Below the pieces are notes generated by a model that searched no databases, had not been told where the DNA came from, and saw nothing but the letters and a program-made list of their open reading frames with translations. From positions 3,330,653 through 3,394,652 of the forward strand of contig NC_057756.1 in assembly GCF_004010195.1 (NCBI RefSeq): a DNA stretch of 64,000 nucleotides. Direction: 5' to 3'. This DNA is from Chiloscyllium plagiosum. Taxonomy: Eukaryota. Made by a program: the position numbers and the translations under genes. Of this stretch, positions 1 to 64,000 are shown one piece after another. Position 1 is the stretch's first letter; every line of letters begins with the position of its first letter.

Positions 1-220
1 CCACTACAGCGGATAGCTGAAACTGACAACCGGAAGCGGCAGGGGCAGGCCACTATAAATGCCGGAGGAAACACCACAGAAGCGCTTCACAGGAGGCTCC
101 CAAGCACTGAGGATGTCACCTAGACAGGGGACGAAACGTTTGCAACAAAAACTTCCAGCTTGGCGAACAGAACCACAGCAACGAGCACCCGAGCTACAAA
201 TCTTCTCACAAACTTTGAAC
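1..220 (+). mobile_element. 3' terminus (pLTR region) of a Penelope/Poseidon-type PLE, truncated by the window edge
   Basis: Near-identical to the 3' ends of the PLE arms at ~59957-60134 (+) and 56287-56500 (-); contains a hammerhead motif. Confidence 0.9.
104..143 (+). ncRNA. Minimal type I hammerhead ribozyme motif in the PLE terminus
   Basis: gca-CTGAGGA-t-GTCACCT-agac-AGGGGAC-GAAAC-GTT-tgc: CUGANGA core, stem II, GAAA, palindromic AACGTT stem III, GCA/TGC stem I. Confidence 0.8.
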
Positions 221-749
221 ACCTATTCAGTTCAAGAAGGCAGCTTTACAAGGATGTGTAATAAACGCTAGCATTGTCAGAGCACTCACATCTCAGGAAC
301 AAGTGAAAAAGCAGCATGTTGTGTGTGAGATCTGTAAGCACTGAAAGGGTTACACTGAGGGATGTGGTTTCCACTTGCTTCTTTTGTAGGTGTCCTCCAA
401 GAACTTTATCACTGAGAATAGGTGGAAGTTTCACTTGTTGCCCCAGTGGTAAGAGAGTGTCTAGACCGGACAATGGGGAGTGGGGGAGGGGGACAGAGCT
501 GAGGGTGTAGGGGGGAGGCGGGGTGGGCCAACCTGCACCTCTTTGAGAGAACATGTATTCATGTTCCAGTGGGTGAAGATGCCTCAGTAAGAATATGTGA
601 GCACTTGAAAAGACCACCATTGGGCAGAGAGCACGCTCGGAGCGGCAGAGTAAATGCAGAACATCAGAGAACATGGTGTCACTAAATCTGGAAGCCCTGT
701 GCCTTGCCTGATGCACCTATTTTTCCTTACCTTCAGTCAGTCGCAACCT

Positions 750-815
750 GCTCCAGTCCTCCCCAATCCACTCCAGTCCACCCCAATCCAGTCCAGTCCG
801 CCTCAATCCAGTCCT
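750..815. repeat. Degenerate (TCCAG/TCCAA)n pentamer tract
   Basis: ctccagtcctccccaatccactccagtccaccccaatccagtccagtccgcctcaatccagtcc. Confidence 0.6.
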
Positions 816-977
816 GTGATTTAGTTGGGGTTGTGTAGGAATATTGTGTAGGAGGGTGGTGGTGATTGCAGTGAGTATGGTGTCCCCATTACATCTAGTC
901 ACATGTCTGTGTGTCCAGCCCATCACATTCTTAACCCAGAGCCGGTGACTCCTAGCCTAGCTGCCTTTTTAGCATAC

Positions 978-1857
978 CTGAAAATGTGTTTACGGAACGC
1001 TGATAGGGGAAGGGAGGGAAATATCAGCGTTCCATAAAGTATATTTCCCTTCCCTTCCCTATCAGCGTTCCATAAAGACCACTTCCTCCGTGACTCCCTC
1101 GTCAGATCCACACATCCCACCAGCCCGACCTCTACTCCCAGCATCTTCCCCTGCAACCGCAGGAGGTGCAAGACTTGTGCCCACGCATCCCCCCTCACCT
1201 CCCTCCAGGCCCCAAAGGAAACTTCCATATCCGCCACAAATTCACCTGCACCTCCACACACATCATCTATTGCATCCTCTGCACCCGATGTGGCCTCCTC
1301 TATATTGGGCAGATAGGCTGCCTACTTGCGGAGCGTTTCAGAGAACACCTCTGGGACACCCGCACCCAACCAACCCAACCACCCTGTGGCTCAACACTTC
1401 AACTCCCCCTCCCACTCCACCAAGGATATGCAGGAATTTGGACTCGTCCAGCGCCAGACCACAACAACACGACGGTTGGAGGAAGAGCGCCTCATCTTAC
1501 GCCTAGGAACCCTCCAACCACAAGGGATGAACTCGGATTTCACCAGTTTCCTCATTTCCCCTCCCCCCACCTTGTCTCAGTTAAATCCATCGAACTCAGC
1601 ACCGCCTTCCTAACCTGAAATCTTCTTCCTGACCACTCCGCCCCCACACCAGTCTGACCTATCACTCTCACCTTGACCTCTTTCCACCTATCGCATTTCC
1701 AACGCTCCTCCCTCAAGTCCCTACTCCCTACATTTTATATTAGCCTGCTGGGCACACTTTCCTCATTCCTGAAGAAGGGCTTATGCCAGAAAGTTCGATT
1801 CTCCTGTTCCCTGGATGCTGCCTGACCTGCTGCACTGTTCCAGCAACACATTTTCAG
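978..1857 (+). mobile_element. 5'-truncated Neptune-type PLE (Cys-rich linker + GIY-YIG endonuclease, frameshifted)
   Basis: Translations CNRRRCKTCAH..., FTCTSTHIIYCILCTRCGLLYIGQ...FREHL and PVAQHFNSPSHS...RRLEEERLILRLGTLQPQGMNSDF; 3' hammerhead; 13-bp inverted termini ctgaaaatgtgtt (978-990) / aacacattttcag (1845-1857). Confidence 0.9.
1765..1800 (+). ncRNA. Hammerhead ribozyme motif (slightly degenerate) in the Neptune PLE terminus
   Basis: CTGAAGA-a-GGGC-ttat-GCCA-GAAA-gttc-gatt. Confidence 0.65.
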
Positions 1858-2449
1858 ATCAGATCATTGTAGCAAAGCAGCGAATCTGCAACGGAAGAGG
1901 GGGCTGGGCCAGAGTCCACTGTATGAACAGGGAGTTGTCGCAGACACGGCACCTAAAGAAGACTTAACAAGAGGTGGAGCAGCAGAAGACAAAAGCAACA
2001 ACAAGTAAAAGAATAACGAGTCCTACAATTAATACCACAGCCTCTTCTCAGCCCTCAATACATCAACCCCGAAGTCCATCTGTGCCTGTGCGAGCACGCT
2101 GGTACAGTGACTAAGATGATATCACGCTAACCGACATTCCTCTTGAATGGCAGTAGGTGACACCCTGGTTACAGTAAAGTGACCCCTTTTTCTTAGCTTG
2201 CTCCACTTTCTCTGGAAAAACCATCCATCGACCCAATCCTCAGATTTAATAGCCACCTCCTTGTTACCAAACGCTGGGTCCCTCAGTATTTTCTGCGTTT
2301 GGATAGACCAATGTATCATAGTTAGCTGTTATATCTACAACTTAAGCTCAATTTCCAATCATTCCAAACTTGGACAGTCATATGCACCACTCGACTTTGA
2401 CATGGCTTTATAGGTAAGCAAATCATGCGGCGTCAAGTTAGTCATGCGG

Positions 2450-2738
2450 TTAGATTACTTACAGTGTGGAAACAGGCCCTTTGGCCCAAAAAACCTACGC
2501 CGATACTCCGAAAAGCAACCCACCCAGACACATTCCCCTACATTTACTCCTTCACCTCACACTACGGGTAATTTAGCATTGCCAATCTACCTAACCTGCA
2601 CATTTTTGGACTGTGAGAGGAAACACACGCAGACGCGGGGAGAGTGTGCAAACTCCACACAGACAGTTGCCTGAGGTGGGTATTGAACCCGGGTCTCTGG
2701 CGCTGTTAGGCAGCAATGTTACCCACTACGCACTGTGT
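2450..2738 (-). mobile_element. HE1-type tRNA-derived V-SINE (older copy)
   Basis: Minus-strand B-box-like GGTTCAATACC, V-domain GTGTGGAGTTTGCAC, and tail seen on + as TAGATTACTTACAGTGTGGAAACAGG. Confidence 0.85.
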
Positions 2739-2770
2739 CTGCATACAGCAGCTCATCGATCCCAGTTAAG

Positions 2771-3090
2771 ATTAGATTAGATTAGATTAGATTACAGTGT
2801 GGAAACAGGCCCTTCGGCCCAACAAGTCCACACCGACACGCCGAAGCGAAATCCACCCATACCCCTACATTTACCCCTTACCTAACACTACGGGCAATTT
2901 AGTATGGCCAATTCACCTAACCCTGCACATCTTTGGACTGTGGGAGGAAACCGGAGCACCCGGAGGAAACCCACGCAGACACGGGGAGAACGTGCAAACT
3001 CCACACAGTCAGTCGCCTGAGGCGGGAATTGAACCCGGGTCTCTGGCGCTGTGAGGCAACAGTGCTAACCACTGTGCCACCGTGCCGCCC
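2771..3090 (-). mobile_element. HE1-type tRNA-derived V-SINE (young, full length) inserted in the ERV integrase
   Basis: Minus strand begins GGGCGGCACGGTGGCACAGTGG...GGTTCAATTCC (A/B boxes), then V-domain and (TCTAA)n tail; flanked by aagatt (2768-2773 / 3093-3098); integrase frame resumes across it. Confidence 0.93.
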
Positions 3091-4059
3091 ACAAGATTGC
3101 TGCCTGCACAAATCTTGTTCAACTTAGTCTTTAAAGTACCGTTAATCTGTTCCACCATATTCTGCAACCCAGGATGATACACCAAGCCAAACCTCTGCTT
3201 CATCCACAAAGTCTGCACAACCAACTTAACCATCTTCTGGAGAAAGGCGGACCCATTTTCCAAACTGATCTCAAAATGATATGCCAAACCTGGGAATAAG
3301 TTCACGCTATTAAAAAAAGACTTTACCACAGTTCTTGTCACTGAATCTTTCATTGGGGCCGTTTCTACCAGTCTACTAAAGCTGTCAATGACCCTTCATT
3401 CGCACCATTTTATCAGGTCCACATAGGCATCACCAAATGCTTAAATTGCCATTCAGGTATAGATATATGACCTTTTTGTGTCGCTATCCCCTTTATGACA
3501 TTATTGATGAGCACAGACATCACATTGTGATAATATGTAACCCACTGAAGCCTGCAAGTGAGGTGACCAAAAGCCATCCCTTCTTATCTTCCACAGCACC
3601 TCGCCTCGAGCACAGGGATCCAACCCTTGTGCTTCTGAGACAAGAATTATGAGCACAGGGCTAGGCGCTACCCACAAACATTCTTCTGTGCACCACAGGC
3701 TGTTCCTGGTTATGCCTGGCCTCCATTTTCCCCACAGCAGTTGTTCAGGTAAGGTCCCCTCACCTTGCATTGCAATGATGTCGGCAATGTTTGGCCCAAG
3801 ATCTAAACATACCTGGTGTGCAATGACAGCTGAAATGCACTCAGAAGCCAATGAAGCCGCTTCGACTGCTGCCTGATTACCCGTACTCAACAAATCACCA
3901 CCTATCTTGTGTGCTTGATAATTTATAAAAGCAAATGCATTAGTCATCATCAATGCAGTCGTCAACTCGACAATCCACTGCCAAAGTTGCATGAGTTCTC
4001 CATTGCTCTTCTGGAAGCCCCTTTCATTCGTGCCGATCAACCCAGTTGTCACAGGCAAC

Positions 4060-5632
4060 ATAATTTTGCTTTTCTCGCACTGTCTTTATGGATTCCTCGA
4101 GCTGCATTTGTGTCAACTGCCTTTGCACCACCTCCTGTTCTTCAGCCATCTTCTTTTATTCTCCCTGGTATCTTTCGATGACATGGCATATATGATTCCT
4201 GAATTCCTGGTGGGCCATGGATGTCAGATCCACTGCCTCCTCGAACTAAACTTGAACTTGTCGGGTATTGCGTCGATGATAGCAGCCCAGAGTATTGTGG
4301 TTAATAGTTGACCCCCTTTCAATCTTGTTCTGTTTCAAGCTTCTATCTTTTCAACTGATTTTCCAAAAAAGCTGCTGGGTTTTCAGTATTTACAAATGAA
4401 ACCCCTCTCAAAGCATTGGGTTCAATCTTAGTTGGGGAACAGTCTAAGGACCTACCAGGTCCTTTGTCCTACACGATTAAACCCAGCACCATTAATCATC
4501 GGATTCTTCACAACATTCTTCAGGAGGGACGGATCCATTATCTCTCTTAATTGCTAGAGTCCCACTGCCTTTATTAGCAGTGACTACAAATCTCCCATAA
4601 CCAACAGCCATCCTGTGGTTTTGTCCTCAAAGGTTGTAATCCAAATTCCTGCTCCATCATGTAAACTGGGCAGCATATTTCTTAGCACTTTCAGATCCTG
4701 GGTTCCCCAATGAACAAATCGCGGCTGTGTTCGTCCCTTTATAAGCACTGGCAGCATCTTCCCCTGTAGGGCCATCTTCCTCTTATTAAAGATATTATAT
4801 TGTAATTTCTCATCAGGTTCCAAATCTATCCTTACTTGTATTTCCACCCACTTCATGCCTGTGTTACTGCCTCCTTTGCTCCCCTCCTCCCATTACTCTG
4901 TCTGTCTCTATTCAACATTTCTGGAATAATTTAGACGTGCCTGAATGTCTCTTCGTTTTCTTTATATGTGAAATGGCTGGATTTCACCTCGGACTCTCAC
5001 TTTTTTCCAGTTATAAAGCTTTTAATTCGATTTGTCTCCTCGCTTTCCTGCCTCTCCTTTTCTTTTTAGCACATTATGCTCTGTGTCAGCTTCTTTACAA
5101 TTCAATTCCCCCTCTATCTCTACTGCCGCCCTAATTACACGACCGTGTGTAATATTATCTTCACTAGAAAGGAGGGAGGGATTTTCAATATTGTAAGCCG
5201 AGTTTCAAAAGTGCTTTTTCTTGCTGAGCCTTCATATCCAACCGCTGTTTGATCTGCTCTAAACACATGGAGGTGGTCTCTTCCAAAAAATTGTTTCCAA
5301 AAGCTGTTCGTTCTGTTCCCTGGCACTACACCTCCTCCGTCATAACTGGTGCCTGAAACATTTTTCTCAATCATCCCCTACAATTCCTAACAGCCTTAAA
5401 ATTTCTACTTCATGCTTCACGTTCAACATTATCTTTTTTTTAGCCAAAGATCTGTAATATTTAATTAACCCTTCCATTTCGTCTCTTATATTTATATCAA
5501 AAGTATCCAGTTTCAGGCGTTTAGTTATTAATTCCGCGCTTCTTCATTCCGATTTTTTCAGAAGTTTTTGCAATTTCATTTCTTGCTACTGGAAATTTCT
5601 TACTGAATATTCCAATTACATTCCCTGCATTC
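4060..5632 (-). pseudogene. gag: ERV gag remnant
   Basis: Matrix-like MNAGNVIGIFSKKFPVARNEIAK...TFDINIRDEMEGLIKYY; capsid-like RFVHWGTQDLKVLRNMLPSLHDGAGIWITTFEDKTTGWLLVMGDL; C-terminal EFRNHICHVIERY...QRQLTQMQLEE; many stops and frameshifts. Confidence 0.7.
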
Positions 5633-5898
5633 ATCCTGACATATATTTCAGTACAGCTAATCTATTATCTCTGGACTCAAAATTCACTCACTTATGCCAT
5701 ACAAGTCTGGTAGCGCCTGTCACTTGATGTAAGTATTCCTTTACTCTATAACTCGGAATCATCCCTTAACAATCTAAAAGTCCCTAAACGCCTTGTTTCA
5801 ACTAATTAACATTAAAAATCTATTCTCCTTCGCACTATTCTGGGAATGCATCTGCAGAATGCAATAATCACTGAAGATTCCTTCATTTGCACCATCTC

Positions 5899-6054
5899 TG
5901 TTAAAAAGAACTATCTCAATTTATTACAGAGCAAAAAAAAATATATAAAAACACTCCAGGATCTCGATCTCCGTGGATGAGAACACAAACATTTATCTAC
6001 CAACAATCAATTATGCCTACAAACCAGATCACAACGGTTAAACTATGGAGTTTC

Positions 6055-6112
<58 letters not shown>

Positions 6113-6453
6113 CGACTTCCTTCAAGCCAGAGCTTCACTCTCTCACACACAGATCCTTGCTTAAAGAGAGTGTTAGTTCAATTCTAAAAGTACAATATAA
6201 TTATCATACAGGACTTGTCTTAAAGCTTCAGCAGTCGAGTAACAATGTAACACTATGGCTGTTCGCTGGTATTTTACTTTTAATAAACAACTCCCACTCT
6301 GCCGGCGTTCAATTTCATCCAAAATTACTAAAACTAACAATAAACAATCCTTCCCTGTTTCTGTCCGTGCAGTCCATCACAAATCATAAATCATTTTGTT
6401 TTATTTTTCGTAATTTTCTTAAAAACGGGGCGATATACACACAAACATAAACA
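5899..6453 (-). repeat. Putative ERV 5' LTR (distal boundary approximate)
   Basis: Minus strand ends ...tgtAATAAAttgagatagttctttttaaCA, immediately followed by gagaTGGTGCAAATG (PBS-like). Confidence 0.55.
6059..6106. repeat. (TC)n microsatellite
   Basis: Uninterrupted TC run of about 24 units. Confidence 0.98.
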
Positions 6454-6454
6454 C

Positions 6455-7257
6455 ACCAGGTGGAATTTTTATCTCAATTTCTTTATTCTGTACCTTTACA
6501 CATCCCTGCGCAGTTTACGTGAACAATTGTCTGCGTCTCCTCAAACTTTATTTTACCATCCTACTTCTGGTTTTTTTTGGATCGGGCACACTCACCAGCA
6601 GGATACTTTGCAATTCTGGGTTTCGGTGAACCTCCCTTACGTGATACAATATTGTCCAAATTAGTAGCAAAACGCTGACATTTTCTTTTGCGGGTAGCCA
6701 AACGTTTTATCCTGTCTGTCTCAGTATAACTTTCGGTTCAACTGAAAAGTGCCCTGCAGCTGCAGACTCTTTCCAGAGAAAAAGGTCTATTTCCGTCCAA
6801 GCTGCGGTGCCAGATTTGTTGTGAAAAAAACACTCAATCTTAAGTAAAACATTACCAGGAGGTCCAGAAAATCCGTCACGAAATTAAGCATTAATTGTGC
6901 AAAACCAAACCTGAGGGAGCGACCAAACTGTCTTGCCTGACTGCCCACAATCTTTTGTTCTTCTGCAGTTTATACAATTGTTGTTCCCGCGCTTATTGGA
7001 TAACATTAGCATAGCCAATCATGTTGGCTTGCTTTGCCTTTCTAAACTAATCATCCTCGACCACACTGGTTGCCTACATCACACTTAACCAAACACATTA
7101 CCAGATTATCTCTTCGGCGTTACCTCATCTACCAGTGAATAAACTAGCCGATCTCAATGCATTCAGATTATCTGCTACTGAAACTGTGCAACATGATCGC
7201 GGGCATGCATTGAATCAGTTAATTTAACTACAAGCCTGCCAGAATAACTTTCATAAT
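6455..7257 (-). mobile_element. Probable LTR (~6817-7257), PBS and leader of a second LTR element
   Basis: Minus strand ...cacaaCA-aatc-TGGCACCGCAG PBS-like junction at ~6800-6823; no coding domain recognised. Confidence 0.35.
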
Positions 7258-7781
7258 GGGCAAAAATAAGATTAAAATCTCGAATACATAAATGTTGTGA
7301 ATACAGAAGTATTTTAGCTATCATTTCCCATGTACCCTTCGTTGTGATATAATCGGAAACTTACTGGGCAATATGCGCTGTCATCACACAATATTATTTA
7401 TGAGATAAAATAACTCCAACCAGTTCCTATTTTTGAGTTATTGTTATACATTTAGTAAGCACATTTATTGTTAAAAACAACATGCTCTAAAGGTATGATT
7501 GCGTTTTACAATTAGATGCAAATCATTTGTTTAGCCATGAATCGGATAGCCATTGGCAAAGAATTAAGGATCTGGCAAATGTTGAGCCGGTAATCGAGGG
7601 CTTAGGTTTTTTTTTTTAATGCGGTTTCTCCGAACAGCCACGGCAACGTCCTAAGTGCAATACAAGGAAATTCATTAATTCCTTCTAAAAAATCTAAAAA
7701 AAGGAACTATTTAAATGGAATTAGACGTTGCAGACAAGTTGAGTCCAAACTAAACTGAATGACAATTGTCCAAATTGCTCG

Positions 7782-8039
7782 TTCTTGGAACCTAGCTCTA
7801 TATTGTTTTTGTTGAATAAGTTGAATTGGTTTTTTTTTCAAAATTCCCACATTCATACATAAGTGGTCAGGTACTCCTTTTAACAAAATGTCACTGTTTC
7901 ATTCTAACTTTTCTTGGAACCTAGCTCTATATTGTTTTTGTTGAATAAGTTGAATTGTTTTTTTTTCAAAATTCCCACATTCATACATAAGTGGTCAGGT
8001 ACTCCTTTTAACAAAATGTCATTGTTTCATTCTAACTTT
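7782..8039. repeat. Recent 129-bp tandem duplication
   Basis: ttcttggaacctagctcta...cattctaactt occurs at 7782-7910 and 7911-8039 with only a few differences. Confidence 0.95.
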
Positions 8040-8565
8040 CGCGAAAATATGGCCAGTTTTGAGATTGGGAAATCCGTATTTGCTGAATCCCAAGAATCTT
8101 TAATTCTGTTCTCAATTTGGTGTTATTCATGTGAAAGATCCATTAGTGTACATATAGTCTGAATACCTTAATTTAAAAATCTAAGGACAGTTTTGCTTTT
8201 AGGTATCTCTGTCCTGATAACTTGAGCAGCACCGTAAGTGTGGTAGAAGACAATTCCTTGCATTTATACTGTATTAAGTTTATGAACCATGGTTTCGTTA
8301 AGTTAAGATGTTAAAACATATCATTTACAACTTAATATATTGAAGCATCGACAAAGTGTCTGATTTAAGAATTTTTTTGTTGTTGTTGTTAAATTAGCTT
8401 TATGTTGTTTTCGTGATTTCTCCGCACTAGATAAGCGAAATAACGTGTCCCATTCAGCAAAAGCATCTGAATGCTCATATCCATTCGTTTATTCAAATCA
8501 ATTTGTTTTCCACGTCGGATGCACTTTATGTGGGCAGGTTAGTCATTCTTCCTCTCCCCTCTCAG

Positions 8566-8586
8566 ATCTGACAAAATGCCAAGGAG
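8566..8586 (+). CDS. 21-nt phase-1 heptad micro-exon, (D)LTKCQG, of a butyrophilin/BG-like coiled-coil gene; GC-AG donor
   Basis: Acceptor cattcttcctctcccctctcAG; exon ATCTGACAAAATGCCAAGGAG; donor GAG|gcaagt matches the GC-donor consensus; 18/21 identical to 11849-11869. Confidence 0.75.
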
Positions 8587-9866
8587 GCAAGTTTTTATTA
8601 AATGGAAAATTGAAATCCATCTGCATCTTCATTGGCAAGCAACTTCAAAGTAAATCAATAAATGCAATAGGAACACACACTTGGACACTCACAGAAACAG
8701 ATGTTTCTGGTTGGTTTTGCATTGATGCACTTATTGTCATTTAGAACATGCTCAGAAAATGAGAGAGCATCTGATTTCAGGATTATCTCGTTTACAATGT
8801 ACCTAAATGCCAATAATAATGAGTGATATCTTCTACCTCGCGTTAAAAGAAACAAACATTGCTCATTTGAAGTGTAAAATATGTATGTTATTTTATTTGC
8901 ATTCCGTTTGTGAATGTTTCTGTCAGAATTCAAAAAAGCTTTTATTTGCGAATGAAATGCCTTTACATTGCAGCGTAGTGAGTCATAATTTTTAAACTAT
9001 CCAAAACAAATGTAATACCAGCAACTGTAAATGAAGAAAATGTCCAGTTGAGAAAACCAAATTAAACGACAACTGCTGAGAAACTGATTGGTGTTTGGAA
9101 TTTTTATGGTGGTGTGAAAGTAAGGAGTGACATGAAGTAGTTTTGACTTTCTTCTACCATCTCAGAGGCGATCTTTCACACCTCAGTAGCAAATACCTGT
9201 GGTGCCAAAATCTGTGTTGCAAATTCTGTCATTCTGTTACTTTTGGCGGATATTATGGGCATGTGTTCGTGAGTCTGAAACATGCAAGATAATATTTTAA
9301 AACGTATCCTTATTGTTGCTGCAACGGAAACTTTTTTATAGTCTAAGATGCATATTGTTCCCTTAACTGAAAATGAACGACTTGCATCATAACGTATGCT
9401 GTTTCTTTTTCAAATTGACAATTAAAATTTTTCCAGACACATCTGGGAACATCATGACAATCGCTTCTTATCTGACCTGATATACTTTTGTTCTCACTTT
9501 TATTAGTTGCACACCAGAATATATATTTAACGTCTAGAAATTAATTGCAAAAACATCTACAGAAATGTGAACTGATGTCCGATTTACACTGTTATTAAAA
9601 TTTTTACTAAACACGACTCCGTGCAGTATTTTATGACAGATTTTTACTTATTGCTTCTCTCTGTTGGTGGACATCTCAAGTAGGATGTCTTCAGCATATC
9701 GCACAAAATTACTTTACCCACTTCCCCGGGAACCTACAGATGGCACAACATCGTGTGTTATCTCAACAAATCAGAGTCGCAAATTTGCATTTATAAAATG
9801 TATTTAATTTTGGTCAGGAACTTAATTTGAATGTGATTTTATCTTACTCCTCTTTTCCTGTTGCAG

Positions 9867-9887
9867 ATCTTAACAATTTAGAAGGGA
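9867..9887 (+). CDS. 21-nt phase-1 heptad micro-exon, DLNNLEG
   Basis: Acceptor tcctcttttcctgttgcAG; exon ATCTTAACAATTTAGAAGGGA; donor gtaagt. Confidence 0.8.
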
Positions 9888-11099
9888 GTAAGTGGTTTTA
9901 GATTTTAATCACTAACTGTTCGAAGTTTGTTGTAAAGTAACAATTGTTGGCTCTGAAATTTCACAACGTTCTAAATTGGAACAAAAATAAAATGCCACAA
10001 GTTAAGGGGAACGAAACGTGATGTTAGAGGCAAGAACTGAAATAAATTACTCCAAATTCCGAAGTGCTGTTGGAGAAATTGATGAGGTTGAAGGACGAGG
10101 AAGTTTGAAGGCACAACAATGTATGTCACCGAGACACTAAAGCATGAGGACATTAGCATCAAGGATCATTTTCCAAAATTTTGTAGACACTGTATCAGTT
10201 CCTACATATTTCAACATAGCTTAAGTACACGCTCCGTTGTAGTAAGTACCTGGAGATAAGAAAACAGTAATGACAGCCCAATTCAGCTTCCTGTAAGTAG
10301 CGGGAAAACTTGACAGTCCATGATAAACGCTTCAGTGTGAAAGCACTTATTAATGAGTGGGAGGATCACACAGAGTAAAAATTAATTGACGAAAGAGAAA
10401 TCGTTGTTGACAACTCAGTTGGAATTTGTTTTCAGAATACAAGGAGTAGAGTTGTTGGCGGGAGCTGGCGGGTACAGTTGACAATTCGTTTTCCAAGAAA
10501 GTTTTACTTTGGAATCATGATATTTGTGTTTAACGTAATACTGATTTCAACATAGAAATTCCAAAAAAAGAGCAGTATTTACGATTATTATCTCTGTCCT
10601 TTCGGAATTTCTGCAGAGTTCTCAGCGATCGCAGTGGCAAAACCCAAAATCCAGAAATAGATGACTGCCCTCCATTCAACGTGTGACCAAAGCGATCTGC
10701 TAGAATCTTCCATATACGGGAACAAGAAACCCCGCCCGTATTTTTTAAAGAATCCCAATGAGGACATCAGCTTCATCTCTACATTTGAAACTCCAATCTA
10801 TTTTTCACCATATGAATCAAACACATTTCAAACTCTGCTGCATCAGTGCTGGATAATTGGCTCATGATCCGCTTCCCAGTCAGAGCCACATCAAATCACC
10901 AACAGATTCCATGAAGGCCCCCCATAACCCATGAAGAAACATATCAATATCAAACATGAACCGTCTCACAAACCCTGCCTGACAAAATACCTTTCCACGT
11001 AATCCAAGCACTGTTACGTGAAAAGTCGTGTTTTACCATTTGATGCTATACTCATAGCAGATATCTCATGGTCACGACCTTTCGACATTCTTTTTAATG

Positions 11100-11410
11100 T
11101 GTTCAAAGGGCAGTGGCCGAGCTGGTTGGACAACAATTATTACGCATGCCGATTTAATCAGAGGGAAATCAAAAGACCATTGCATTGTTGTGGGTCTGCT
11201 GTCTCACAAAACCCAAATGAGGAAAGGATGACGGTTTTCTTCACCAAAGGTTAACTAAGCAGATTTTTTTTTCTGACAGAAACAATGGATTCATGATTTT
11301 TCCTCAGTCCATATACACAACCTGCCATGGCAGCATTCGATCGCAGGCCTCTGGAACATTACATCGGGCTATGGTTAAAAAGTTAAATGATAAAAGTAGT
11401 AGACCATTCC
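11100..11410 (-). mobile_element. Ancient, highly diverged tRNA-derived SINE
   Basis: + strand ctgccatggcagcattcgatcgcaggcctctggaacattac resembles the reverse complement of a tRNA-like SINE head with a B box. Confidence 0.4.
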
Positions 11411-11815
11411 TATTCAAAACTGAATGAAAAATGTGTCAGACTTTAAGCATTGAGTTGTATCTTCCTTTGGAAAACAGGGTAATTAACGGTCTGACACAAT
11501 CATTAACAGATAACCAAAGCAAAAAATAGCATGCAAACATAAATAATCGTTAGGAAAATCGAATGACACTGTTCAAAATATTAAGCTTATGGATATTCTT
11601 TTCTTTGTCTCCAAGGTGTCATATCTCACTAAGATGTTGTTTTGTATTTTTTTATTATAATTTCAGTTTGAGACGACGTTTCATTTTAGGTCTCTGCCTG
11701 TTTGTCTGAATGATCTATGTAGCGAGCTCAGTGATTATCTGTGATATCCAAAACTTTAACCTGGCTATCATAACATTTTCCCACTAATTCAGAATATCTG
11801 ATGTTACGTTCACAG

Positions 11816-11869
11816 ATAGAAAGGTCCGATTATCTCGCAACGTCGCAGATCTGAAAATATGCCAAGAAG
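11816..11869 (+). CDS. 54-nt (33+21) phase-1 exon, NRKVRLSRNVADLKICQE; internal CAG acceptor gives an alternative 21-nt exon at 11849-11869
   Basis: Branch-like cactaat at ~11782; acceptor ttacgttcacAG; open in frame; donor AAG|gtattc; last 21 nt paralogous to the 8566 and 54571 exons. Confidence 0.7.
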
Positions 11870-12739
11870 GTATTCCATCACTTTATTAATTTCACAGATA
11901 TGAATTAAACTTGATTAAACCATCAGATTATTGCATCATCATAATGGCAAAAAAGTAAAGCTTGCCCTTGCTCAATAGTGGAAAATAAACCTTTCATCAC
12001 CTCTGCTCTGCTTCTGAGTCATTATGAATAATTATTGATTGCTTACCGTCATATTAACGCTAGACTTTTCTTACTGTGAATATGGTTTCTGTTAATGTTT
12101 CTTTGTATTTTTTTATGTAATTTTGTAATTATGGGATAAAGGGAGACAAAGCAGGCTCATCACTTGATATTGATAGAGAACACAAAATTACTAAGATTTC
12201 CCAATCATAGTTATCATTTGTGTGTAGGAAATAACATACATGGTGAAACAATAACCGGCAGCATACATTAATGTATACCCATACTTGCAAAGAGAAACAT
12301 CTTTGCTTATTTATCTATACTTATTTGGATGTGTAGATTCTGTTCTTTATTTCATAACATTGCGAGGAGATCTGATCGCAGCAATCGAACATCCAACATT
12401 CCTATTTAGGTCAAATCAAGCATGACAGTTAGTCGTGAAAAAAATTGACTTGCAGTTCTTCTCTACTTCTGAAATGATGCCTGAACGCGCACAGAAATAT
12501 TTTGCACTTCAGATATTATCAGAACTATTAGTTTATCGTAAAAAGAAAAGTACTTAGTCCAAAATGAGCAGATCCTGCCTCGCTTCATCACTAGTTGACG
12601 TGACAGATATCAAAGAAACAATGACAGGAAAAAACACAACAAAAAAAGCTACAGTAAATTTCATGAGTTGTAAATTTGAAGATTTTTTTCTGAGCAACTT
12701 CATTCGTCTTTTTTTATATCTCAGAAAATTAAACAGGGG

Positions 12740-13510
12740 CATAATTTAAGTTATAAGATCGAGTCGTCAAAAATTTTAAAGGGTGACAACAATCAGTATT
12801 CGTGGTACACATTGATACCAATGACAGAGGGATGGAAAGAGAAGAGGAGCTCGAAAGAGGATATAGAGAGTTAGGACGGAAGCTGGAAGGCTGACTAATA
12901 ATCTCAGGATTGCTTTTGGTGCCACTGGCTAGTTTGGCAAGTAATGCAGACCAAGTGCAGCTAAACAGGTGGTTGCAGGGTTGGTGCAGGGGTGTGGTTG
13001 GTTCAGGAATGTGGATCATTGGCATACCTTCGAGGGAAGGTGTGACATTTATAAGAAGTACGGTTTGCAAGACAGTTGGAGGGACACCAATATCCTGGGC
13101 GGGAGATTTGCTGGAGTGCTTCAAGGTGGAAAGCATGGAGTTGAAAATAGATTTGCAGGAGCAGTGGAAACCTGCGTTACAGATCAGATAATGGAAGATA
13201 CAGTGAACAGCCAGATGCAGTTTGCAGAGAATCTTGTGGAGGGATGGGCACTTGATTGTGCAAAGGTGCAGTCAATGTGATGGGTTGAAGAGTGTCTATT
13301 TTACTGCAAGACGTATCAGGAAAAATATTGACGAACTCAGAGCACAGCTGAGTACTTGGAAGTATGATATATTGGCAATTAGAAAGATTCCGATATCACA
13401 GGAGCCGGGATGTTTGTTGGATGTTCCGGATTTTAGATGTTTCACCAAGAATGGCGGGGGATGCTGGTGCGTGGAAGGTAAAAGGAGTGGATGCGTGTTA
13501 TTGCTAATCA
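12740..13510 (+). mobile_element. CR1 LINE fragment: ORF1 SGNH/GDSL esterase and start of ORF2 AP endonuclease
   Basis: VVHIDTND...YRELGRKL...IISGLL...NRWLQGWCRG...HWHTFEGRCDIYKK...DTNILGGRF; LKSVYFTARRIRKNIDELRA...KYDILAI. Confidence 0.8.
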
Positions 13511-14045
13511 GTCACACACACATTCTCTCTTTCACACATGAATGCACACACTCATATAAGTCGATATCGTGAATTTGCATTTGCAACATTGCATTTGCAA
13601 TTGCGTTCTATTTTGTTCAAAAAGCACACAAAATCGAGACTTATGTAATCTATGTGACATTTTGTAAAATCATACTTTGGAAATAGATTCTAATAATACA
13701 CCTTTAATGCATTGTCTGAGATGAGAGGTGGCCTTTTTAAATAGAACCTTACGTTAGCACGAGAATGTAACTTGAAAAAGTTCTAGAATTTTCATATTAA
13801 TGAATCTGAAACTGCATCCCATTCTAAAAGGAGAAAGACTTAGATTTGCACGATATATCTTATCAATGTATGATCTTATGATCTTATGCTATAACTTCTG
13901 TGTCCTTTGATCCTACTCAGTTAGCTATCTGATGAGGAGGAGCGTTCCAAAAGATTGTTCTTTCAAATAAACTTCTTGGAATATGAATTGTTTTTCTGTA
14001 ATGTTTAACTTTGTCAGCCCAGTCCAACAATAGCAACTAAACAAT
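13511..14045 (+). mobile_element. Old PLE-derived terminal fragment with a degenerate hammerhead (13929-13955)
   Basis: CTGATGAggaggagcgttccAAAAG followed by ttcaaataaac...ttaactttgtcagcccagtccaac, resembling a PLE terminus. Confidence 0.5.
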
Positions 14046-15009
14046 ATGTAGAGAAGGCGACTAGAGGGAAAATGTGCACACTCTATTTGTATTAAGGTGG
14101 GAAAATCGGTCTTCTCCCCTCCAATCTTCTATCATACATTTGCCGAAACAGCTGATTAAATACACCTGGATTATTAAGATTCTTTTCTGGTGCAGGTCCG
14201 TATTTTCTACCCACATACTAACTTCTACATTCTTCTGAATTCACAACATCATTGTGCTATACTTTGTCAAACTGATTTGGCTCGTCATTCCACTATGAAA
14301 CTTCGTGATGAGGCCCAATCCTCTCCAATAAAAGTTAATGCATTTTTTCACTTAGCATAATCTATTCTCCCGCCTGTCCCTGTTCATCAGACTTCAAATC
14401 TACACAACTCCCAGATATTTTACACAAAAGAGCCATTTCCTATGCTTGGGCAATCTCCCCGAAATTAGCCCAGTCCAATCGTAGTTCCACAAGTGCAGAT
14501 ATGGATTGCGCTCCCTTTCATCCCTGCGATTTCAGTTCTGCATGGATCTGACAGCGATGTCAACATGGTATTTCTTGCAGTTTAAGCGTCATTCAATCTG
14601 TTCACGCTGGTCGTATGTAGAATATATTAAGCTCATTTACAGAATATTTGAACCACCATACGTGAATATTCTGTTTCTGATGTCAATGTTTGTCGATGAT
14701 TGATGCACCAGTAATTTCTTGAAATTCAGGATACAGGTTCGTTTACTCAACTACCGTTGCGATGATTCTCTACCTCTTACCAAAAAAGTGATTCTGTAGT
14801 AGCACTCAAAATCAAGAATAATTGGTCAGGCATTCACATCTTCTATACATGGAGATAGTACAATGCTTGAATTATGCAGGAGTGTGGTATTAACAGGCAC
14901 CACATTTCTTCTCAAAAATTTCGTAAGTGCCAAAACACAATTTTCCTCGAGTCTCACTATAATCTCATTCCACAGGTGCCAACCTATCTCGACTCCAAAG
15001 CGCAATTTT

Positions 15010-15220
15010 TTTCGAATCCATCACCTTCATCCGCACCTCCATCCACTTATTGCACTCTTGGCTACCTTCTCCCCAGCCCCACCCCTACTCCAATTTATCT
15101 CTCCCCCGCGGAGGCTCCCTGCCTCATTCCTGATGAAGGGCTTTTGTCTGAAACGTCGGTTTTCCTGCATCTCGGATGCTGCATGACGTGCTGCGCTTTT
15201 CCAGCACCACTCTAATCTGG
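15010..15220 (+). mobile_element. Neptune PLE terminal fragment
   Basis: Homologous to 1740-1857 (cctcattcctga.gaagggctt...ggatgctgc.tgac.tgctgc.ct.ttccagca). Confidence 0.8.
15126..15162 (+). ncRNA. Hammerhead ribozyme motif with canonical core
   Basis: CTGATGA-a-GGGC-tttt-GTCT-GAAAC-GTC: canonical core and GUC cleavage triplet. Confidence 0.75.
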
Positions 15221-15819
15221 GCGAGATTACATTGTTCATCTTGGCGTGGCATGTCATCCTGAACGTCCACTTCTAAACAAGTTATCAATATTCGTTTTAC
15301 TTCAACCACATTGCATGTATTCTGTCTAACGCATCAGCGTCTCTATGTGGTGACATGCTTAAAGTAACTTTTCTTTTAAACTGACCAGTTTCTTCACTGA
15401 AAGAGTGGAAATGAATCGTCAATATTTTTACGATTATGCTTGGGGTGAGGACTAAAATGCTCTCCATTCCTTGGATTCCAAGTGAATGCTTATGATAGTC
15501 GATTTCGAGATTAAATCTAGATTAAAACCTAGATTGCCTGCCGTGGAAACTCGCTAGATATGCTAATTGATACGATTCGGTCATTAAAGTGATGTTGACT
15601 GCTGGTGCCTCCATAGATCTTACAAGCTGCCAGGAAGATAAGGCAGATGTCTTTGTCGGTTGTCTATTTTTTTCGTTTCGTTTTCTGGCCTCAATTTGCA
15701 AAATTATGCAACCAAACCACTCAAGGAGCAAAACATCAATGATTGTAAAATGGTGGGAATTGTTGAACAAGTTGATGTTGTTGCAATTTGTTCAAACCTG
15801 GATTCAATTGAATATAACT

Positions 15820-16752
15820 AAATAGAATTGAATTGGCTTTAATGTCCTAGCAACTCAGATGACTACAGTGTAAAGTTTGCAGTCACTGCATTACAGTACC
15901 ATCCTTGCGAAAAACGTGTTAAGGCAGAGATATTTAAGATGAAGTTGTCAGGAAAGAATGCTAAAATTAGGAAATTAAATAAATTAACAGCAAAGTATTA
16001 TGCACATAAAATAAATTAGAGAAACAAAGGACTAAAATGTTCAGAACATCGGTTATTAGAACTCAGGCCATGACAGCATTCAGCCTCACAAGAGACATCC
16101 AGCCTCTTGAGAACACTGGAGTTGCCCCACATTATGACCCACCTCTTCACGACTGGGAACGATTTGCTGATGCCAGTGTACCTGTACTCACCAAGTAACC
16201 AAATGTTGATTACTTCACTGCAAGGCCAGGCCACTGCAGGACCGCGGGTCCCACATCTGCTGTACGTTTCTTTGCTGGAACTGCAGGCACTGCAGACCCC
16301 GATTGCTGGAAGAGCTTTGCTGCTGCTGGTGCTGCAAGTAGACGGAATGATGGTGCAGCTGCTTCCACTGGTCCTGAATGCCAGGAGAAACGGTTCACTG
16401 CCATTGGTCCCGGAAAGAAGTAGAACAACATCATTGATGCTACTGTCGACTGGTAATTCCACTCGATTACCCGGTGGAGGCTGCCACACACCCTGAATGA
16501 CGCGAGAACGCATTCGCTAACACCACCTCCAATCACCGGACGAATGTTCTCCCTGTCAATTCTGCTGCCTCTGATCACTGACAGAAGTCACGACCCCCAA
16601 CTTACCACAGATAAGAAATGACAAAAGACCAAAAGAAGTAATGCTAAATAAAAGATCACAAGGAAAAGGAAAACAAATAAGCAAAACAAATGGGCGTAGG
16701 TGGTCTCCAGGCCAGAGTCGGTATGTACAGCTGCTACTCTACCATCATCTTG
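15820..16752 (-). mobile_element. Probable non-autonomous non-LTR retroelement with a GC-rich body
   Basis: GC-rich island bounded by attgaattggctttaatgtc (tail side) and ctactctaccatcatcttg (head side); same layout at 62495-63206. Confidence 0.4.
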
Positions 16753-17899
16753 CACTGTAAGTGTGTTTGGTATGTCTGGAATATAACTCTTTCAGAAACT
16801 CCATTTGTGCATGCCTGTGACTTTAAAGCAGCATGCATAGTTATTGGGCTGGAGAGCATTTAGGAGGAAAAGAGCAAAATAGGGACCAAGAGAGGATGAC
16901 GAGGGACAGCCAGATGGAAGAAATACATTGGCGTTTTGCTCGCTAAACAGAGGCCAAAGAGAACCAGAAATATTGGTATTAAGATATAGACACTGATTAT
17001 CAAAGCCGAAGGAAACAAAATCAAGACAGGAAAGTAAAGCAATAAATACCAAAACATTATACGGTACTTATAATAATGAATTAGAAAAATGAAGGAGTAA
17101 AATGTTCAGAATGTCGACTTCTTGAATGAGCAATGAACAGAACAAAAACAATCTGCTGCCATCATTTAGCAAAAGGAGCAAAAGCAAATATGCATATGCA
17201 TGCATTCACATAATATTTATATATTATATATGTAATGAGTTATCAGCGTGTATCTGCTCTTTTGCTGTTCGTCGAGGTAAACGTCAGGTAGACTGGATTC
17301 ACAGGATACTGTCGTCAGACAATCATTTAGCAGACTATAGCAGTATCTGTGATGTTTTAACTTGTAAAATGTCGCTGCACGTTTACCTCTCATCTTAAAT
17401 CAGTATAAAAACATTAGTAGTCGCAGCTCTGAGGCGCAGGCATACTAAGACAAGGGTCATTGGAGGATAACAATTTAGTCATTCAGAAAATAATCAAATT
17501 TTGAAAATGATCAAATTTCGTTGCTTGTCACTTTTTCGTGGAGGAAATATGCACAACTCAGTAAGAACTTCCCTTGACAGACAAAGAAAGTGCAAACAAT
17601 GATTTCAGAATTGGACCTTTGAATTGTTGTAACAATGAGCACAAAGGGTTGGCAAAATATCCATTTTGCGCACACTATTATTGATGATCAACATATTTTA
17701 TCATTTAAATGAACAATTTAGTATTGAGTGTAGATCACTTCTGCGTCTTTCGACAATAAAGCTCTGTCCACGATATTTTGCTGTGCAGACTTCCGTATGA
17801 TCTGCAACAAAATATTGCAATTAAAGTTTCGACATTCGATAGATCATGGCAGCATTATATTGCCGTTTCATTTGAGAACGTCGCTAAACAAATGAAGCA

Positions 17900-20200
17900 T
17901 CCAGCGACGGTAAGGGTATAGTTGATTTAAAAGAAGTTGCTGGGTCGATTTGGTGAGGTATTTGCATCAGTGTGTGAAGAAGTTAATGTCTAGTATAATG
18001 AGGTGAAAATGCCCTTATAATAGCATATCAACTGCAACCAAGAGCTCACAGAGAACGTTTCAGGAATCCAAGGTGGGAACATGATCAAACGTAAGGAGAG
18101 TTTGAAAGGATTAAACAATTCATTTTAGTGGGTGAACAGGTGCATTGAATATCGATTAAACATATGAGCATACATTTGCGAGAGACGAATATTCTTGACC
18201 CGTTTTTAAAAAAAATCCTGAAATATTGCACACCCGTAAGGAAAAAGGCTTAGGGAAGGATGGAAGATTAGCAGCCGAAGTGGCAGATGAGTATGAGTTG
18301 GTTCATGGATACCAAAACATTTTTATAATTTGTGAGAGACACACATTGGAGAAAAGATACTCAGTTGGTAAGGGAAAAGAAACCTTCGTTGAATATAGTA
18401 AAGACAGTTTTACATGGTATAAATAGAAAATCAATTTTGAGAAAAGATTAATTAAAGCAACTCAGGTGTTTTCACCGTAATAAAGTGCGACAAATTAAGT
18501 CACATAGTTCTTGATTTAGAAAAAGCAAAAAAGCAAAGTAATAAAGGAAAACACAGTCGATTAGCAAAACTGCGAAAGAATGCACAAACTGATGAGGGTT
18601 TGTTTGAGAAGGAAGTGCCAGATATTTTTAAAGATTTTAATTGCGATGGTAAGGTTCATATCTGTTCGCTGGGAAGGAACAGATTGAAATTAAGATTTTA
18701 ATACATAAAGGACCAAGTCAGTGTTTGATGGTGAGAGATAAGATAACATGTAATTTCGGAAGGGGTATTGACAAAAAAGATGGAAGCATGTGAAATTCGT
18801 GGTGAGTAAGCAATATTCCTTTATAGAAAGTGAGGTTGTAGATTGGTTGAAAAGTTAGGGTATTGTGGTGGGAGTAATAGAGAAAATCCCAGTTAGGGAA
18901 ATATACTTTATAATTGGCGATGGCACAGCTGGATCACAGGTCAGAGCAGTGCCTCCTGTTCTTGAAAAGCTAGTGGAAAGCCAGGAAACTGAGTTTTAGG
19001 AATTATTTCCTGGGATTTATCATGAATTTACGGTAATAAGGTAAGAAAACTTTAAATGGAAACGGGGGAAGAAATCAAAAATAGAGACAAGGAAGTTGAA
19101 TTCAAGTAAAAGAGATCATTTTTGATTAAACGGTTGAGATTACCCATGAAGAGATGGAGGACAAAATGAAAACTTTAACACCAAGCATTTCTCTGAATTA
19201 AACGTGAAGATGAAAAGCTAATCGAATTGTACCAAGACGAATCAGTGTGTGCCAAATGTACGATCTTAAAAATGAAGTTTGGAGAAAGAAATGTAATCCA
19301 TTGCATATGCTGGTGGCTGACAAATGAGTCAAATGAAAACAAATTGATAATATTTTACTGTTTTCAACATAGAGTGCTCAACGAAGTTCAAATGATCGTG
19401 AATTGAATATTTGTCTACTCAGTTTGGAAAATGGCGAAGTTCTCACAAATTGCACTAAAATTTTGAATTACCTTCAAAAGGAAAATCGAAATGATGTGAA
19501 AGATATATTAAACCACGTAGGGAGATGCATGGTTCTGAGTTTGGAAGTACTATATGATGCAAATATCAGGAATGCTTTTCCAGTTAAGCAATATTCTCTT
19601 GAAAGTAACGCTCGAATGTTCACACAGGGTCGAGAGGAATTTGAATCAATGCTCAATTACAATATAATTAAAATGAATTGCCGATAATGATTTTGATTTA
19701 TAGTATTTTTTTCCAAAACTACATGGTTACGAAAAAGGTTTTAGAAAATTGCAAAGTTAATGCTGTTACAAAAGCCGATTCCTACCGTTTCTATGTTTGG
19801 ATATTGGGATTATCAACTGATATTTCTAAACTGGAACGAACTCAGAAGATTTTGGCGGATAACGATATCCAAAAGAGTGAAGGAAATTTTAGCATTTGTG
19901 AGACTGAATAAGTTGTAACTGTTAAAAGTCATTCCATTTGGTATGAAAACTACAGTTTTAGATCCAACGAACAAACCTGTGTAGGAACTATCCAATTGTG
20001 TGTTGTACTTCGACCATCTGGTGATGTTTAGTCTCAGATACAAGGAGCATTTGGAGTCTCTATCTGAATCGTTCGTTTGACGTCAAGAGGCAGTCTTGAA
20101 AATAAATCTGGCTATGCATGAATTCACAAAAACTCAACACATGTTCCTGAGTCATGTCTTTGGAGATGGAACGATGATTCCAAAAAATGCGAAAAGAAAT
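17900..20200 (+). mobile_element. Highly decayed Gmr1-like Gypsy internal fragment
   Basis: gag-like FASV.EEV...Y.EVK...AYQLQP.AHRERFRN; later RT-like YFDHLVMFS and LKINLAMHEF...MFLSHV; homologous to 32433-36670. Confidence 0.6.
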
Positions 20201-20205
20201 GATTT

Positions 20206-21175
20206 AGAACATAGAACATAGAACATAGAACAATATAGCACAGAACAGGCCCTTCGGCCCACGATGTTATGCCGAACTTCTAACCTAGATTAAGTACCCA
20301 TCCATGTACCTATCCAAATGCCGCTTAAAGGTCGCCAATGATTCCGACTCTACCACTCCCACGGGCAGCGCATTCCATGCCCCCACCACTCTCTGGGTAA
20401 AGAACCCACCCCTGACATCTCCCCTATACCTTCCACCCTTCACCTTAAATTTATGTCCCCTTGTAACACTCTGTTGTACCCGGGGAAAAAGTTTCTGACT
20501 GTCTACTCTATCTATTCCTCTGATCATCTTATAAACCTCTATCAAGTCACCCCTTATCCTTCGCCGTTCCAACGAGAAAAGGCTGAGAACTCTCAACCTA
20601 TCCTCGTACGACTTCCTCTCCATTCCAGGCAACATCCTGGTAAATCTTCTCTGCACCCTCTCCAAAGCTTCCACATCTTTCCTAAAGTGAGGCGACCAGA
20701 ACTGCACACAGTACTCCAACTGTGGCCTAACCAAAGTCCTGTACAGCTGCAACATCACTTCACGACTCTTGAATTCAATCCCTCTGCTAATGAACGATAA
20801 TACTCCATAGGCCTTCTTACAAACTCTATCCACCTGAGTGCCTGAGTGGCAAGATCTATGTACATAGACCCCAAGATCCCTCTGTTCCTCCACCTGACTA
20901 AGAACCCTACCATTAACCCTGTATTCCGCATTCTTATTTGTTCTTCCAAAATGGACAACCTCACACTTGGCAGGGTTGAACTCCATCTGCCACTCCTCAG
21001 CCCAGCTCTGCATCATATCGAAGTCCCTCTGCAGCCGACAACAGCCCTCCTCACTGTCCACAACTCTACCTATCTTCGTATCATCTGCAAATTTACTGAC
21101 CCACCCTTCGACTCCCTCATCTAAGTCATTAATAAAAATTACAAACAGCAGAGGACCCAGAACTGATCCCTGCGA
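20206..21175 (-). mobile_element. Young 5'-truncated CR1 LINE (RT C-terminal half open)
   Basis: QGSVLGPLLFVIFINDLDEGVEGWVSKFADDTK...[19 protein letters not shown]...WNALP; (AGAACAT)n tail at 20206-20231. Confidence 0.95.
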
Positions 21176-21243
21176 GAGTTCTGAGACTATAGACGAACAG
21201 TGAAGGAGTTTGACACCTAAAGCGAGGTGCTTCTGGCTATTGG

Positions 21244-21995
21244 AGAACAAAGAACAAAGAGAACAAAGAACAAAGAAAATTTACAGCCGAGGAACAGGTC
21301 CTTTGGCCCCCCCCCAAGACTGAGCCGATTCAAATCGACTGTCTAAACCTGTCGCCGAATTCCTTAGCATCTATATCAACTGCTCCCCACCTACACAAAG
21401 AAAATTTACAGCCGAGGAACAGGTCCTTTGGCCCCCCAAGACTGAGCCGATTCAAATCGACTGTCTAAACCTGTCGCCGAATTCCTAAGCATCTATATCA
21501 ACTGCTCCCCACCTACTCATCCATCTATCCAGACACATCTTAAATGAATCTACCGTGCCTGTCTCTAATATCTCTGCTGGCAACGCGTTCCAGACTCCCC
21601 CCACAATCTGGGTGTAGTACTTGTCGCGTGTATCCCTCTTAAACTTTTCACGTCTCACCTTGAAAGCGTGAGCTCTCGGTATTGAATCGTTCACCCTGGG
21701 ATAAAGCTTATTTCTATTCACCCTATCTATACCCTTCATGATTTTGTAAAGTTCAGTCAGCTCCCCCCATTTCCTTTATTCTACTGAAAACAAACCTAAC
21801 CTACTCAACCTTTCTTCATAGCTAGCACCCTCCATACCAGGCAACGTCCTCGTAAACGTTCTCTGCACCCTCTCCAAGGAATCAAATATTTTAGGTAACG
21901 TGGCGACCAAAATTGTACACAGTATTCTAAATGCGGCCGAACCATTGTCTTGTACAATTTTAACGTGACTTGCCAGCTCTTCAACTCAATACTTC
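21244..21995 (-). mobile_element. CR1 LINE 3' fragment with a duplicated 3' end
   Basis: (AGAACAA)n tail; MKGIDRVNRNKLYPRV...VWNALPAEI; 21270-21394 is repeated at 21395-21516. Confidence 0.9.
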
Positions 21996-21999
21996 ACTA

Positions 22000-23625
22000 C
22001 CAAATGCCTATGTCTTGAAAATACCATGTTAGAGATCAGGAGGTGCTGGATGTATTCAAACACATGAAGGTGGGTAAATCCCCATGACCTGATCAGATGA
22101 CCCCTGGAACCCTCTGGAAAGCTACAGAAGTGATTGTTTGGCCCATTGCTGAGATGTTTCTGTCATTGATAGTCACAGGCGATGTGTTAGAAGACTGGAG
22201 GTTGGCTAACATGGTACTGCTCTTAAATAAAGGTGCTAACGACAAGCCTAGGGACTATTGACCGGTGACCATGACGTGAGTGGTGGGCAATTTGTTGGTG
22301 CAAATTGTGAAAGATTGGATTTTATTGGTTTTGAAAAGGCAAGGACTGATTAGTGATAGTCAACATGGCTTTCTGCTTGGGAAACTATGTTTCACGACGT
22401 TGATTAAATTTTTTGAAGAAATAACAAAGAGGGTCGATGAGGGCAGAGTTAGGAACGTGATCCATGTGGACTTCAGTAATGCGTTCGACAAGTTTGCGAT
22501 TGGAAATTGGTTGTGTAGGTCAGATCTCGTGAATTCAAGGAGAACTATCCATTCAGATGTAGAACTTGTTCGAAGGTAAAAAAAAAACAGTGTGCTTTTG
22601 ATCTGTTTTTCAAACTGAAGGACTGTGACCAGTGGAATGCAATGAGGATCCCTGTTGGGTCCACTACTTTTCGTCATTTATATAAATTATTTGAAAGTCG
22701 ACGTGGAAAGGATAGATAGTAAGTTTGCAGATAACTACTAAATTGGAGGTATACTTGAGAGTGAAAACGGTTACCTCAAATTATACTGGATCTTGATCAG
22801 ATAGGTCAATGATGGAATATAATTTAGATATACGTGAGGTGTTGCATTTTGGACAAAAACAAATCAAAGCAGGACCAATAGAATGAATAGTAATTCCCAA
22901 GGAATGTTGCTGAACCAAGAGACATTGGGTTGCATATTCATCGCTCTTTGAAAGTAGTGTCGCAGGTAGATAAAATTGTGATGAAGGCGTTTGGTATGCA
23001 TTCCTTTTTTTGGTCAGAGTATTGAGTATAGGAGTTGTGAGTTAACGTTGCATGTGCACAGGACGTTGGTTAGACCACTTTGGGAAGATTGCGTGCAGTT
23101 CTGGTCACCTCCCTCACCAAAAGACGTTGTAAAACTTGAAAGAGTTCAGAAAAGATTTAGAAGGATGGAGTTGGAGGATGTGAGCTACTGGGACAGCTGT
23201 ATGAGCTGGCATGGTATGCCCTGGATAGTCTGAGAATGAGGGTTGACCTTATAGAGGTTTATAAAACAATGAACGCCATGGATACCGGAAATATTCTAAG
23301 TATTTTCCCGGAGATAAGGTTTCCAGAACTAAAGGGGATCCGTTTCGAGTGAGAGTGGAAAGATGTAAAAGGGACAAAAGGGCAAACATTTTCACACAGA
23401 GAGTGGTGCAAGTTTGGAATGAGCTGCCAGAGGCAGTGTTGAGGATTGGTACAATTACAACATTTAAAATGTATCTGGATAGTTCTTTGAATAGGAAATG
23501 TTTTCACGGACATGAGCCAAGTGCTAGCAAATTAGTGAAGAGAAGGTTGGGAGATCGGGTCTACCTGGCCGAGTTGGAAAGAAAGATCTGTTTCCATGGT
23601 TTACATCTCTCTGATTCTTTGACTC
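22000..23625 (+). mobile_element. Degenerate CR1 LINE RT region
   Basis: SQHGFLLGKLCFTTLIKFFEEIT...HVDFSNAFDK; TLVRPLWEDCVQFWSP; VWNELPEAV. Confidence 0.9.
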
Positions 23626-23754
23626 TAGATCAGTACCGAAGTTTAATAGTGTGGGTGCACCACTGATTGACTTGTTGAAGGTGTGCCGAATATATATGAA
23701 AATGGAGAAATGTCAGCAGGCGTTAGAGATGCTCCTGTTCATTTACACGATGAT

Positions 23755-25610
23755 TCAAAGAGTCATAGAGATGTACAGCTTGGAAACATACCCTTCGGTC
23801 CAACCCATCCACGCCGACCAGATATCCCAACCCAATCTTGTCCCACCTGCCAGAACCCGGCCCATATCCTTCCACACCCTTCCTATTCATATACCCATCC
23901 AAATGCCTCTTATATGTTGTACTTGTACCCGCAACCACCACTTCCTCTGGCAGCTCATTCCATACTCGTACCATTCTCTGTGTGAAAACGTTGACCCGTA
24001 GGTCTCTTCTATATCTTTCCCCTCTCACACTAAACCTATGCCCTCTAGTTCTGGACTTCCTGACCCCAGGGAAAATACTTTCCATATCCATGGACCCTAT
24101 AATGTTGTAAATCTCCATTAGGTCACCCCTCAGCCTCTGACGCTCCAGGGAAAACAGCTCTAGCCTGCTCAGCCTCTCCCTATAGCCCAAATCCTCCAAA
24201 CCTGGCAACATCCTTGTAAATCTTTGATGAACCGTTTCAAAGTTCTCAACATCTTTCCGATAGAAAAGAGACCAGAATTGCACGCAATATTGCAACAGTT
24301 GCTGAACCAATGTCATGTACAGCCACAACATGACCTTCCAACTCCTGTACGCAATACTCGGGCAAATAAAAGAAAGCATACCAAATGCCTTCTTGACTAT
24401 CCTATCCACCTGCGACTCCACTTTCAAGGAGGTATGACCCTGCTTTCCAAGGTCTCTTTGTTCAGCAACGCTCCCCAGGACCTTACCATTCAGTGTATAA
24501 GTCCTGCTAAGATTTGCTTTCCCAAAATGCAGCACCTCGCATTTATCCAAATTAAACTCCATCTACCACCTCTCAGCCCACTGGCCCATCTGGTCAAGAT
24601 CGTGTTGTAATCTGAGGTAACCCGCTTCGCTGTCAGCTACAGCTCCAATTTTGGTGTCATCTGCAAACTTACTAACGGTAAATCGTATGCTGACATACAA
24701 ATGATTTATGTAAATGACAAAATGTAAAGGAGCCAGAACCGACCCTTGTGGCACTCCACTGGACACACGCCTCCAATCTGAAAAACAACGCTCCACCACC
24801 ACCCACTGTCTTCTACCTTTGAGCCAGTTCTGTCTCCAAATGGCTAGTTCACCCAGTATTCCATGCGATCTAATCTTGCTAATCAGTCACCCATGGGGAG
24901 CCATGTCGAACGCCTTACTGAGGCCTTACAGATCACATCTACTGCTCCATCCTCATCAATCCTCTTTGTAACTTCTTCAAAAATCTCAAATTTGTGAGAC
25001 ATAATTTCCCACGCACAAATCCATGTTGACTATTCCTAATCAGTCCTTGCCTTTCCAAATACATGATTCCCTCCAACAACCTGCCCACCACCGAGGTCAG
25101 GCTCACTGGTCTATCGCTCATTGGCTTGTCCTTACCACCCTTCTTAAACAGTGGCAACACGTTAGCCAACCTCCAGTCTTCTGGCACCCCACCTCTGACG
25201 ATCGATGATACAAATATCTCAGCAAGAGGCCCAGCAATTGCTTCCCTAGCTTACCACTGAGTTCCAGGTTACACCTGATCTGGTCCTGGGGTTTTATCCA
25301 TCTGCACACGTTTTGAGACATCCATCACTTCCTCCTCAGTAATCTGGACATTTTGCCAGATGTCACCCTCTATTTCCCGACATTTATATCTTCCATATCG
25401 AAAATACTCATTTAGTATCTCCCCAATTTTCTGCGACTCCACACAAAGGCCGCCTTGCTGATCGTTGAGAGGCCCTACTGTCTCCTTAATTACCCTTTTG
25501 TCCTTAATGTATTTGTAAAAAGCCTTTGGATTCTCCTAAATTGTATTTGTCAAAGCTATCTCATGCCCCCTTTTTGCCCTCCTGATTTCCCCTTCTGTAC
25601 ACTCCTACTT
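23755..25610 (-). mobile_element. CR1 LINE RT region
   Basis: PEDWRLANVLPLFKKG...SQHGFVRGK; GVPQGSVLAP...KFADDTK; MEFNLDKCEVLHFG...VWNELPEEVV. Confidence 0.93.
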
Positions 25611-26460
25611 CCTTTCGACCAATCCGTCTTTTTCCAGGTAATCGAATAATGATCAACAGAAATATTTGACGACTGGAGTGGGCATCTTTTGCTTTGCCTT
25701 GGCATTACATTTCAACGTGCATGTTGCCAGTAATGTGTCTGAGACAACTGCATTTTCTCATAATCGTCCAGTATCGCTTTGTTTGGGAAATAAAAATAAG
25801 TATAGAAGTGGTGAACTGCTTATATGCAACTTACTGTTGTAGCTATTAAATTTGAAATTTTCATTAGCCTCTGGATGAACAAACATAATTAACAATGAAT
25901 TTTGTGACGTTGATGAGGGAAAATGTAGGCGTTTGGTGACGGTTAAGGAACAGAATGAAATGGCTGCAACAAAGAATATTTGGATGCAAATATCTTGTTC
26001 CGTACCATTAGCTAATAGTACAAGACTAAAAGTTTTATTAAATAAATTCATCTTTGCATTTTGTTGGTTCAATTTTTGAAGTGTGGAATTGTGACATTAT
26101 TTTGTATTGAAAAGGTGCATTTTGTCCTGTTTTTTATGAAAGACGTTTGAGATGAGGCACCAATCCGTGTATTCAGAGCGACAAAAGTGAACAGTTTGTG
26201 AAGCATTTTTTTTATTGGAACAATAGTAACAATCTCAACGAGTAGGGTCAAGCTCCCATCGAACTGTTTTTTTTTAATTTAAGAATCATTTGCCGTAGTA
26301 TTGAACTGTGTTAGCAAGATGTAGTACTTCTCGCCCTGGTAATCTGACACTTTTGTTTCCTAGGAAATTGCAGTTGAAAATATTTATGTGGATATACTTA
26401 CAGTCAAAGTCAAAAATATAATGGACAAATTTATTTTTGTGTTTATGATTTTCCTGACAG

Positions 26461-26481
26461 AAAACAAAAAACTAAAAGATG
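26461..26481 (+). CDS. 21-nt phase-1 heptad micro-exon, ENKKLKD
   Basis: Acceptor tttttgtgtttatgattttcctgacAG; exon AAAACAAAAAACTAAAAGATG; donor gtaaga. Confidence 0.8.
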
Positions 26482-27949
26482 GTAAGACAATTCTGATTAT
26501 TTTGATTCTTCAATATTTCGTTAAACCTGGCTACATTGATGGCAACATAAGTTCAAAGACCTGCGATTAATTTTTTGTTTCGGAAGTCGGGTGGGAGTAT
26601 TGAGGAACATTTCCTAACAGTGATTGTGCACCTTATTTGGCAATGTCTTCTTTTATTGCTGCTTCCAAATTCAGACGGTTATATTTTTAATATGAATGTC
26701 TTAATGGATGATCAGAATAGTCAGGCCAGACATTTGGTTTCTTTGTACCAAAAGTAAACAGTGGTATCGTCTTGAACATTTTCCTTTTTGAATCCTGAGA
26801 CAAGTTAACGGCGTAAAGCTCTGCAATTTTCTTTTTTGTCATGGCATATAATAGTTAAGGATCAGACAAACGACCAATACAAGCATTAAAAAGGGAATGA
26901 AGTTACTATATCATTACCTTTTGCAATATTGATTGAGGACATGCACGACAAAGAGCACGTTCGAAACAAATCTACAGGACGATGTGAAGATTACCTGTTT
27001 GCGACATGTTTTGAAATAAATGCTGCAGAGTTGAATAAATACCTATTGGATTCACTTGTCTCCAATCTTCTCTTGCCAATGCAATAAAAATAATAACGTG
27101 TAAGGGAAGTTAAACATCGCTCCATTCAACAACCAAAACAGGATGGTTCAATATATTTGAACCGTTATTGATCCTGGTAAGCCGTTGTGTTGTATCGATG
27201 GCGATGCTATGTTTGCATAGGTTGGGACAAGCCTCAGACCACATTGATGCTGAAGTAAGAAATCTTGTCTCTTTACTGCAAAGCATTGACACACAATTGA
27301 TCATACACACATGGATATTAACTTTATTGCTCTGTATAAGTCAAAATAATGAATTTGAATGCTAACATCTGAAGGGTTGCCCTAACACAGCATTCTGGCT
27401 GACAAGTGGTTCCTCAAAATCTTAAATTTTACTTCAAAATTGCTGGGAACTCGCCAGATATTTTAGACTGGCTATGATTTATCATTTCCTAAACTATGAC
27501 ATTCCAATTCAGATGATATTTAGTTTGTTGGCTATATCTCCAACAGTAGTCTAAAAATGAAATAAAAAACTCCTTACATGAGCATGATTTGTTCTTCATT
27601 TTACTTAGTAACATCACTTCAGTATTCCCACTTCCATTATCACTGATTGCATTCCTTCAGCCATGAATTCTGAGCACTGCTATTTATAAAATAATTTTGA
27701 ACGTAAGTTGTTGATGCTTCTCTCTGTTTTATGGTGGGCAGCTTGAAAGAAATGCATTGAATGAGAATATTAGAGAGAGGTAGAGGCATGCATCTGAGTC
27801 AAAGGGACAAGGACAGAAGAAAGAGAGACCAAGAGAGAACGAGCAAGAGAAACATAGACTGAGAGAGAAAGAGATAAACAGAACACATTATCTGAATTGT
27901 CAGATTAGCGGATTTTAATTGTCTAAACATATCTTTGTGCTTCTAGAGT

Positions 27950-30495
27950 GATAAGTGCTTAGATGGAAGTTCGTTCAAGAACGTTTCATCAAGCAGTATA
28001 GAGAGGACACTACTTGGAAAGGGGTAATGCTTGAACTAATAGGGCGGGAAAGGTGAAACGGTTGACAGTGGGGAGCATTTGGGGCCAGTGACAGTTGTAC
28101 GTTGATTTTAATGTAGTTATAGGGAGAACAAAACTGGTCCACACGTTCAAGTTTTAAATTTTCGCAAGGTGAAATATTATGGAATGAAACAGGAGGTCGC
28201 AAGCGTTGATTGGAGTACTTGTTCGCAGGAAAATGGATCTTCAGCAGGTGGGAAGCATGTAAATGTGAGACAGCTAGTTTTCAAGGTTTATGTTCCTGTA
28301 AGGGTCGAGGGCAAGATTAGTAGGAATACAGAACTTTAGATGATAAGAGGTGCTGGACTTCGATTAGAGAAAAAAAAACGAGGTGTGGCTCAAGCACAGA
28401 GTGTTGGAATTAATGGGCCCTATGAATGTATACACGGAGTACAGGAGTTACCTGAAGATGGAAAATAGGAGGGCGATAATTGGGCATGTGGTAGACTTTG
28501 CTGCGATGACTTGTGTGAATCCAAAGATTTTCTTGACGTATATTAAAGACTGAAGAGTAAGTAGACAGAGAATCAAGCCCCTTCATGTCGAAAGTGTACA
28601 TGTACTTGCAGAACTGCAGAAGATGGACAGGGTTCTCAACGAGCAATTATCATCTGCTTTTACCATGGAGACAGACACAAACACTTCGTAATTTGGAGAA
28701 GGTAGTAGTGAAATATTGGGAAATGCTTGTTTCACATTCAAGAATTTGAATGTATATGAACGAATGAAGGTGAATAAATCTGCTGGTCCTGACCTGAAAA
28801 TCCAAGAACACTGTGAGAGTCCAGAGAAGAAATTGTGTGGAACCTGGCTGAACTTTTTTATCATCGCACACAACAGGTGAGTTCCGAAATAAAGGAGGAT
28901 TGGTAATGTTTTTCATTCTTCTATAAGGGATGCAAGTAAAAGTCTCGGAACTATAGTCAACTATGCTTAGATATGTTACATGAGAACATACTTTGGAATA
29001 AGATTTCCAGGTAGATTCGAAAGACAGAATTTGATTAGGAATAGTCATCGCATCTTTGTGAATAAGAGAATCAATTTTTTAGGCAAGAGCTTTTCATTAG
29101 AAATCATCTCGTTGGTGATGAATGGCTCTTGCCTGAGACATCTATTCTCATGCTCATCGGATGCTGCCAGATCTGCTGTGGTTTCCAGCACCCGACTCTC
29201 GACTCAAACCTCTAACACCTGCAGTCCTTACTTTATCCACGTCTTTGTGGGTAGACGATCATGCCTCACAAATTTGTTAGAGTTGCTTCATGGACTGACC
29301 AGGGAGTTTGACAACAGCAGGGCAGTAGACGTTGTCTCCGTGGCTTTTAGTATACTCTTGGGTATGGTTCCAAATGGTAGTCTGCACTGGTGTGTTGGAA
29401 GCCGAGGAATGCAGGTCAGCTAGAAAATGGAATACAAAAGTATTTTGATCGCCGGAAACAGAATGTAATTGTGGAAGGATGCTTGTTGGCTAGAGGCCTC
29501 TGACTAGTAACGTGAGGCAGTTGTTGTTGCTGATTTCATTCATGTTATTTATAGATATCAATGATTTCGATAATAATGTAAAAGGCGTGAGAGTGAGTTT
29601 GCGGATGATACCAAAATCGGTGATATTCTAGCAGTGAGGAAGGTTATCAGAGATTTCAGCTGAACCTTGATCAGGCGGAGAAGTAGGCCCAGAAACTTTA
29701 ACTGTAGTTTCATGGACATAACAATGAGATGTTGCGTTTTGGAATGACAATTCAGGTAGGAGTTTCATGACGAATAGTGGGGCCTTAAAGAGTGCAGTTG
29801 AACTGAGACGTGTTGGAGTTCAGGGTCATAGTTCTCAGAAAATAGAGTGACAAGTAGACACAGAAGTGAAGAAGGCTTTTGGCACACTGGCCATCATCAC
29901 TCAGTGCTTTCAGCAAAGAAGTTGGGAAGTTATGTTGAACTTTTAAAGAATATTGGTGAACTCGCACTTGGAGTACAATGTTCAGTTTTGGTCACTTTGC
30001 TATTGGAAGGATACTATTAAATTGGAAATATTACTGAAGAAATTTAGAAACAAGCTGTCTAGTGGGAGGTTGTAAAAGCTTGAAATTGTTTTTTGTTAGA
30101 GTGTAGGACACTGAGAGGGACCTTACAGAGATGTATAGCATCATGAGAGGCATGAATCGAGTTATTGCACTCAGTCTTTTTTCCTCGTTTTGGGGATTCA
30201 AGGAGAAGAGAGCATCAGTTAACGTTTAGAGGCAAAAAATAGGGAACCTGTGGGCGATATTTTTCCTAAGAAAGTGGGCACATATGGAATTAGCTGTCAG
30301 TGGAAGTGGCTGAAGTGCGTCCATTACCAACATGTAAAAGTCATTTGGGTAAATACACAGATAGGTAAAGATAAATAGGATATGTGTCAAGTGCAAAAAA
30401 AACAGCGTTTGCACTGATTGACGTTTTAGGTGGCATGGGCCAGTAAGAGTCAAATGGCCTGTCGCCGCTTAGTGAAACTTAATTAGTCTATGACC
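27950..30495 (+). mobile_element. Old, degenerate CR1 LINE ORF2
   Basis: Remnants SCLTNLLELLHGLTREFD...VDVV, FADDTKIG (gcggatgataccaaaatcgg) and HLEYNVQFWS. Confidence 0.8.
29061..29240. mobile_element. Short PLE terminal insertion with an inverted hammerhead pair, inside a CR1
   Basis: Inverted arms 29067-29100 / 29115-29148 (aggcaagagc / gctcttgcct); then ggatgctgccagatctgctgtggtttccagcac; flanking tctttgtg duplication at 29053-29060 / 29242-29249. Confidence 0.7.
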
Positions 30496-31811
30496 CTATA
30501 AACATTTCATAGAAATTTGGAAACATTGACCTCTGAAGCAATGGTAAATTCAGACCGAAATTGAAGTTTCCAACTCATCAGCGAACAGGCACAGAGGCAA
30601 ACCACAGAGACGTTAAAGAAGAGTTTCTACTGGATATGTGGTTTGGTTTTTGGGTCACTGGCGGCGTAACAATAATCTCCCATGGCGGAAATAGGAAAAT
30701 TCTCATTCGATAACATTTCTGGGTTTGGTCCTCCATTCTGACTAAATCAGAAAATAAAGGTTGCCAAACTTCTGTGCCCCAAAAATTGGACGCACTGCAC
30801 TCTTTAGGGGAAAGAAAAATATGCAAACAAAACTACAATTAGTGATGTCTTTCACCTGCTTGACCCAAACTTTCAGAGTTGATCAAAAATAAAATGTTGC
30901 ACACCAATTATTTAGTCATGCTTCAAGTGCATTCACGTCTCAGTACACTGATGTCAGACCTGTACTGCTAATCATTCTTTAGGCAGCAGTGCAGTCATTG
31001 AAAAGTGGGATGGCTTATTGCTGTAACCACGATGAATGCAAGCCTTCGTTGTTTCTGATCTGTTCATAATTCTTTCTTTAATGAAATTAGAAAATTACAG
31101 GTTGTTGCGAGGTGGCATGGAAGTTTTTCATTTCGTATTCCTGACAGAAAGAGTATGGAAGCCTTACTTAAATGCATTGCCTTCCACAGGTGTCAGTGTT
31201 TAATGTCAGTCAGAAATATCCGTAAAAGTCTCCCATACTATCCAATTCAAATGCTTTATTTGGACGGGCTTGCTATTTCAGGCTGGCGTTTATGCTGGAA
31301 ATATCAAATTGACATAAGATATCCAACAGCTTCTCTTATGAGTAGATCCAAACTAGAGAGTGGAAAATATTGCCAGGATTTTTAAAATTTTTAATGCTTG
31401 CAATTGCTCAGGGCAATTTTTGCAAAATCACATATTTATGGCTCCAACGCTTCAACAAAATTTCTGCATTGTCAATATTCTACCAGCTTTCTCTCTGCAC
31501 AGATACTCACGAGGTTAGATTGAGAACGTCAATGCATGATATTTGGTGCATTGATGGAATCGCCAATACTTCCATTTACCTAGAAATAAAATAAACGTTA
31601 CTGATGTATTAGTATTTTTCTCTATTAATGCTGTCATCTGATTTCCAAAGATACTGGTTATTGAAGGAGTCAATTCTTGTCTTCATGAAAACATTTTAGA
31701 ATAATGGACTACTGGAAATTAATATATAATATTGCTAAGTCATTTACTTGTTTTTGAATGACGAAGAATACCACAATGCTCCACGAAATTATACAGAAAT
31801 TAATAATGCAA

Positions 31812-34800
31812 GGTTATCGAAAAGGGCGGATCTTTTAGAAACTCTTTTAAAGGTAGCCTACATGTGAACGTTGCTATCTGCTTATCTAGGTATAAGGGGG
31901 AATATTCCTGTGCAAATTATATGGGTCGACTGTCAAGTGTGCAAATATCAAAATTCATTTCCAAAATTAAGGCATGAAGCACAAAGAACACAAAATAGAA
32001 TATCCAATAACATATCCAACTTAATGATGCTATTCCGAAAATACATGCAACAGTCGTAAGACACACATCCTTTAACACAGAAGTTAAAAATAAATCAAAC
32101 AAAGGCTTTCAATTTGAAAGGAGTCAGAGAAGGCCAGCAGCTTTTCGGATATCCCCTGCTGTAACTGACTCACAAAAAAATCATCAGCTGCCAGGATTGG
32201 TACACCCTTTTACTATACAAGGTATTTCTAAAACATGAAAGTATTTGGCCGAAGATATCATCTGTTCAGGAGTAAACAAAAAAACAAAAAACAGCTGCAA
32301 TAAACCAATCACTCTGCACCAAGTCATCCGTTTCAGAACCTGGTCTTTTCCCCACCCCTCTGAAAAAAACATCCAGCCACAGTAACTATAAGACGAAGGA
32401 ACAACTTGGAGAAAAGGGCCAGATTTGTGACTCCTCCCCCTAAAACAATCTAAACCGTCAATATCCAAAGGTGGCTTTATTTATGAAACCCCTTAATAAA
32501 ATTGTTCAGTTTATAAAAACACAAACATATTTTGCACTAACTACACATATGCAAACATGCATAAATACATTTGGATTCAGTTTGTGGTACGCCCAGGAAC
32601 AAATGAATCCACATCTCATTCGAATCCCGACAATGCATCTGCAACATGCTCCATCTGATCAGTCTGGCATTTTGCCCTTAAATTTCTCCACAAATTTTGA
32701 TGGGTCATGATCAATGTTGAAGATTGTCTTAGATGCGATCCTCGTCGTATTAGCACTGAAATGTTGAATGCCAAAACCAAGCTAAAAGTCTCTTTCTTCG
32801 CCATCGAAGCTATTTTTGCTGATGAACAGTCAATTTCTGGGAGAAAGACCCAGAAGGTCTTTCCATCTTCTTGTCGTCTTCCTACAGGAACACAGCACTG
32901 ACGCCCATATCGCTGCCATCAACTGCCAACTTGAAAGGCTTTGTGTAATCTGGTGAGGCAAATACTGGAGCAGTGGTGAACAGAGACTTCAGGGTGTCAA
33001 ATGTCTTCAGTCAGTACTCGGTCAATTGAAACTTCTTGCCTTTCTTCAGTAATTCAGTGAGAGGAGCTGTCACCCTGCTAAAATTCAGCCACAAACTTTT
33101 GATAAACTGTATTCAATTCCAGGAACCATAGTATAACTTTTTTTCGTGTCAATCGTGTCAGAAATTTCCAAATAACTTACACTTTCACATTCCGTTGAGC
33201 CATTTGTCCATGTCCAAAAACATGGTGACTTGTGATTAGGTAAGTTCACTTTTAGCTTGGTTTATAACCAAGCCTGCCTTCCGAATTTGATTTAACAAGT
33301 CCGATAGATGATGTAAATGTTACTTCTGTGAGAGACTAAAAATCACGAGGTTACCAATGCATACAGAACAGAACATAACCTGATTATTTCGTCTCCGATA
33401 TGTCTTTCATGCTAAATGTTATGACATTAAACTGATACAGTTCATCTGGCATTACAACAGCCAAAATTGCCTTTGCACTTTCTAACAGGGTTTTCGGCAA
33501 GTATACTTTGAATAAGTTCAACTTAAAAACATAAGGTATATGTGACACCTTTTCAAAACAGTTTTCCAAATGCGGATTTGGATGTGCAACTGCCATGACT
33601 TTGCGATCGGGCCTACATAACCACTTGGCACTATCTACATTTTTGGCATCATTACTGCAAAAGATCTCCATTCACTCCAATCCATTCCGTTATGCCAGCT
33701 TGAAGCATGAATTCTCTCTCCTTCTGAACTTCTGTCAAATTTAGACAGTTATCCTTTTAAGGATGTTCCTTAATCGAAACGGCATCTCCTTTATCTACAT
33801 CTTGCATAATTAGGATTAGAAATTTCCAGTTTATTTCCGCATATCTCCCGATGTAATAGCAATAATTCTTTCAGGTCATTTTGATTTTCCTCTGTCAGGT
33901 AACCCAATAATGTATTCTAACTTTTTGAAAACCTCCTCATTGTCAAATTTAATTTGAGGAATGTCCAATTCGGAATGTTCTGAGTTTGGTTCTACCTTCT
34001 TCACTGTGATCATTAATTCCTTCTCCCCTTGCCTTCCTTCCTTGCCAAAATACGTTTTGAGCATATTTGCACGAGAAATTTCTTCCTACTTGGAGTCTTT
34101 GTCTAGTAGGTCACGTGACACAATTTTCTTTCGATTTGATAAGATCCACTACAAATTGTTTTTAATTGTTCTCCAAATTACTGCAAGTAACACTAACAGC
34201 TCATCCCCGATAGAAACAAAATGCGAAATTTTGATTTCCTACCTGCTTCCTGTTTCATTGCATACTGTTATACTTCTAAATGCTGTCCAGCAAACTCCCC
34301 AGCTCCATTTCATCGATCTGTAAAATTTGAAATATAATCCAAATGTGTGGTCTCTGAATTATGACCGATTAACTTGTTGTTAACCAATTTTAACTGTCCT
34401 CTCGCATGATGCCGAACACTTGATTCAAATCGATTCAACTTGGTTGATCCATTGGTGCATCTCTGATCGCATAAAGAACAAGGGGAATTCCCATAACCAT
34501 TTCACCTGACTGATCTTGACTTGAATCCCTCAACATGGTATTATTCCTTTTTTATTATGCCTCATTAAGCCTTTTTTTCAAGTAATATCACACAGAGATA
34601 CATTCGGACTCTTTTGCTGCATGTGCCTGTTGATACAACTGTTTTAAATTTTCCTCATTCTGCTGCAACTCAATGAGTGTGTCGAGGTCAATACATTTGT
34701 ATGCTTATTTACTTGTTCTTGCTTTTTCCCAACTGGCTGGTCGAAAACAGTCTCAGCTTCCTTATCTGTAGACTTTGATCACATTCCCTTCAACTGTTAC

Positions 34801-37283
34801 TCTCTTACCTCGTTACTACAAAATTAGCGAAGAATACCTAATAAGACTCTTGCACTCCTTCAATTACTTGAGCCTCTACTGGCTTTTCAACTACAGTAGG
34901 CAGCATGCCTACCGATGAAACAGCTAAAACATTCGCAAGAACAAATTATGTTCTCGGAGCCGAAAGATTGTATCGTACTCCTATGACAAATTCTGGATTT
35001 TTTTCTGGACAATCTAATCTTAATGTACATATTTGAGCGTCCTTTGTCTCACCAGGAATTCCAGTTTCCAGTTCCTTTTCTGGCAATAATCTTTCAAGAG
35101 ATCATATCTCTTCATTCTTCAGCATCACAGACTGAGTGTTCCTTAATATTGTCACATTTTGATATGCACCTTCTGGCTTATGTGAATAAACTTTATCTTT
35201 GCAAGAATATTTTAAGCAAATCCGGAACTTCTACATTAAAATCCTCTCCTTAGCTTGTGCACTCTGTTGCAGATTGATAAATTTCACTATTCTTTCTGTC
35301 ATCACTCCAAAATAACTTCCAGTCATATCCTGCTTTGCCGCGTCTGGCTTTCATTTGCTTTTCCTAACCCACCAACACAGTGACTTCCTGAGGCTGAAAT
35401 GTTGCAATTAATCACCGGAGCATTTAACCTTCTTTGTCCCTTTTAAAGGCTTGCTTTTTCCCATGTGCTAAATTCTCCTCACGATCTTCAGTAAGACCTA
35501 CCTTTCTCTTTCGAAATGAAGATTTCTCTCTTCTGCAAGTTATATCCCTTTTGGATTGAAACATTTTCAGGAAACCAAACCGTGGTTGATAGACCACCGC
35601 ATAATCATTAGCCACCTTGCTGTTTTCCTTCTCTGCTCATCCACATTAATTTGCATTAAGTCAGGCAGTGAATTTTTGAATTTCTTCAAACTAATTTCCA
35701 CGCTAGCTGCACTGTACGTGTGCTCTATCTATTACACTCTTATCCAACTATCAAAATCATTTTGTTTGATCCTTTCAAACACAACGTAGGTTTGACCAGG
35801 TTCCCTCTTTGTTCCTGAGACGTTGTCTATTGACTTCTGGTACAAGCTCATATGCAATTAAGACTGAATTTTTGACCTGTTCATACTCCCCAAATCACTC
35901 CTCTGATAGTGATCCGAATATCTCAATAATTCTACCTACAATTTGGTTTTGCACAACAAAACCCACATACCCATGACATCTGTTTTTGCACTTTTACAAA
36001 TGAGGTGAAAAAGGCTTCCAACATCATTTTCATCATATTCATGCAATGCTTGATCATACTTAAACATTTTCTCACCAGACATTTGACGACCAGATTCTTG
36101 CTCATTCTCAATCTCCTCCTCAGTAAGCCTAACGACAACGTTTATTCCATACTATTTTTTGCTGTCTTCCTTTTATCTTCGACATTCCAATTTCTGAAAT
36201 TGAAACTCTCTTGCTTTTTCTGTCTCTTTTGCGACAACCTTTCCTTGTCGTTCTTTCCTTTCTGCTGAAGTGCTGCATTCGTTTTCTTCTGATTTTAATT
36301 GTAACGCAAACTGTTTCATTTCTGCTTCAAACTTACACTTTTACATTTGCAATTTACGTTTAGCTATCTCCACAGGTCGTGATGCGGTTTCCAGCAATTT
36401 TCAATGCTCAGCCACTGCTGCAATCATCTCATATTTCCTGACATTAGACAGCAAATTTAAACTCAGCTTGTATGAAATCTCCCGCAGCTTATACTCCTTA
36501 TACTCCTTCTGTAAAACGCCGAAGGTCACCTCTTCCACCTCCAGAAACTCTTTGTTGACTGAATGAGCCAAAGCTAAATGGCCTATGTTTAAACTAACCA
36601 AATCAACATGCGAAATAAAAGACACCAACACTTATCACTCGCTGTTTAAATCCAACAAAGAGCCCTCAATTTGTTATGGCCTAGGCCAGACACTTCAAAG
36701 CAACTTTAAGACGCTAGCCCAGACCGTAACGTCGCTAATTTTAAGCTAGATATGATGGAAATTCCCGGTGTAAATTGGCTGGGTTGACTGCCACGTTTTG
36801 AACAAAGAAAATTTAGGTACGAAATTACGGAATGTAAAGCAAAGAACAGAAAATGGATCAGCCAATCATGTATCCTATCGAAACCTGACGAACGATGTTG
36901 TTCCAAACATGCATGCAACAGTACACTTATACACATCCCTTTTCCGAGAAGGAAAAGCCAAATAAAGGCTGACCATTTGCAACTACAGAGAGAAGTCCAG
37001 TAACGCTTCTTACATCCTCAGCTGGAACTAAAGCAAAACAATAAACTCAGCTGCCAGGATTGGTCCCCTTTAATTATGCAAGTTATTTCAAAAACGTGAA
37101 TACTTTTGGCTTGTTGTATCATCTGTTGTGTCTAAACAAAAAGGGACCCAATAAAACGTCCACCTCTGCGCCAACTCAGCCTTTTTGGGGCCTGGTCTTT
37201 TTGCACCTGTCTGAAAGAAAGGCAAGGACACAACGACTTAGAGGAAAAGTAACAGCTTTGAGAAAAGAACCAGCTTTGTGACA
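31812..37283 (-). mobile_element. Decayed Gmr1-like Ty3/Gypsy LTR retrotransposon (gag-PR-IN-RT-RH order) with two LTRs
   Basis: 5' LTR 36672-37283 followed by a tRNA-Pro-like PBS (tgagggctc); PPT ggggaggag at 32431-32440 and 3' LTR ~31812-32432; IN C-terminal MLKTYFGKEG precedes RT ELYQFNVITFSMK and RH AKKETFSLVLAF...VADALS. Confidence 0.8.
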
Positions 37284-38244
37284 ATACACGAAGTGGATCT
37301 AAAAATCTTACAAATCATTGATGGTGTCTAATATGCATTTTTTTCATTGGAAGTGCGAATGCATTGCATCATCTTAAAAAATAACACATTATGATAAATA
37401 AGTCGTTGAACAGGCTGTGCACTTTCATTGTCGCTTTAGACATGTTTGTTTTAAGGTGAAAGGACCAAAGATTTCGGTGTTGAGGCACTTTCCATTCTGA
37501 CGTTGTTTGCATTATGGATTATTACAGAATAGTAAAATTGGCTATTAAAATTTAATCACTAAATATGGACTAATACATTCAATAGGGCCAATACAGATAA
37601 AATTGCATATCGAATCCAAACAAATTATACTTACTAATTTTCATGCTACATTTATTTTGAAATGAGTGAAAGCATACTGGGCGATTTGATCTGTCTTCCT
37701 GCATCTTGTGTCATGGGGGCTAATTTACTGTCAATCAAATCCAGTTTTGTATGCTTATTCAGCATATATTTAGGCTCAGCGAACTAACTTACATCCATGT
37801 AAACAAACTGAGCGCCAAACCTTCTCAACCATCGCTAATGTTTCATTTGGTCCCAGAGTGTTCTTGTCGCCACATATGGAAAGAAAATCGAAACAAATTA
37901 AGTATTCGAAAAGTTTCTGGAAGCGAATCAAATTCTTCCGATTCGTTTTCATTAAAATGCTGTGTATCTAATTTCCTGTGAAAATCCTTAAATCAACAGC
38001 AGAAATTCATCATTTCTTTCTAATATTTGATAATTGCCATGTATTTCAGGAAAATATCATAAATGCTTGTTAAGTCTTCAGGATTGGCATTGGGATTGCA
38101 ACATTAGTTTTTTATTTTGTTTTTGATACTTAATATATGGCCAAATTAACTGTATTCGCGTTCATCTTTTTTCTGCGTTGCATGCAAAGGAAAAAAAAAA
38201 GATATGAACGCCTACCTTTTCTAAAATGTATATGTATAACACGT

Positions 38245-38285
38245 GTCTGTATGTGTGTGCGTGTGTTTGTGTCCGTGTGTGTGTC
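38245..38285. repeat. Imperfect (TG)n microsatellite
   Basis: gtctgtatgtgtgtgcgtgtgtttgtgtccgtgtgtgtgt. Confidence 0.8.
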
Positions 38286-40306
38286 TACATATTTGTCACA
38301 ATCTTTATTGGTACCTTCTTGTGTTATTTCGATATGAATGGACCACGTATAGGAATGACAGAGGAAATGGCAGAGCACAGAGAGTATTCACAAGTTTGTT
38401 TATTTTTTACATCCCAATGAAACAATGAGTTTTTTTTTTAAGATTTGCATTGGCAGTCCGCTTTGAGATAAAAGCAAGCAACAATAAACACAATGGAAAC
38501 CAACATACATATAACTCAAACAAATTCATTTTCTGTTTGGTTTTACTTTGCAAAAATATTTTTGTATAGAATATGGTTTATTTTACTGATTAAGCATGTC
38601 TCCACAGCCCTCCTTCTTTCAGCATTTCCCCACGAGCTCACCTCAGATTTAATCACCAATATGACAGAAAGCGGCATCAACTCTTAGGTCAGACTTAACA
38701 AAATCGTAATTTAGGAAATTCAGACATATTTAACATGCAACTGTGGTTGTTTACGCGTTACTGTTTCATTTTTTTTTCATTTGTTCTTCTTTTTCCATGG
38801 TCCTGTTAGAATTATAGATATACAAAGTTTCACAATTAAATTTTCCTACATAGCAGCAGACCGACTAATTCTTATCGGCCCTTCTAAAATGAATACGCAA
38901 TTAGCACAAGGTAATAAAAGGGTTTGGAAAATGGAGAATCTTAAAAAGCCTGCAACTGTTATGCAACAGACGCATGCCTTTATTAATTCTGGTTCTCGAA
39001 ATTCGTAGAGTAATTGCAGTCCTCTTGGTTTCTCGCTAACCTCTGCAAGATCATTCTAGCAACATCACAACAGCAGACACCTGGGGTGCCAAACGCTGAA
39101 AACTCGCTTGCAAATGCTCTGTGTATTTTCTTTTGTTGTACTGTCAGCATGGATTGCTGAGTCCTAAATATTTTGCAATAACTCAAACAATAGCCTCATT
39201 CTTACTGAATTTTAACTTTTACAGATGAGGATGTATTTTACACTTTCGCCTGAAAATCATTGTCGCTTTACTGTAGGATAATATACTTTTCATCAAGCTA
39301 CCCATGAAAAGTATTTTGCAGACACTTCTGGCAAAGAGCAAAAAAAAATCATGAGATGAACATGAAAACATATTACCTGTCAAAACTTAAACCAGGAAAG
39401 AAAAGAAGCAAACTGCAGACATGCAAAATTATATTTGATACTCAATGCTATGAACATGCTCAAAATCGCCATTCCCTGATATGTTTTGGCATGTTCATTT
39501 CTTTGTCGCTCTCTGTAGTTTGCTATCTAACATTGGAGGAGTCAGGAATAAAAACTAAGTAGCAAAATCACAATTTTGGTCAGGATGCATTCTTCAGTTT
39601 TCCATGCAACTTTTGCAATTGTCTGAGGAATTAATGTTCCTCAATGTTGAACGACATTTGGATAAAGCACTGAGTTAGACAAGTTTGCAAAATGTACATT
39701 TGGTGACTAACTGTGACAACCACCGTCAAGAATGGCTTAGTAACAGAACTGCCATGTGAACTGGTAGGGGCACGAATAACATAACGAGCAACCTGCCTTT
39801 TCAGCAGCGTCTATGGGAACCAGAGGACGGAAAACCATATGCAATCTCATTCTTTCCAATCTACTGTGTGCAGACGCATCTGTAACAATATCGGTATCAG
39901 AGATGAACTTCAGTCATTCTCTAGAGGAATTTCTACCTTCATATTAAGAGCACACTCAATCAAATTGCATTGCACTAACCCTGTGCTAAATCTGACAATC
40001 TTCAATCAGATCTAGAAATTAATTGTTGGCGCTGTTGCCACCAACAGCAGCACAAATTGCAATATATCATGTTTCAGCAAAACCCCATCTTGCTATTATC
40101 TTCAAACCCGAGTATCATCTCTGGTTCAATAACGAATGTAAAGGACCAGGCGACCAGAAGGCAAAGAAATAGGAAGTAGTGACTCAACAATTTAATCATT
40201 GCTGATAAGTTTCGCACCTTTATCCCACATTTTCCCCGTGCATCATGATCCCCGTGAGACTCAAGGGGATTCACAACTGAATGACTGTATGTCAGGAGAA
40301 ACATCC

Positions 40307-40905
40307 GTCTTATGGACCAAGCCAGCCCTGCTCAAAACATTTCAATAAGGCGGACCAGACGCAAGTTGTTTCATTTCTTTTTGGCAAATATCAGGTGCAT
40401 ATTCCAGGCGTGATTTTAGTGACTTCAAGTAAAGAAACCTTTACTTACACACTGCCGAATGAAACACAAGCAATAGAAAACAACTTTTAGAATAACAACC
40501 ATTTGAAAACCCAATTGGTATGATGTCACCAAAACTTAACAAAGCTATTCCATTTTCCTGCAACATCGAGACAAACACAACCCTTGGGGGGAGGGGGGAG
40601 GAATTGTATTCAAACTCAAGTTCGTGGAAGAGAGATTTTAGAGAGAACGATATTCAGCAGAAACATCTGTTGAATCTGGTAAACCTTTTTGTCCCAGCAG
40701 CTTCCTTTTACCAGCAACATCAAACAGGTGGTTTGCTAAAGCTAAATAATATCGAAAATAAATCCCTGGACTCAGAGAACTGACAACTGCTCTTTCATTG
40801 TCCAAGTCTTTTTATGTAAAAAAAAATCTTTTCCCTGATTAATGCCAAAGGCAGTATTTGTTAGCCATCTTTCTGAACATGTGCCAAATTCAGAGTGTTC
40901 AACAC
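40307..40905 (-). mobile_element. Solo LTR of the same Gmr1-like family
   Basis: ttatggaccaagccagccctgctcaaaacatttcaataaggc aligns by eye with LTR ends at 36672 and 42834. Confidence 0.65.
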
Positions 40906-41809
40906 AAAAGGGTATTGCTAAATTGGAACAGCATTTCCTATGTCTATATCATGCGTAATAAGTTAGTGCTTGCGACCTTATTTCGATATATCTCCCCATG
41001 TGAAACTAATAAACCTTCCGGGCCTTTGCAATTTTATTCTGGAAGGTAAGTCATTAATTTATCTCAATGTTTGCCAACTTTCCCACTGCTCAATTTATGT
41101 TGAGCAATGTCTAATTAATAATCGTCTGAAATTGGTTCTTCACTCTAATCAGTAACACATTCGCCTTTTGTTTACCTTCCACATCAATAGACCCTTTGAA
41201 TATATTCGCACGACACACTGTGTGAGGTTTCTTTCATTCTGGAGACCTTATCAAGTAGTTCACCACACTCAATCTCCTTTCTATTTGATAAGGTCGACTA
41301 AACATTGCTTTTAAAGTTCACTTGACACTGGAAAGAGCACTTTATCTTCGATAGTAAAATTTCGGGTTTTTGATTTCTTATCTGCTTCCATTTCAATGCA
41401 TGCTGTCCCTTTTTTAAAATGGTGTCTCACCAACTACACCAATTTAAACGTTTCCTAAAATTTGACATCAAGTTCGAATATGTAGCCCCTGCATTTTGTA
41501 TCACTAATTTCTCCTTAATCAATTGCAGTGGTTCTCTCAGACGCTCAATACTCTTGAAGTAATGCTTCCATCAAATGCAACTAAACTTTACATTCTCAAG
41601 TATATGTGCTAACAAAAGCTGGCAAGCAGTCCTTATGCAACATCCAACAAGTTTGTACATTATGGGGCTGCGTTTTAGCATCTAGTGTGCTTTACATGAC
41701 CAATCCAGCAAAATTTGATGGCTTATCCTGTTTTCTTACATTTTTCTTCCCAGTATTTTTCCTACCCCATCAACAGTTTGATTTCATGTGGCCTACTCCA
41801 CTGTACTGA

Positions 41810-43500
41810 AAACACTGGAGATTTTTAACATCGTTTTCCGTTCGTGGGTGTTTTCTTGCCCTGTAGTAAGATATAGTTATGATCTTCACCGAAATCTAAA
41901 TTTATCTAATCAAGCGACGTTTTGCTCTTTTCCCCAGTTTCGATCCACCATGAATTGAAAGTGGTGTTCGAATACAATATTTGATTTCCGAACCAACTCA
42001 TAATCGCCAGGAATTCCAGCTGCTGATTGCAGATTTTTAACTCTCTGTTCTTCCACATGAATTCTCATAACTTCTGGAAGGGAATTTCGGAGCTTTTCCA
42101 AACTAAATGTCTTTCTAACAGCGTCATAGATTTGCTATACTTTTAATTCCATAACAAAATTATTTTGTTTCATCTATTCAAACTCAATACACGTTTGACC
42201 AGGGTCACTCCGCAGCTTCTTCAAACGCTGTCTAGATCCTTCTTGCACATGTTCATACACAATTAAGATGACATTCTTCACATCCACATTTATCCCCAAT
42301 TGCCTCCTCTGAAGTAATGCAAATACCTCGCAACCTCCAATTATATGCTTCTTTGGTTTCATCAAATCCCAGTTGGTCAATGACCACTTCATTTTTTGAG
42401 CTACCTTTTCAAATGTATTGAAAACATCTTCAACATGTTTGGCATCAAATTTAGGCAATTTTTCGATATGTCCAAACAAGTACCCACCAGGCTTTGGCGA
42501 CGATGGTTTTGCTCATCCTGACTATCTCCCTAACTATGCTTATCTTCTGTCTTTACCTCCATCCTTTTAAGCTAAATTTCTTCGCTAAACTACCAAATTC
42601 TAATGTTAAAGCTCTCACTCTCTTTTTCCTTCTCACCTTTCAGAAAATCCCCAAGGTCACTTCTTACTTATCCAGAAAATTGTTATAGCTTTAAAAGAAA
42701 CATTGCGACATCAAAGACTGTTTAGATCAATCAGAACAATAGCCACTCACGCCTACCACTCGCTGCCATTAAGTCCAACAATCCTAATGCCAAATTGTAA
42801 TTATATAATTCATTCCACCAAGAGACCCCAAGCTGTTATGACCCAGACCATACCCGCTCAAAATATTTAAAAAGGCAAGCCAGGGTCTAACTTTTTAAGT
42901 TGTTTTCGGCAGATGTAAGGTGGATATTAAATAAGTCGTGCAGCTGGTCAACCCACTTGGTTTCGAGCAAAATCGAATTTATTCACACCCCACTGAAAGA
43001 AACAGAAACAAAAAAAAAATGAATCGAGAGTAAGAACGATATGCAAACTCAACTGGCATGATATCTCCGCAACTTAACAAGGGAACTGTTCCAATTTCCT
43101 GCACATCCACATCTACATAAACCGTGGCAAAAAAAAAAAAAGATCTCACAGAAGGGATGTCAGGAAAAGATTGTCAGTCAGACACGTCTGCTTAATCAAG
43201 GAAACGTTTTTATTTTCCCAGCCATTTTCCTTGACCACATATTCGAACAGACTACTTGCTAAAACCAAACCAAACCAGGATCAATCCTGAAAAGGGAAAA
43301 CTGGCCACTCGTCTTTCATTGAACAAATGGTTTTGAAAAATCAAATGAAAAATCGCTTTCCTGATTGTTGCCTTCTGCAATATATTTTAGAGATGCGCAA
43401 AGTACCTTATCACAGAAAAAGTGGACATCTGCCTTTAACAATCCCTCTTTCAGAAATCCAAAGGCAACATAAACCTTTGAAAGAAGCAGTATCATCGCAT
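41810..43500 (-). mobile_element. Gmr1-like Gypsy 5' LTR (~42834-43500), PBS and gag fragment
   Basis: PBS-like tggggtctc next to the LTR end; LPKFDAKHVEDVFNTFEKVAQKMKWSLTNW...ILIVYEHVQEGSRQRLKKLRSDPGQTCIEFE. Confidence 0.75.
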
Positions 43501-45916
43501 CAGGCAAACCAACAAATGATTTAGACAAATTCCGTAGGGAGCAACATAAGCATAATGGTGAATAGAATGAAGAGATTCAGATAAAAGATCATCAATACTG
43601 CCATGTTCAATTGGAATATTGGCGGATAATCAAATGACTCATTGTAGGACGATGGTACGCAAATATCCCAGCATAACTGAGAACAAAACACTACACAAGT
43701 TCAAAAGAAGAATGTCCAAGCATTTGTACCAATTTTAAGCTAGAACCTCCGACAGGATGAATCATCTGACACTAATCCAATTGTCCGCAACATTTCTGAC
43801 ACCAGTCTTCAGCCAATTAAAACACTTCACGTGTTTTAAAAAAAATGTTTCGAGTTACTAGTTCTGCAAATACTTCGAGCCTTATCATTAATGAGAACAC
43901 AGGACACAAGGTTTGTGCACCAAAACTTACCACCAACCTAGCCACGCTGTTTGAATACAGTTGCATCATGAGCCTCTCATGCGGTAAGCAGTATTTGCCA
44001 CGTAATTCCAGTGATAAAAATGTAGGTCGGATCCACTCAAATCAATTGCCACCCCATTTGGCAACTTTTGTTCATCAGTTAAGCGTTTAAATCTGCGATA
44101 AAACAGCGCATGCTCAGCAATAACTTGCTCATTCTGCCAAACTTGTGGTATGTTGTACTCTACTCCTGGCGTTATTACAGCCTTGTTTCCACCATGGACA
44201 TAACTGTTTAATTTCGCCCATCCAAATCAAAGTCGGAATCGACCAACGCTGGCATAGAGGAGGCCGAGAAAAGCTATAATCAATAAGCATCAGCGGCAAA
44301 AGCGTTATTGTTCGGACCGAACTGGGGGACGACTTACCAGGGCTAAGCAATGGGGCACGGGTCAATGAGGCATAATCTGTCTGTGTTGCTCAGAGGAGAA
44401 TGGGGAAAAGGAGCTGAGCTTTACTCATTGCGATTCCACAGTTAGGAATCAGATAGTAGGTTTAGTGGAACGAGAGAGACTCACGATATTTTGTGTGTTG
44501 CCTCCCAGATGCCAGAGTTAGTGATGCTTCTGAAGGTGTTTTTGCGATCCTTGAGGTGGGGCGGGAGGTGCAGTTCCAAGTCGTGAGCCACACAGGCACC
44601 TACGACATATATCGGAAGAAAGGTGAGTATCTAAAGCAGAATTTCATGGAGCTACGTTGGAAGCTTCGACCTAGAACAAATAGAGTCGTTATCTTTGGTT
44701 TGTTGTCCATTCTTCATGCTCATGAAGTGAGGAACAGGGCGAGAGCGGAGAGGACCACATGCCTGCAAGGATGATGCCGGCCAGGAGAGGGGGGAAGTTG
44801 TATTCTTGCATAATTGGAGTTCTTTCTTGGGAAGGTGAGACATCGAAAAAAAAGATGGTCTCCACCTTAACCGGAGGGGTACGAATATCATCGGGTTGGG
44901 GTAGAATTTTCTAATGCTCTTCCGGGGAAAGGGATTCTGATTTGTAGTTCCAGTGTAGAGGAAGTTGAGGTAGTGAGGGCAGTGATTGGTTAACATGGTC
45001 ACGAGAAAGCACCTGCAATCAGGATGTCGGGTTAAAATGTGTATATTTCAATGCCAGGAGCATCATGAATAAGTTGGATGAACGTACAGAATGGTTTAGT
45101 ACCTGGGATTTCGATGCTGTGACCATTTCAGAGACATGGATAGATGAAAGACAGTAATGTTTGTTGCAGATTCCGGGATTTAGGTGGTTCAGTAAGAACA
45201 GAGAAGATGATAAAAGGTGTGTATGGATGACAGAGGTTGGTGGTAGAATGGAAATATTTATGCTGGAGCTCAGTTACCAGTGGTGTGCCGCAAGGATCTG
45301 TTTTAGTTCACTGTGGATTGTCATTTTTATAAATGATTTGGATGTGGGTGTAGAAGAATGGGTTCATAAGTTTGCGGATGACACGAAGGCAGGAACTATT
45401 TTGGATAGCGCCAAAGCATGTGGCAGGCTACAGAGGGACATAGACAAGATGCAAAGCTGGGATTAGAAGTGACAAATAGAGTTTAATATGGAGAAGTGTG
45501 AGGTAGTTCATTACCTAGAAGTAATCAGTGTGCAGTGTATTGGTCTAATGGTAATGTTCTTGGCACTGTTGCTGAATAGAGGGATCTTGGTGTCCAGGTG
45601 CAAAAATCCCTTACAGTTGCCATCCAGGTTCGTAGGGTACTTAAGCAGCCATATGGTGTGATTGCGTTAATTGATGCAGGCATTGATTTTCGGAGTCATG
45701 CGGTCATTCTTCAGCTTTACAAGACACTGATAAGGCCTCCTCCGGAGTACTGCATACAGGCCTTGTCATCACATTCGAGGAAGGATATGAAAGCATTGGG
45801 AAGGGTTCAGAAGAAAATTATTAGGATGTTGCCTGGCATGGAAAGAAGGTCTTAGGATGAAAGGCTGAGGGAACTGAGTCTGTGTCCGTTGGATAGGAGA
45901 AGTTTGAAAGTTGACT

Positions 45917-46640
45917 TAGAACATGGAACATAGAAAAATACAGCGCAGTACAGGCCCTTTGGCCCTCGATGTTGCGCTGATCCAAGCCCACCTAGCCCAC
46001 TATCCTCCATATGCATATCTAATGCCCGTTTAAATGCCCATAAAGAGGGAGAGTCTACCACTGCTACTGGCAGGGCATTCCATGAACTCACGACTCACTG
46101 AGTAAAGAATCTACCCCTAACATCTGTCCTATACCTACCACCCCTTAATTTAAAGCTATGCACCCTCGTAATAGCTGACTCCATACGTGGAAAAAGGTTC
46201 TCATGGTCAACCCTATCTAAACCCCTAATCATCTTGTACACCTCTATCAAGTCACCCCTAAACCTTCATTTCTCGAATGAAAACAGCCCCAAGTGCCTCA
46301 GCCTTTCCTCATACGATCTTCCTACCATACCAGGCAACATCCTGGTAAACCTCCTCTGCACCCGTTCCAGTGCCTCCACATCCTTCCTATAGTATGGCGA
46401 CCAAAACTGCACACAATACTCCAGATGCGGCCGCACCAGAGTCTTATACAACTGCAACATGACCTCAGGGCTCCAGAACTCAATTCCTCTACCAATATTA
46501 AGCCAGTACGCCATATGCCTTCTTCACCGCACTATTTACCTGAGTCGCAACTTTCAGAGATCTGTGTACATGGACACCAAGATCCCTCTGCTCATCCACA
46601 CTACCAAGTATCCGACCATTAGCCCAGTACCCCATCTACT
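45917..46640 (-). mobile_element. Young 5'-truncated CR1 nested in a CR1
   Basis: agaacatggaacatagaa tail; [52 protein letters not shown]. Confidence 0.92.
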
Positions 46641-46976
46641 CGAGACGCATAAGATAATCAGAAGTTTAATTATGGTGTACAATGAGAGACTCACGGATGC
46701 TGAAGGTTAATAAGAGTGGACAATGCTTTAAATTGAGGGTTGATCATATAGAACAGATATCGGGGTAGTTTCTCTACTCAGAGAGCAGTAGATGCGTGGA
46801 ACGGCCTGTCTGCCACAGTAGTAGACTCACCGACATTAAGCACATTTAAATGGTCATTGGGCATGCATTTGGATAAAAATTTAATGGTGTTAGTTAGAAT
46901 GGCATCGGATTCATTTCACAGGTCGGTACAACATATGGGCCAAAGCGTTTGTCCTGCACTTTAACGTTCTGTGCAA

Positions 46977-47115
46977 AAGAGAGTACTGCACACGCTGGAG
47001 AATAGAGTCGGAGTATGGTGCTGGAAAAACACAGCAAGTCAGACAGTTTCCAAATGAGTGACTTTCGCCCAAACCTTCGAATTTTCTGCTTCTCGGATGT
47101 TTTTCCAACACCACC
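46977..47115. mobile_element. Inverted PLE terminal fragment nested in the CR1 tail
   Basis: actgcacacgctggag...ggtgctggaaaaacacagcaagtcagacag (reverse terminus) followed by ctgcttctcggatgtttttccaacaccac (forward terminus). Confidence 0.6.
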
Positions 47116-50100
47116 TTCTTCGCATTACCATTCTATGTTCTGTATTCCATGGAGTCCTACCTTATTCAACCATAGGAGAATGGTTGTAGTTTTCAGAGGC
47201 CAGTCGGTTCAGCTCTCAGATGTCTCTGCAAGCGTTCCCCCTCGTAATTTCCTTTGCCAACCAACTGATTCGCTTCATCAATGACCTTTCTTATATCATA
47301 AGGTGAAAAGAGGCGTTTCAATTGAAAATTGCACAATGCTGAGTAAAATTCACGACTCGGCAGGTACTAAAACTGTTAATGTTCAAATGCAACAATATAG
47401 GAACAGGATACAGGCGGAGGTGAGCGGAGACAAGTAACATTTATGCTACATCAATGCCAGAAAATCACTATCTGCAATTTAAAAATATGTCCTTGGACAT
47501 TCAACGGGTTACCATCACTGAATTCCTAACAGTCAACAACCTGGGCTTTACCATTTCTGAAAAGGGCAAGTGGTATCGAAAGGTAACAGCTCGCAAGATT
47601 GGCATCCTCAAGCATCCAACCGATTCACCAGCAGCACACATGAGCAGCAGTTTTCATTATCTTCATGATCCATTTCAGGAAAGGATATTGTAGAAACTGA
47701 AGTAATCAAATGCTGATAAATCTGAAGGGCATAATAATCGATATCCAAGCGAACGTAATCACGTGGTCACGCACACAATGGATGTAATGTGGTAATTTCG
47801 CAAAATTCGATTAATAGAGTAACAGTTTCTATAAATTGGAGGTTACATAATTAAACTATTCCATTAAAAAAGGAATGTACACACATAATTGGCAAACACA
47901 GACCAGTCAGACTGGCGTCATCCATGGCTCAGTATTAGAGACCACGATAAAACTCCAATATCAGAAAACTTGGAAAAGCTTGGCAAGATTGGAGGAAGGC
48001 AGCATGGATCCTAGAAAGTAAATTCTTGCGCAAATGCACTGCGAAAATATAACAGGTTGGAATGTTGGTGAGTACCCCCTCGATCGCTTTTTCATTCTGG
48101 CACCAAGAAAATTGTATAAAGGTATAATTGCCGTTGTTTGCAAAAAGAACACTGATGAAACTCAGACGTCAGAGAAAAAAAAATGAAAATGTTCCCGAAT
48201 ATTTTGAAATATATTTCAGTCTGTTATTGGATACAATGGCGAAATACAAGAGATCTGATAAAGCTTGAAACAGTCATTAATACTCCAACTGTAACTCAAT
48301 GCAATCCGTTTGGACCCGTCACATTTCTGCGAACAAACAGATGCAAGTCTATCAGCACTACAAGCCTATTGAAACCGTCAGCACTCATCCACAAACTGAC
48401 TTTCAAATCGTGTTACCACTGCCAGAGCTGGCAGCTATCGTACCAAACCTCCAAATGCACATTTGACTCACCTTGCCATGAGTTCACATTCATTGTATTT
48501 TATAACAATTAAGACATTCCTGTCCAGCCCGGCCAACCTCAATCCACATATCTGGCAAAACTGACATTAGCTGAATATCAAACTTCAACACTGAAGCTGT
48601 CTTACAAAACTTCACAGTTTCCTGTACTGCTGAGTGAAACGACACTGACCTCGTAGCTTCCACGTCCATAACAGATCTTGGAACCATAGCGACCTTCAGA
48701 GCTGCTTCGCAGAAATGTTTTGTCAGATTGTTTGTACGCTCTGTCTTTCAGAAGAAACATTGATCAAGCTGTCCATTTCGAAATCTGTACCTCTAACCTT
48801 TGGAGAAAATAAGGGGCCGAATCGTAATCTAAGTGAGATTGTCACTATTTGCAAAATCCTGGTGAATACATGCTATTTACAATATTCAGGCGAATATGCA
48901 CGACAACTCAAGGGAAAATGTCATTCTTTTTTGGGGAGGCGGTTTAGTCCTGTTTTCTGTAATAGAAGCCGGTATGTCATCACAATTCCTTACCGTGCAG
49001 ACTGGGAGAATTCATTGCAGACAAACTCCATGACACTTCACTTTAAGTCATTGGCCGAGAAAAAAAACTGACCCATGTCTTCTGGTATTGTCCTCGGAAA
49101 TCATGTCTGCTTTCCCAAATGTTACAGGCCACATTTTGACATTGTATCAGTTTCTCATCTGCATTTCTAATTAACCCTTATGGCATGATTTGAATACATA
49201 ATCTTTGCAGCATGCATATGATGCTCTTCACAAGTGAGCTGGTATTGACATGTTAAAGTTCTGGCGTCACTGGCGACAGATTAGGCATAGGTTTTTAAAA
49301 ATAAATTCTCATTTCTTTCCTTCATCTTCACCCATTTTTAGATGTTCCTTCAGCATCTTTCCCATAATATATCCAACTGTACTTTTTTTTACCTTCTAGT
49401 CATCAACATCAAAAGACAATTTCTCCACGGACTATTTTTCATTACCTTATTATTTAATCAGTGTTTTTTTTTAATTGTGGTTCATGCCACACTAATTATT
49501 TTGGCAAGCAGGAGTACATGTTGAAGACGCATTGTGCTGTGCATTTTCGTAAAATGTTCCTGCATACTGGTTTGCAGTCTTCCATTGGTTTCCTTAGGTC
49601 ATTCACGCATTACTGACATAAAAGTTTTTTTTTTGTAAAAATCAAATGTTACTGAGGATTTCTTTGTACGTTCTTCACCACGTTCAATACGCCAAAATAG
49701 TAGCTTAATTCGTCAATTCAGTTTACTTTAAAAAATCACTATTAGGGCTCACATATGTTCAAGAGATTGTTTTTGATTTTTCAGTTCGTTCATCTCTTTG
49801 ACTTCAATGGATTTGTTCAATTTAACTCAACCATTTCCCCCCATTTTCATTTGATGCTCTTTCACTATTTATTTACTGATAGTAAAATTTAATCATCATT
49901 AGGTTCCATTAGTTACAATTATAACTGTTTTAGCGACTCTGGGAAAACCTTATAACCCAGAGTTTTTTTAAAAAAAGAGGCACGCTTTCTAAAGGCTTTT
50001 AAAACAGACGAACAGACGTGATTGCTATATGGTTTCAATATTCACGAGATTGTGATGATTTGTTCTTCACTAAAAATGCACATACAACTTTCACAAAAAC

Positions 50101-53100
50101 TTTCCCAATTATACTTGACTTCCTTCTTTCAAACTTATTGCAAATTTAAAATTGATATTAACCGACTCATATGTGTCAAATGTATTTTTGTTGACTCAGA
50201 ATTAATTTCTATCACATCTATTTACCACCAAGTTTATTTTCTTATTACAAATAAAAACAACTTATACTTTAGCGCTGGTTTTAAATAAAAACTTAAATAA
50301 TTTATATTATATGTCCTTTAGCATTCAATTGAATTTCCCTTTACGTGTTCGAACTGGCTGTTTGTATCAAGTTATTTTGTCTATCCAAACTTCAGAAATA
50401 ATTGCATCCAGAGTTAAAAAGTGTTGTTTTTTCCGGGGTTCCAATTATTGCCATCAGATTAGTTTGTCCTGAATGCAAATATTTTGCTTCCATAAGAACT
50501 GCACCACTCCCCCCCCCCCCTTGCTATATTCTTGAATCCTTTTCAGAAACAAAAAAAAAATCACACGCTCGGGATGATGCATTGCGATTTATTGATACTC
50601 AGCGTCGCAGAACCTACTACAGAACAGGCATATGACTTGGCTTACAACTGTCAACCATGTTAAAAAATATCTGTAATAATAAAACTGCTCATCTCAGAAT
50701 GGGCTGCGTTCACATCACTGAGTGACGTCATGTCACACTTCCATGTACTCAGTGTGAAAACTATCCACCGACGTTTAATAATACCTGATTGGCATTTTAA
50801 ATTTCGACATTTTTAAAGGAAGTACTTTCTCAGAAGCTGTATGAGCAGTACCTTCCTCACTATAAAATCGGAATACAAATGAGATGGCATCCAGAAAGTT
50901 TTATATGCTTCAAAACAACTGACAACTACTTCCACAGCATGAGTTTTCCAGCAGTTTAAAAATGAAAAACAATTTTTAAACTTAACAATGGAATACGATT
51001 TGAAAATCTTGAAATAATGATGTTTTTGTCCTACTCTTTTTTAGTTGCAGTGTTTTCAATCGATCGTAAAGAATGCCGTCCTTGTAACTGTCATCGTCAC
51101 ACTTTGTGAATGCAATCTTATATTCTTGAATGGCTTATTTAACTTCATTCGGGAAAAGGAAGTATTGATCGCTGTCTCAAATGTGCTGATGGGTTCTTCT
51201 GCTTTGTGCATCTTCCAACTCATATGTGATAATACTCACTGGATTTGTCTCAACACAGAGATGAAACTGTGAGAGAAACGCTGTCCACAATCATACCATG
51301 TTGTTGCAAGATAATAGTCCACGTTGCTGTCTGTTCATAGATTTCTTCGGACTTATTTTTATCCTCTAATAGAGAAACAGTCCATTCACCATCAGATTCA
51401 GATCAATATTAATTTGGTCCAGTCACAATATTGTTCGATCTGCATTCTTTTACTTGCTTTGGAAATTATGCTTGCCGGGTGGTAATCATGTTTACCTTGG
51501 AGCTCTTTTACCAAATCCCGCAGCTTTCGATTTTGTTTATTCAATTGTAAAGCGCAAAGGTGCCATCACGGGTTAATGTTTTATGTACAGTATCTAAGCC
51601 AATTGTTCTTTTCATGAGCTCTTCCGAAAGACTATTAAAAAGACACTGATAATTACTCTTCCATATTGCTACAATTTTCAGCACAGTGTCTGCTGCTGCT
51701 AATCCTTACTTTTCATTTAAATTATCTAAACATCGCATTTTCAATATGCCAGTGACATAATAACTTCAAATAGAAACTGCTGGTTATCATAGCTTTTGAA
51801 ATAAAAAAAACTATTTAAACGGTTACTACTGTTATACATTAGTTGGGTGGATATTAAAAAAAAACACAGCAATTTGGGTTGGTTCATTGATAGAAAAGGA
51901 AACTAGTTTTGGCACGAAATTTCTCTTCAACTCATGGAGGCCTCAGTCAAGGTGTTAGAAATCATGCCCGCAGTCTCCATCTTGATCTTTCTCATTGTTG
52001 AACATTTCACTCAAACATTCCTTGAGACTCACTTAACCGACTATAGGGTGATGTAAGGTTTCTTCCCTTCTTATCCTACATTGTAACCTTTTCGTACTCC
52101 AGAGGTGACCAGTTGTGGTGCTCTTCCACAGCTCAGTTGTTGCTTTCACTTTCACTGTGCACTGTGGGCTTTTTACCATCACCAGGATGAAAAGGTTTCC
52201 TGTTCTGCTGCAGTGTTCGTTCACGATACTAGTGCAAACATTACTATCACTATTCAACTGTGAGTCTCCTTAATATCTTCAAGGTGAAATGCGTTACTCT
52301 CCTCGCCCTAAACAACTGTGAGACTCTTCACAGTCCCAAACGTGAACTCGTGTCGGTCCTCTTTCTGTTCATTCGTGGGTCTCGTAAGCTCCTTGAGAAT
52401 GCACTAAGGACTAATGATTGCCCTCCTCACACACCGCAATTCACTCTTCTTCCTTAGTTCTTTTCGTACGACTACTTACTGCCTGGACTGCCTATGATGT
52501 AAATGATGATACATCTTCAACTGATGAAGACCAGAATGCTCCTAACCGACTGATGAATGACTCTCCTCGAAGTGCCAATTGTTTGGGAAAAAATAAACAG
52601 GAGACGGGGCCGTGTGTTTATCAGCACAAACTGATCGGTGTTGCACAGCTCTTTTCCATGCAGCATTGAAGAGGTCCCTGGAGACAATATGCAAAAAAGA
52701 ATCGAACCTCCTCCAATAAAAATTAAATTGTTGGAACATCACATTTTTGGTGCCCTTGTTGGAATACTTTTTCCATCGTTATGTTTGTTTGTTTTATAAT
52801 TCGCAAGAGTGATGCAATGTTGCATGTATCTATTTTGTATCATTTTGCATCTTTTAGAAATTAGTTATACTTTTTTATAATTCATGTAACTTATTGCTGT
52901 TTTACTCTGCCTGAATAATCAACGAGACATGGCATCTGCCAATTTGAATCTGACATTTCCATTTGACGATTTGGTTGACTTTTAATTGAGTATTTTGGAT
53001 ATAACGGTAAAATAAGATCAATCTATTCGTATGGCCCTCACTAATATGCCAATAAGTTAAGACAGAGATTTGCTTTTCCACAGCTCAGTCTGAAAGTCGT

Positions 53101-53292
53101 GGAAATGATTAGGTTTTGTACATTTACGTCATGGCAATTTAAAAGAAAAAATGTAATGGCTCAAGAAAGCGTTTACCTCAAGTGGCGAAAAAAACTTTCT
53201 CATTTTTGCTGCTCTGTTTATGAGCTATGTGAACCATTATTTATCTGCATACCATTATATAAATATGGATTTGCCTTCATCTGGCTGCTTCT

Positions 53293-53915
53293 TTTCCCCG
53301 TTTCTTTCTTTGTGAATGTGCCTTTACGTCATTATATGAAAGCGAAAATGATGAAATATTCAGCACGTGAGACAGAGGCAGATTGAGTTTTTGCACTGAT
53401 TTCTCTGCATGCGTTCCAAGCAGGATGCAATGTACTCACGTGCAAACTCGCCTGAGGACTTGCTCTGACTGCACACATGGTTACTTACAGTTGACAGGGT
53501 TCTTTTTTTGCAATAATAATGAAAAATGACTGCATGACAGGAATCAATCATCCTTCATTTTTCAATTAGACAGTATCATTATTAACAATGATATTTTCCC
53601 ATGTTTCTTTATTTGTGATTATGCCTTCGTGTGATTCTATGACAGCGACAGCGAAAGTGACGCACTGTTCGGCACGTGAGAGAGAGGCAGACTGAGATAT
53701 GTACTGGTTTCTCTGCGCGCATTCCAAACATGTGTTGTGGAAGGGCTAGATGCAAAGTACTCACGTGAAAACACAACTGAGGACATGCTCTTACTGTGTA
53801 CACGTTTACTTCATGTTGACCAGATTCTTCTCCTTTTTCACCAAAAATGAGAAGTGATTTCATGACCAGAATGAATAATCATTTTATTTTCAAAATTGGA
53901 CAACATTATTCACAA
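53293..53915. repeat. Old ~300-bp tandem duplication with conserved CACGTG motifs
   Basis: Units ~53293-53590 and ~53595-53915 align throughout (gcacgtgaga.agaggcaga.tgag; gatgcaa.gtactcacgtg.aaa; ctgaggac.tgctct.actg). Confidence 0.85.
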
Positions 53916-54570
53916 TCCGCAGCAAAAAAAACACATAACGATAGGACCTTCACTTAGCTGTTCCATTTATACGCTCAGCATTGTATTTATTCTGATGTTA
54001 CCAGAGGTTCAACGTTGGATGTATGAATATTCTTCTTTAAGATCCTGAGGTAGCTACTGAAGCGTAAGATTACATTTATAAGAAACTCACAACAACCTAC
54101 TGAGTACATTTTGCGGACACACGGCGATTTTGGAACCCTGGGTATTCTCAAGGGCAGACAAAAGTCATGATTAATGCAACGAGCTTAAGATGTTAAAAGA
54201 TCTGTTGAAAACAACATAATTTAAAATTACCGAAAAAGGATAGGCAAAGGTGAGATTCTGATGAAAGGTCGCAATCTTATTTCTTCAAATTAATTGATAA
54301 TCAGCTCTCCTTACAGTTATGCAGGAACTTATTTTGAAGTTATGCATGACGTGTATTTTGCAATGTAATTTTTAAAAAGTAGAGATGCAGAAAGTCAGTC
54401 TTCTTTTCACATATATCGATGATGTTCACAGTTGCAAACGAATGGTGAATACAATTTTGTGATTCTCTGATATGCGAATCCCTGCAATTGTTTTGTGAAT
54501 TTGCTGTACTTGGTGATGTAACTTCAGCAGAAATATTAATTTGCGTTTGCTTTTATGTGTGAATTCACAG

Positions 54571-54591
54571 ACCTTCAAAGAAGCCAAGCAG
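54571..54591 (+). CDS. 21-nt phase-1 heptad micro-exon, DLQRSQA
   Basis: Acceptor tttgcttttatgtgtgaattcacAG; exon ACCTTCAAAGAAGCCAAGCAG; donor CAG|gtaaga; 15/21 identical to 11849-11869. Confidence 0.8.
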
Positions 54592-56286
54592 GTAAGATGT
54601 TAATAAAATAAGATATCTCAGAAGTCTGTACAACTTCAGAAAATGGAGCATCTTAAAAGTAAGGCTTGCTGCTTCTTCACCGAGTGCTTTGTATCACACA
54701 AACTTTTCCTTCAGTTTCGATCTGGAAAAAACTTAAACAATAAAAAGTAATTTAAATTATAGACTGCATGTATGTTGGAGCTTTGTAATTGTTCTTCATT
54801 CGAGCCATGCTTTTGACTATTTGGCTGTGGTAACAATTTCAGATTTTCTAAGCATATTTAAAATGTGTTTAAGATGCTTCACTTTGGACTCACATTCAGC
54901 ATGCCTATTCACAATGTCAATGTCAAATGTTTGCTTATGGGGGTGGATGTGACGTTTTTATTTCAAACTGAAAATTTATTTTTTTAGTTTTCTGTGGATC
55001 TTATTTTTATCAGCCATTAGATTGTAAGCGCCATTGCTTCACGATTGATATGATCTCGGTTTCCGAAGTGAGTTGGTGACAGGACCAAATACTGGACAAG
55101 ACAGATGGCATGCATTCGAACAATTGGAAGTTATTAGCTGTTTTCAAATAAAAAGGCATTGTCTTGGCAATCTATGAGTACTGACGCAGTGGTGGTCTGT
55201 AAAGCTGCGAAAATTAATTGTAGATGTTCAGATATTGGTGTTCCAAGGTATGTAGAAAGGTTACTGAAAACCAGAAGAGTGATTAAGAACATCAGGGTTT
55301 CTGGTTACTTGTTGTTTTAGCTTTTTCGTTTAAGAGATGCTAAGAAGAAGAAAATGCAGCATTAGATTTTTGGTGAATCCCATATAGATCCAACATGGAA
55401 ATGGAGAAAGTAGTCATATCTTGATATGTCAGTCGGATTCTGCTTCCCCAATATCGATAGTCCTCACTTTGTCTCCATATCTCCACAACTTGTAAGCATA
55501 GTATTAATGAATTCAATCAACAGATGCAATGGGAGAGTCAATACGAGTGCGAATCTGGTGACAAAATAGTCTAACAGTCGAATGTTACCATTTAATTTGG
55601 TGTGACCTGAACGTTTCATAGCAAATCTAATATGCAACGGTGATTTGTGTCCAATCAAATCACATTTCTCATGTTTCGTTAGTTGTAGAGTTAACACAGT
55701 TCAGGAGAAATACGACAGCGTAACATTTCAGTTCATCAACAGAATCAAGACTATATTCTTGTGTTGCACATCTGCTTCTTCGTAGTAGATAAGAAATCGA
55801 CTATTTCATAAATATGGAGAACGGAAGGGGAGACTTAAGCTTTTTGCAGCAGCAACAGAGAGTTCGTGGTAACAAAGCAGAGCATTGATTGAGTAGAAGT
55901 GAACGTATCAATTTGCATCAAAATGTAACGTGAAAACTATTAAAATGGGAGGTGAAACATGAGAGAACTTGTTTTTTTTAAAAGTGACCTACATACATAT
56001 TCAAATACTTTACAGTATTTCTGTGATTTCAAACGGCCCATGCTCTTTTTTGCCTCAAGAATCAAGTTTGGCTCCTATCATGACAGATTGCCAGTTTGAT
56101 TAAATACATTTTTATTTTTGAAAGCAAAATCCATTGTCATTCTTTTAATCTCTGCAATAATGTACCAGAGGATCACACTGGAAAATACATGGTTGCCCAT
56201 TCTGTGGGCTCTTGAATTGTAATTTAAACCACTTTTCTATTGAAAGGAAATAAAAATGCTCAAGGTTTGTCGGGATAAACTATGCT

Positions 56287-58157
56287 CAAAGTTTGTGAGA
56301 AGATTTGTAGCTCGGGTGCTCGTTGCTGTGGTTCTGTTCGCCGAGCTGGAAGTTCTTGTTGCAAACGTTTCGTCCCCTGTCTAGGTGACATCCTCAGTGC
56401 TTGCGAGCCTCCTGTGAAGCGCTTCTGTGGTGTTTCCTCCGGCATTTATAGTGGCCTGTCCCTGCCGCTTCCGGTTGTCAGTTTCAGCTGTCCGCTGTCG
56501 TGGCCGGTATATTGCCGGTATATTGGGTCCAGGTAAATGTGTTTGTTGATGGTCTTTGTGGATAAAGTGCCATGCTTCTAGGAATTCCCTGGCTGTTCTT
56601 TGTTTGGCTTGCCCTATAATGGTAGTGTTGTCCCAGTCAAATTCATGTTACTTGTCGTCTGCGTGTGTGGCTACGAGGGATAGCTGGTAGTGTCGTTTCG
56701 TGGCTAGTTGATGTTCGTGGATGCGGATCGTTAGTTGTCTTCCTGTTTGTCCGATATAGTGTTTTGTGCTGTCCTTGCATGGGATTTTGTACACTACATT
56801 AGTTTTGCTCATGCTGGGTATCGAGTCCTTCGTTCTGGTGAGTTGTTGTCCGAGTGTGGCTATTGGTTTGTGAGCTGTTATAAGTCCTAGTGGTCGCAGT
56901 AGTCTGGCTGTCATTTCAGAGATGTTCTTGATGTATGGTAGTGTGGCTAGTACTTTGGGTTGAGGCATGTCCTCGTTCCGTTGTCGTTCCCTTGGGCATC
57001 TGTTGATGAAATTGCGAGGATATCCGTTTTTGGCGAATACCTTGTATAGGTGTTCCTCTTCTTCTTTTTGCAGTTCTGGTGTACTGCAGTGTGTTGTGGC
57101 CCTTTTGAATAGTGTCCTGATGCAGCTTCGTTTGTGTGTGTTGGGGTGGTTACTTTCATAGTTTAGGACTTGGTCTGTGTGTGTGGCTTTCCTGTGTACC
57201 TTAGTGGTTAATTCTCCGTTTGGTGTTCTCTGTACCAACACCTCTAGGAATGGGAGTTGGCTATCCTTTTCTTCTTCTCTCGTGAATCGGATTCCTGTGA
57301 GTGTGGGGTTGATGATCCGGTGTGTTTTCTCTATTTCTGTGTTTTTAATGATTACAAAGGTGTCATCAACGTATCTGACCCCGAGTTTGGGTTGAATTTG
57401 TGGTAAGACTGTTTGTTCTAACCTTTGCATTACTGCTTCTGCTATGAGTCCCGAGATCGGTGAGCCCATGGGTGTTCTGTTGATTTGTTCTTATATCTGG
57501 TTGTTGAATGTGAAGTGTGTTGTGAGGCACAAGTCCAGTAGTTTAAGTATGCCGTCTTTGATGTTGTTGTCTGTTATGTCTGTTCAGCAGGTTGGCTATT
57601 GTTTCTCTGGCTAGGGCTTTGTCAATAGAGGTGAACAGTGCCGTTACGTCGAATGAGACCATGGTTTCTTCCTTGTCTATGTGTGTATTTCTGATGATGT
57701 CCAAGAATTCCTGTGTTGATTGTATAGAGTGTCTGGATCCGCTGATCAGGTGTTTCAGTTTCTGCTGTAGTTCTTTCACCAGTTTGTGTGATGGTGTCCC
57801 TGGTAGTGATACTATGGGTCTGAGTGGGATGCCTGGTTTGTAAACTTTAGGTAGTCCATAGAATCTGGGGGTGTTGTTGCTTTCAGGTATCATTATTTGT
57901 AGGTCAGACCTGGTTATCTGTCCGTTTTTTTTTGGAGGTTCCTCAGTGTGTTGTTTATCCTATTGGTGAGCTGGGGGGTGGGTTCAGCTCACCTCTTTTG
58001 GTAGGTGTTGATATCTGCAAGTAGTTGTTGTGCTTTTTGGATGTACTCTGCTTTGTCCAGGATGACCGTCATTCTGCCTTTGTCTGCTGGTAGTATGATT
58101 ATGTTCTTATCTTTTCTTAGTGATTTTAGTGCTTCCCTCTCCTTGGTGTTGAGGTTA
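56287..58157 (-). mobile_element. Penelope/Poseidon-type PLE, left arm (RT + GIY-YIG; frameshifts and a premature stop)
   Basis: NIIILPADKGRMTV; FYGLPKVYKPGIPLRPIVS; MVSFDVTALFTSI; MGSPISG...RYVDDTF; VVYKIPCKDSTKHYIGQTGR; hammerhead at 56361-56400. Confidence 0.95.
56361..56400 (-). ncRNA. Minimal type I hammerhead ribozyme motif
   Basis: Reverse complement gcaCTGAGGAtgtcacctagacaggggacGAAACgtttgc. Confidence 0.8.
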
Positions 58158-60134
58158 TCCTGCACTAATCCTGCGCCAACCGCCTCAGCGCCACATACGA
58201 ACAATTCCAGTTGCTGCATGAATGCCGAAAGAATCGAATCCTTCCACCAAGTGTCAGATACAGACCGCCAGTCAACAACCCACAAGCCAGGGACACAGCC
58301 AGACAGAACGGACCCAGGATGATCCAGGTAATGATTACAGACGCTCACAACAGACTTCACAGATACAGACAAGAAATTGCGCGCCAAAAGTCGTTAATTT
58401 CAAAAACCACTAATCAGGAATGGTCCCGGACCATAGAACAGGCTGTCACCATAGGACAGAACAAGACTACACACCTCAAAAAAACGGCACTAAAAGAAAA
58501 TATGGCCAAACTATCACACAACAAAGAGGACACCACAACACACACCTGGGTTAAAAACTTCTCCCTCAGACAGCTCACAGACACAGAAAGAACAATACTG
58601 GCCAAGGGACTCAACTACAACCACAGGGACGCCAAGACAGCAGACTTCCTAGCAGCACGAGAATGCACACTCAAGAACAATGGACTGACAGAGGAGACAC
58701 AACAATCAGTGAGACAAAGTATCGTACCCCTGATAACAAGGAATAGCCAACCTGCTGAACAAACATAACAGACAACAGGACGTTGAACCTATCAACAAAG
58801 ACGGCATACTTAAACTACTGGACTTGTGCCTCACAGCACACTTCACATTCAACAACCAGATATACGAACAAATCAACGGAACACCCACGGGCTCACCGAT
58901 CTCGGGACTCATAGCAGAAGCAGTAATGCAACGGTTAGAACAAACAGTCTTACCACAAATTCAACCCAAACTCCCATTCCTCGACGTGAGGGTACAGAGA
59001 ACACCTAACGGAGAATTCACCACCAAGGTACACAGGAAAGCCACACACACATACCAAGTCCTGAACTATGAAAGCAACCACCCCAATACACACAAACGAT
59101 ACGTTGATGACACCTTTGTAATCATTAAAAACACGGAAATAGAGAAAACACACCGGATCATCAACTCCACACTCACAGGAATCCGATTGACGAGAGAGGA
59201 AGAAAAGGACAACCAACTCCCATTCCTAGACGTGAGGGTACAGAGAACACCTAACGGAGAATTCACCTCCAAGGTACACAGGAAAGCCACACACACAGAC
59301 CAAGTCCTGAACTATGAAAGCAACCACCCCAATACACACAAACGAAGTTGCATCAAGACACTATTCAAAAGAGCCACAACACACTGCAGCACACCAGAAC
59401 TGCAAAAAGAGGAAGAGGAACACCTATACAAGGTATTCGCCAAAAACGGATATCCTGGCAATTTCATCAACAGATACCTAAGGGAACGACAACGGAACGA
59501 GGACATGCCTCAACCCAAGGACTAGCCACACTGCCATACATCAAGAACATCTCTGAAATGACAGCCAGACTACTGCGACCACTAGGACTTATAACAGCAC
59601 ACAAACCAATAGCCACACTCAGACAACAACTTACCAGAACGAAGGACCCGATACCCAGCATGAGCAAAACTAATGTAGTGTACAAAATCCCATGCAAGGA
59701 CTGCACAAAACACTATATCGGACAAACAGGAAGACAGCTAACGATCCGCATCCACGAACATCAACTAGCCACGAAACGACACGACCAGCTATCCCTAGTG
59801 GCCACACACGCAGACGACAAGTAACATGAATTTGACTGGGACAACACTACCATTATAGGGCAAGCCAAACAAAGAACAGCCAGGGAATTCCTAGAAGCAT
59901 GGCACTCATCCACAAACTCCATCAACAAACACATCGACCTGGACCCAATATACCGGCCACTACAGCGGACAGCTGAAACTGACAACCGGAAGCGGCAGGG
60001 AGAGGCCACTATAAAAGCCGGAGGAAACACCAAAGAAGCGCTTCACAAGAGGCTCCCAAGCACTGAGGATGTCACCTAGACAGGGGACGAAACGTTTGCA
60101 ACAAAACTTCCAGCTCGGCGAACAGAACCACAGC
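58158..60134 (+). mobile_element. Penelope/Poseidon-type PLE, right arm (N-terminal domain, internal deletion, RT core, GIY-YIG)
   Basis: LHECRKNRILPPSV...WVKNFSLRQLTDTERTILAKGLNYN; EQINGTPTGSPISG...YVDDTF; VVYKIPCKDCTKHYIGQTGR; hammerhead at 60060-60099. Confidence 0.95.
60060..60099 (+). ncRNA. Minimal type I hammerhead ribozyme motif
   Basis: gcaCTGAGGAtgtcacctagacaggggacGAAACgtttgc. Confidence 0.8.
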
Positions 60135-61289
60135 ATAAACTATGCTTTAAATAATTGTGAGCATTCTTGAGTTACCAAAACGAATCAATACGTGAATCAG
60201 CCTGCATTTATAATGAAAAGTGCGCATGCAGAAGCAATAATTGACAAAGTTGAGACAATTTGTAAAATATCTTTGCGCTGTGCAGATAATGTAATAAATT
60301 TGTTGTCAAGTACCTCAGTTCAGCAATTCTTCTGTTAAGACCTGATTGGTAAACAGATAGCAATGTGTTCGCAGGATCCAACAACATTCGGCATATTACA
60401 TTTAGAATTGCCTTGGTGACCAGGTGACTCTTTCCATATGAACTCCATAGATGTCACTGTCAAGACCATTGACATTTCTGTAACAACTCATCATTTGAAA
60501 AATCACTACTGGCCGTTTCTTAACTCAGTTGCTGGAACATTCGAAACATGATTGTATCTATGTAGATTGCGTTAACTTATATGGTGATGGACATGGGATG
60601 GTCAGATAGCCTGAAAACTGAGAAAATATTTTCAATACAGGTAAGAAACTGTATGATTCAGGGAAACGCCTAAAGGTGCGACTGACATTATTGTGCATGT
60701 CCACAAATCCTCACTTTTACAACAAAGGGAGATATGATCGTCGAGAAATTTTTAGTTAGATTGCCTTCATGAGACAAGGAATAGAGTTATTCCTTGTATA
60801 TGCATGAAGCTGGCTCGGCTAACCTTAATTGTCTTTCCTTCAATTAGCAAAGGCGATTAAAACTGGACCGCATGCTGTTCTCCCCAGTCTGAAATAACAC
60901 ACACGCGAGCCCCCAAATAAATCGAACATATTTTATTCACCAGAGGATTTAAATAACCCGGTTATAGATTTCTTCTGCAATGAATGACAGACTCTTGGTC
61001 ATCCTTGGCCTCTATAATAAATTCCAGTTCTAAGTATCGTAGACTTTGAGTTAAGATATTCACCATTGTCTGTTTCATAATTCGTTCCTCATGACATGTT
61101 TTGATCCTATTTAAGTAGCAGCATGATGTTAGAATTTGGTCATTAGTTGAAGAAACATTCCTTTGGAAATGTATACAACTTTGACTTGGACACAGGTAGA
61201 TTTTGGTTTGCCAAGCCAGTATACAGATTACATGAGGAATATGTTTGCATCAGAGTATGCACAGTGAAGATTGACAACACATTTTTTTT

Positions 61290-61381
61290 TAGATTACATT
61301 AGATTACATTACAGTGTGGAAACAGGCCGCCGCCCACCACTGTGCCACCGTGCCGCCCACCACTGTGCCACCGTGCCGCCC
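61290..61381 (-). mobile_element. Collapsed HE1-type SINE: tail joined to a tandemly repeated 5' head
   Basis: tagattacattagattacattacagtgtggaaacaggcc + gccgccc + (accactgtgccaccgtgccgccc)x2; flanking cacattt duplication. Confidence 0.85.
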
Positions 61382-61399
61382 ACATTTGTCTAGGTTCGT

Positions 61400-62490
61400 G
61401 AGTGTCTGTAATGTTGATAGATGGAAGAAAGTTTGTTTTTGCATTGGAGCATAGTAGACTGTATTTGGTCATGAAAAGTAGAAGTAATTGTGGAAATGTG
61501 TGAAGGTCTTGAGAGGTACCACGTGTACAAACGATAGCAGAAAACTTTTGATCAAGATGAGATTAAAGGGAATATGAAACCCCAATTTCGTAGGAAGATA
61601 ATGGCCCAATCTCCCACAAATTGCTGAAATGTTGTGATCATGAAGCATAGGTCAATAGTTTCAGTTCCAAAGCAAATGCGTTAATGTGAAATTTGGGGGT
61701 TATATAAAAATGGGTGAGAAGGCAAGGTATGAGAATGATACAAAGTGTTGAAAGAGAGACACTAAAGTGTTAGTTAAATAAAAAAGAAAAGAAAAACAAA
61801 TGCATCCGGAATATTTTCTTGAAAAATGGAAGTTGTTCATTTTCAAATGAAGGACAAAACCAGCAAATCACTTTACAACAAAAATGCAGAAAATAGAGCA
61901 CAGAGAGACATGGAGATGTGTTTGCACAAAACGCCGAAAGCTAGAACCCAGTGGTCCAGGCAATCAGCAAGTTTGATCGAGTTGGAATATATGTAAAGTA
62001 TGTTAATGTTTTGTGGTAGTGAAGTCATACTGCAATAGCTCAAAATGCAGGTGATAATACACCATGATTTACAGAGCAGAGTTTTGATGCTTTACCAAAC
62101 GAGAAATTGGAGTCAGTGTGAAGCAGGTTCATTCAGATGATATAAATGCAAATCGGCAAATGTTTTGAAGAGGTTTGTTGGGCAGATGCGGAAAGGATAT
62201 CCCGAATGTGGGAAATTCCAGAAACAATAGGCATTTCTCAGTATACATGAAGCAGGCGTTAATGAATAAGATCACGTAAAATTTCTTCTCTCAGAGGTTT
62301 CAGAATGTTGAGAACTTTTTGCTAAAAATGTGCTTCGTGAACAGAACCTTAGCGTTTATTTTTGACTGATAAAGAAGTATCCTCATTAATGCTGGAATTA
62401 AATATTATAATAAAACTCAGTAACGTGGATGTAAGGAATTTCGGATCCACCGTGATCCAATTGAATGATGGAGAATGTTGAAAGTGGAGA
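61400..62490 (+). mobile_element. Very decayed CR1-like LINE remnant
   Basis: Patches such as atttcttctctcagagg...tgttgagaac and the tail gatccaccgtgatccaattgaatgatggag resemble CR1 3' regions. Confidence 0.4.
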
Positions 62491-62494
62491 ATAA

Positions 62495-63206
62495 AATAGA
62501 ATATCGTGATTGTCATGTGTGATCAAGTATGGAAATGCAGGAATTCATTGAAAACTTTACAATGTCACTCTTTTTGGCGATAAATTAATTGCAACTTACA
62601 GAGGTACAAACTTTAGACATCAAATACAGAAATATGGGGAGAAAAAAAGAAACTAAAAAAGTTGCATTAAAAAAAGTTAATCGTAGTGTATGTTAGAAAA
62701 ATGGGAACATGTCGAAAAACATAAGCATTTCCACTTTCTTTTCAGCAGATCAGCGCTGGGGTTTTTTCATAAATGGTCTGCGTCGGCTCAAAAGTCATTG
62801 ACCAATCGCACTGGTCCCCAGTCCAAACACCACCCTGCTCTGCTCAGACCTGCAGCCCACAGGCCATGCCCATTCCACTTGAGTGTAAAATTCGCTGGCC
62901 ATCCTCTCATCACTCGGGCTTCCAGCCTGTTGACTATTCCCAATCCACGCAATCCTCCAGTCTACATATTGTCCCCACAATGAATGCACCAGCTTCAGGC
63001 TCGTTGGTTATCCTCGTAATTCTCAGGGCCTGCTGATCATCCCTATTCTGCTTGGGCTTCCAGCGGACCCTGCTACCCACCTCCATCCCGCACTACATCC
63101 GGGGAAAACTCCAATAGGGGGAACAGGGGCAAAAGAACAAGTGAACGTGAAATAAGAGAAGAAGGGGAGGCGCTCCAGTTGGAGCTTTCAAATCCACCTC
63201 CATTTG
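62495..63206 (-). mobile_element. Probable non-autonomous retroelement with a GC-rich body, similar in layout to 15820-16752
   Basis: attgtcatgtgt...gaaaactttaca tail side; purine-rich tract then gcgctccag...cctccatttg head side. Confidence 0.35.
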
Positions 63207-64000
63207 ACCAAAAGGGAATTAACTTTCTTGTTCTTATTTCTTATGGACATCTTACGATCCAAATGTTTAAATGTGAATCTGCAATGCAAAAACATTGATG
63301 TTGCTGTGAGCGAAGTGGTCAAAATGGACATACAAGAGTGTGATGTTTATCATTGACTAATCGAATGTAGATGGACTGAGGAACATTTTTGGAACAGTTG
63401 TCATCTTTAATTCTGTGTCAGTATCATTATTCCAGATGCATGCATGTATCCGACACGCCTATCCTGCATTCTCGAACAAAAAGGGCTAGTAACTGATTAG
63501 ATATCAATCTTTAAACATACTTAAAACACTTAAAGCCCTATTTTCTACTGTAAGATACTGTAGTTGGCCTGTTGTAAGTCTCTGTATGATCAAAATAATG
63601 TCATATATTGGCATGTTTTCAAAAATAATATGTAAAAGATTATCTCTTGCATTTGAATTATCATGACATGTCATATAAAAGAGGTCGACGTGGAAAATTT
63701 TCTGACATACCAAAAATTAGAAATTCTAATATTAACAGTTTAATGAAATATTTTTGACTTGTTTGAAGTATGACTTTTTTACTTGAATGACGGTTCATCC
63801 ATGGAGTGCTCTTTCTATACGGATTACTCAAATTTTGGTATAATGCTTCTATAGTGTGTATTTGTTTTAATTTGGTCTTCTCAGATTTTGCCTGGTGACC
63901 TTTCTCAGTAGGACATACATGACATGAGAAGGGATGACCAGCAAACAAACCCGAACCCTTTATTTGAATTTGCTGCAATGGACTAAACTAGTTTTGAATA

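What the first reader, a model, noticed from the sequence alone, without database searches (positions are those of the whole stretch)
8566..54591. Hidden host gene: dispersed 21-nt heptad micro-exons encoding a butyrophilin/BG-type coiled coil
Seen: five + strand segments with polypyrimidine-AG acceptors and donors (8566-8586, 9867-9887, 11816-11869, 26461-26481, 54571-54591). Four are exactly 21 nt and one is 54 nt, and all are open in phase 1. Spliced in order they read (D)LTKCQG DLNNLEG NRKVRLSRNVA DLKICQE ENKKLKD DLQRSQA with no stop and a clear a/d pattern (L..C...L..L; L..C...N..L...L..S). Three are mutually paralogous at nucleotide level (18/21 and 15/21 identity), which argues against chance. 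Established: tandem 21-nt exons, each encoding one heptad, characterise the cytoplasmic tails of butyrophilin/BTNL/ERMAP and avian BG proteins. Inference: the window is mostly intron of such a gene in a shark, with 138 coding nt spread over 46 kb, easily missed by annotation. The family assignment rests on exon architecture only.
Basis: partly seen in the sequence, partly recalled or inferred. Interest (0 to 1): 0.85.

Follow-up and report, generated by a model that had tools for sequence, protein, structure and literature searches.

The report
Dispersed one-heptad micro-exon array, shark
The five tiny segments look like real exons of a shark gene locus that builds a helical coiled coil seven residues at a time from 21-base exons scattered over hundreds of kilobases, but RNA proof is missing and the butyrophilin label is not shown.

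Summary
All five segments are at the stated coordinates. Each has an AG acceptor; four have GT donors and one a consensus GC donor. They read open in phase 1.

They are not cherry-picked. In 314 kb around the window, 15 splice-flanked segments on the + strand are exactly 21 nt long. Every other length from 15 to 33 nt gives 0-3, and the - strand gives 0 at 21 nt. About 20 intact exons follow one heptad plan: D/E, L/N, x, K, L/C, Q, x.

Genome-wide pattern searches place 25 relatives on the + strand of one contig, across 1.5 Mb. They form two sub-arrays, and the window holds the start of the second.

The array grew by segmental duplication and contains at least four decayed copies.

RNA evidence could not be obtained, because the only usable runs gave no reads on these exons.

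The butyrophilin/BG assignment rests only on exon design. About 350 kb was examined, and no IgV, transmembrane or B30.2 exon was found on the + strand. The hydrophobic positions also sit at codons 2 and 5 of each exon, not codons 4 and 7 as in chicken BG.

This scan earlier noted one-heptad or two-heptad exon arrays in a fungus and a protist, on unrelated DNA.

Verdict: a real micro-exon coiled-coil locus, a new variant of a known design, with the gene family open.

The parts
8566..8586 (+). 21-nt micro-exon, commonest type (reads D-LTKCQG with the split codon). It is the first mapped exon of the distal sub-array. Its donor is GC.
   Evidence: acceptor score 12.7, donor context GAG|GCAAGT. It is 19/21 identical to the exon at window-equivalent 123984, although the flanks cannot be aligned. 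The 141 nt around it match nothing else in the 3.56-Gb genome.
9867..9887 (+). 21-nt micro-exon, second type (D-LNNLEG). It lies 1.3 kb after the first exon, the same pairing seen in later units.
   Evidence: acceptor 10.8, donor gtaagt. Pairs of a first-type and a second-type exon 1.0-1.9 kb apart recur at 70480/72401, 123984/125042 and 199531/200617.
11816..11869 (+). The paralogous core is 11849-11869 (D-LKICQE), which has its own AG at 11847-11848. Which acceptor is used is unresolved. Both keep the frame.
   Evidence: the core is 18/21 identical to 8566-8586. Both acceptors are weak (0.2 and -0.2) and the donor is gtattc (-0.6). The extra 33 nt are open in frame, which is weak evidence (11 codons).
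15617..15637 (+). Probable decayed copy of the commonest exon type (would read LTSCQE). It keeps an AG acceptor, but AT stands where the donor GT should be.
   Evidence: exon-only weight-matrix score 16.2, flanks ccatag | ataagg.
26461..26481 (+). 21-nt micro-exon, third type (E-NKKLKD; Asn at the a position).
   Evidence: acceptor 2.4, donor gtaaga 4.2. Similar exons at 150841, 161972, 185397 and 212861. It lies in single-copy DNA by contig depth (bin 26343-26999).
54571..54591 (+). 21-nt micro-exon, a diverged copy of the commonest type (D-LQRSQA; Ser where the others have Cys or Leu). It is the least certain of the five.
   Evidence: acceptor 0.1, donor gtaaga 7.0; 15/21 identical to 11849-11869 and 14/21 to 8566-8586. 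It fails the strict heptad filter.

Best explanation
The five segments are genuine exons, or very recently genuine ones, of a large + strand locus. [quoted passage not shown] Every exon starts with two bases of a codon and ends with one, usually G. Any subset can therefore be spliced together without losing the frame or the heptad register, and the junction codon is nearly always acidic. The array grew by duplication of multi-kb units, which typically carry a first-type exon followed 1-2 kb later by a second-type exon. Transposon insertion then stretched the introns to 1.3-28 kb in the window, and some copies lost their splice sites (birth and death). The window holds the first five mapped exons of the distal of two sub-arrays on the contig. 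Shown: the positions, the splice dinucleotides, the open phase, the strand-specific and length-specific excess, the paralogy, the restriction to one contig and strand, and the duplications. Inferred: that the exons are transcribed and spliced today, that the product is a parallel dimeric coiled coil, and that exon choice or number varies. The gene family, and the protein's N- and C-terminal parts, remain unknown.
For: (1) Length and strand specificity. In 314 kb, AG..GT segments with acceptor >=1 and donor >=3 number 15 at exactly 21 nt on the + strand. Each other length from 15 to 33 nt gives 0-3, and the - strand gives 0 at 21 nt. At looser thresholds the counts are 18 vs 2, and 17 of those 18 are open in phase 1. 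With phase-1-open lengths 15-129 in steps of 3, 12 of 22 + strand candidates are 21 nt, against 0 of 13 on the - strand. (2) A filter on peptide content alone, with no splice scores, passes 11 of 1688 + candidates and 3 of 1763 - candidates. The + hits have positive splice scores and the - hits negative ones. (3) Position-specific residues over 20 intact exons: codon 1 D/E 19/20, codon 2 L 12 and N 4, codon 4 K 13, codon 5 L 9 and C 6, codon 6 Q 11. (4) Genome-wide patterns. 7 of 8 hits lie on this contig's + strand, with reversed-pattern control 0. 10 of 12 hits with <=1 mismatch, and 20 hits in all, are on C47, all on the + strand. 12 of 14 hits are on C47 +, control 0. 12 of 16 exact hits are on C47 +. 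The union is 25 sites between 2,320,162 and 3,798,334. (5) The flanks are unique: 13 of 19 exons with +-400 nt match only themselves in 314 kb. Exons up to 19/21 identical have flanks that cannot be aligned. (6) Where duplicated units can still be aligned (flanks 62-71% identical), the exon plus its splice dinucleotides keep 16-22 of 25 positions in 7 pairs of copies; 3 of those pairs include the copy at 125042, which has lost its donor. (7) Samples elsewhere in the mapped range show the same exons in compact clusters: three 21-nt exons within 1.7 kb in L027, plus a fourth pattern hit about 0.4 kb further on, and further exons in L030.
Against: No RNA support. No listed RNA run holds the stretch. 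When reads were laid, the two single-cell poly(A) runs gave 0 reads on any exon bin. Only about 2% and 6% of those runs were read, and one of them laid nothing at all. Three of the five window acceptors are weak by my matrix. Differences between paralogous exons show no excess of synonymous changes (46 synonymous vs 121 non-synonymous single-base codon differences, and similar entropy at the three codon positions). In the younger duplicates the exon bodies are only modestly better kept than the introns: about 73% vs 65% without the splice dinucleotides, by my arithmetic. At least four copies are decayed. No first exon, terminal exon, promoter-like CpG island or any other coding exon was found in 314 kb, so a complete gene model cannot be drawn. 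An intron set of this size around 21-nt exons would be unusual.
Confidence: 0.7

Rival explanations
1. The exons are the cytoplasmic heptad tail of a butyrophilin/BTNL/ERMAP- or BG-type immunoglobulin-superfamily gene, with leader, IgV and TM exons upstream and perhaps a B30.2 exon downstream.
For: It has the same exon design as chicken BG and BTN tails: 21-nt exons, one heptad each, with a codon split as one base plus two (PMC4046983 and PMC5938342, passages read). Occasional exons of other lengths also occur in BG (18 or 24 nt). Butyrophilins are reported in cartilaginous fishes (PMC12841164, passages). The contig is rich in C2-set_2 Ig exons (12 of 145 genome-wide matches) and has one B30.2 exon.
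Against: No V-set, C2-set or SPRY hit came from any + strand ORF. Those scanned were: >=56 aa up to window position 43259 and >=45 aa beyond it (258 ORFs), >=68 aa in the +-100 kb flanks (292 ORFs), and >=66 aa in 80 kb of further samples (118 ORFs). An Ig signature regex gave no + strand hit in 334 kb. No hydrophobic phase-1 exon was found in 108 kb upstream of the first micro-exon. All C2-set_2 and V-set hits on the contig lie at 5.69-10.2 Mb, downstream of the arrays, which is the wrong side for a BTN layout. Those two searches scored only 150 of 1319 and 150 of 302 candidates. The B30.2 exon is 0.78 Mb beyond the last mapped exon. Its nearest longer relatives are TRIM proteins at 27-35% identity, and no common-type exon lies in the 8.5 kb before it. 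The a/d residues sit at codons 2 and 5 here, against codons 4 and 7 in BG.
Confidence: 0.2
2. The array is a relic. It was once a compact micro-exon gene or gene cluster, has been blown apart by transposon insertions, and is no longer expressed as a coding transcript. The intact-looking exons are survivors.
For: Decayed copies exist at 15617, 125042, 134146 and 196478. No synonymous excess is seen. No RNA reads were found (this was not a real test). No flanking exons, promoter or terminal exon were found. Introns are enormous.
Against: About 20 of 24 recognisable copies in 206 kb keep AG, GT/GC, an open phase and the heptad pattern. Meanwhile the flanks of the older copies have diverged beyond alignment, and neutral decay would not spare 4 splice bases plus the frame this often. 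Of the 8 best exon-only matrix hits, 7 keep both splice dinucleotides (this is partly circular, since the matrix was built from splice-selected seeds).
Confidence: 0.2
3. The exons encode an extracellular coiled-coil stalk (neck) of a type II receptor or secreted oligomer, such as a C-type lectin neck or a scavenger-receptor-like stalk. Cys at d positions would form interchain disulfides.
For: Cys is the commonest d residue of the main exon type. It occurs in 8 of the 12 exact C47 hits of a pattern that left that codon free, and in 6 of 20 exons in the 314 kb. A ladder of Cys at d positions fits an oxidising compartment better than cytoplasm; this is inference from general coiled-coil knowledge. 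Phase 1-1 exons are typical of extracellular modules (established knowledge).
Against: No Lectin_C match anywhere on the contig, with all 133 first-look candidates scored. No other domain exon was found in the DNA examined. No TM exon was found upstream.
Confidence: 0.15
4. Chance, or a repeat-borne motif. The segments are cherry-picked from the many AG..GT 21-mers of an AT-rich window, or are parts of a transposon.
For: The window alone has 323 + strand AG-21-GT/GC candidates, and most are open in a given frame. One recurrent false positive is indeed repeat-borne: the same 21-mer occurs at 2917-2937 (-) and at 151673 (+), and its first 15 bases in L029.
Against: The excess is specific to one length and one strand. 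The exon family is confined to one strand of one contig in a 3.56-Gb genome, with reversed-pattern controls at 0. The flanks are unique. The exon bins are single-copy by depth, while the TE bins are 10^4-10^6.
Confidence: 0.02

Closest known systems
Chicken BG genes (butyrophilin family): cytoplasmic tail of 27-37 exons of 21 nt (PMC4046983 and PMC5938342; passages read)
   Same: One heptad per 21-nt exon. The first codon is split as one base from the previous exon plus two from this one (phase 1). Exons are many and their number varies through duplication. Occasional exons have other lengths. The predicted product is a dimeric coiled coil.
   Different: In BG the a/d residues come from codons 4 and 7 of each exon; here they come from codons 2 and 5. 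Introns here are 1.3-28 kb in the window, and the family spreads over 1.5 Mb. BG genes are compact (this point is recalled, not checked). No IgV or TM exon was found here. Cys is frequent at d here.
Mammalian butyrophilin/BTNL/ERMAP-type genes: a few heptad exons between the TM exon and the B30.2 exon (PMC4046983 introduction; PMC12841164)
   Same: Heptad repeats follow one another as separate small exons (the 21-nt size for BTN is recalled). Variable numbers of heptads between species are reported.
   Different: Here there are dozens of exons, not a few. No Ig exons were found upstream and no B30.2 downstream in the DNA examined. The only B30.2 exon on the contig is 0.78 Mb away and is TRIM-like.
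One-heptad and two-heptad exon arrays noted earlier in this scan: a fungal gene with seven 21-nt phase-0 exons (e1-7221451) and a protist gene with 42-nt exons (e1-7154532). These are unchecked AI notes.
   Same: A coiled coil is built exon by exon in multiples of one heptad, and it grows by exon duplication.
   Different: Those are compact, phase 0, in unrelated eukaryotes, and reported there with RNA support. This one is vertebrate, phase 1, megabase-scale and without RNA support.
Micro-exon genes (MEGs) of Schistosoma (recalled; named as closest known in the earlier scan notes)
   Same: Runs of short symmetrical exons whose inclusion can vary without breaking the frame.
   Different: MEG exons vary in length and do not encode heptads, and the genes are small. 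This is a resemblance of principle only.

Membership tests
BG / butyrophilin family | A run of 21-nt exons, each encoding one heptad | tested here: met
   15 splice-flanked 21-nt segments on the + strand against 0-3 at other lengths and 0 on the - strand. Heptad residue pattern over 20 exons.
BG / butyrophilin family | Split first codon: one base from the previous exon, two from this exon (PMC5938342) | tested here: met
   Only the phase-1 frame is open across the joined segments. 19 of 20 exons give Asp or Glu at the junction codon if the previous exon ends in G, and 18 of 20 do end in G.
BG (chicken) | [quoted passage not shown] | tested here: not met
   Here Leu/Asn sits at codon 2 and Leu/Cys at codon 5. 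Codons 4 and 7 are mostly Lys and Gly/Glu/Asp/Lys.
BG / butyrophilin family | An IgV (V-set) exon upstream, plus an IgC exon in BTN | tested here: inconclusive
   No V-set or C2-set hit in 668 + strand ORFs from the window, the flanks and further samples. No Ig signature on the + strand in 334 kb. The genome-wide lists show contig hits only at 5.69-10.2 Mb, but only 150 of 1319 and 150 of 302 candidates were scored. About 0.5 Mb between the two sub-arrays, and the DNA before 2.31 Mb, were not read.
BG / butyrophilin family | A transmembrane exon directly before the heptad exons | tested here: inconclusive
   No hydrophobic exon ending in phase 1 with a usable donor in 108 kb upstream of 8566. 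The two scans gave 0 and 1 hits, the 1 being at -98.5 kb with no acceptor, against 2 and 8 on the control strand. This was a crude scan, and it was not run on L027, the sample from the proximal sub-array.
Butyrophilin (not BG) | A B30.2 (PRY-SPRY) exon after the heptads | tested here: inconclusive
   None in 150 kb downstream or in the sample at 3.798-3.808 Mb. The only listed SPRY exon on the contig is at 4,577,660, is TRIM-like, and has no common-type exon in the 8.5 kb before it. Only 150 of 293 SPRY candidates were scored.
Type II C-type lectin receptor with coiled-coil neck | C-type lectin domain exons downstream of the neck | tested here: not met
   No Lectin_C match on the contig at E <= 1, with all 133 first-look candidates scored.
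Any expressed micro-exon gene | Spliced transcripts joining the exons | tested here: inconclusive
   Read laying on window 7000-26999 gave no RNA read on any exon bin. About 2% and 6% of the two RNA runs were read, and one laid nothing.

The most novel reading that the evidence does not exclude
A jawed-vertebrate locus in which, for at least 0.46 Mb and perhaps 1.5 Mb, the only coding sequence is a chain of 21-nt one-heptad exons separated by introns of 1-70 kb, a coding density of about 0.2%. It would be spliced into a Cys-studded coiled coil whose length and sequence can be varied by exon choice. This would be either the oldest known relative of the BG/butyrophilin heptad tail or, given the shifted heptad register and the absence of Ig exons, an independent invention of the same modular design.
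Probability: 0.25. Interest if true: 0.8.

Novelty: new variant of a known kind. Interest (0 to 1): 0.62.

Why it matters
If it is transcribed, this locus is an extreme natural test case for how the spliceosome finds 21-nt exons inside introns of tens of kilobases. It also illustrates how a coiled coil can be lengthened, shortened or diversified purely by exon duplication and exon choice.

For comparative immunology it bears on the origin of the one-heptad-per-exon tail of BG and butyrophilin genes. A shark relative would place that design at the base of jawed vertebrates. An unrelated gene with a shifted register would show convergence.

For annotation, it shows that a gene desert of more than 300 kb can hide about 20 coding exons that ORF-based and domain-based methods cannot see.

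Tried and rejected
**RNA.** The look-up of sequencing runs listed no RNA holder. Read laying on window 7000-26999 used two single-cell poly(A) runs, one possible RNA contig set and one DNA run. It gave reads only on transposon bins, none on exon bins, and no GT..AG joint between exons. The read shares were about 2% and 6%, so nothing follows about expression.

**Homology search with the coding sequence.** The longest exon translates to 17 residues, and the tool's minimum is 40. The open frame around it is 33 residues. The spliced peptide could not be submitted, so no proteome search was made.

**Domain scans.** Pfam scans of 668 + strand and 130 - strand ORFs found only reverse transcriptase, RNase H and integrase fragments.

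**An apparent coiled-coil ORF.** It lies 22 kb upstream and is an (AAG)n microsatellite.

**Contiguous coiled-coil ORFs of 35 residues.** None on either strand.

**Generic exon finder.** With strong sites and lengths 60-450 nt it gave 8 + and 16 - candidates, mostly transposon-derived by eye.

**CpG-rich patches.** Three in 314 kb, none near the first exon, and one inside a retroelement.

**Codon-position and synonymous/non-synonymous counts among paralogous exons.** Uninformative.

**The B30.2 exon at 4.58 Mb as a possible 3' end.** It is TRIM-like and has no matching micro-exons before it.

**Six kb after an IgC exon at 10.2 Mb.** No TM or heptad exons were seen.

**A loose genome-wide pattern with one mismatch.** It gave as many hits as its reversed control (345 vs 338). 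Only its exact matches were used.

**Earlier scan notes.** Nothing near this place, and no look-alike windows.


Full report
**Observation.** The five segments are at the stated coordinates with the stated lengths. All follow an AG. Four are followed by GT. The first is followed by GC in the context GAG|GCAAGT, a non-canonical donor type. Joined by coordinates, only the phase-1 frame is open. The window is 39.8% G+C with CpG observed/expected 0.57. Apart from reverse-transcriptase fragments, no ORF gave a Pfam match over its curated cut-off. Earlier notes of this scan call the genome a shark; I did not test that. Pairwise identities are 18/21, 15/21 and 14/21 among 8566, 11849 and 54571.

**Is it more than chance?** Within the window alone the case is weak for three of the five. 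There are 323 AG-21-GT/GC candidates on the + strand. By a rough splice weight matrix, only 8566 and 9867 stand out. The matrix uses consensus frequencies that I recalled, and it served only for ranking, with the opposite strand and other lengths as controls.

The window is G000:C47:3330653-3394652. I fetched 100 kb upstream and 150 kb downstream. In these 314 kb:
- Splice-flanked segments of exactly 21 nt number 15 on the + strand. Every other length from 15 to 33 nt gives 0-3, and the - strand gives 0 at 21 nt.
- 17 of the 18 found at looser thresholds are open in phase 1.
- A filter on peptide content alone passes 11 of 1688 + candidates and 3 of 1763 - candidates.
- All + strand hits lie at or after 8566. 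None lies in the 100 kb upstream.

That sequence is A-rich, paralogy was not tested for it, and its flanks match nothing else. 54571 resembles the commonest type but is the least secure of the five.

**Anatomy.** About 20 intact exons lie between 8566 and 212861 in window-equivalent coordinates. They share one plan:
- codon 1, the split codon, gives Asp/Glu in 19 of 20
- codon 2 is Leu in 12 and Asn in 4
- codon 4 is Lys in 13
- codon 5 is Leu in 9 and Cys in 6
- codon 6 is Gln in 11

This is a heptad with a at codon 2, d at codon 5, an acidic g and a Gln/Lys e. Eighteen of 20 exons end in G, so any order of joining gives Asp or Glu at the junction. Exon 3 has two in-frame acceptors, 11816 and 11849. 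The paralogous core starts at 11849.

**Extent.** Four IUPAC pattern searches of the whole 3.56-Gb genome place the main exon type almost only on the + strand of this contig:
- 7 of 8 hits
- 10 of 12 hits at <=1 mismatch, and 20 C47 hits in all
- 12 of 14 hits
- 12 of 16 exact hits

Reversed-pattern controls were 0. The union is 25 sites: 15 between 2.32 and 2.73 Mb, with GTGAG donors and Lys-rich heptads, and 10 between 3.34 and 3.80 Mb. The window's exon at 8566 is the first of the second group. Samples at 2.39 Mb and 3.80 Mb show further 21-nt exons, some only 0.4-1.2 kb apart.

**Origin.** The flanks of most exons are unique. Window-equivalent 119.7-135.5 kb and 192.2-213 kb are collinear old duplicates at 64-74% identity, and smaller units recur. 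Pairs of a first-type and a second-type exon 1.0-1.9 kb apart recur four times. In the 7 alignable pairs counted (3 of them include the donor-less copy at 125042), exon plus splice dinucleotides keep 16-22 of 25 positions, against 62-71% in the flanks. Copies at 15617, 125042, 134146 and 196478 have lost a splice site or bases.

**What it is not shown to be.**
- Domain exons: no V-set, C2-set, SPRY or lectin exon was found on the + strand in the DNA read.
- Upstream TM exon: no hydrophobic phase-1 exon lies in the 108 kb before 8566.
- Lectin_C: it has no match on the contig.
- SPRY: the only listed SPRY exon is at 4.58 Mb, is TRIM-like, and is not preceded by matching micro-exons.
- Ig exons: C2-set_2 exons are enriched on the contig (12 of 145 matches), but all lie at 5.69-10.2 Mb. 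The V-set, C2-set_2 and SPRY listings scored only part of their candidates.
- Heptad register: chicken BG exons share the 21-nt size and the one-plus-two split codon, but place a and d at codons 4 and 7 (PMC5938342, passages). Here they are at codons 2 and 5.

The locus therefore works like a BG tail, but membership in that family is untested at best and fails one feature.

**RNA.** No RNA holder was listed. The laid runs gave no read on the exon bins, at read shares of about 2% and 6%. This is no test either way.

**Literature.** Three full-text searches returned, for 21-nt heptad exons, only the BG/butyrophilin papers. None listed describes such an array in cartilaginous fish. I read passages of PMC4046983, PMC5938342 and PMC12841164 only, and no supplements.

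**Verdict.** The micro-exon coiled-coil reading is well supported by sequence statistics and paralogy, but not by RNA. The butyrophilin/BG label is unproven.

Noticed in passing
window 56356-57563 (-) and 58793-60104 (+): Two copies of a reverse-transcriptase-bearing retroelement lie head to head as an inverted pair, with arms 92-97% complementary. ORFs on both arms hit RVT_1. By eye the layout recalls the Penelope-like elements that earlier notes report for this genome.
   Followed up: partly
window 2917-2937 (-); window-equivalent 151673-151693 (+); L029 4428-4442: A repeat-borne sequence (TCCAAAGATGTGCAG...) with a good polypyrimidine-AG before it and a GT after it recurs on both strands. 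It mimics a small exon and was the only - strand hit in the strict micro-exon scans.
   Followed up: partly
window 7782-8039 and 21270-21516: Two local tandem duplications, of 128 bp (2 copies, 98% identical) and 122 bp (2 copies, 96%). The first lies 0.5 kb upstream of the first micro-exon.
   Followed up: no
G000:C47 5.69-10.21 Mb (not in the window): The contig carries 12 of the genome's 145 listed C2-set_2 immunoglobulin exons, including a V-set plus C2-set pair at 10.206-10.208 Mb. The one exon I read (L031 1-402) looks nectin/PVR-like by eye. The family was not tested.
   Followed up: partly
L029 8986-9516 (G000:C47:4577486-4578016, +): An intact 177-residue B30.2 (PRY-SPRY) exon. Its closest longer relatives in the protein collection are fish and mammalian TRIM proteins at only 27-35% identity.
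   Followed up: partly
L009 8160-8262 (about 22 kb upstream of the window): An (AAG)n microsatellite reads as a poly-Lys ORF and gave weak, spurious Pfam hits (DUF6465, FmiP_Thoc5).
   Followed up: yes
G000:C40851:630-657 and G000:C100091:32568-32595: Two unplaced contigs carry an identical copy of a proximal-array exon with its splice sites. They may be haplotigs or unassembled parts of the array.
   Followed up: no

Follow-up and report, generated by a model that had tools for sequence, protein, structure and literature searches.

How does one retroelement come to lie head-to-head with itself, both 3' ends facing outward, inside a single target-site duplication (TSD)? The question is raised by an insert of 3848 nt between TSD copies in Chiloscyllium plagiosum, within the 64-kb stretch of DNA that was analysed here (the window). 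We read it as a single insertion event in which both target ends were extended from element 3' ends, and give this reading a probability of about 0.9. The two-armed shape itself is of a kind already published and adds nothing new. The insertion's one unusual feature is a complementarity between its arms: the segment that one of them skips begins, within a few nucleotides, where the other stops. This is likely the record of a template jump made during copying, and for the whole account, the forward jump on RNA included, we consider the odds even.

Two unequal arms in one duplication

The bounding repeat, ATAAACTATGCT, is 12 bp long and lies on the plus strand at 56275-56286 and 60135-60146. A repeat search found exactly these two occurrences in 64 kb, and no match of any kind in 100 shuffles, which bears out the perfect 12-bp TSD reported in a preliminary description of the locus. 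At both ends of the insert the TSD shares one nucleotide (A) with element sequence; on the left, where the last base of the TSD overlaps the next element base, this comes from alignment with another copy at window positions 1-221. The left arm runs on the minus strand from 58158 to 56287, and the right arm on the plus strand from 58167 to 60134. They meet at 58158/58167, almost exactly where their join had been placed (~58157), through an 8-nt filler at 58159-58166. Positions 58157-58163 are repeated as 58168-58174, no other source of the filler was found within the window, and we infer that it is a prime-and-realign scar.

The arms pair over ~1.25 kb at ~96% (52 differences in 1248 aligned nt), and ~1.0 kb of this is reverse transcriptase-endonuclease (RT-EN) coding, less than the ~1.4 kb of RT-EN first claimed for both arms. 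They are unequal: the right consists of a segment A followed by a segment C, the left of a segment B and C, and the right skips the ~570 nt of B. Thus the idea of two oppositely oriented copies holds for the outward 3' ends and the head-to-head arrangement, but these are not plain copies, the right arm having both this internal gap and an internal duplication of 131 nt.

Beginning at its outer end, the left arm carries a 38-nt tail (56287-56324, minus strand, by alignment) that the right arm lacks; comparison of the arm ends agrees with the earlier estimate of ~38 nt of extra length. The tail is the distal 3' end, and 105 nt separate this from the ATG inside a minimal hammerhead-like motif (56361-56400, minus) that overlaps the start of the ORF (MSPRQGTKRL), as found by pattern and translation. 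Left-arm segment C (56325-57600, minus) comprises, from alignments and translations, the end of the RT core, the thumb, the GIY-YIG endonuclease and the terminal region, with stops at 57493-57491 and 56650-56648 and a 15-nt gap at 57565/57566. Segment B (NLNTKERE...DKG...SFDVTALFTS; 57601-58158, minus), in the left arm only, corresponds to the region of residues 265-449 of protein P0001.

In the right arm, segment A (ESCANRL...IVPLITR; 58167-58743, plus) is an N-terminal part of the ORF that the left arm lacks, 87% alike to P0001 residues 69-259. At 58742-58743 a microhomology of 2 nt links it to C. Right-arm segment C (58744-60134, plus), defined by alignments and an RVT_1 match (E 2e-5), ends without a tail 66 nt from the ATG, at a proximal 3' end; it has a frameshift near 59516-59519 and a stop at 59822-59824. 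Its hammerhead-like motif, again minimal and found by pattern search, occupies 60060-60099 (plus), with the ATG at 60069. An out-and-back copy of 59215-59345, 131 nt long, replaces 7 nt at 58969-59099 (plus), with microhomology-like edges of 6 and 5 nt. Of the 131 nt, 3 differ between duplicate and source, close to the background rate, which fits a copy made at the time of insertion. In the intact element A and B adjoin, as seen in P0001 (LITR-KRQTH-NLNTKE) and in family DNA, and between the end of A and the start of B the insertion leaves 11 nt of element coordinates.

Identity of the element

Translations of the arms contain DKG and YVDD motifs and match RVT_1 at E values from 2e-5 to 4e-11. 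The endonuclease piece can be aligned with P0007 across its GIY-YIG region (E 5e-27), and the direct Pfam GIY-YIG match is weak (E 0.006, below cut-off). The organization is that of an endonuclease-bearing (EN+) Penelope-like element (PLE): a single ORF, a PLE-type RT and then a C-terminal GIY-YIG endonuclease, with the motif VVYKIPCKDCTKHYIG...IHEH...ATH in the right arm and one Cys changed to Ser in the left. The linker cysteine cluster is absent from both arms, as in the Penelope/Poseidon clade. The nearest named protein is an uncharacterized one from Chiloscyllium punctatum (87%). Judged by sequence, then, this is a decayed endonuclease-bearing retroelement of Penelope/Poseidon type.

The pattern CTGAGGA...GAAA, which we take to be the hammerhead core, occurs at 56368-56397 (minus) and 60063-60092 (plus), the two arms and the copy at 107-136 agreeing exactly. 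An Rfam scan of the 64 kb gave no match at gathering score, and the folds were no better than those of shuffles. The hammerhead ascribed to each arm is present on both as a core pattern, and is best called putative.

EN+ PLEs are typically found as a unit with an inverted 5'-truncated copy, a one-sided tail of 30-40 bp and a TSD, according to the parts of three papers that describe it (Craig et al. 2021, PMC8557442 Fig. 2; Arkhipova et al. 2013, PMC3846280; Schostak et al. 2008, PMC2377424 Fig. 1C), and all three components are present here. The likeness extends to the head-to-head arms with outward 3' ends, the TSD around the whole unit, the large inverted repeats of variable size, and the hammerhead, or here hammerhead-like motif, in the terminal region. 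Unlike the common units, this one lacks a pseudo-LTR in direct orientation upstream: the long right arm begins beyond the terminal region, ~42 nt past the position of the tail, and no direct repeat of that region lies upstream. The same descriptions call such partial tandems frequent, not obligatory (PMC8557442, PMC3846280, PMC2377424), and the complementarity between the right-arm gap and the beginning of the left arm does not appear in them. The locus was first taken for a 'clean' snapshot of mechanism; the shape is instead textbook PLE, and the right arm has been rearranged twice.

Two ends probably primed and a probable common source

That one event, primed from two ends, gave rise to the unit, as the preliminary description proposed, is supported by the one TSD, by the 1-nt overlaps, and by the wider family, whose loose ends accumulate at 56286, the end of the tail, next to mixed AT-rich flanks (contigs: 142, 126 and 234; RNA reads: 67). 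It is supported, too, by PAc, the Poseidon element of Anolis carolinensis (Frangieh et al. 2024), which in vitro cuts and extends both strands, which is a predicted dimer, and whose two RT start sites bound the tail (PMC11167929, in the portions available). In both elements the ORF starts at stem II of the hammerhead, a putative one in the present copy, the presumed cut lies 26-28 nt downstream, targets are AT-rich and both strands are extended. Two 3' ends bound the tail near an AC-rich loop, at +66 and +105 here, with +111-118 named for PAc. PAc is active and was studied in vitro, in an account that, as far as available, does not deal with the joining of the two ends (PMC11167929), whereas the present copy is dead, rearranged and known from sequence. 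We found no other paper on PLE mechanism, and nothing specific was added by what we saw of a 2026 retrozyme preprint and of PMC8969392.

Could two elements have inserted independently at one place, or the assembly be at fault? The arms do differ by 4.2%, with an excess of synonymous changes, and neither the right TSD junction, nor the head-to-head junction, nor the A-C junction, nor the 131-nt duplication was seen among the independent records listed (a further 86,149 lay beyond the listing), in a comparison that stopped short of the right arm's 3' 1.3 kb and of the right flank. Yet a single TSD surrounds both arms and the centre holds no second one; 52 codon-biased substitutions, a one-ended tail and a perfect TSD are not what an assembler would create; and a like shape occurs in a distant host (locus L020), with a 13-bp direct repeat and 26 extra nt on one side. 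We regard both possibilities as very improbable. Misassembly at the left junction, in particular, is unlikely: the junction is present in another haplotype, whose flank (12 differences in 1916 nt) continues 24 nt into the tail, a bridge that at 24 letters on the element side falls below the 31-letter threshold.

An empty allele was to be looked for, and related species C appears to lack the insertion. There, one contig of depth 3.8, on which this result depends, follows the flank to 56285 and continues for 116 letters that were not aligned to the element, its side being set by a 30-nt overlap of two records. The flank has diverged from that of species C by 6.5%, against a background of ~2.3-2.8% between copies of the arms, and the insertion would thus be younger than the split between the two species.

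The arms appear to come from the same source. They have in common a stop inside the endonuclease through which all six relatives examined read (6/6), and minor alleles at 56753/59719 and 56862/59610 that were present in 0 of 38 and 0 of 41 RNA reads, respectively; the 56753 allele is frequent in species C, at about half of the depth. The source RNA would already have carried a dead endonuclease, and the protein was therefore presumably supplied in trans. A pure one-RNA origin predicts identical arms, however, and against it counts the finding that 19 of 40 coding differences are synonymous, where 11.2 are expected (p 0.005-0.006, with 2 edge codons and the non-coding end omitted; weighting for CpG left the outcome unchanged). 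Where the 131 nt are duplicated, it is the left arm that stands apart, at 9 of 12 sites (p 0.004). Within a 0.4-kb patch, chosen post hoc, 12 of 24 differences are synonymous (p 0.018), and outside it 7 of 16 (p 0.13). Clustering of the differences was not significant (p 0.06-0.18), and the longest identical run, 106 nt, is not unusual (p 0.39) and gives no direct sign of conversion. Since the synonymous excess coexists with the common stop and minor alleles, one arm is probably a mosaic, ~0.4 kb of which may derive from a different member of the family, either through a switch or through conversion at a later time.

Fold-back has been proposed for head-to-head PLE structures, in the form of self-priming suggested for Adineta elements (PMC3846280, in part): one end is primed once, and the second arm is copied from that cDNA or RNA. 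The stop and minor alleles common to both arms would suit such an origin, but A, B and the tail are arm-specific, and neither arm can then be a copy of the other; the junction has no palindrome, and the synonymous excess requires a second source. At this locus we think fold-back most unlikely.

The gap in the right arm

For priming at both ends, we picture the following sequence. The two ends of the 12-nt staggered cut would each prime reverse transcription, at one or the other of the element's start sites. The left end, primed at the distal site and so acquiring the tail, would copy C and B; the right end, primed at the proximal site, would copy C with one out-and-back slip (the 131 nt). The right-end cDNA might then dissociate, re-anneal by 2 nt just ahead of the first copy's stop, and go on to copy A. 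Finally, the two cDNA ends would be joined by microhomology, leaving the 8-nt realignment scar. A loose end of the family lies behind 58158 in 16 records of one set.

The step in which A is copied may be likened to L1 'twin priming and 5' switching'. For L1 twin priming, the available part of a preprint describes switching to upstream RNA not yet copied (bioRxiv 10.1101/2024.08.27.596794), and the section that treats L1 5' inversions reports internal breakpoints separated by 1-10 bp in all 32 cases (PMC11702581); the 11 nt between A and B are an abutment of that type. As far as these sources go, the two systems have in common two cDNAs from two target ends under one TSD, near-abutting breakpoints, an upstream switch and microhomology joins, but an L1 insertion has its second primer annealed inside the RNA and carries the 3' end on a single arm (bioRxiv 10.1101/2024.08.27.596794; PMC11702581; PMC2912911). 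Here both arms begin at the element 3' end and overlap by 1.25 kb before the jump, and segment C, with its 3' end, sits between A and the TSD in place of direct internal annealing. The insertion works like twin priming, then, and is not a canonical case of it. Judged by title and abstract, none of the papers we found on twin priming and Penelope elements is about PLE inversions.

Two other explanations of the gap have to be weighed against a template jump. In one, the right arm was first intact (A+B+C), and the resulting 1.9-kb inverted repeat with its ~590-nt spacer formed a hairpin that was cut at the edge of stem and loop, B being lost by end joining. This places the deletion edge at the mirror point with no jump by RT, it accommodates the 2-nt microhomology at the A-C junction, and asymmetric, symmetry-breaking deletions are the commonest rearrangement of palindromes (93% of 118) in the pertinent part of a review (PMC8701086). 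The review's data concern perfect palindromes, however, and spacers stabilize inverted repeats (PMC8701086); ~1.25 kb of inverted repeat at 96% survived; and the right arm bears a second switch-like scar, whose copies have diverged at about the background rate. We consider hairpin loss unlikely, though it deserves to be taken seriously.

In the other explanation the gap has nothing to do with the left arm: the source RNA was internally deleted, or a deletion occurred at random, and it was chance that put its edge near the mirror point. The family is rich in internal deletions—skips of 73, 201, 249, 391 and 648 nt are among the best 15 of 142 joints—and they occur in other PLEs, as one section of PMC3846280 describes, and the coincidence was spotted post hoc. 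The probability that a random edge lies within 11-20 nt of the A/B point, likewise computed post hoc, is 0.9-3.5% per deletion; and the A-C joint is not among the best-supported 15 of 142 family joints, and so is not evidently that of a multi-copy subfamily. Chance seems to us a rather poor explanation.

A template jump invites a broader and more tentative idea, one that we consider possible but would not bet on: that PLE integration is obligatory two-ended priming at two start sites of one RNA species, in which two RTs race and the leading cDNA, once displaced, moves on to the nearest RNA that the trailing enzyme has yet to reach and that is still un-copied. If so, gaps in one arm should end at the truncation point of the other, genome-wide and from birth, arms should share source-specific lesions, and the race would supply a missing step of the PLE cycle, the joining of the two ends. 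A single old locus cannot settle where arms come from, and its mechanistic value is modest. It does offer signatures that can be counted—A/B complementarity, the common endonuclease stop, codon-biased differences between arms—and these bear on whether PLE arms arise by fold-back, from two enzymes on one RNA or from two RNAs, and on how the cDNA ends are closed. Computation could put the question to the test in a genome so rich in insertions of this sort.

Elsewhere, a pattern scan of metagenomes gave 0 matches. A protein scan of 301 stretches gave 43 loci, all distant (28-61%), with an inverted pair of at least 40 nt in 27. Flanking repeats were examined at seven: one shows a 13-bp repeat and, on one side, 26 additional nt, four have repeats of 7-8 bp only, perhaps by chance, and two are cut by contig ends.

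The inverted repeat was also expected to lie in a probable intron and to form dsRNA, which has no support yet. A crude splice-site screen (40 candidates, no control) identified no host gene. In one RNA run, sampled at about 2 in 100, no aligned read fell on the unique flank at 54000-56253, and A>G and T>C changes (39 and 38) were not above G>A and C>T (42 and 49), a comparison of family reads that is uninformative on the present locus. The aligned reads numbered 861, mostly of one strand, and 25 of them matched at 99% or more.

Architecture of the insertion

The insertion is real, old and dead, and its kind is already known. In the whole 64 kb, the 12-mer ATAAACTATGCT occurs at 56275–56286, at 60135–60146 and nowhere else; none of 100 shuffles matched. 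The perfect 12-bp target-site duplication (TSD) of the preliminary description is borne out, as is its 3.85-kb spacing: the copies lie 3848 nt apart. Self-alignment pairs 56324–57600 inversely with 60135–58742. The arms are oppositely oriented, as claimed, but share 1248 aligned nt (with 52 differences) rather than about 1.4 kb of RT-EN. At its 3′ end, the left arm (minus strand) runs 38 nt farther along the element than the right, just as had been estimated, and the two meet at a head-to-head junction with an 8-nt filler, where 58157–58163 repeats 58168–58174.

What the arms encode is a broken RT carrying the DKG and YVDD motifs, then a GIY-YIG endonuclease that has the CCHH finger and lacks an additional finger in the linker, in agreement with the Penelope/Poseidon clade features given in PMC8557442. 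The best named match is P0001, an uncharacterized protein of Chiloscyllium punctatum (87% identity), whose N-terminus is the element's terminal region translated in frame across the hammerhead and tail—the layout described for PAc, the Poseidon element of Anolis carolinensis, in PMC11167929. The hammerhead reported on each arm is present as a motif, CTGAGGA…GAAA, identical at both ends, with a third copy at 107–136; we recognized it by the hammerhead core consensus. It finds no Rfam ribozyme match at gathering score and folds no better than shuffles, so that, on sequence, it is a motif match rather than a demonstrated ribozyme.

The two-armed shape is the typical one: an inverted 5′-truncated copy adjoining the element, with a one-sided 30–40-bp tail and an enclosing TSD (PMC8557442 Fig. 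2); inverted ends enclosed by 9- and 10-bp TSDs (PMC3846280); and large inverted repeats of variable size (PMC2377424 Fig. 1C). Among the best 15 of 142 joints, several are head-to-head junctions in other family copies. Two metagenome contigs carry distant PLE-like loci with inverted arms: L020 (1722–2523), flanked by a 13-bp direct repeat and extended by 26 nt on a single side, and L026 (2861–5706), with hammerhead-like motifs on both arms.

A gap in one arm that complements the other

Compared with P0001, the element's ORF falls into consecutive segments A (ESCANRL to IVPLITR), B (NLNTKERE to mid-RT) and C (the remainder). 'Two copies of one PLE' holds for the inverted arms, but not for their content: on the plus strand, the right arm joins A (58167–58743) straight to C, with 2-nt microhomology, whereas the left, on the minus strand, is B (58158–57601), C and the 38-nt tail. 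What the right arm is missing is thus very nearly the segment that opens the left, a complementarity absent from the preliminary description. Five residues separate A from B in P0001, and 11 nt in a loose end of the family (16 records).

We put at roughly one in two the probability that a jump of the right cDNA along its template accounts for the gap. By inference from PAc, which cleaves and extends both strands and starts RT at two sites bounding the tail (PMC11167929), a staggered cut 12 nt wide would let each target 3′ end prime at one of these sites, overlapping the element by 1 nt. L1 suggests by analogy that the right cDNA might then leave the template past C and re-anneal just ahead of the left cDNA's stop. 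L1 5′ inversions have internal breakpoints 1–10 bp apart (22 deletions and 10 duplications, n = 32; PMC11702581), and in 20 L1 cases one cDNA switched to un-copied upstream RNA (bioRxiv 10.1101/2024.08.27.596794). The main rival, that the inverted repeat was broken later at the stem-loop edge, is possible but doubtful; such breakage would give the same deletion edge (PMC8701086). That the edge lies near the mirror point by chance is unlikely, a random edge falling within 11–20 nt in 0.9–3.5% of cases by a post hoc calculation. The right arm also carries a 131-nt out-and-back duplication (58969–59099 copies 59215–59345, with 3 differences).

We did not find such a gap in the published PLE literature searched, which did not extend to the leading subscription articles on how PLEs are organized. 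From one locus, it gives the joining step of the PLE cycle a signature that can be counted.

Source and age of the arms

Both arms share a stop within the endonuclease domain (59822–59824 right, 56650–56648 left) that 6 of 6 relatives read through, which suggests an endonuclease-dead RNA mobilized in trans. They share two minor alleles as well, at 56753/59719 and 56862/59610 (0 of 38 and 0 of 41 RNA reads, respectively), the former common in organism C, the species behind run X10. The family variant data comprise 40 of 401 variant rows, the state at the stop codon lying outside them. Stop and alleles together argue for a common source. A single source throughout is disfavored: of the 40 coding differences over 336 codons, 19 are synonymous where 11.2 would be expected for these types of change (p 0.005–0.006, unaltered by CpG weighting), and at 9 of 12 sites within the duplication it is the left arm that stands apart (p 0.004). 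Most of the excess lies in a 419-nt block, 59098–59516 (12 of 24 synonymous, p 0.018; 7 of 16 outside, p 0.13), where divergence is 5.7% against 2.8% on either side; clustering of the differences is not significant (p 0.06–0.18). Read most simply, the arms share a source that was already defective, and one of them took a patch from another family member, either while being copied or by later conversion. A fold-back origin of the second arm is very unlikely.

An X1 contig over 54395–56310 differs at 12 positions, and so represents another haplotype; it enters the tail by 24 nt, short of our 31-letter bridge threshold. One X10 contig, from flanks diverged by 6.5%, matches up to 56285 and continues for 116 letters not aligned to the element. 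An empty site would explain this most simply, but the contig is of low depth and covers the left side only. These contigs bear on the left junction; the central, A–C and right junctions are known from the assembly alone. Two insertions or an artifact are nonetheless most improbable, both arms lying inside one TSD. Background divergence between the arms (2.3–2.8%) falls between the flank values of 0.6% and 6.5%, which fits insertion after the split from the X10 species and before the two haplotypes diverged.

Transcripts and other repeats

In contigs from three shark-type runs, element depth exceeds that of the flank 10^3–10^5-fold, with its maximum at the 3′ end, and family ends gather at 56286 with mixed, AT-rich flanks; 19 RNA reads terminate near 56327. 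We identified no host gene around the insertion. If transcribed through, the arms could, from their sequence, pair over ~1.25 kb around a 1.14-kb spacer. In the ~2/100 of one RNA run sampled, reads are family reads, mostly of one strand and not specific to this locus; the suggested A-to-I editing does not appear among them as an A>G or T>C excess, and there is no depth on 54000–56253, nor at 54571–54591 (+), a possible 21-nt microexon with an acceptor-like and then a strong donor-like site.

At 1–232 (+), clipped by the window start, lies another 3′ end of this family, the third; it is 96–97% identical to each arm and extends a few bases beyond the end of the left-arm tail. Pieces of a second PLE-like family lie at 982–1792 and 15122–15213, with a 94-nt palindrome (986–1079), a GIY-YIG-like frame that includes a cysteine pair (1094–1618) and hammerhead-like motifs (1769–1792, 15130–15153). 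LINE RT pieces form an old inverted pair at 22038–25333 (70% over 1.6 kb, ~125-nt spacer) and a second at 45537–46630. A perfect 23-nt tandem duplication at 61329–61374 adjoins a short repeat that recurs at 2772–2811.
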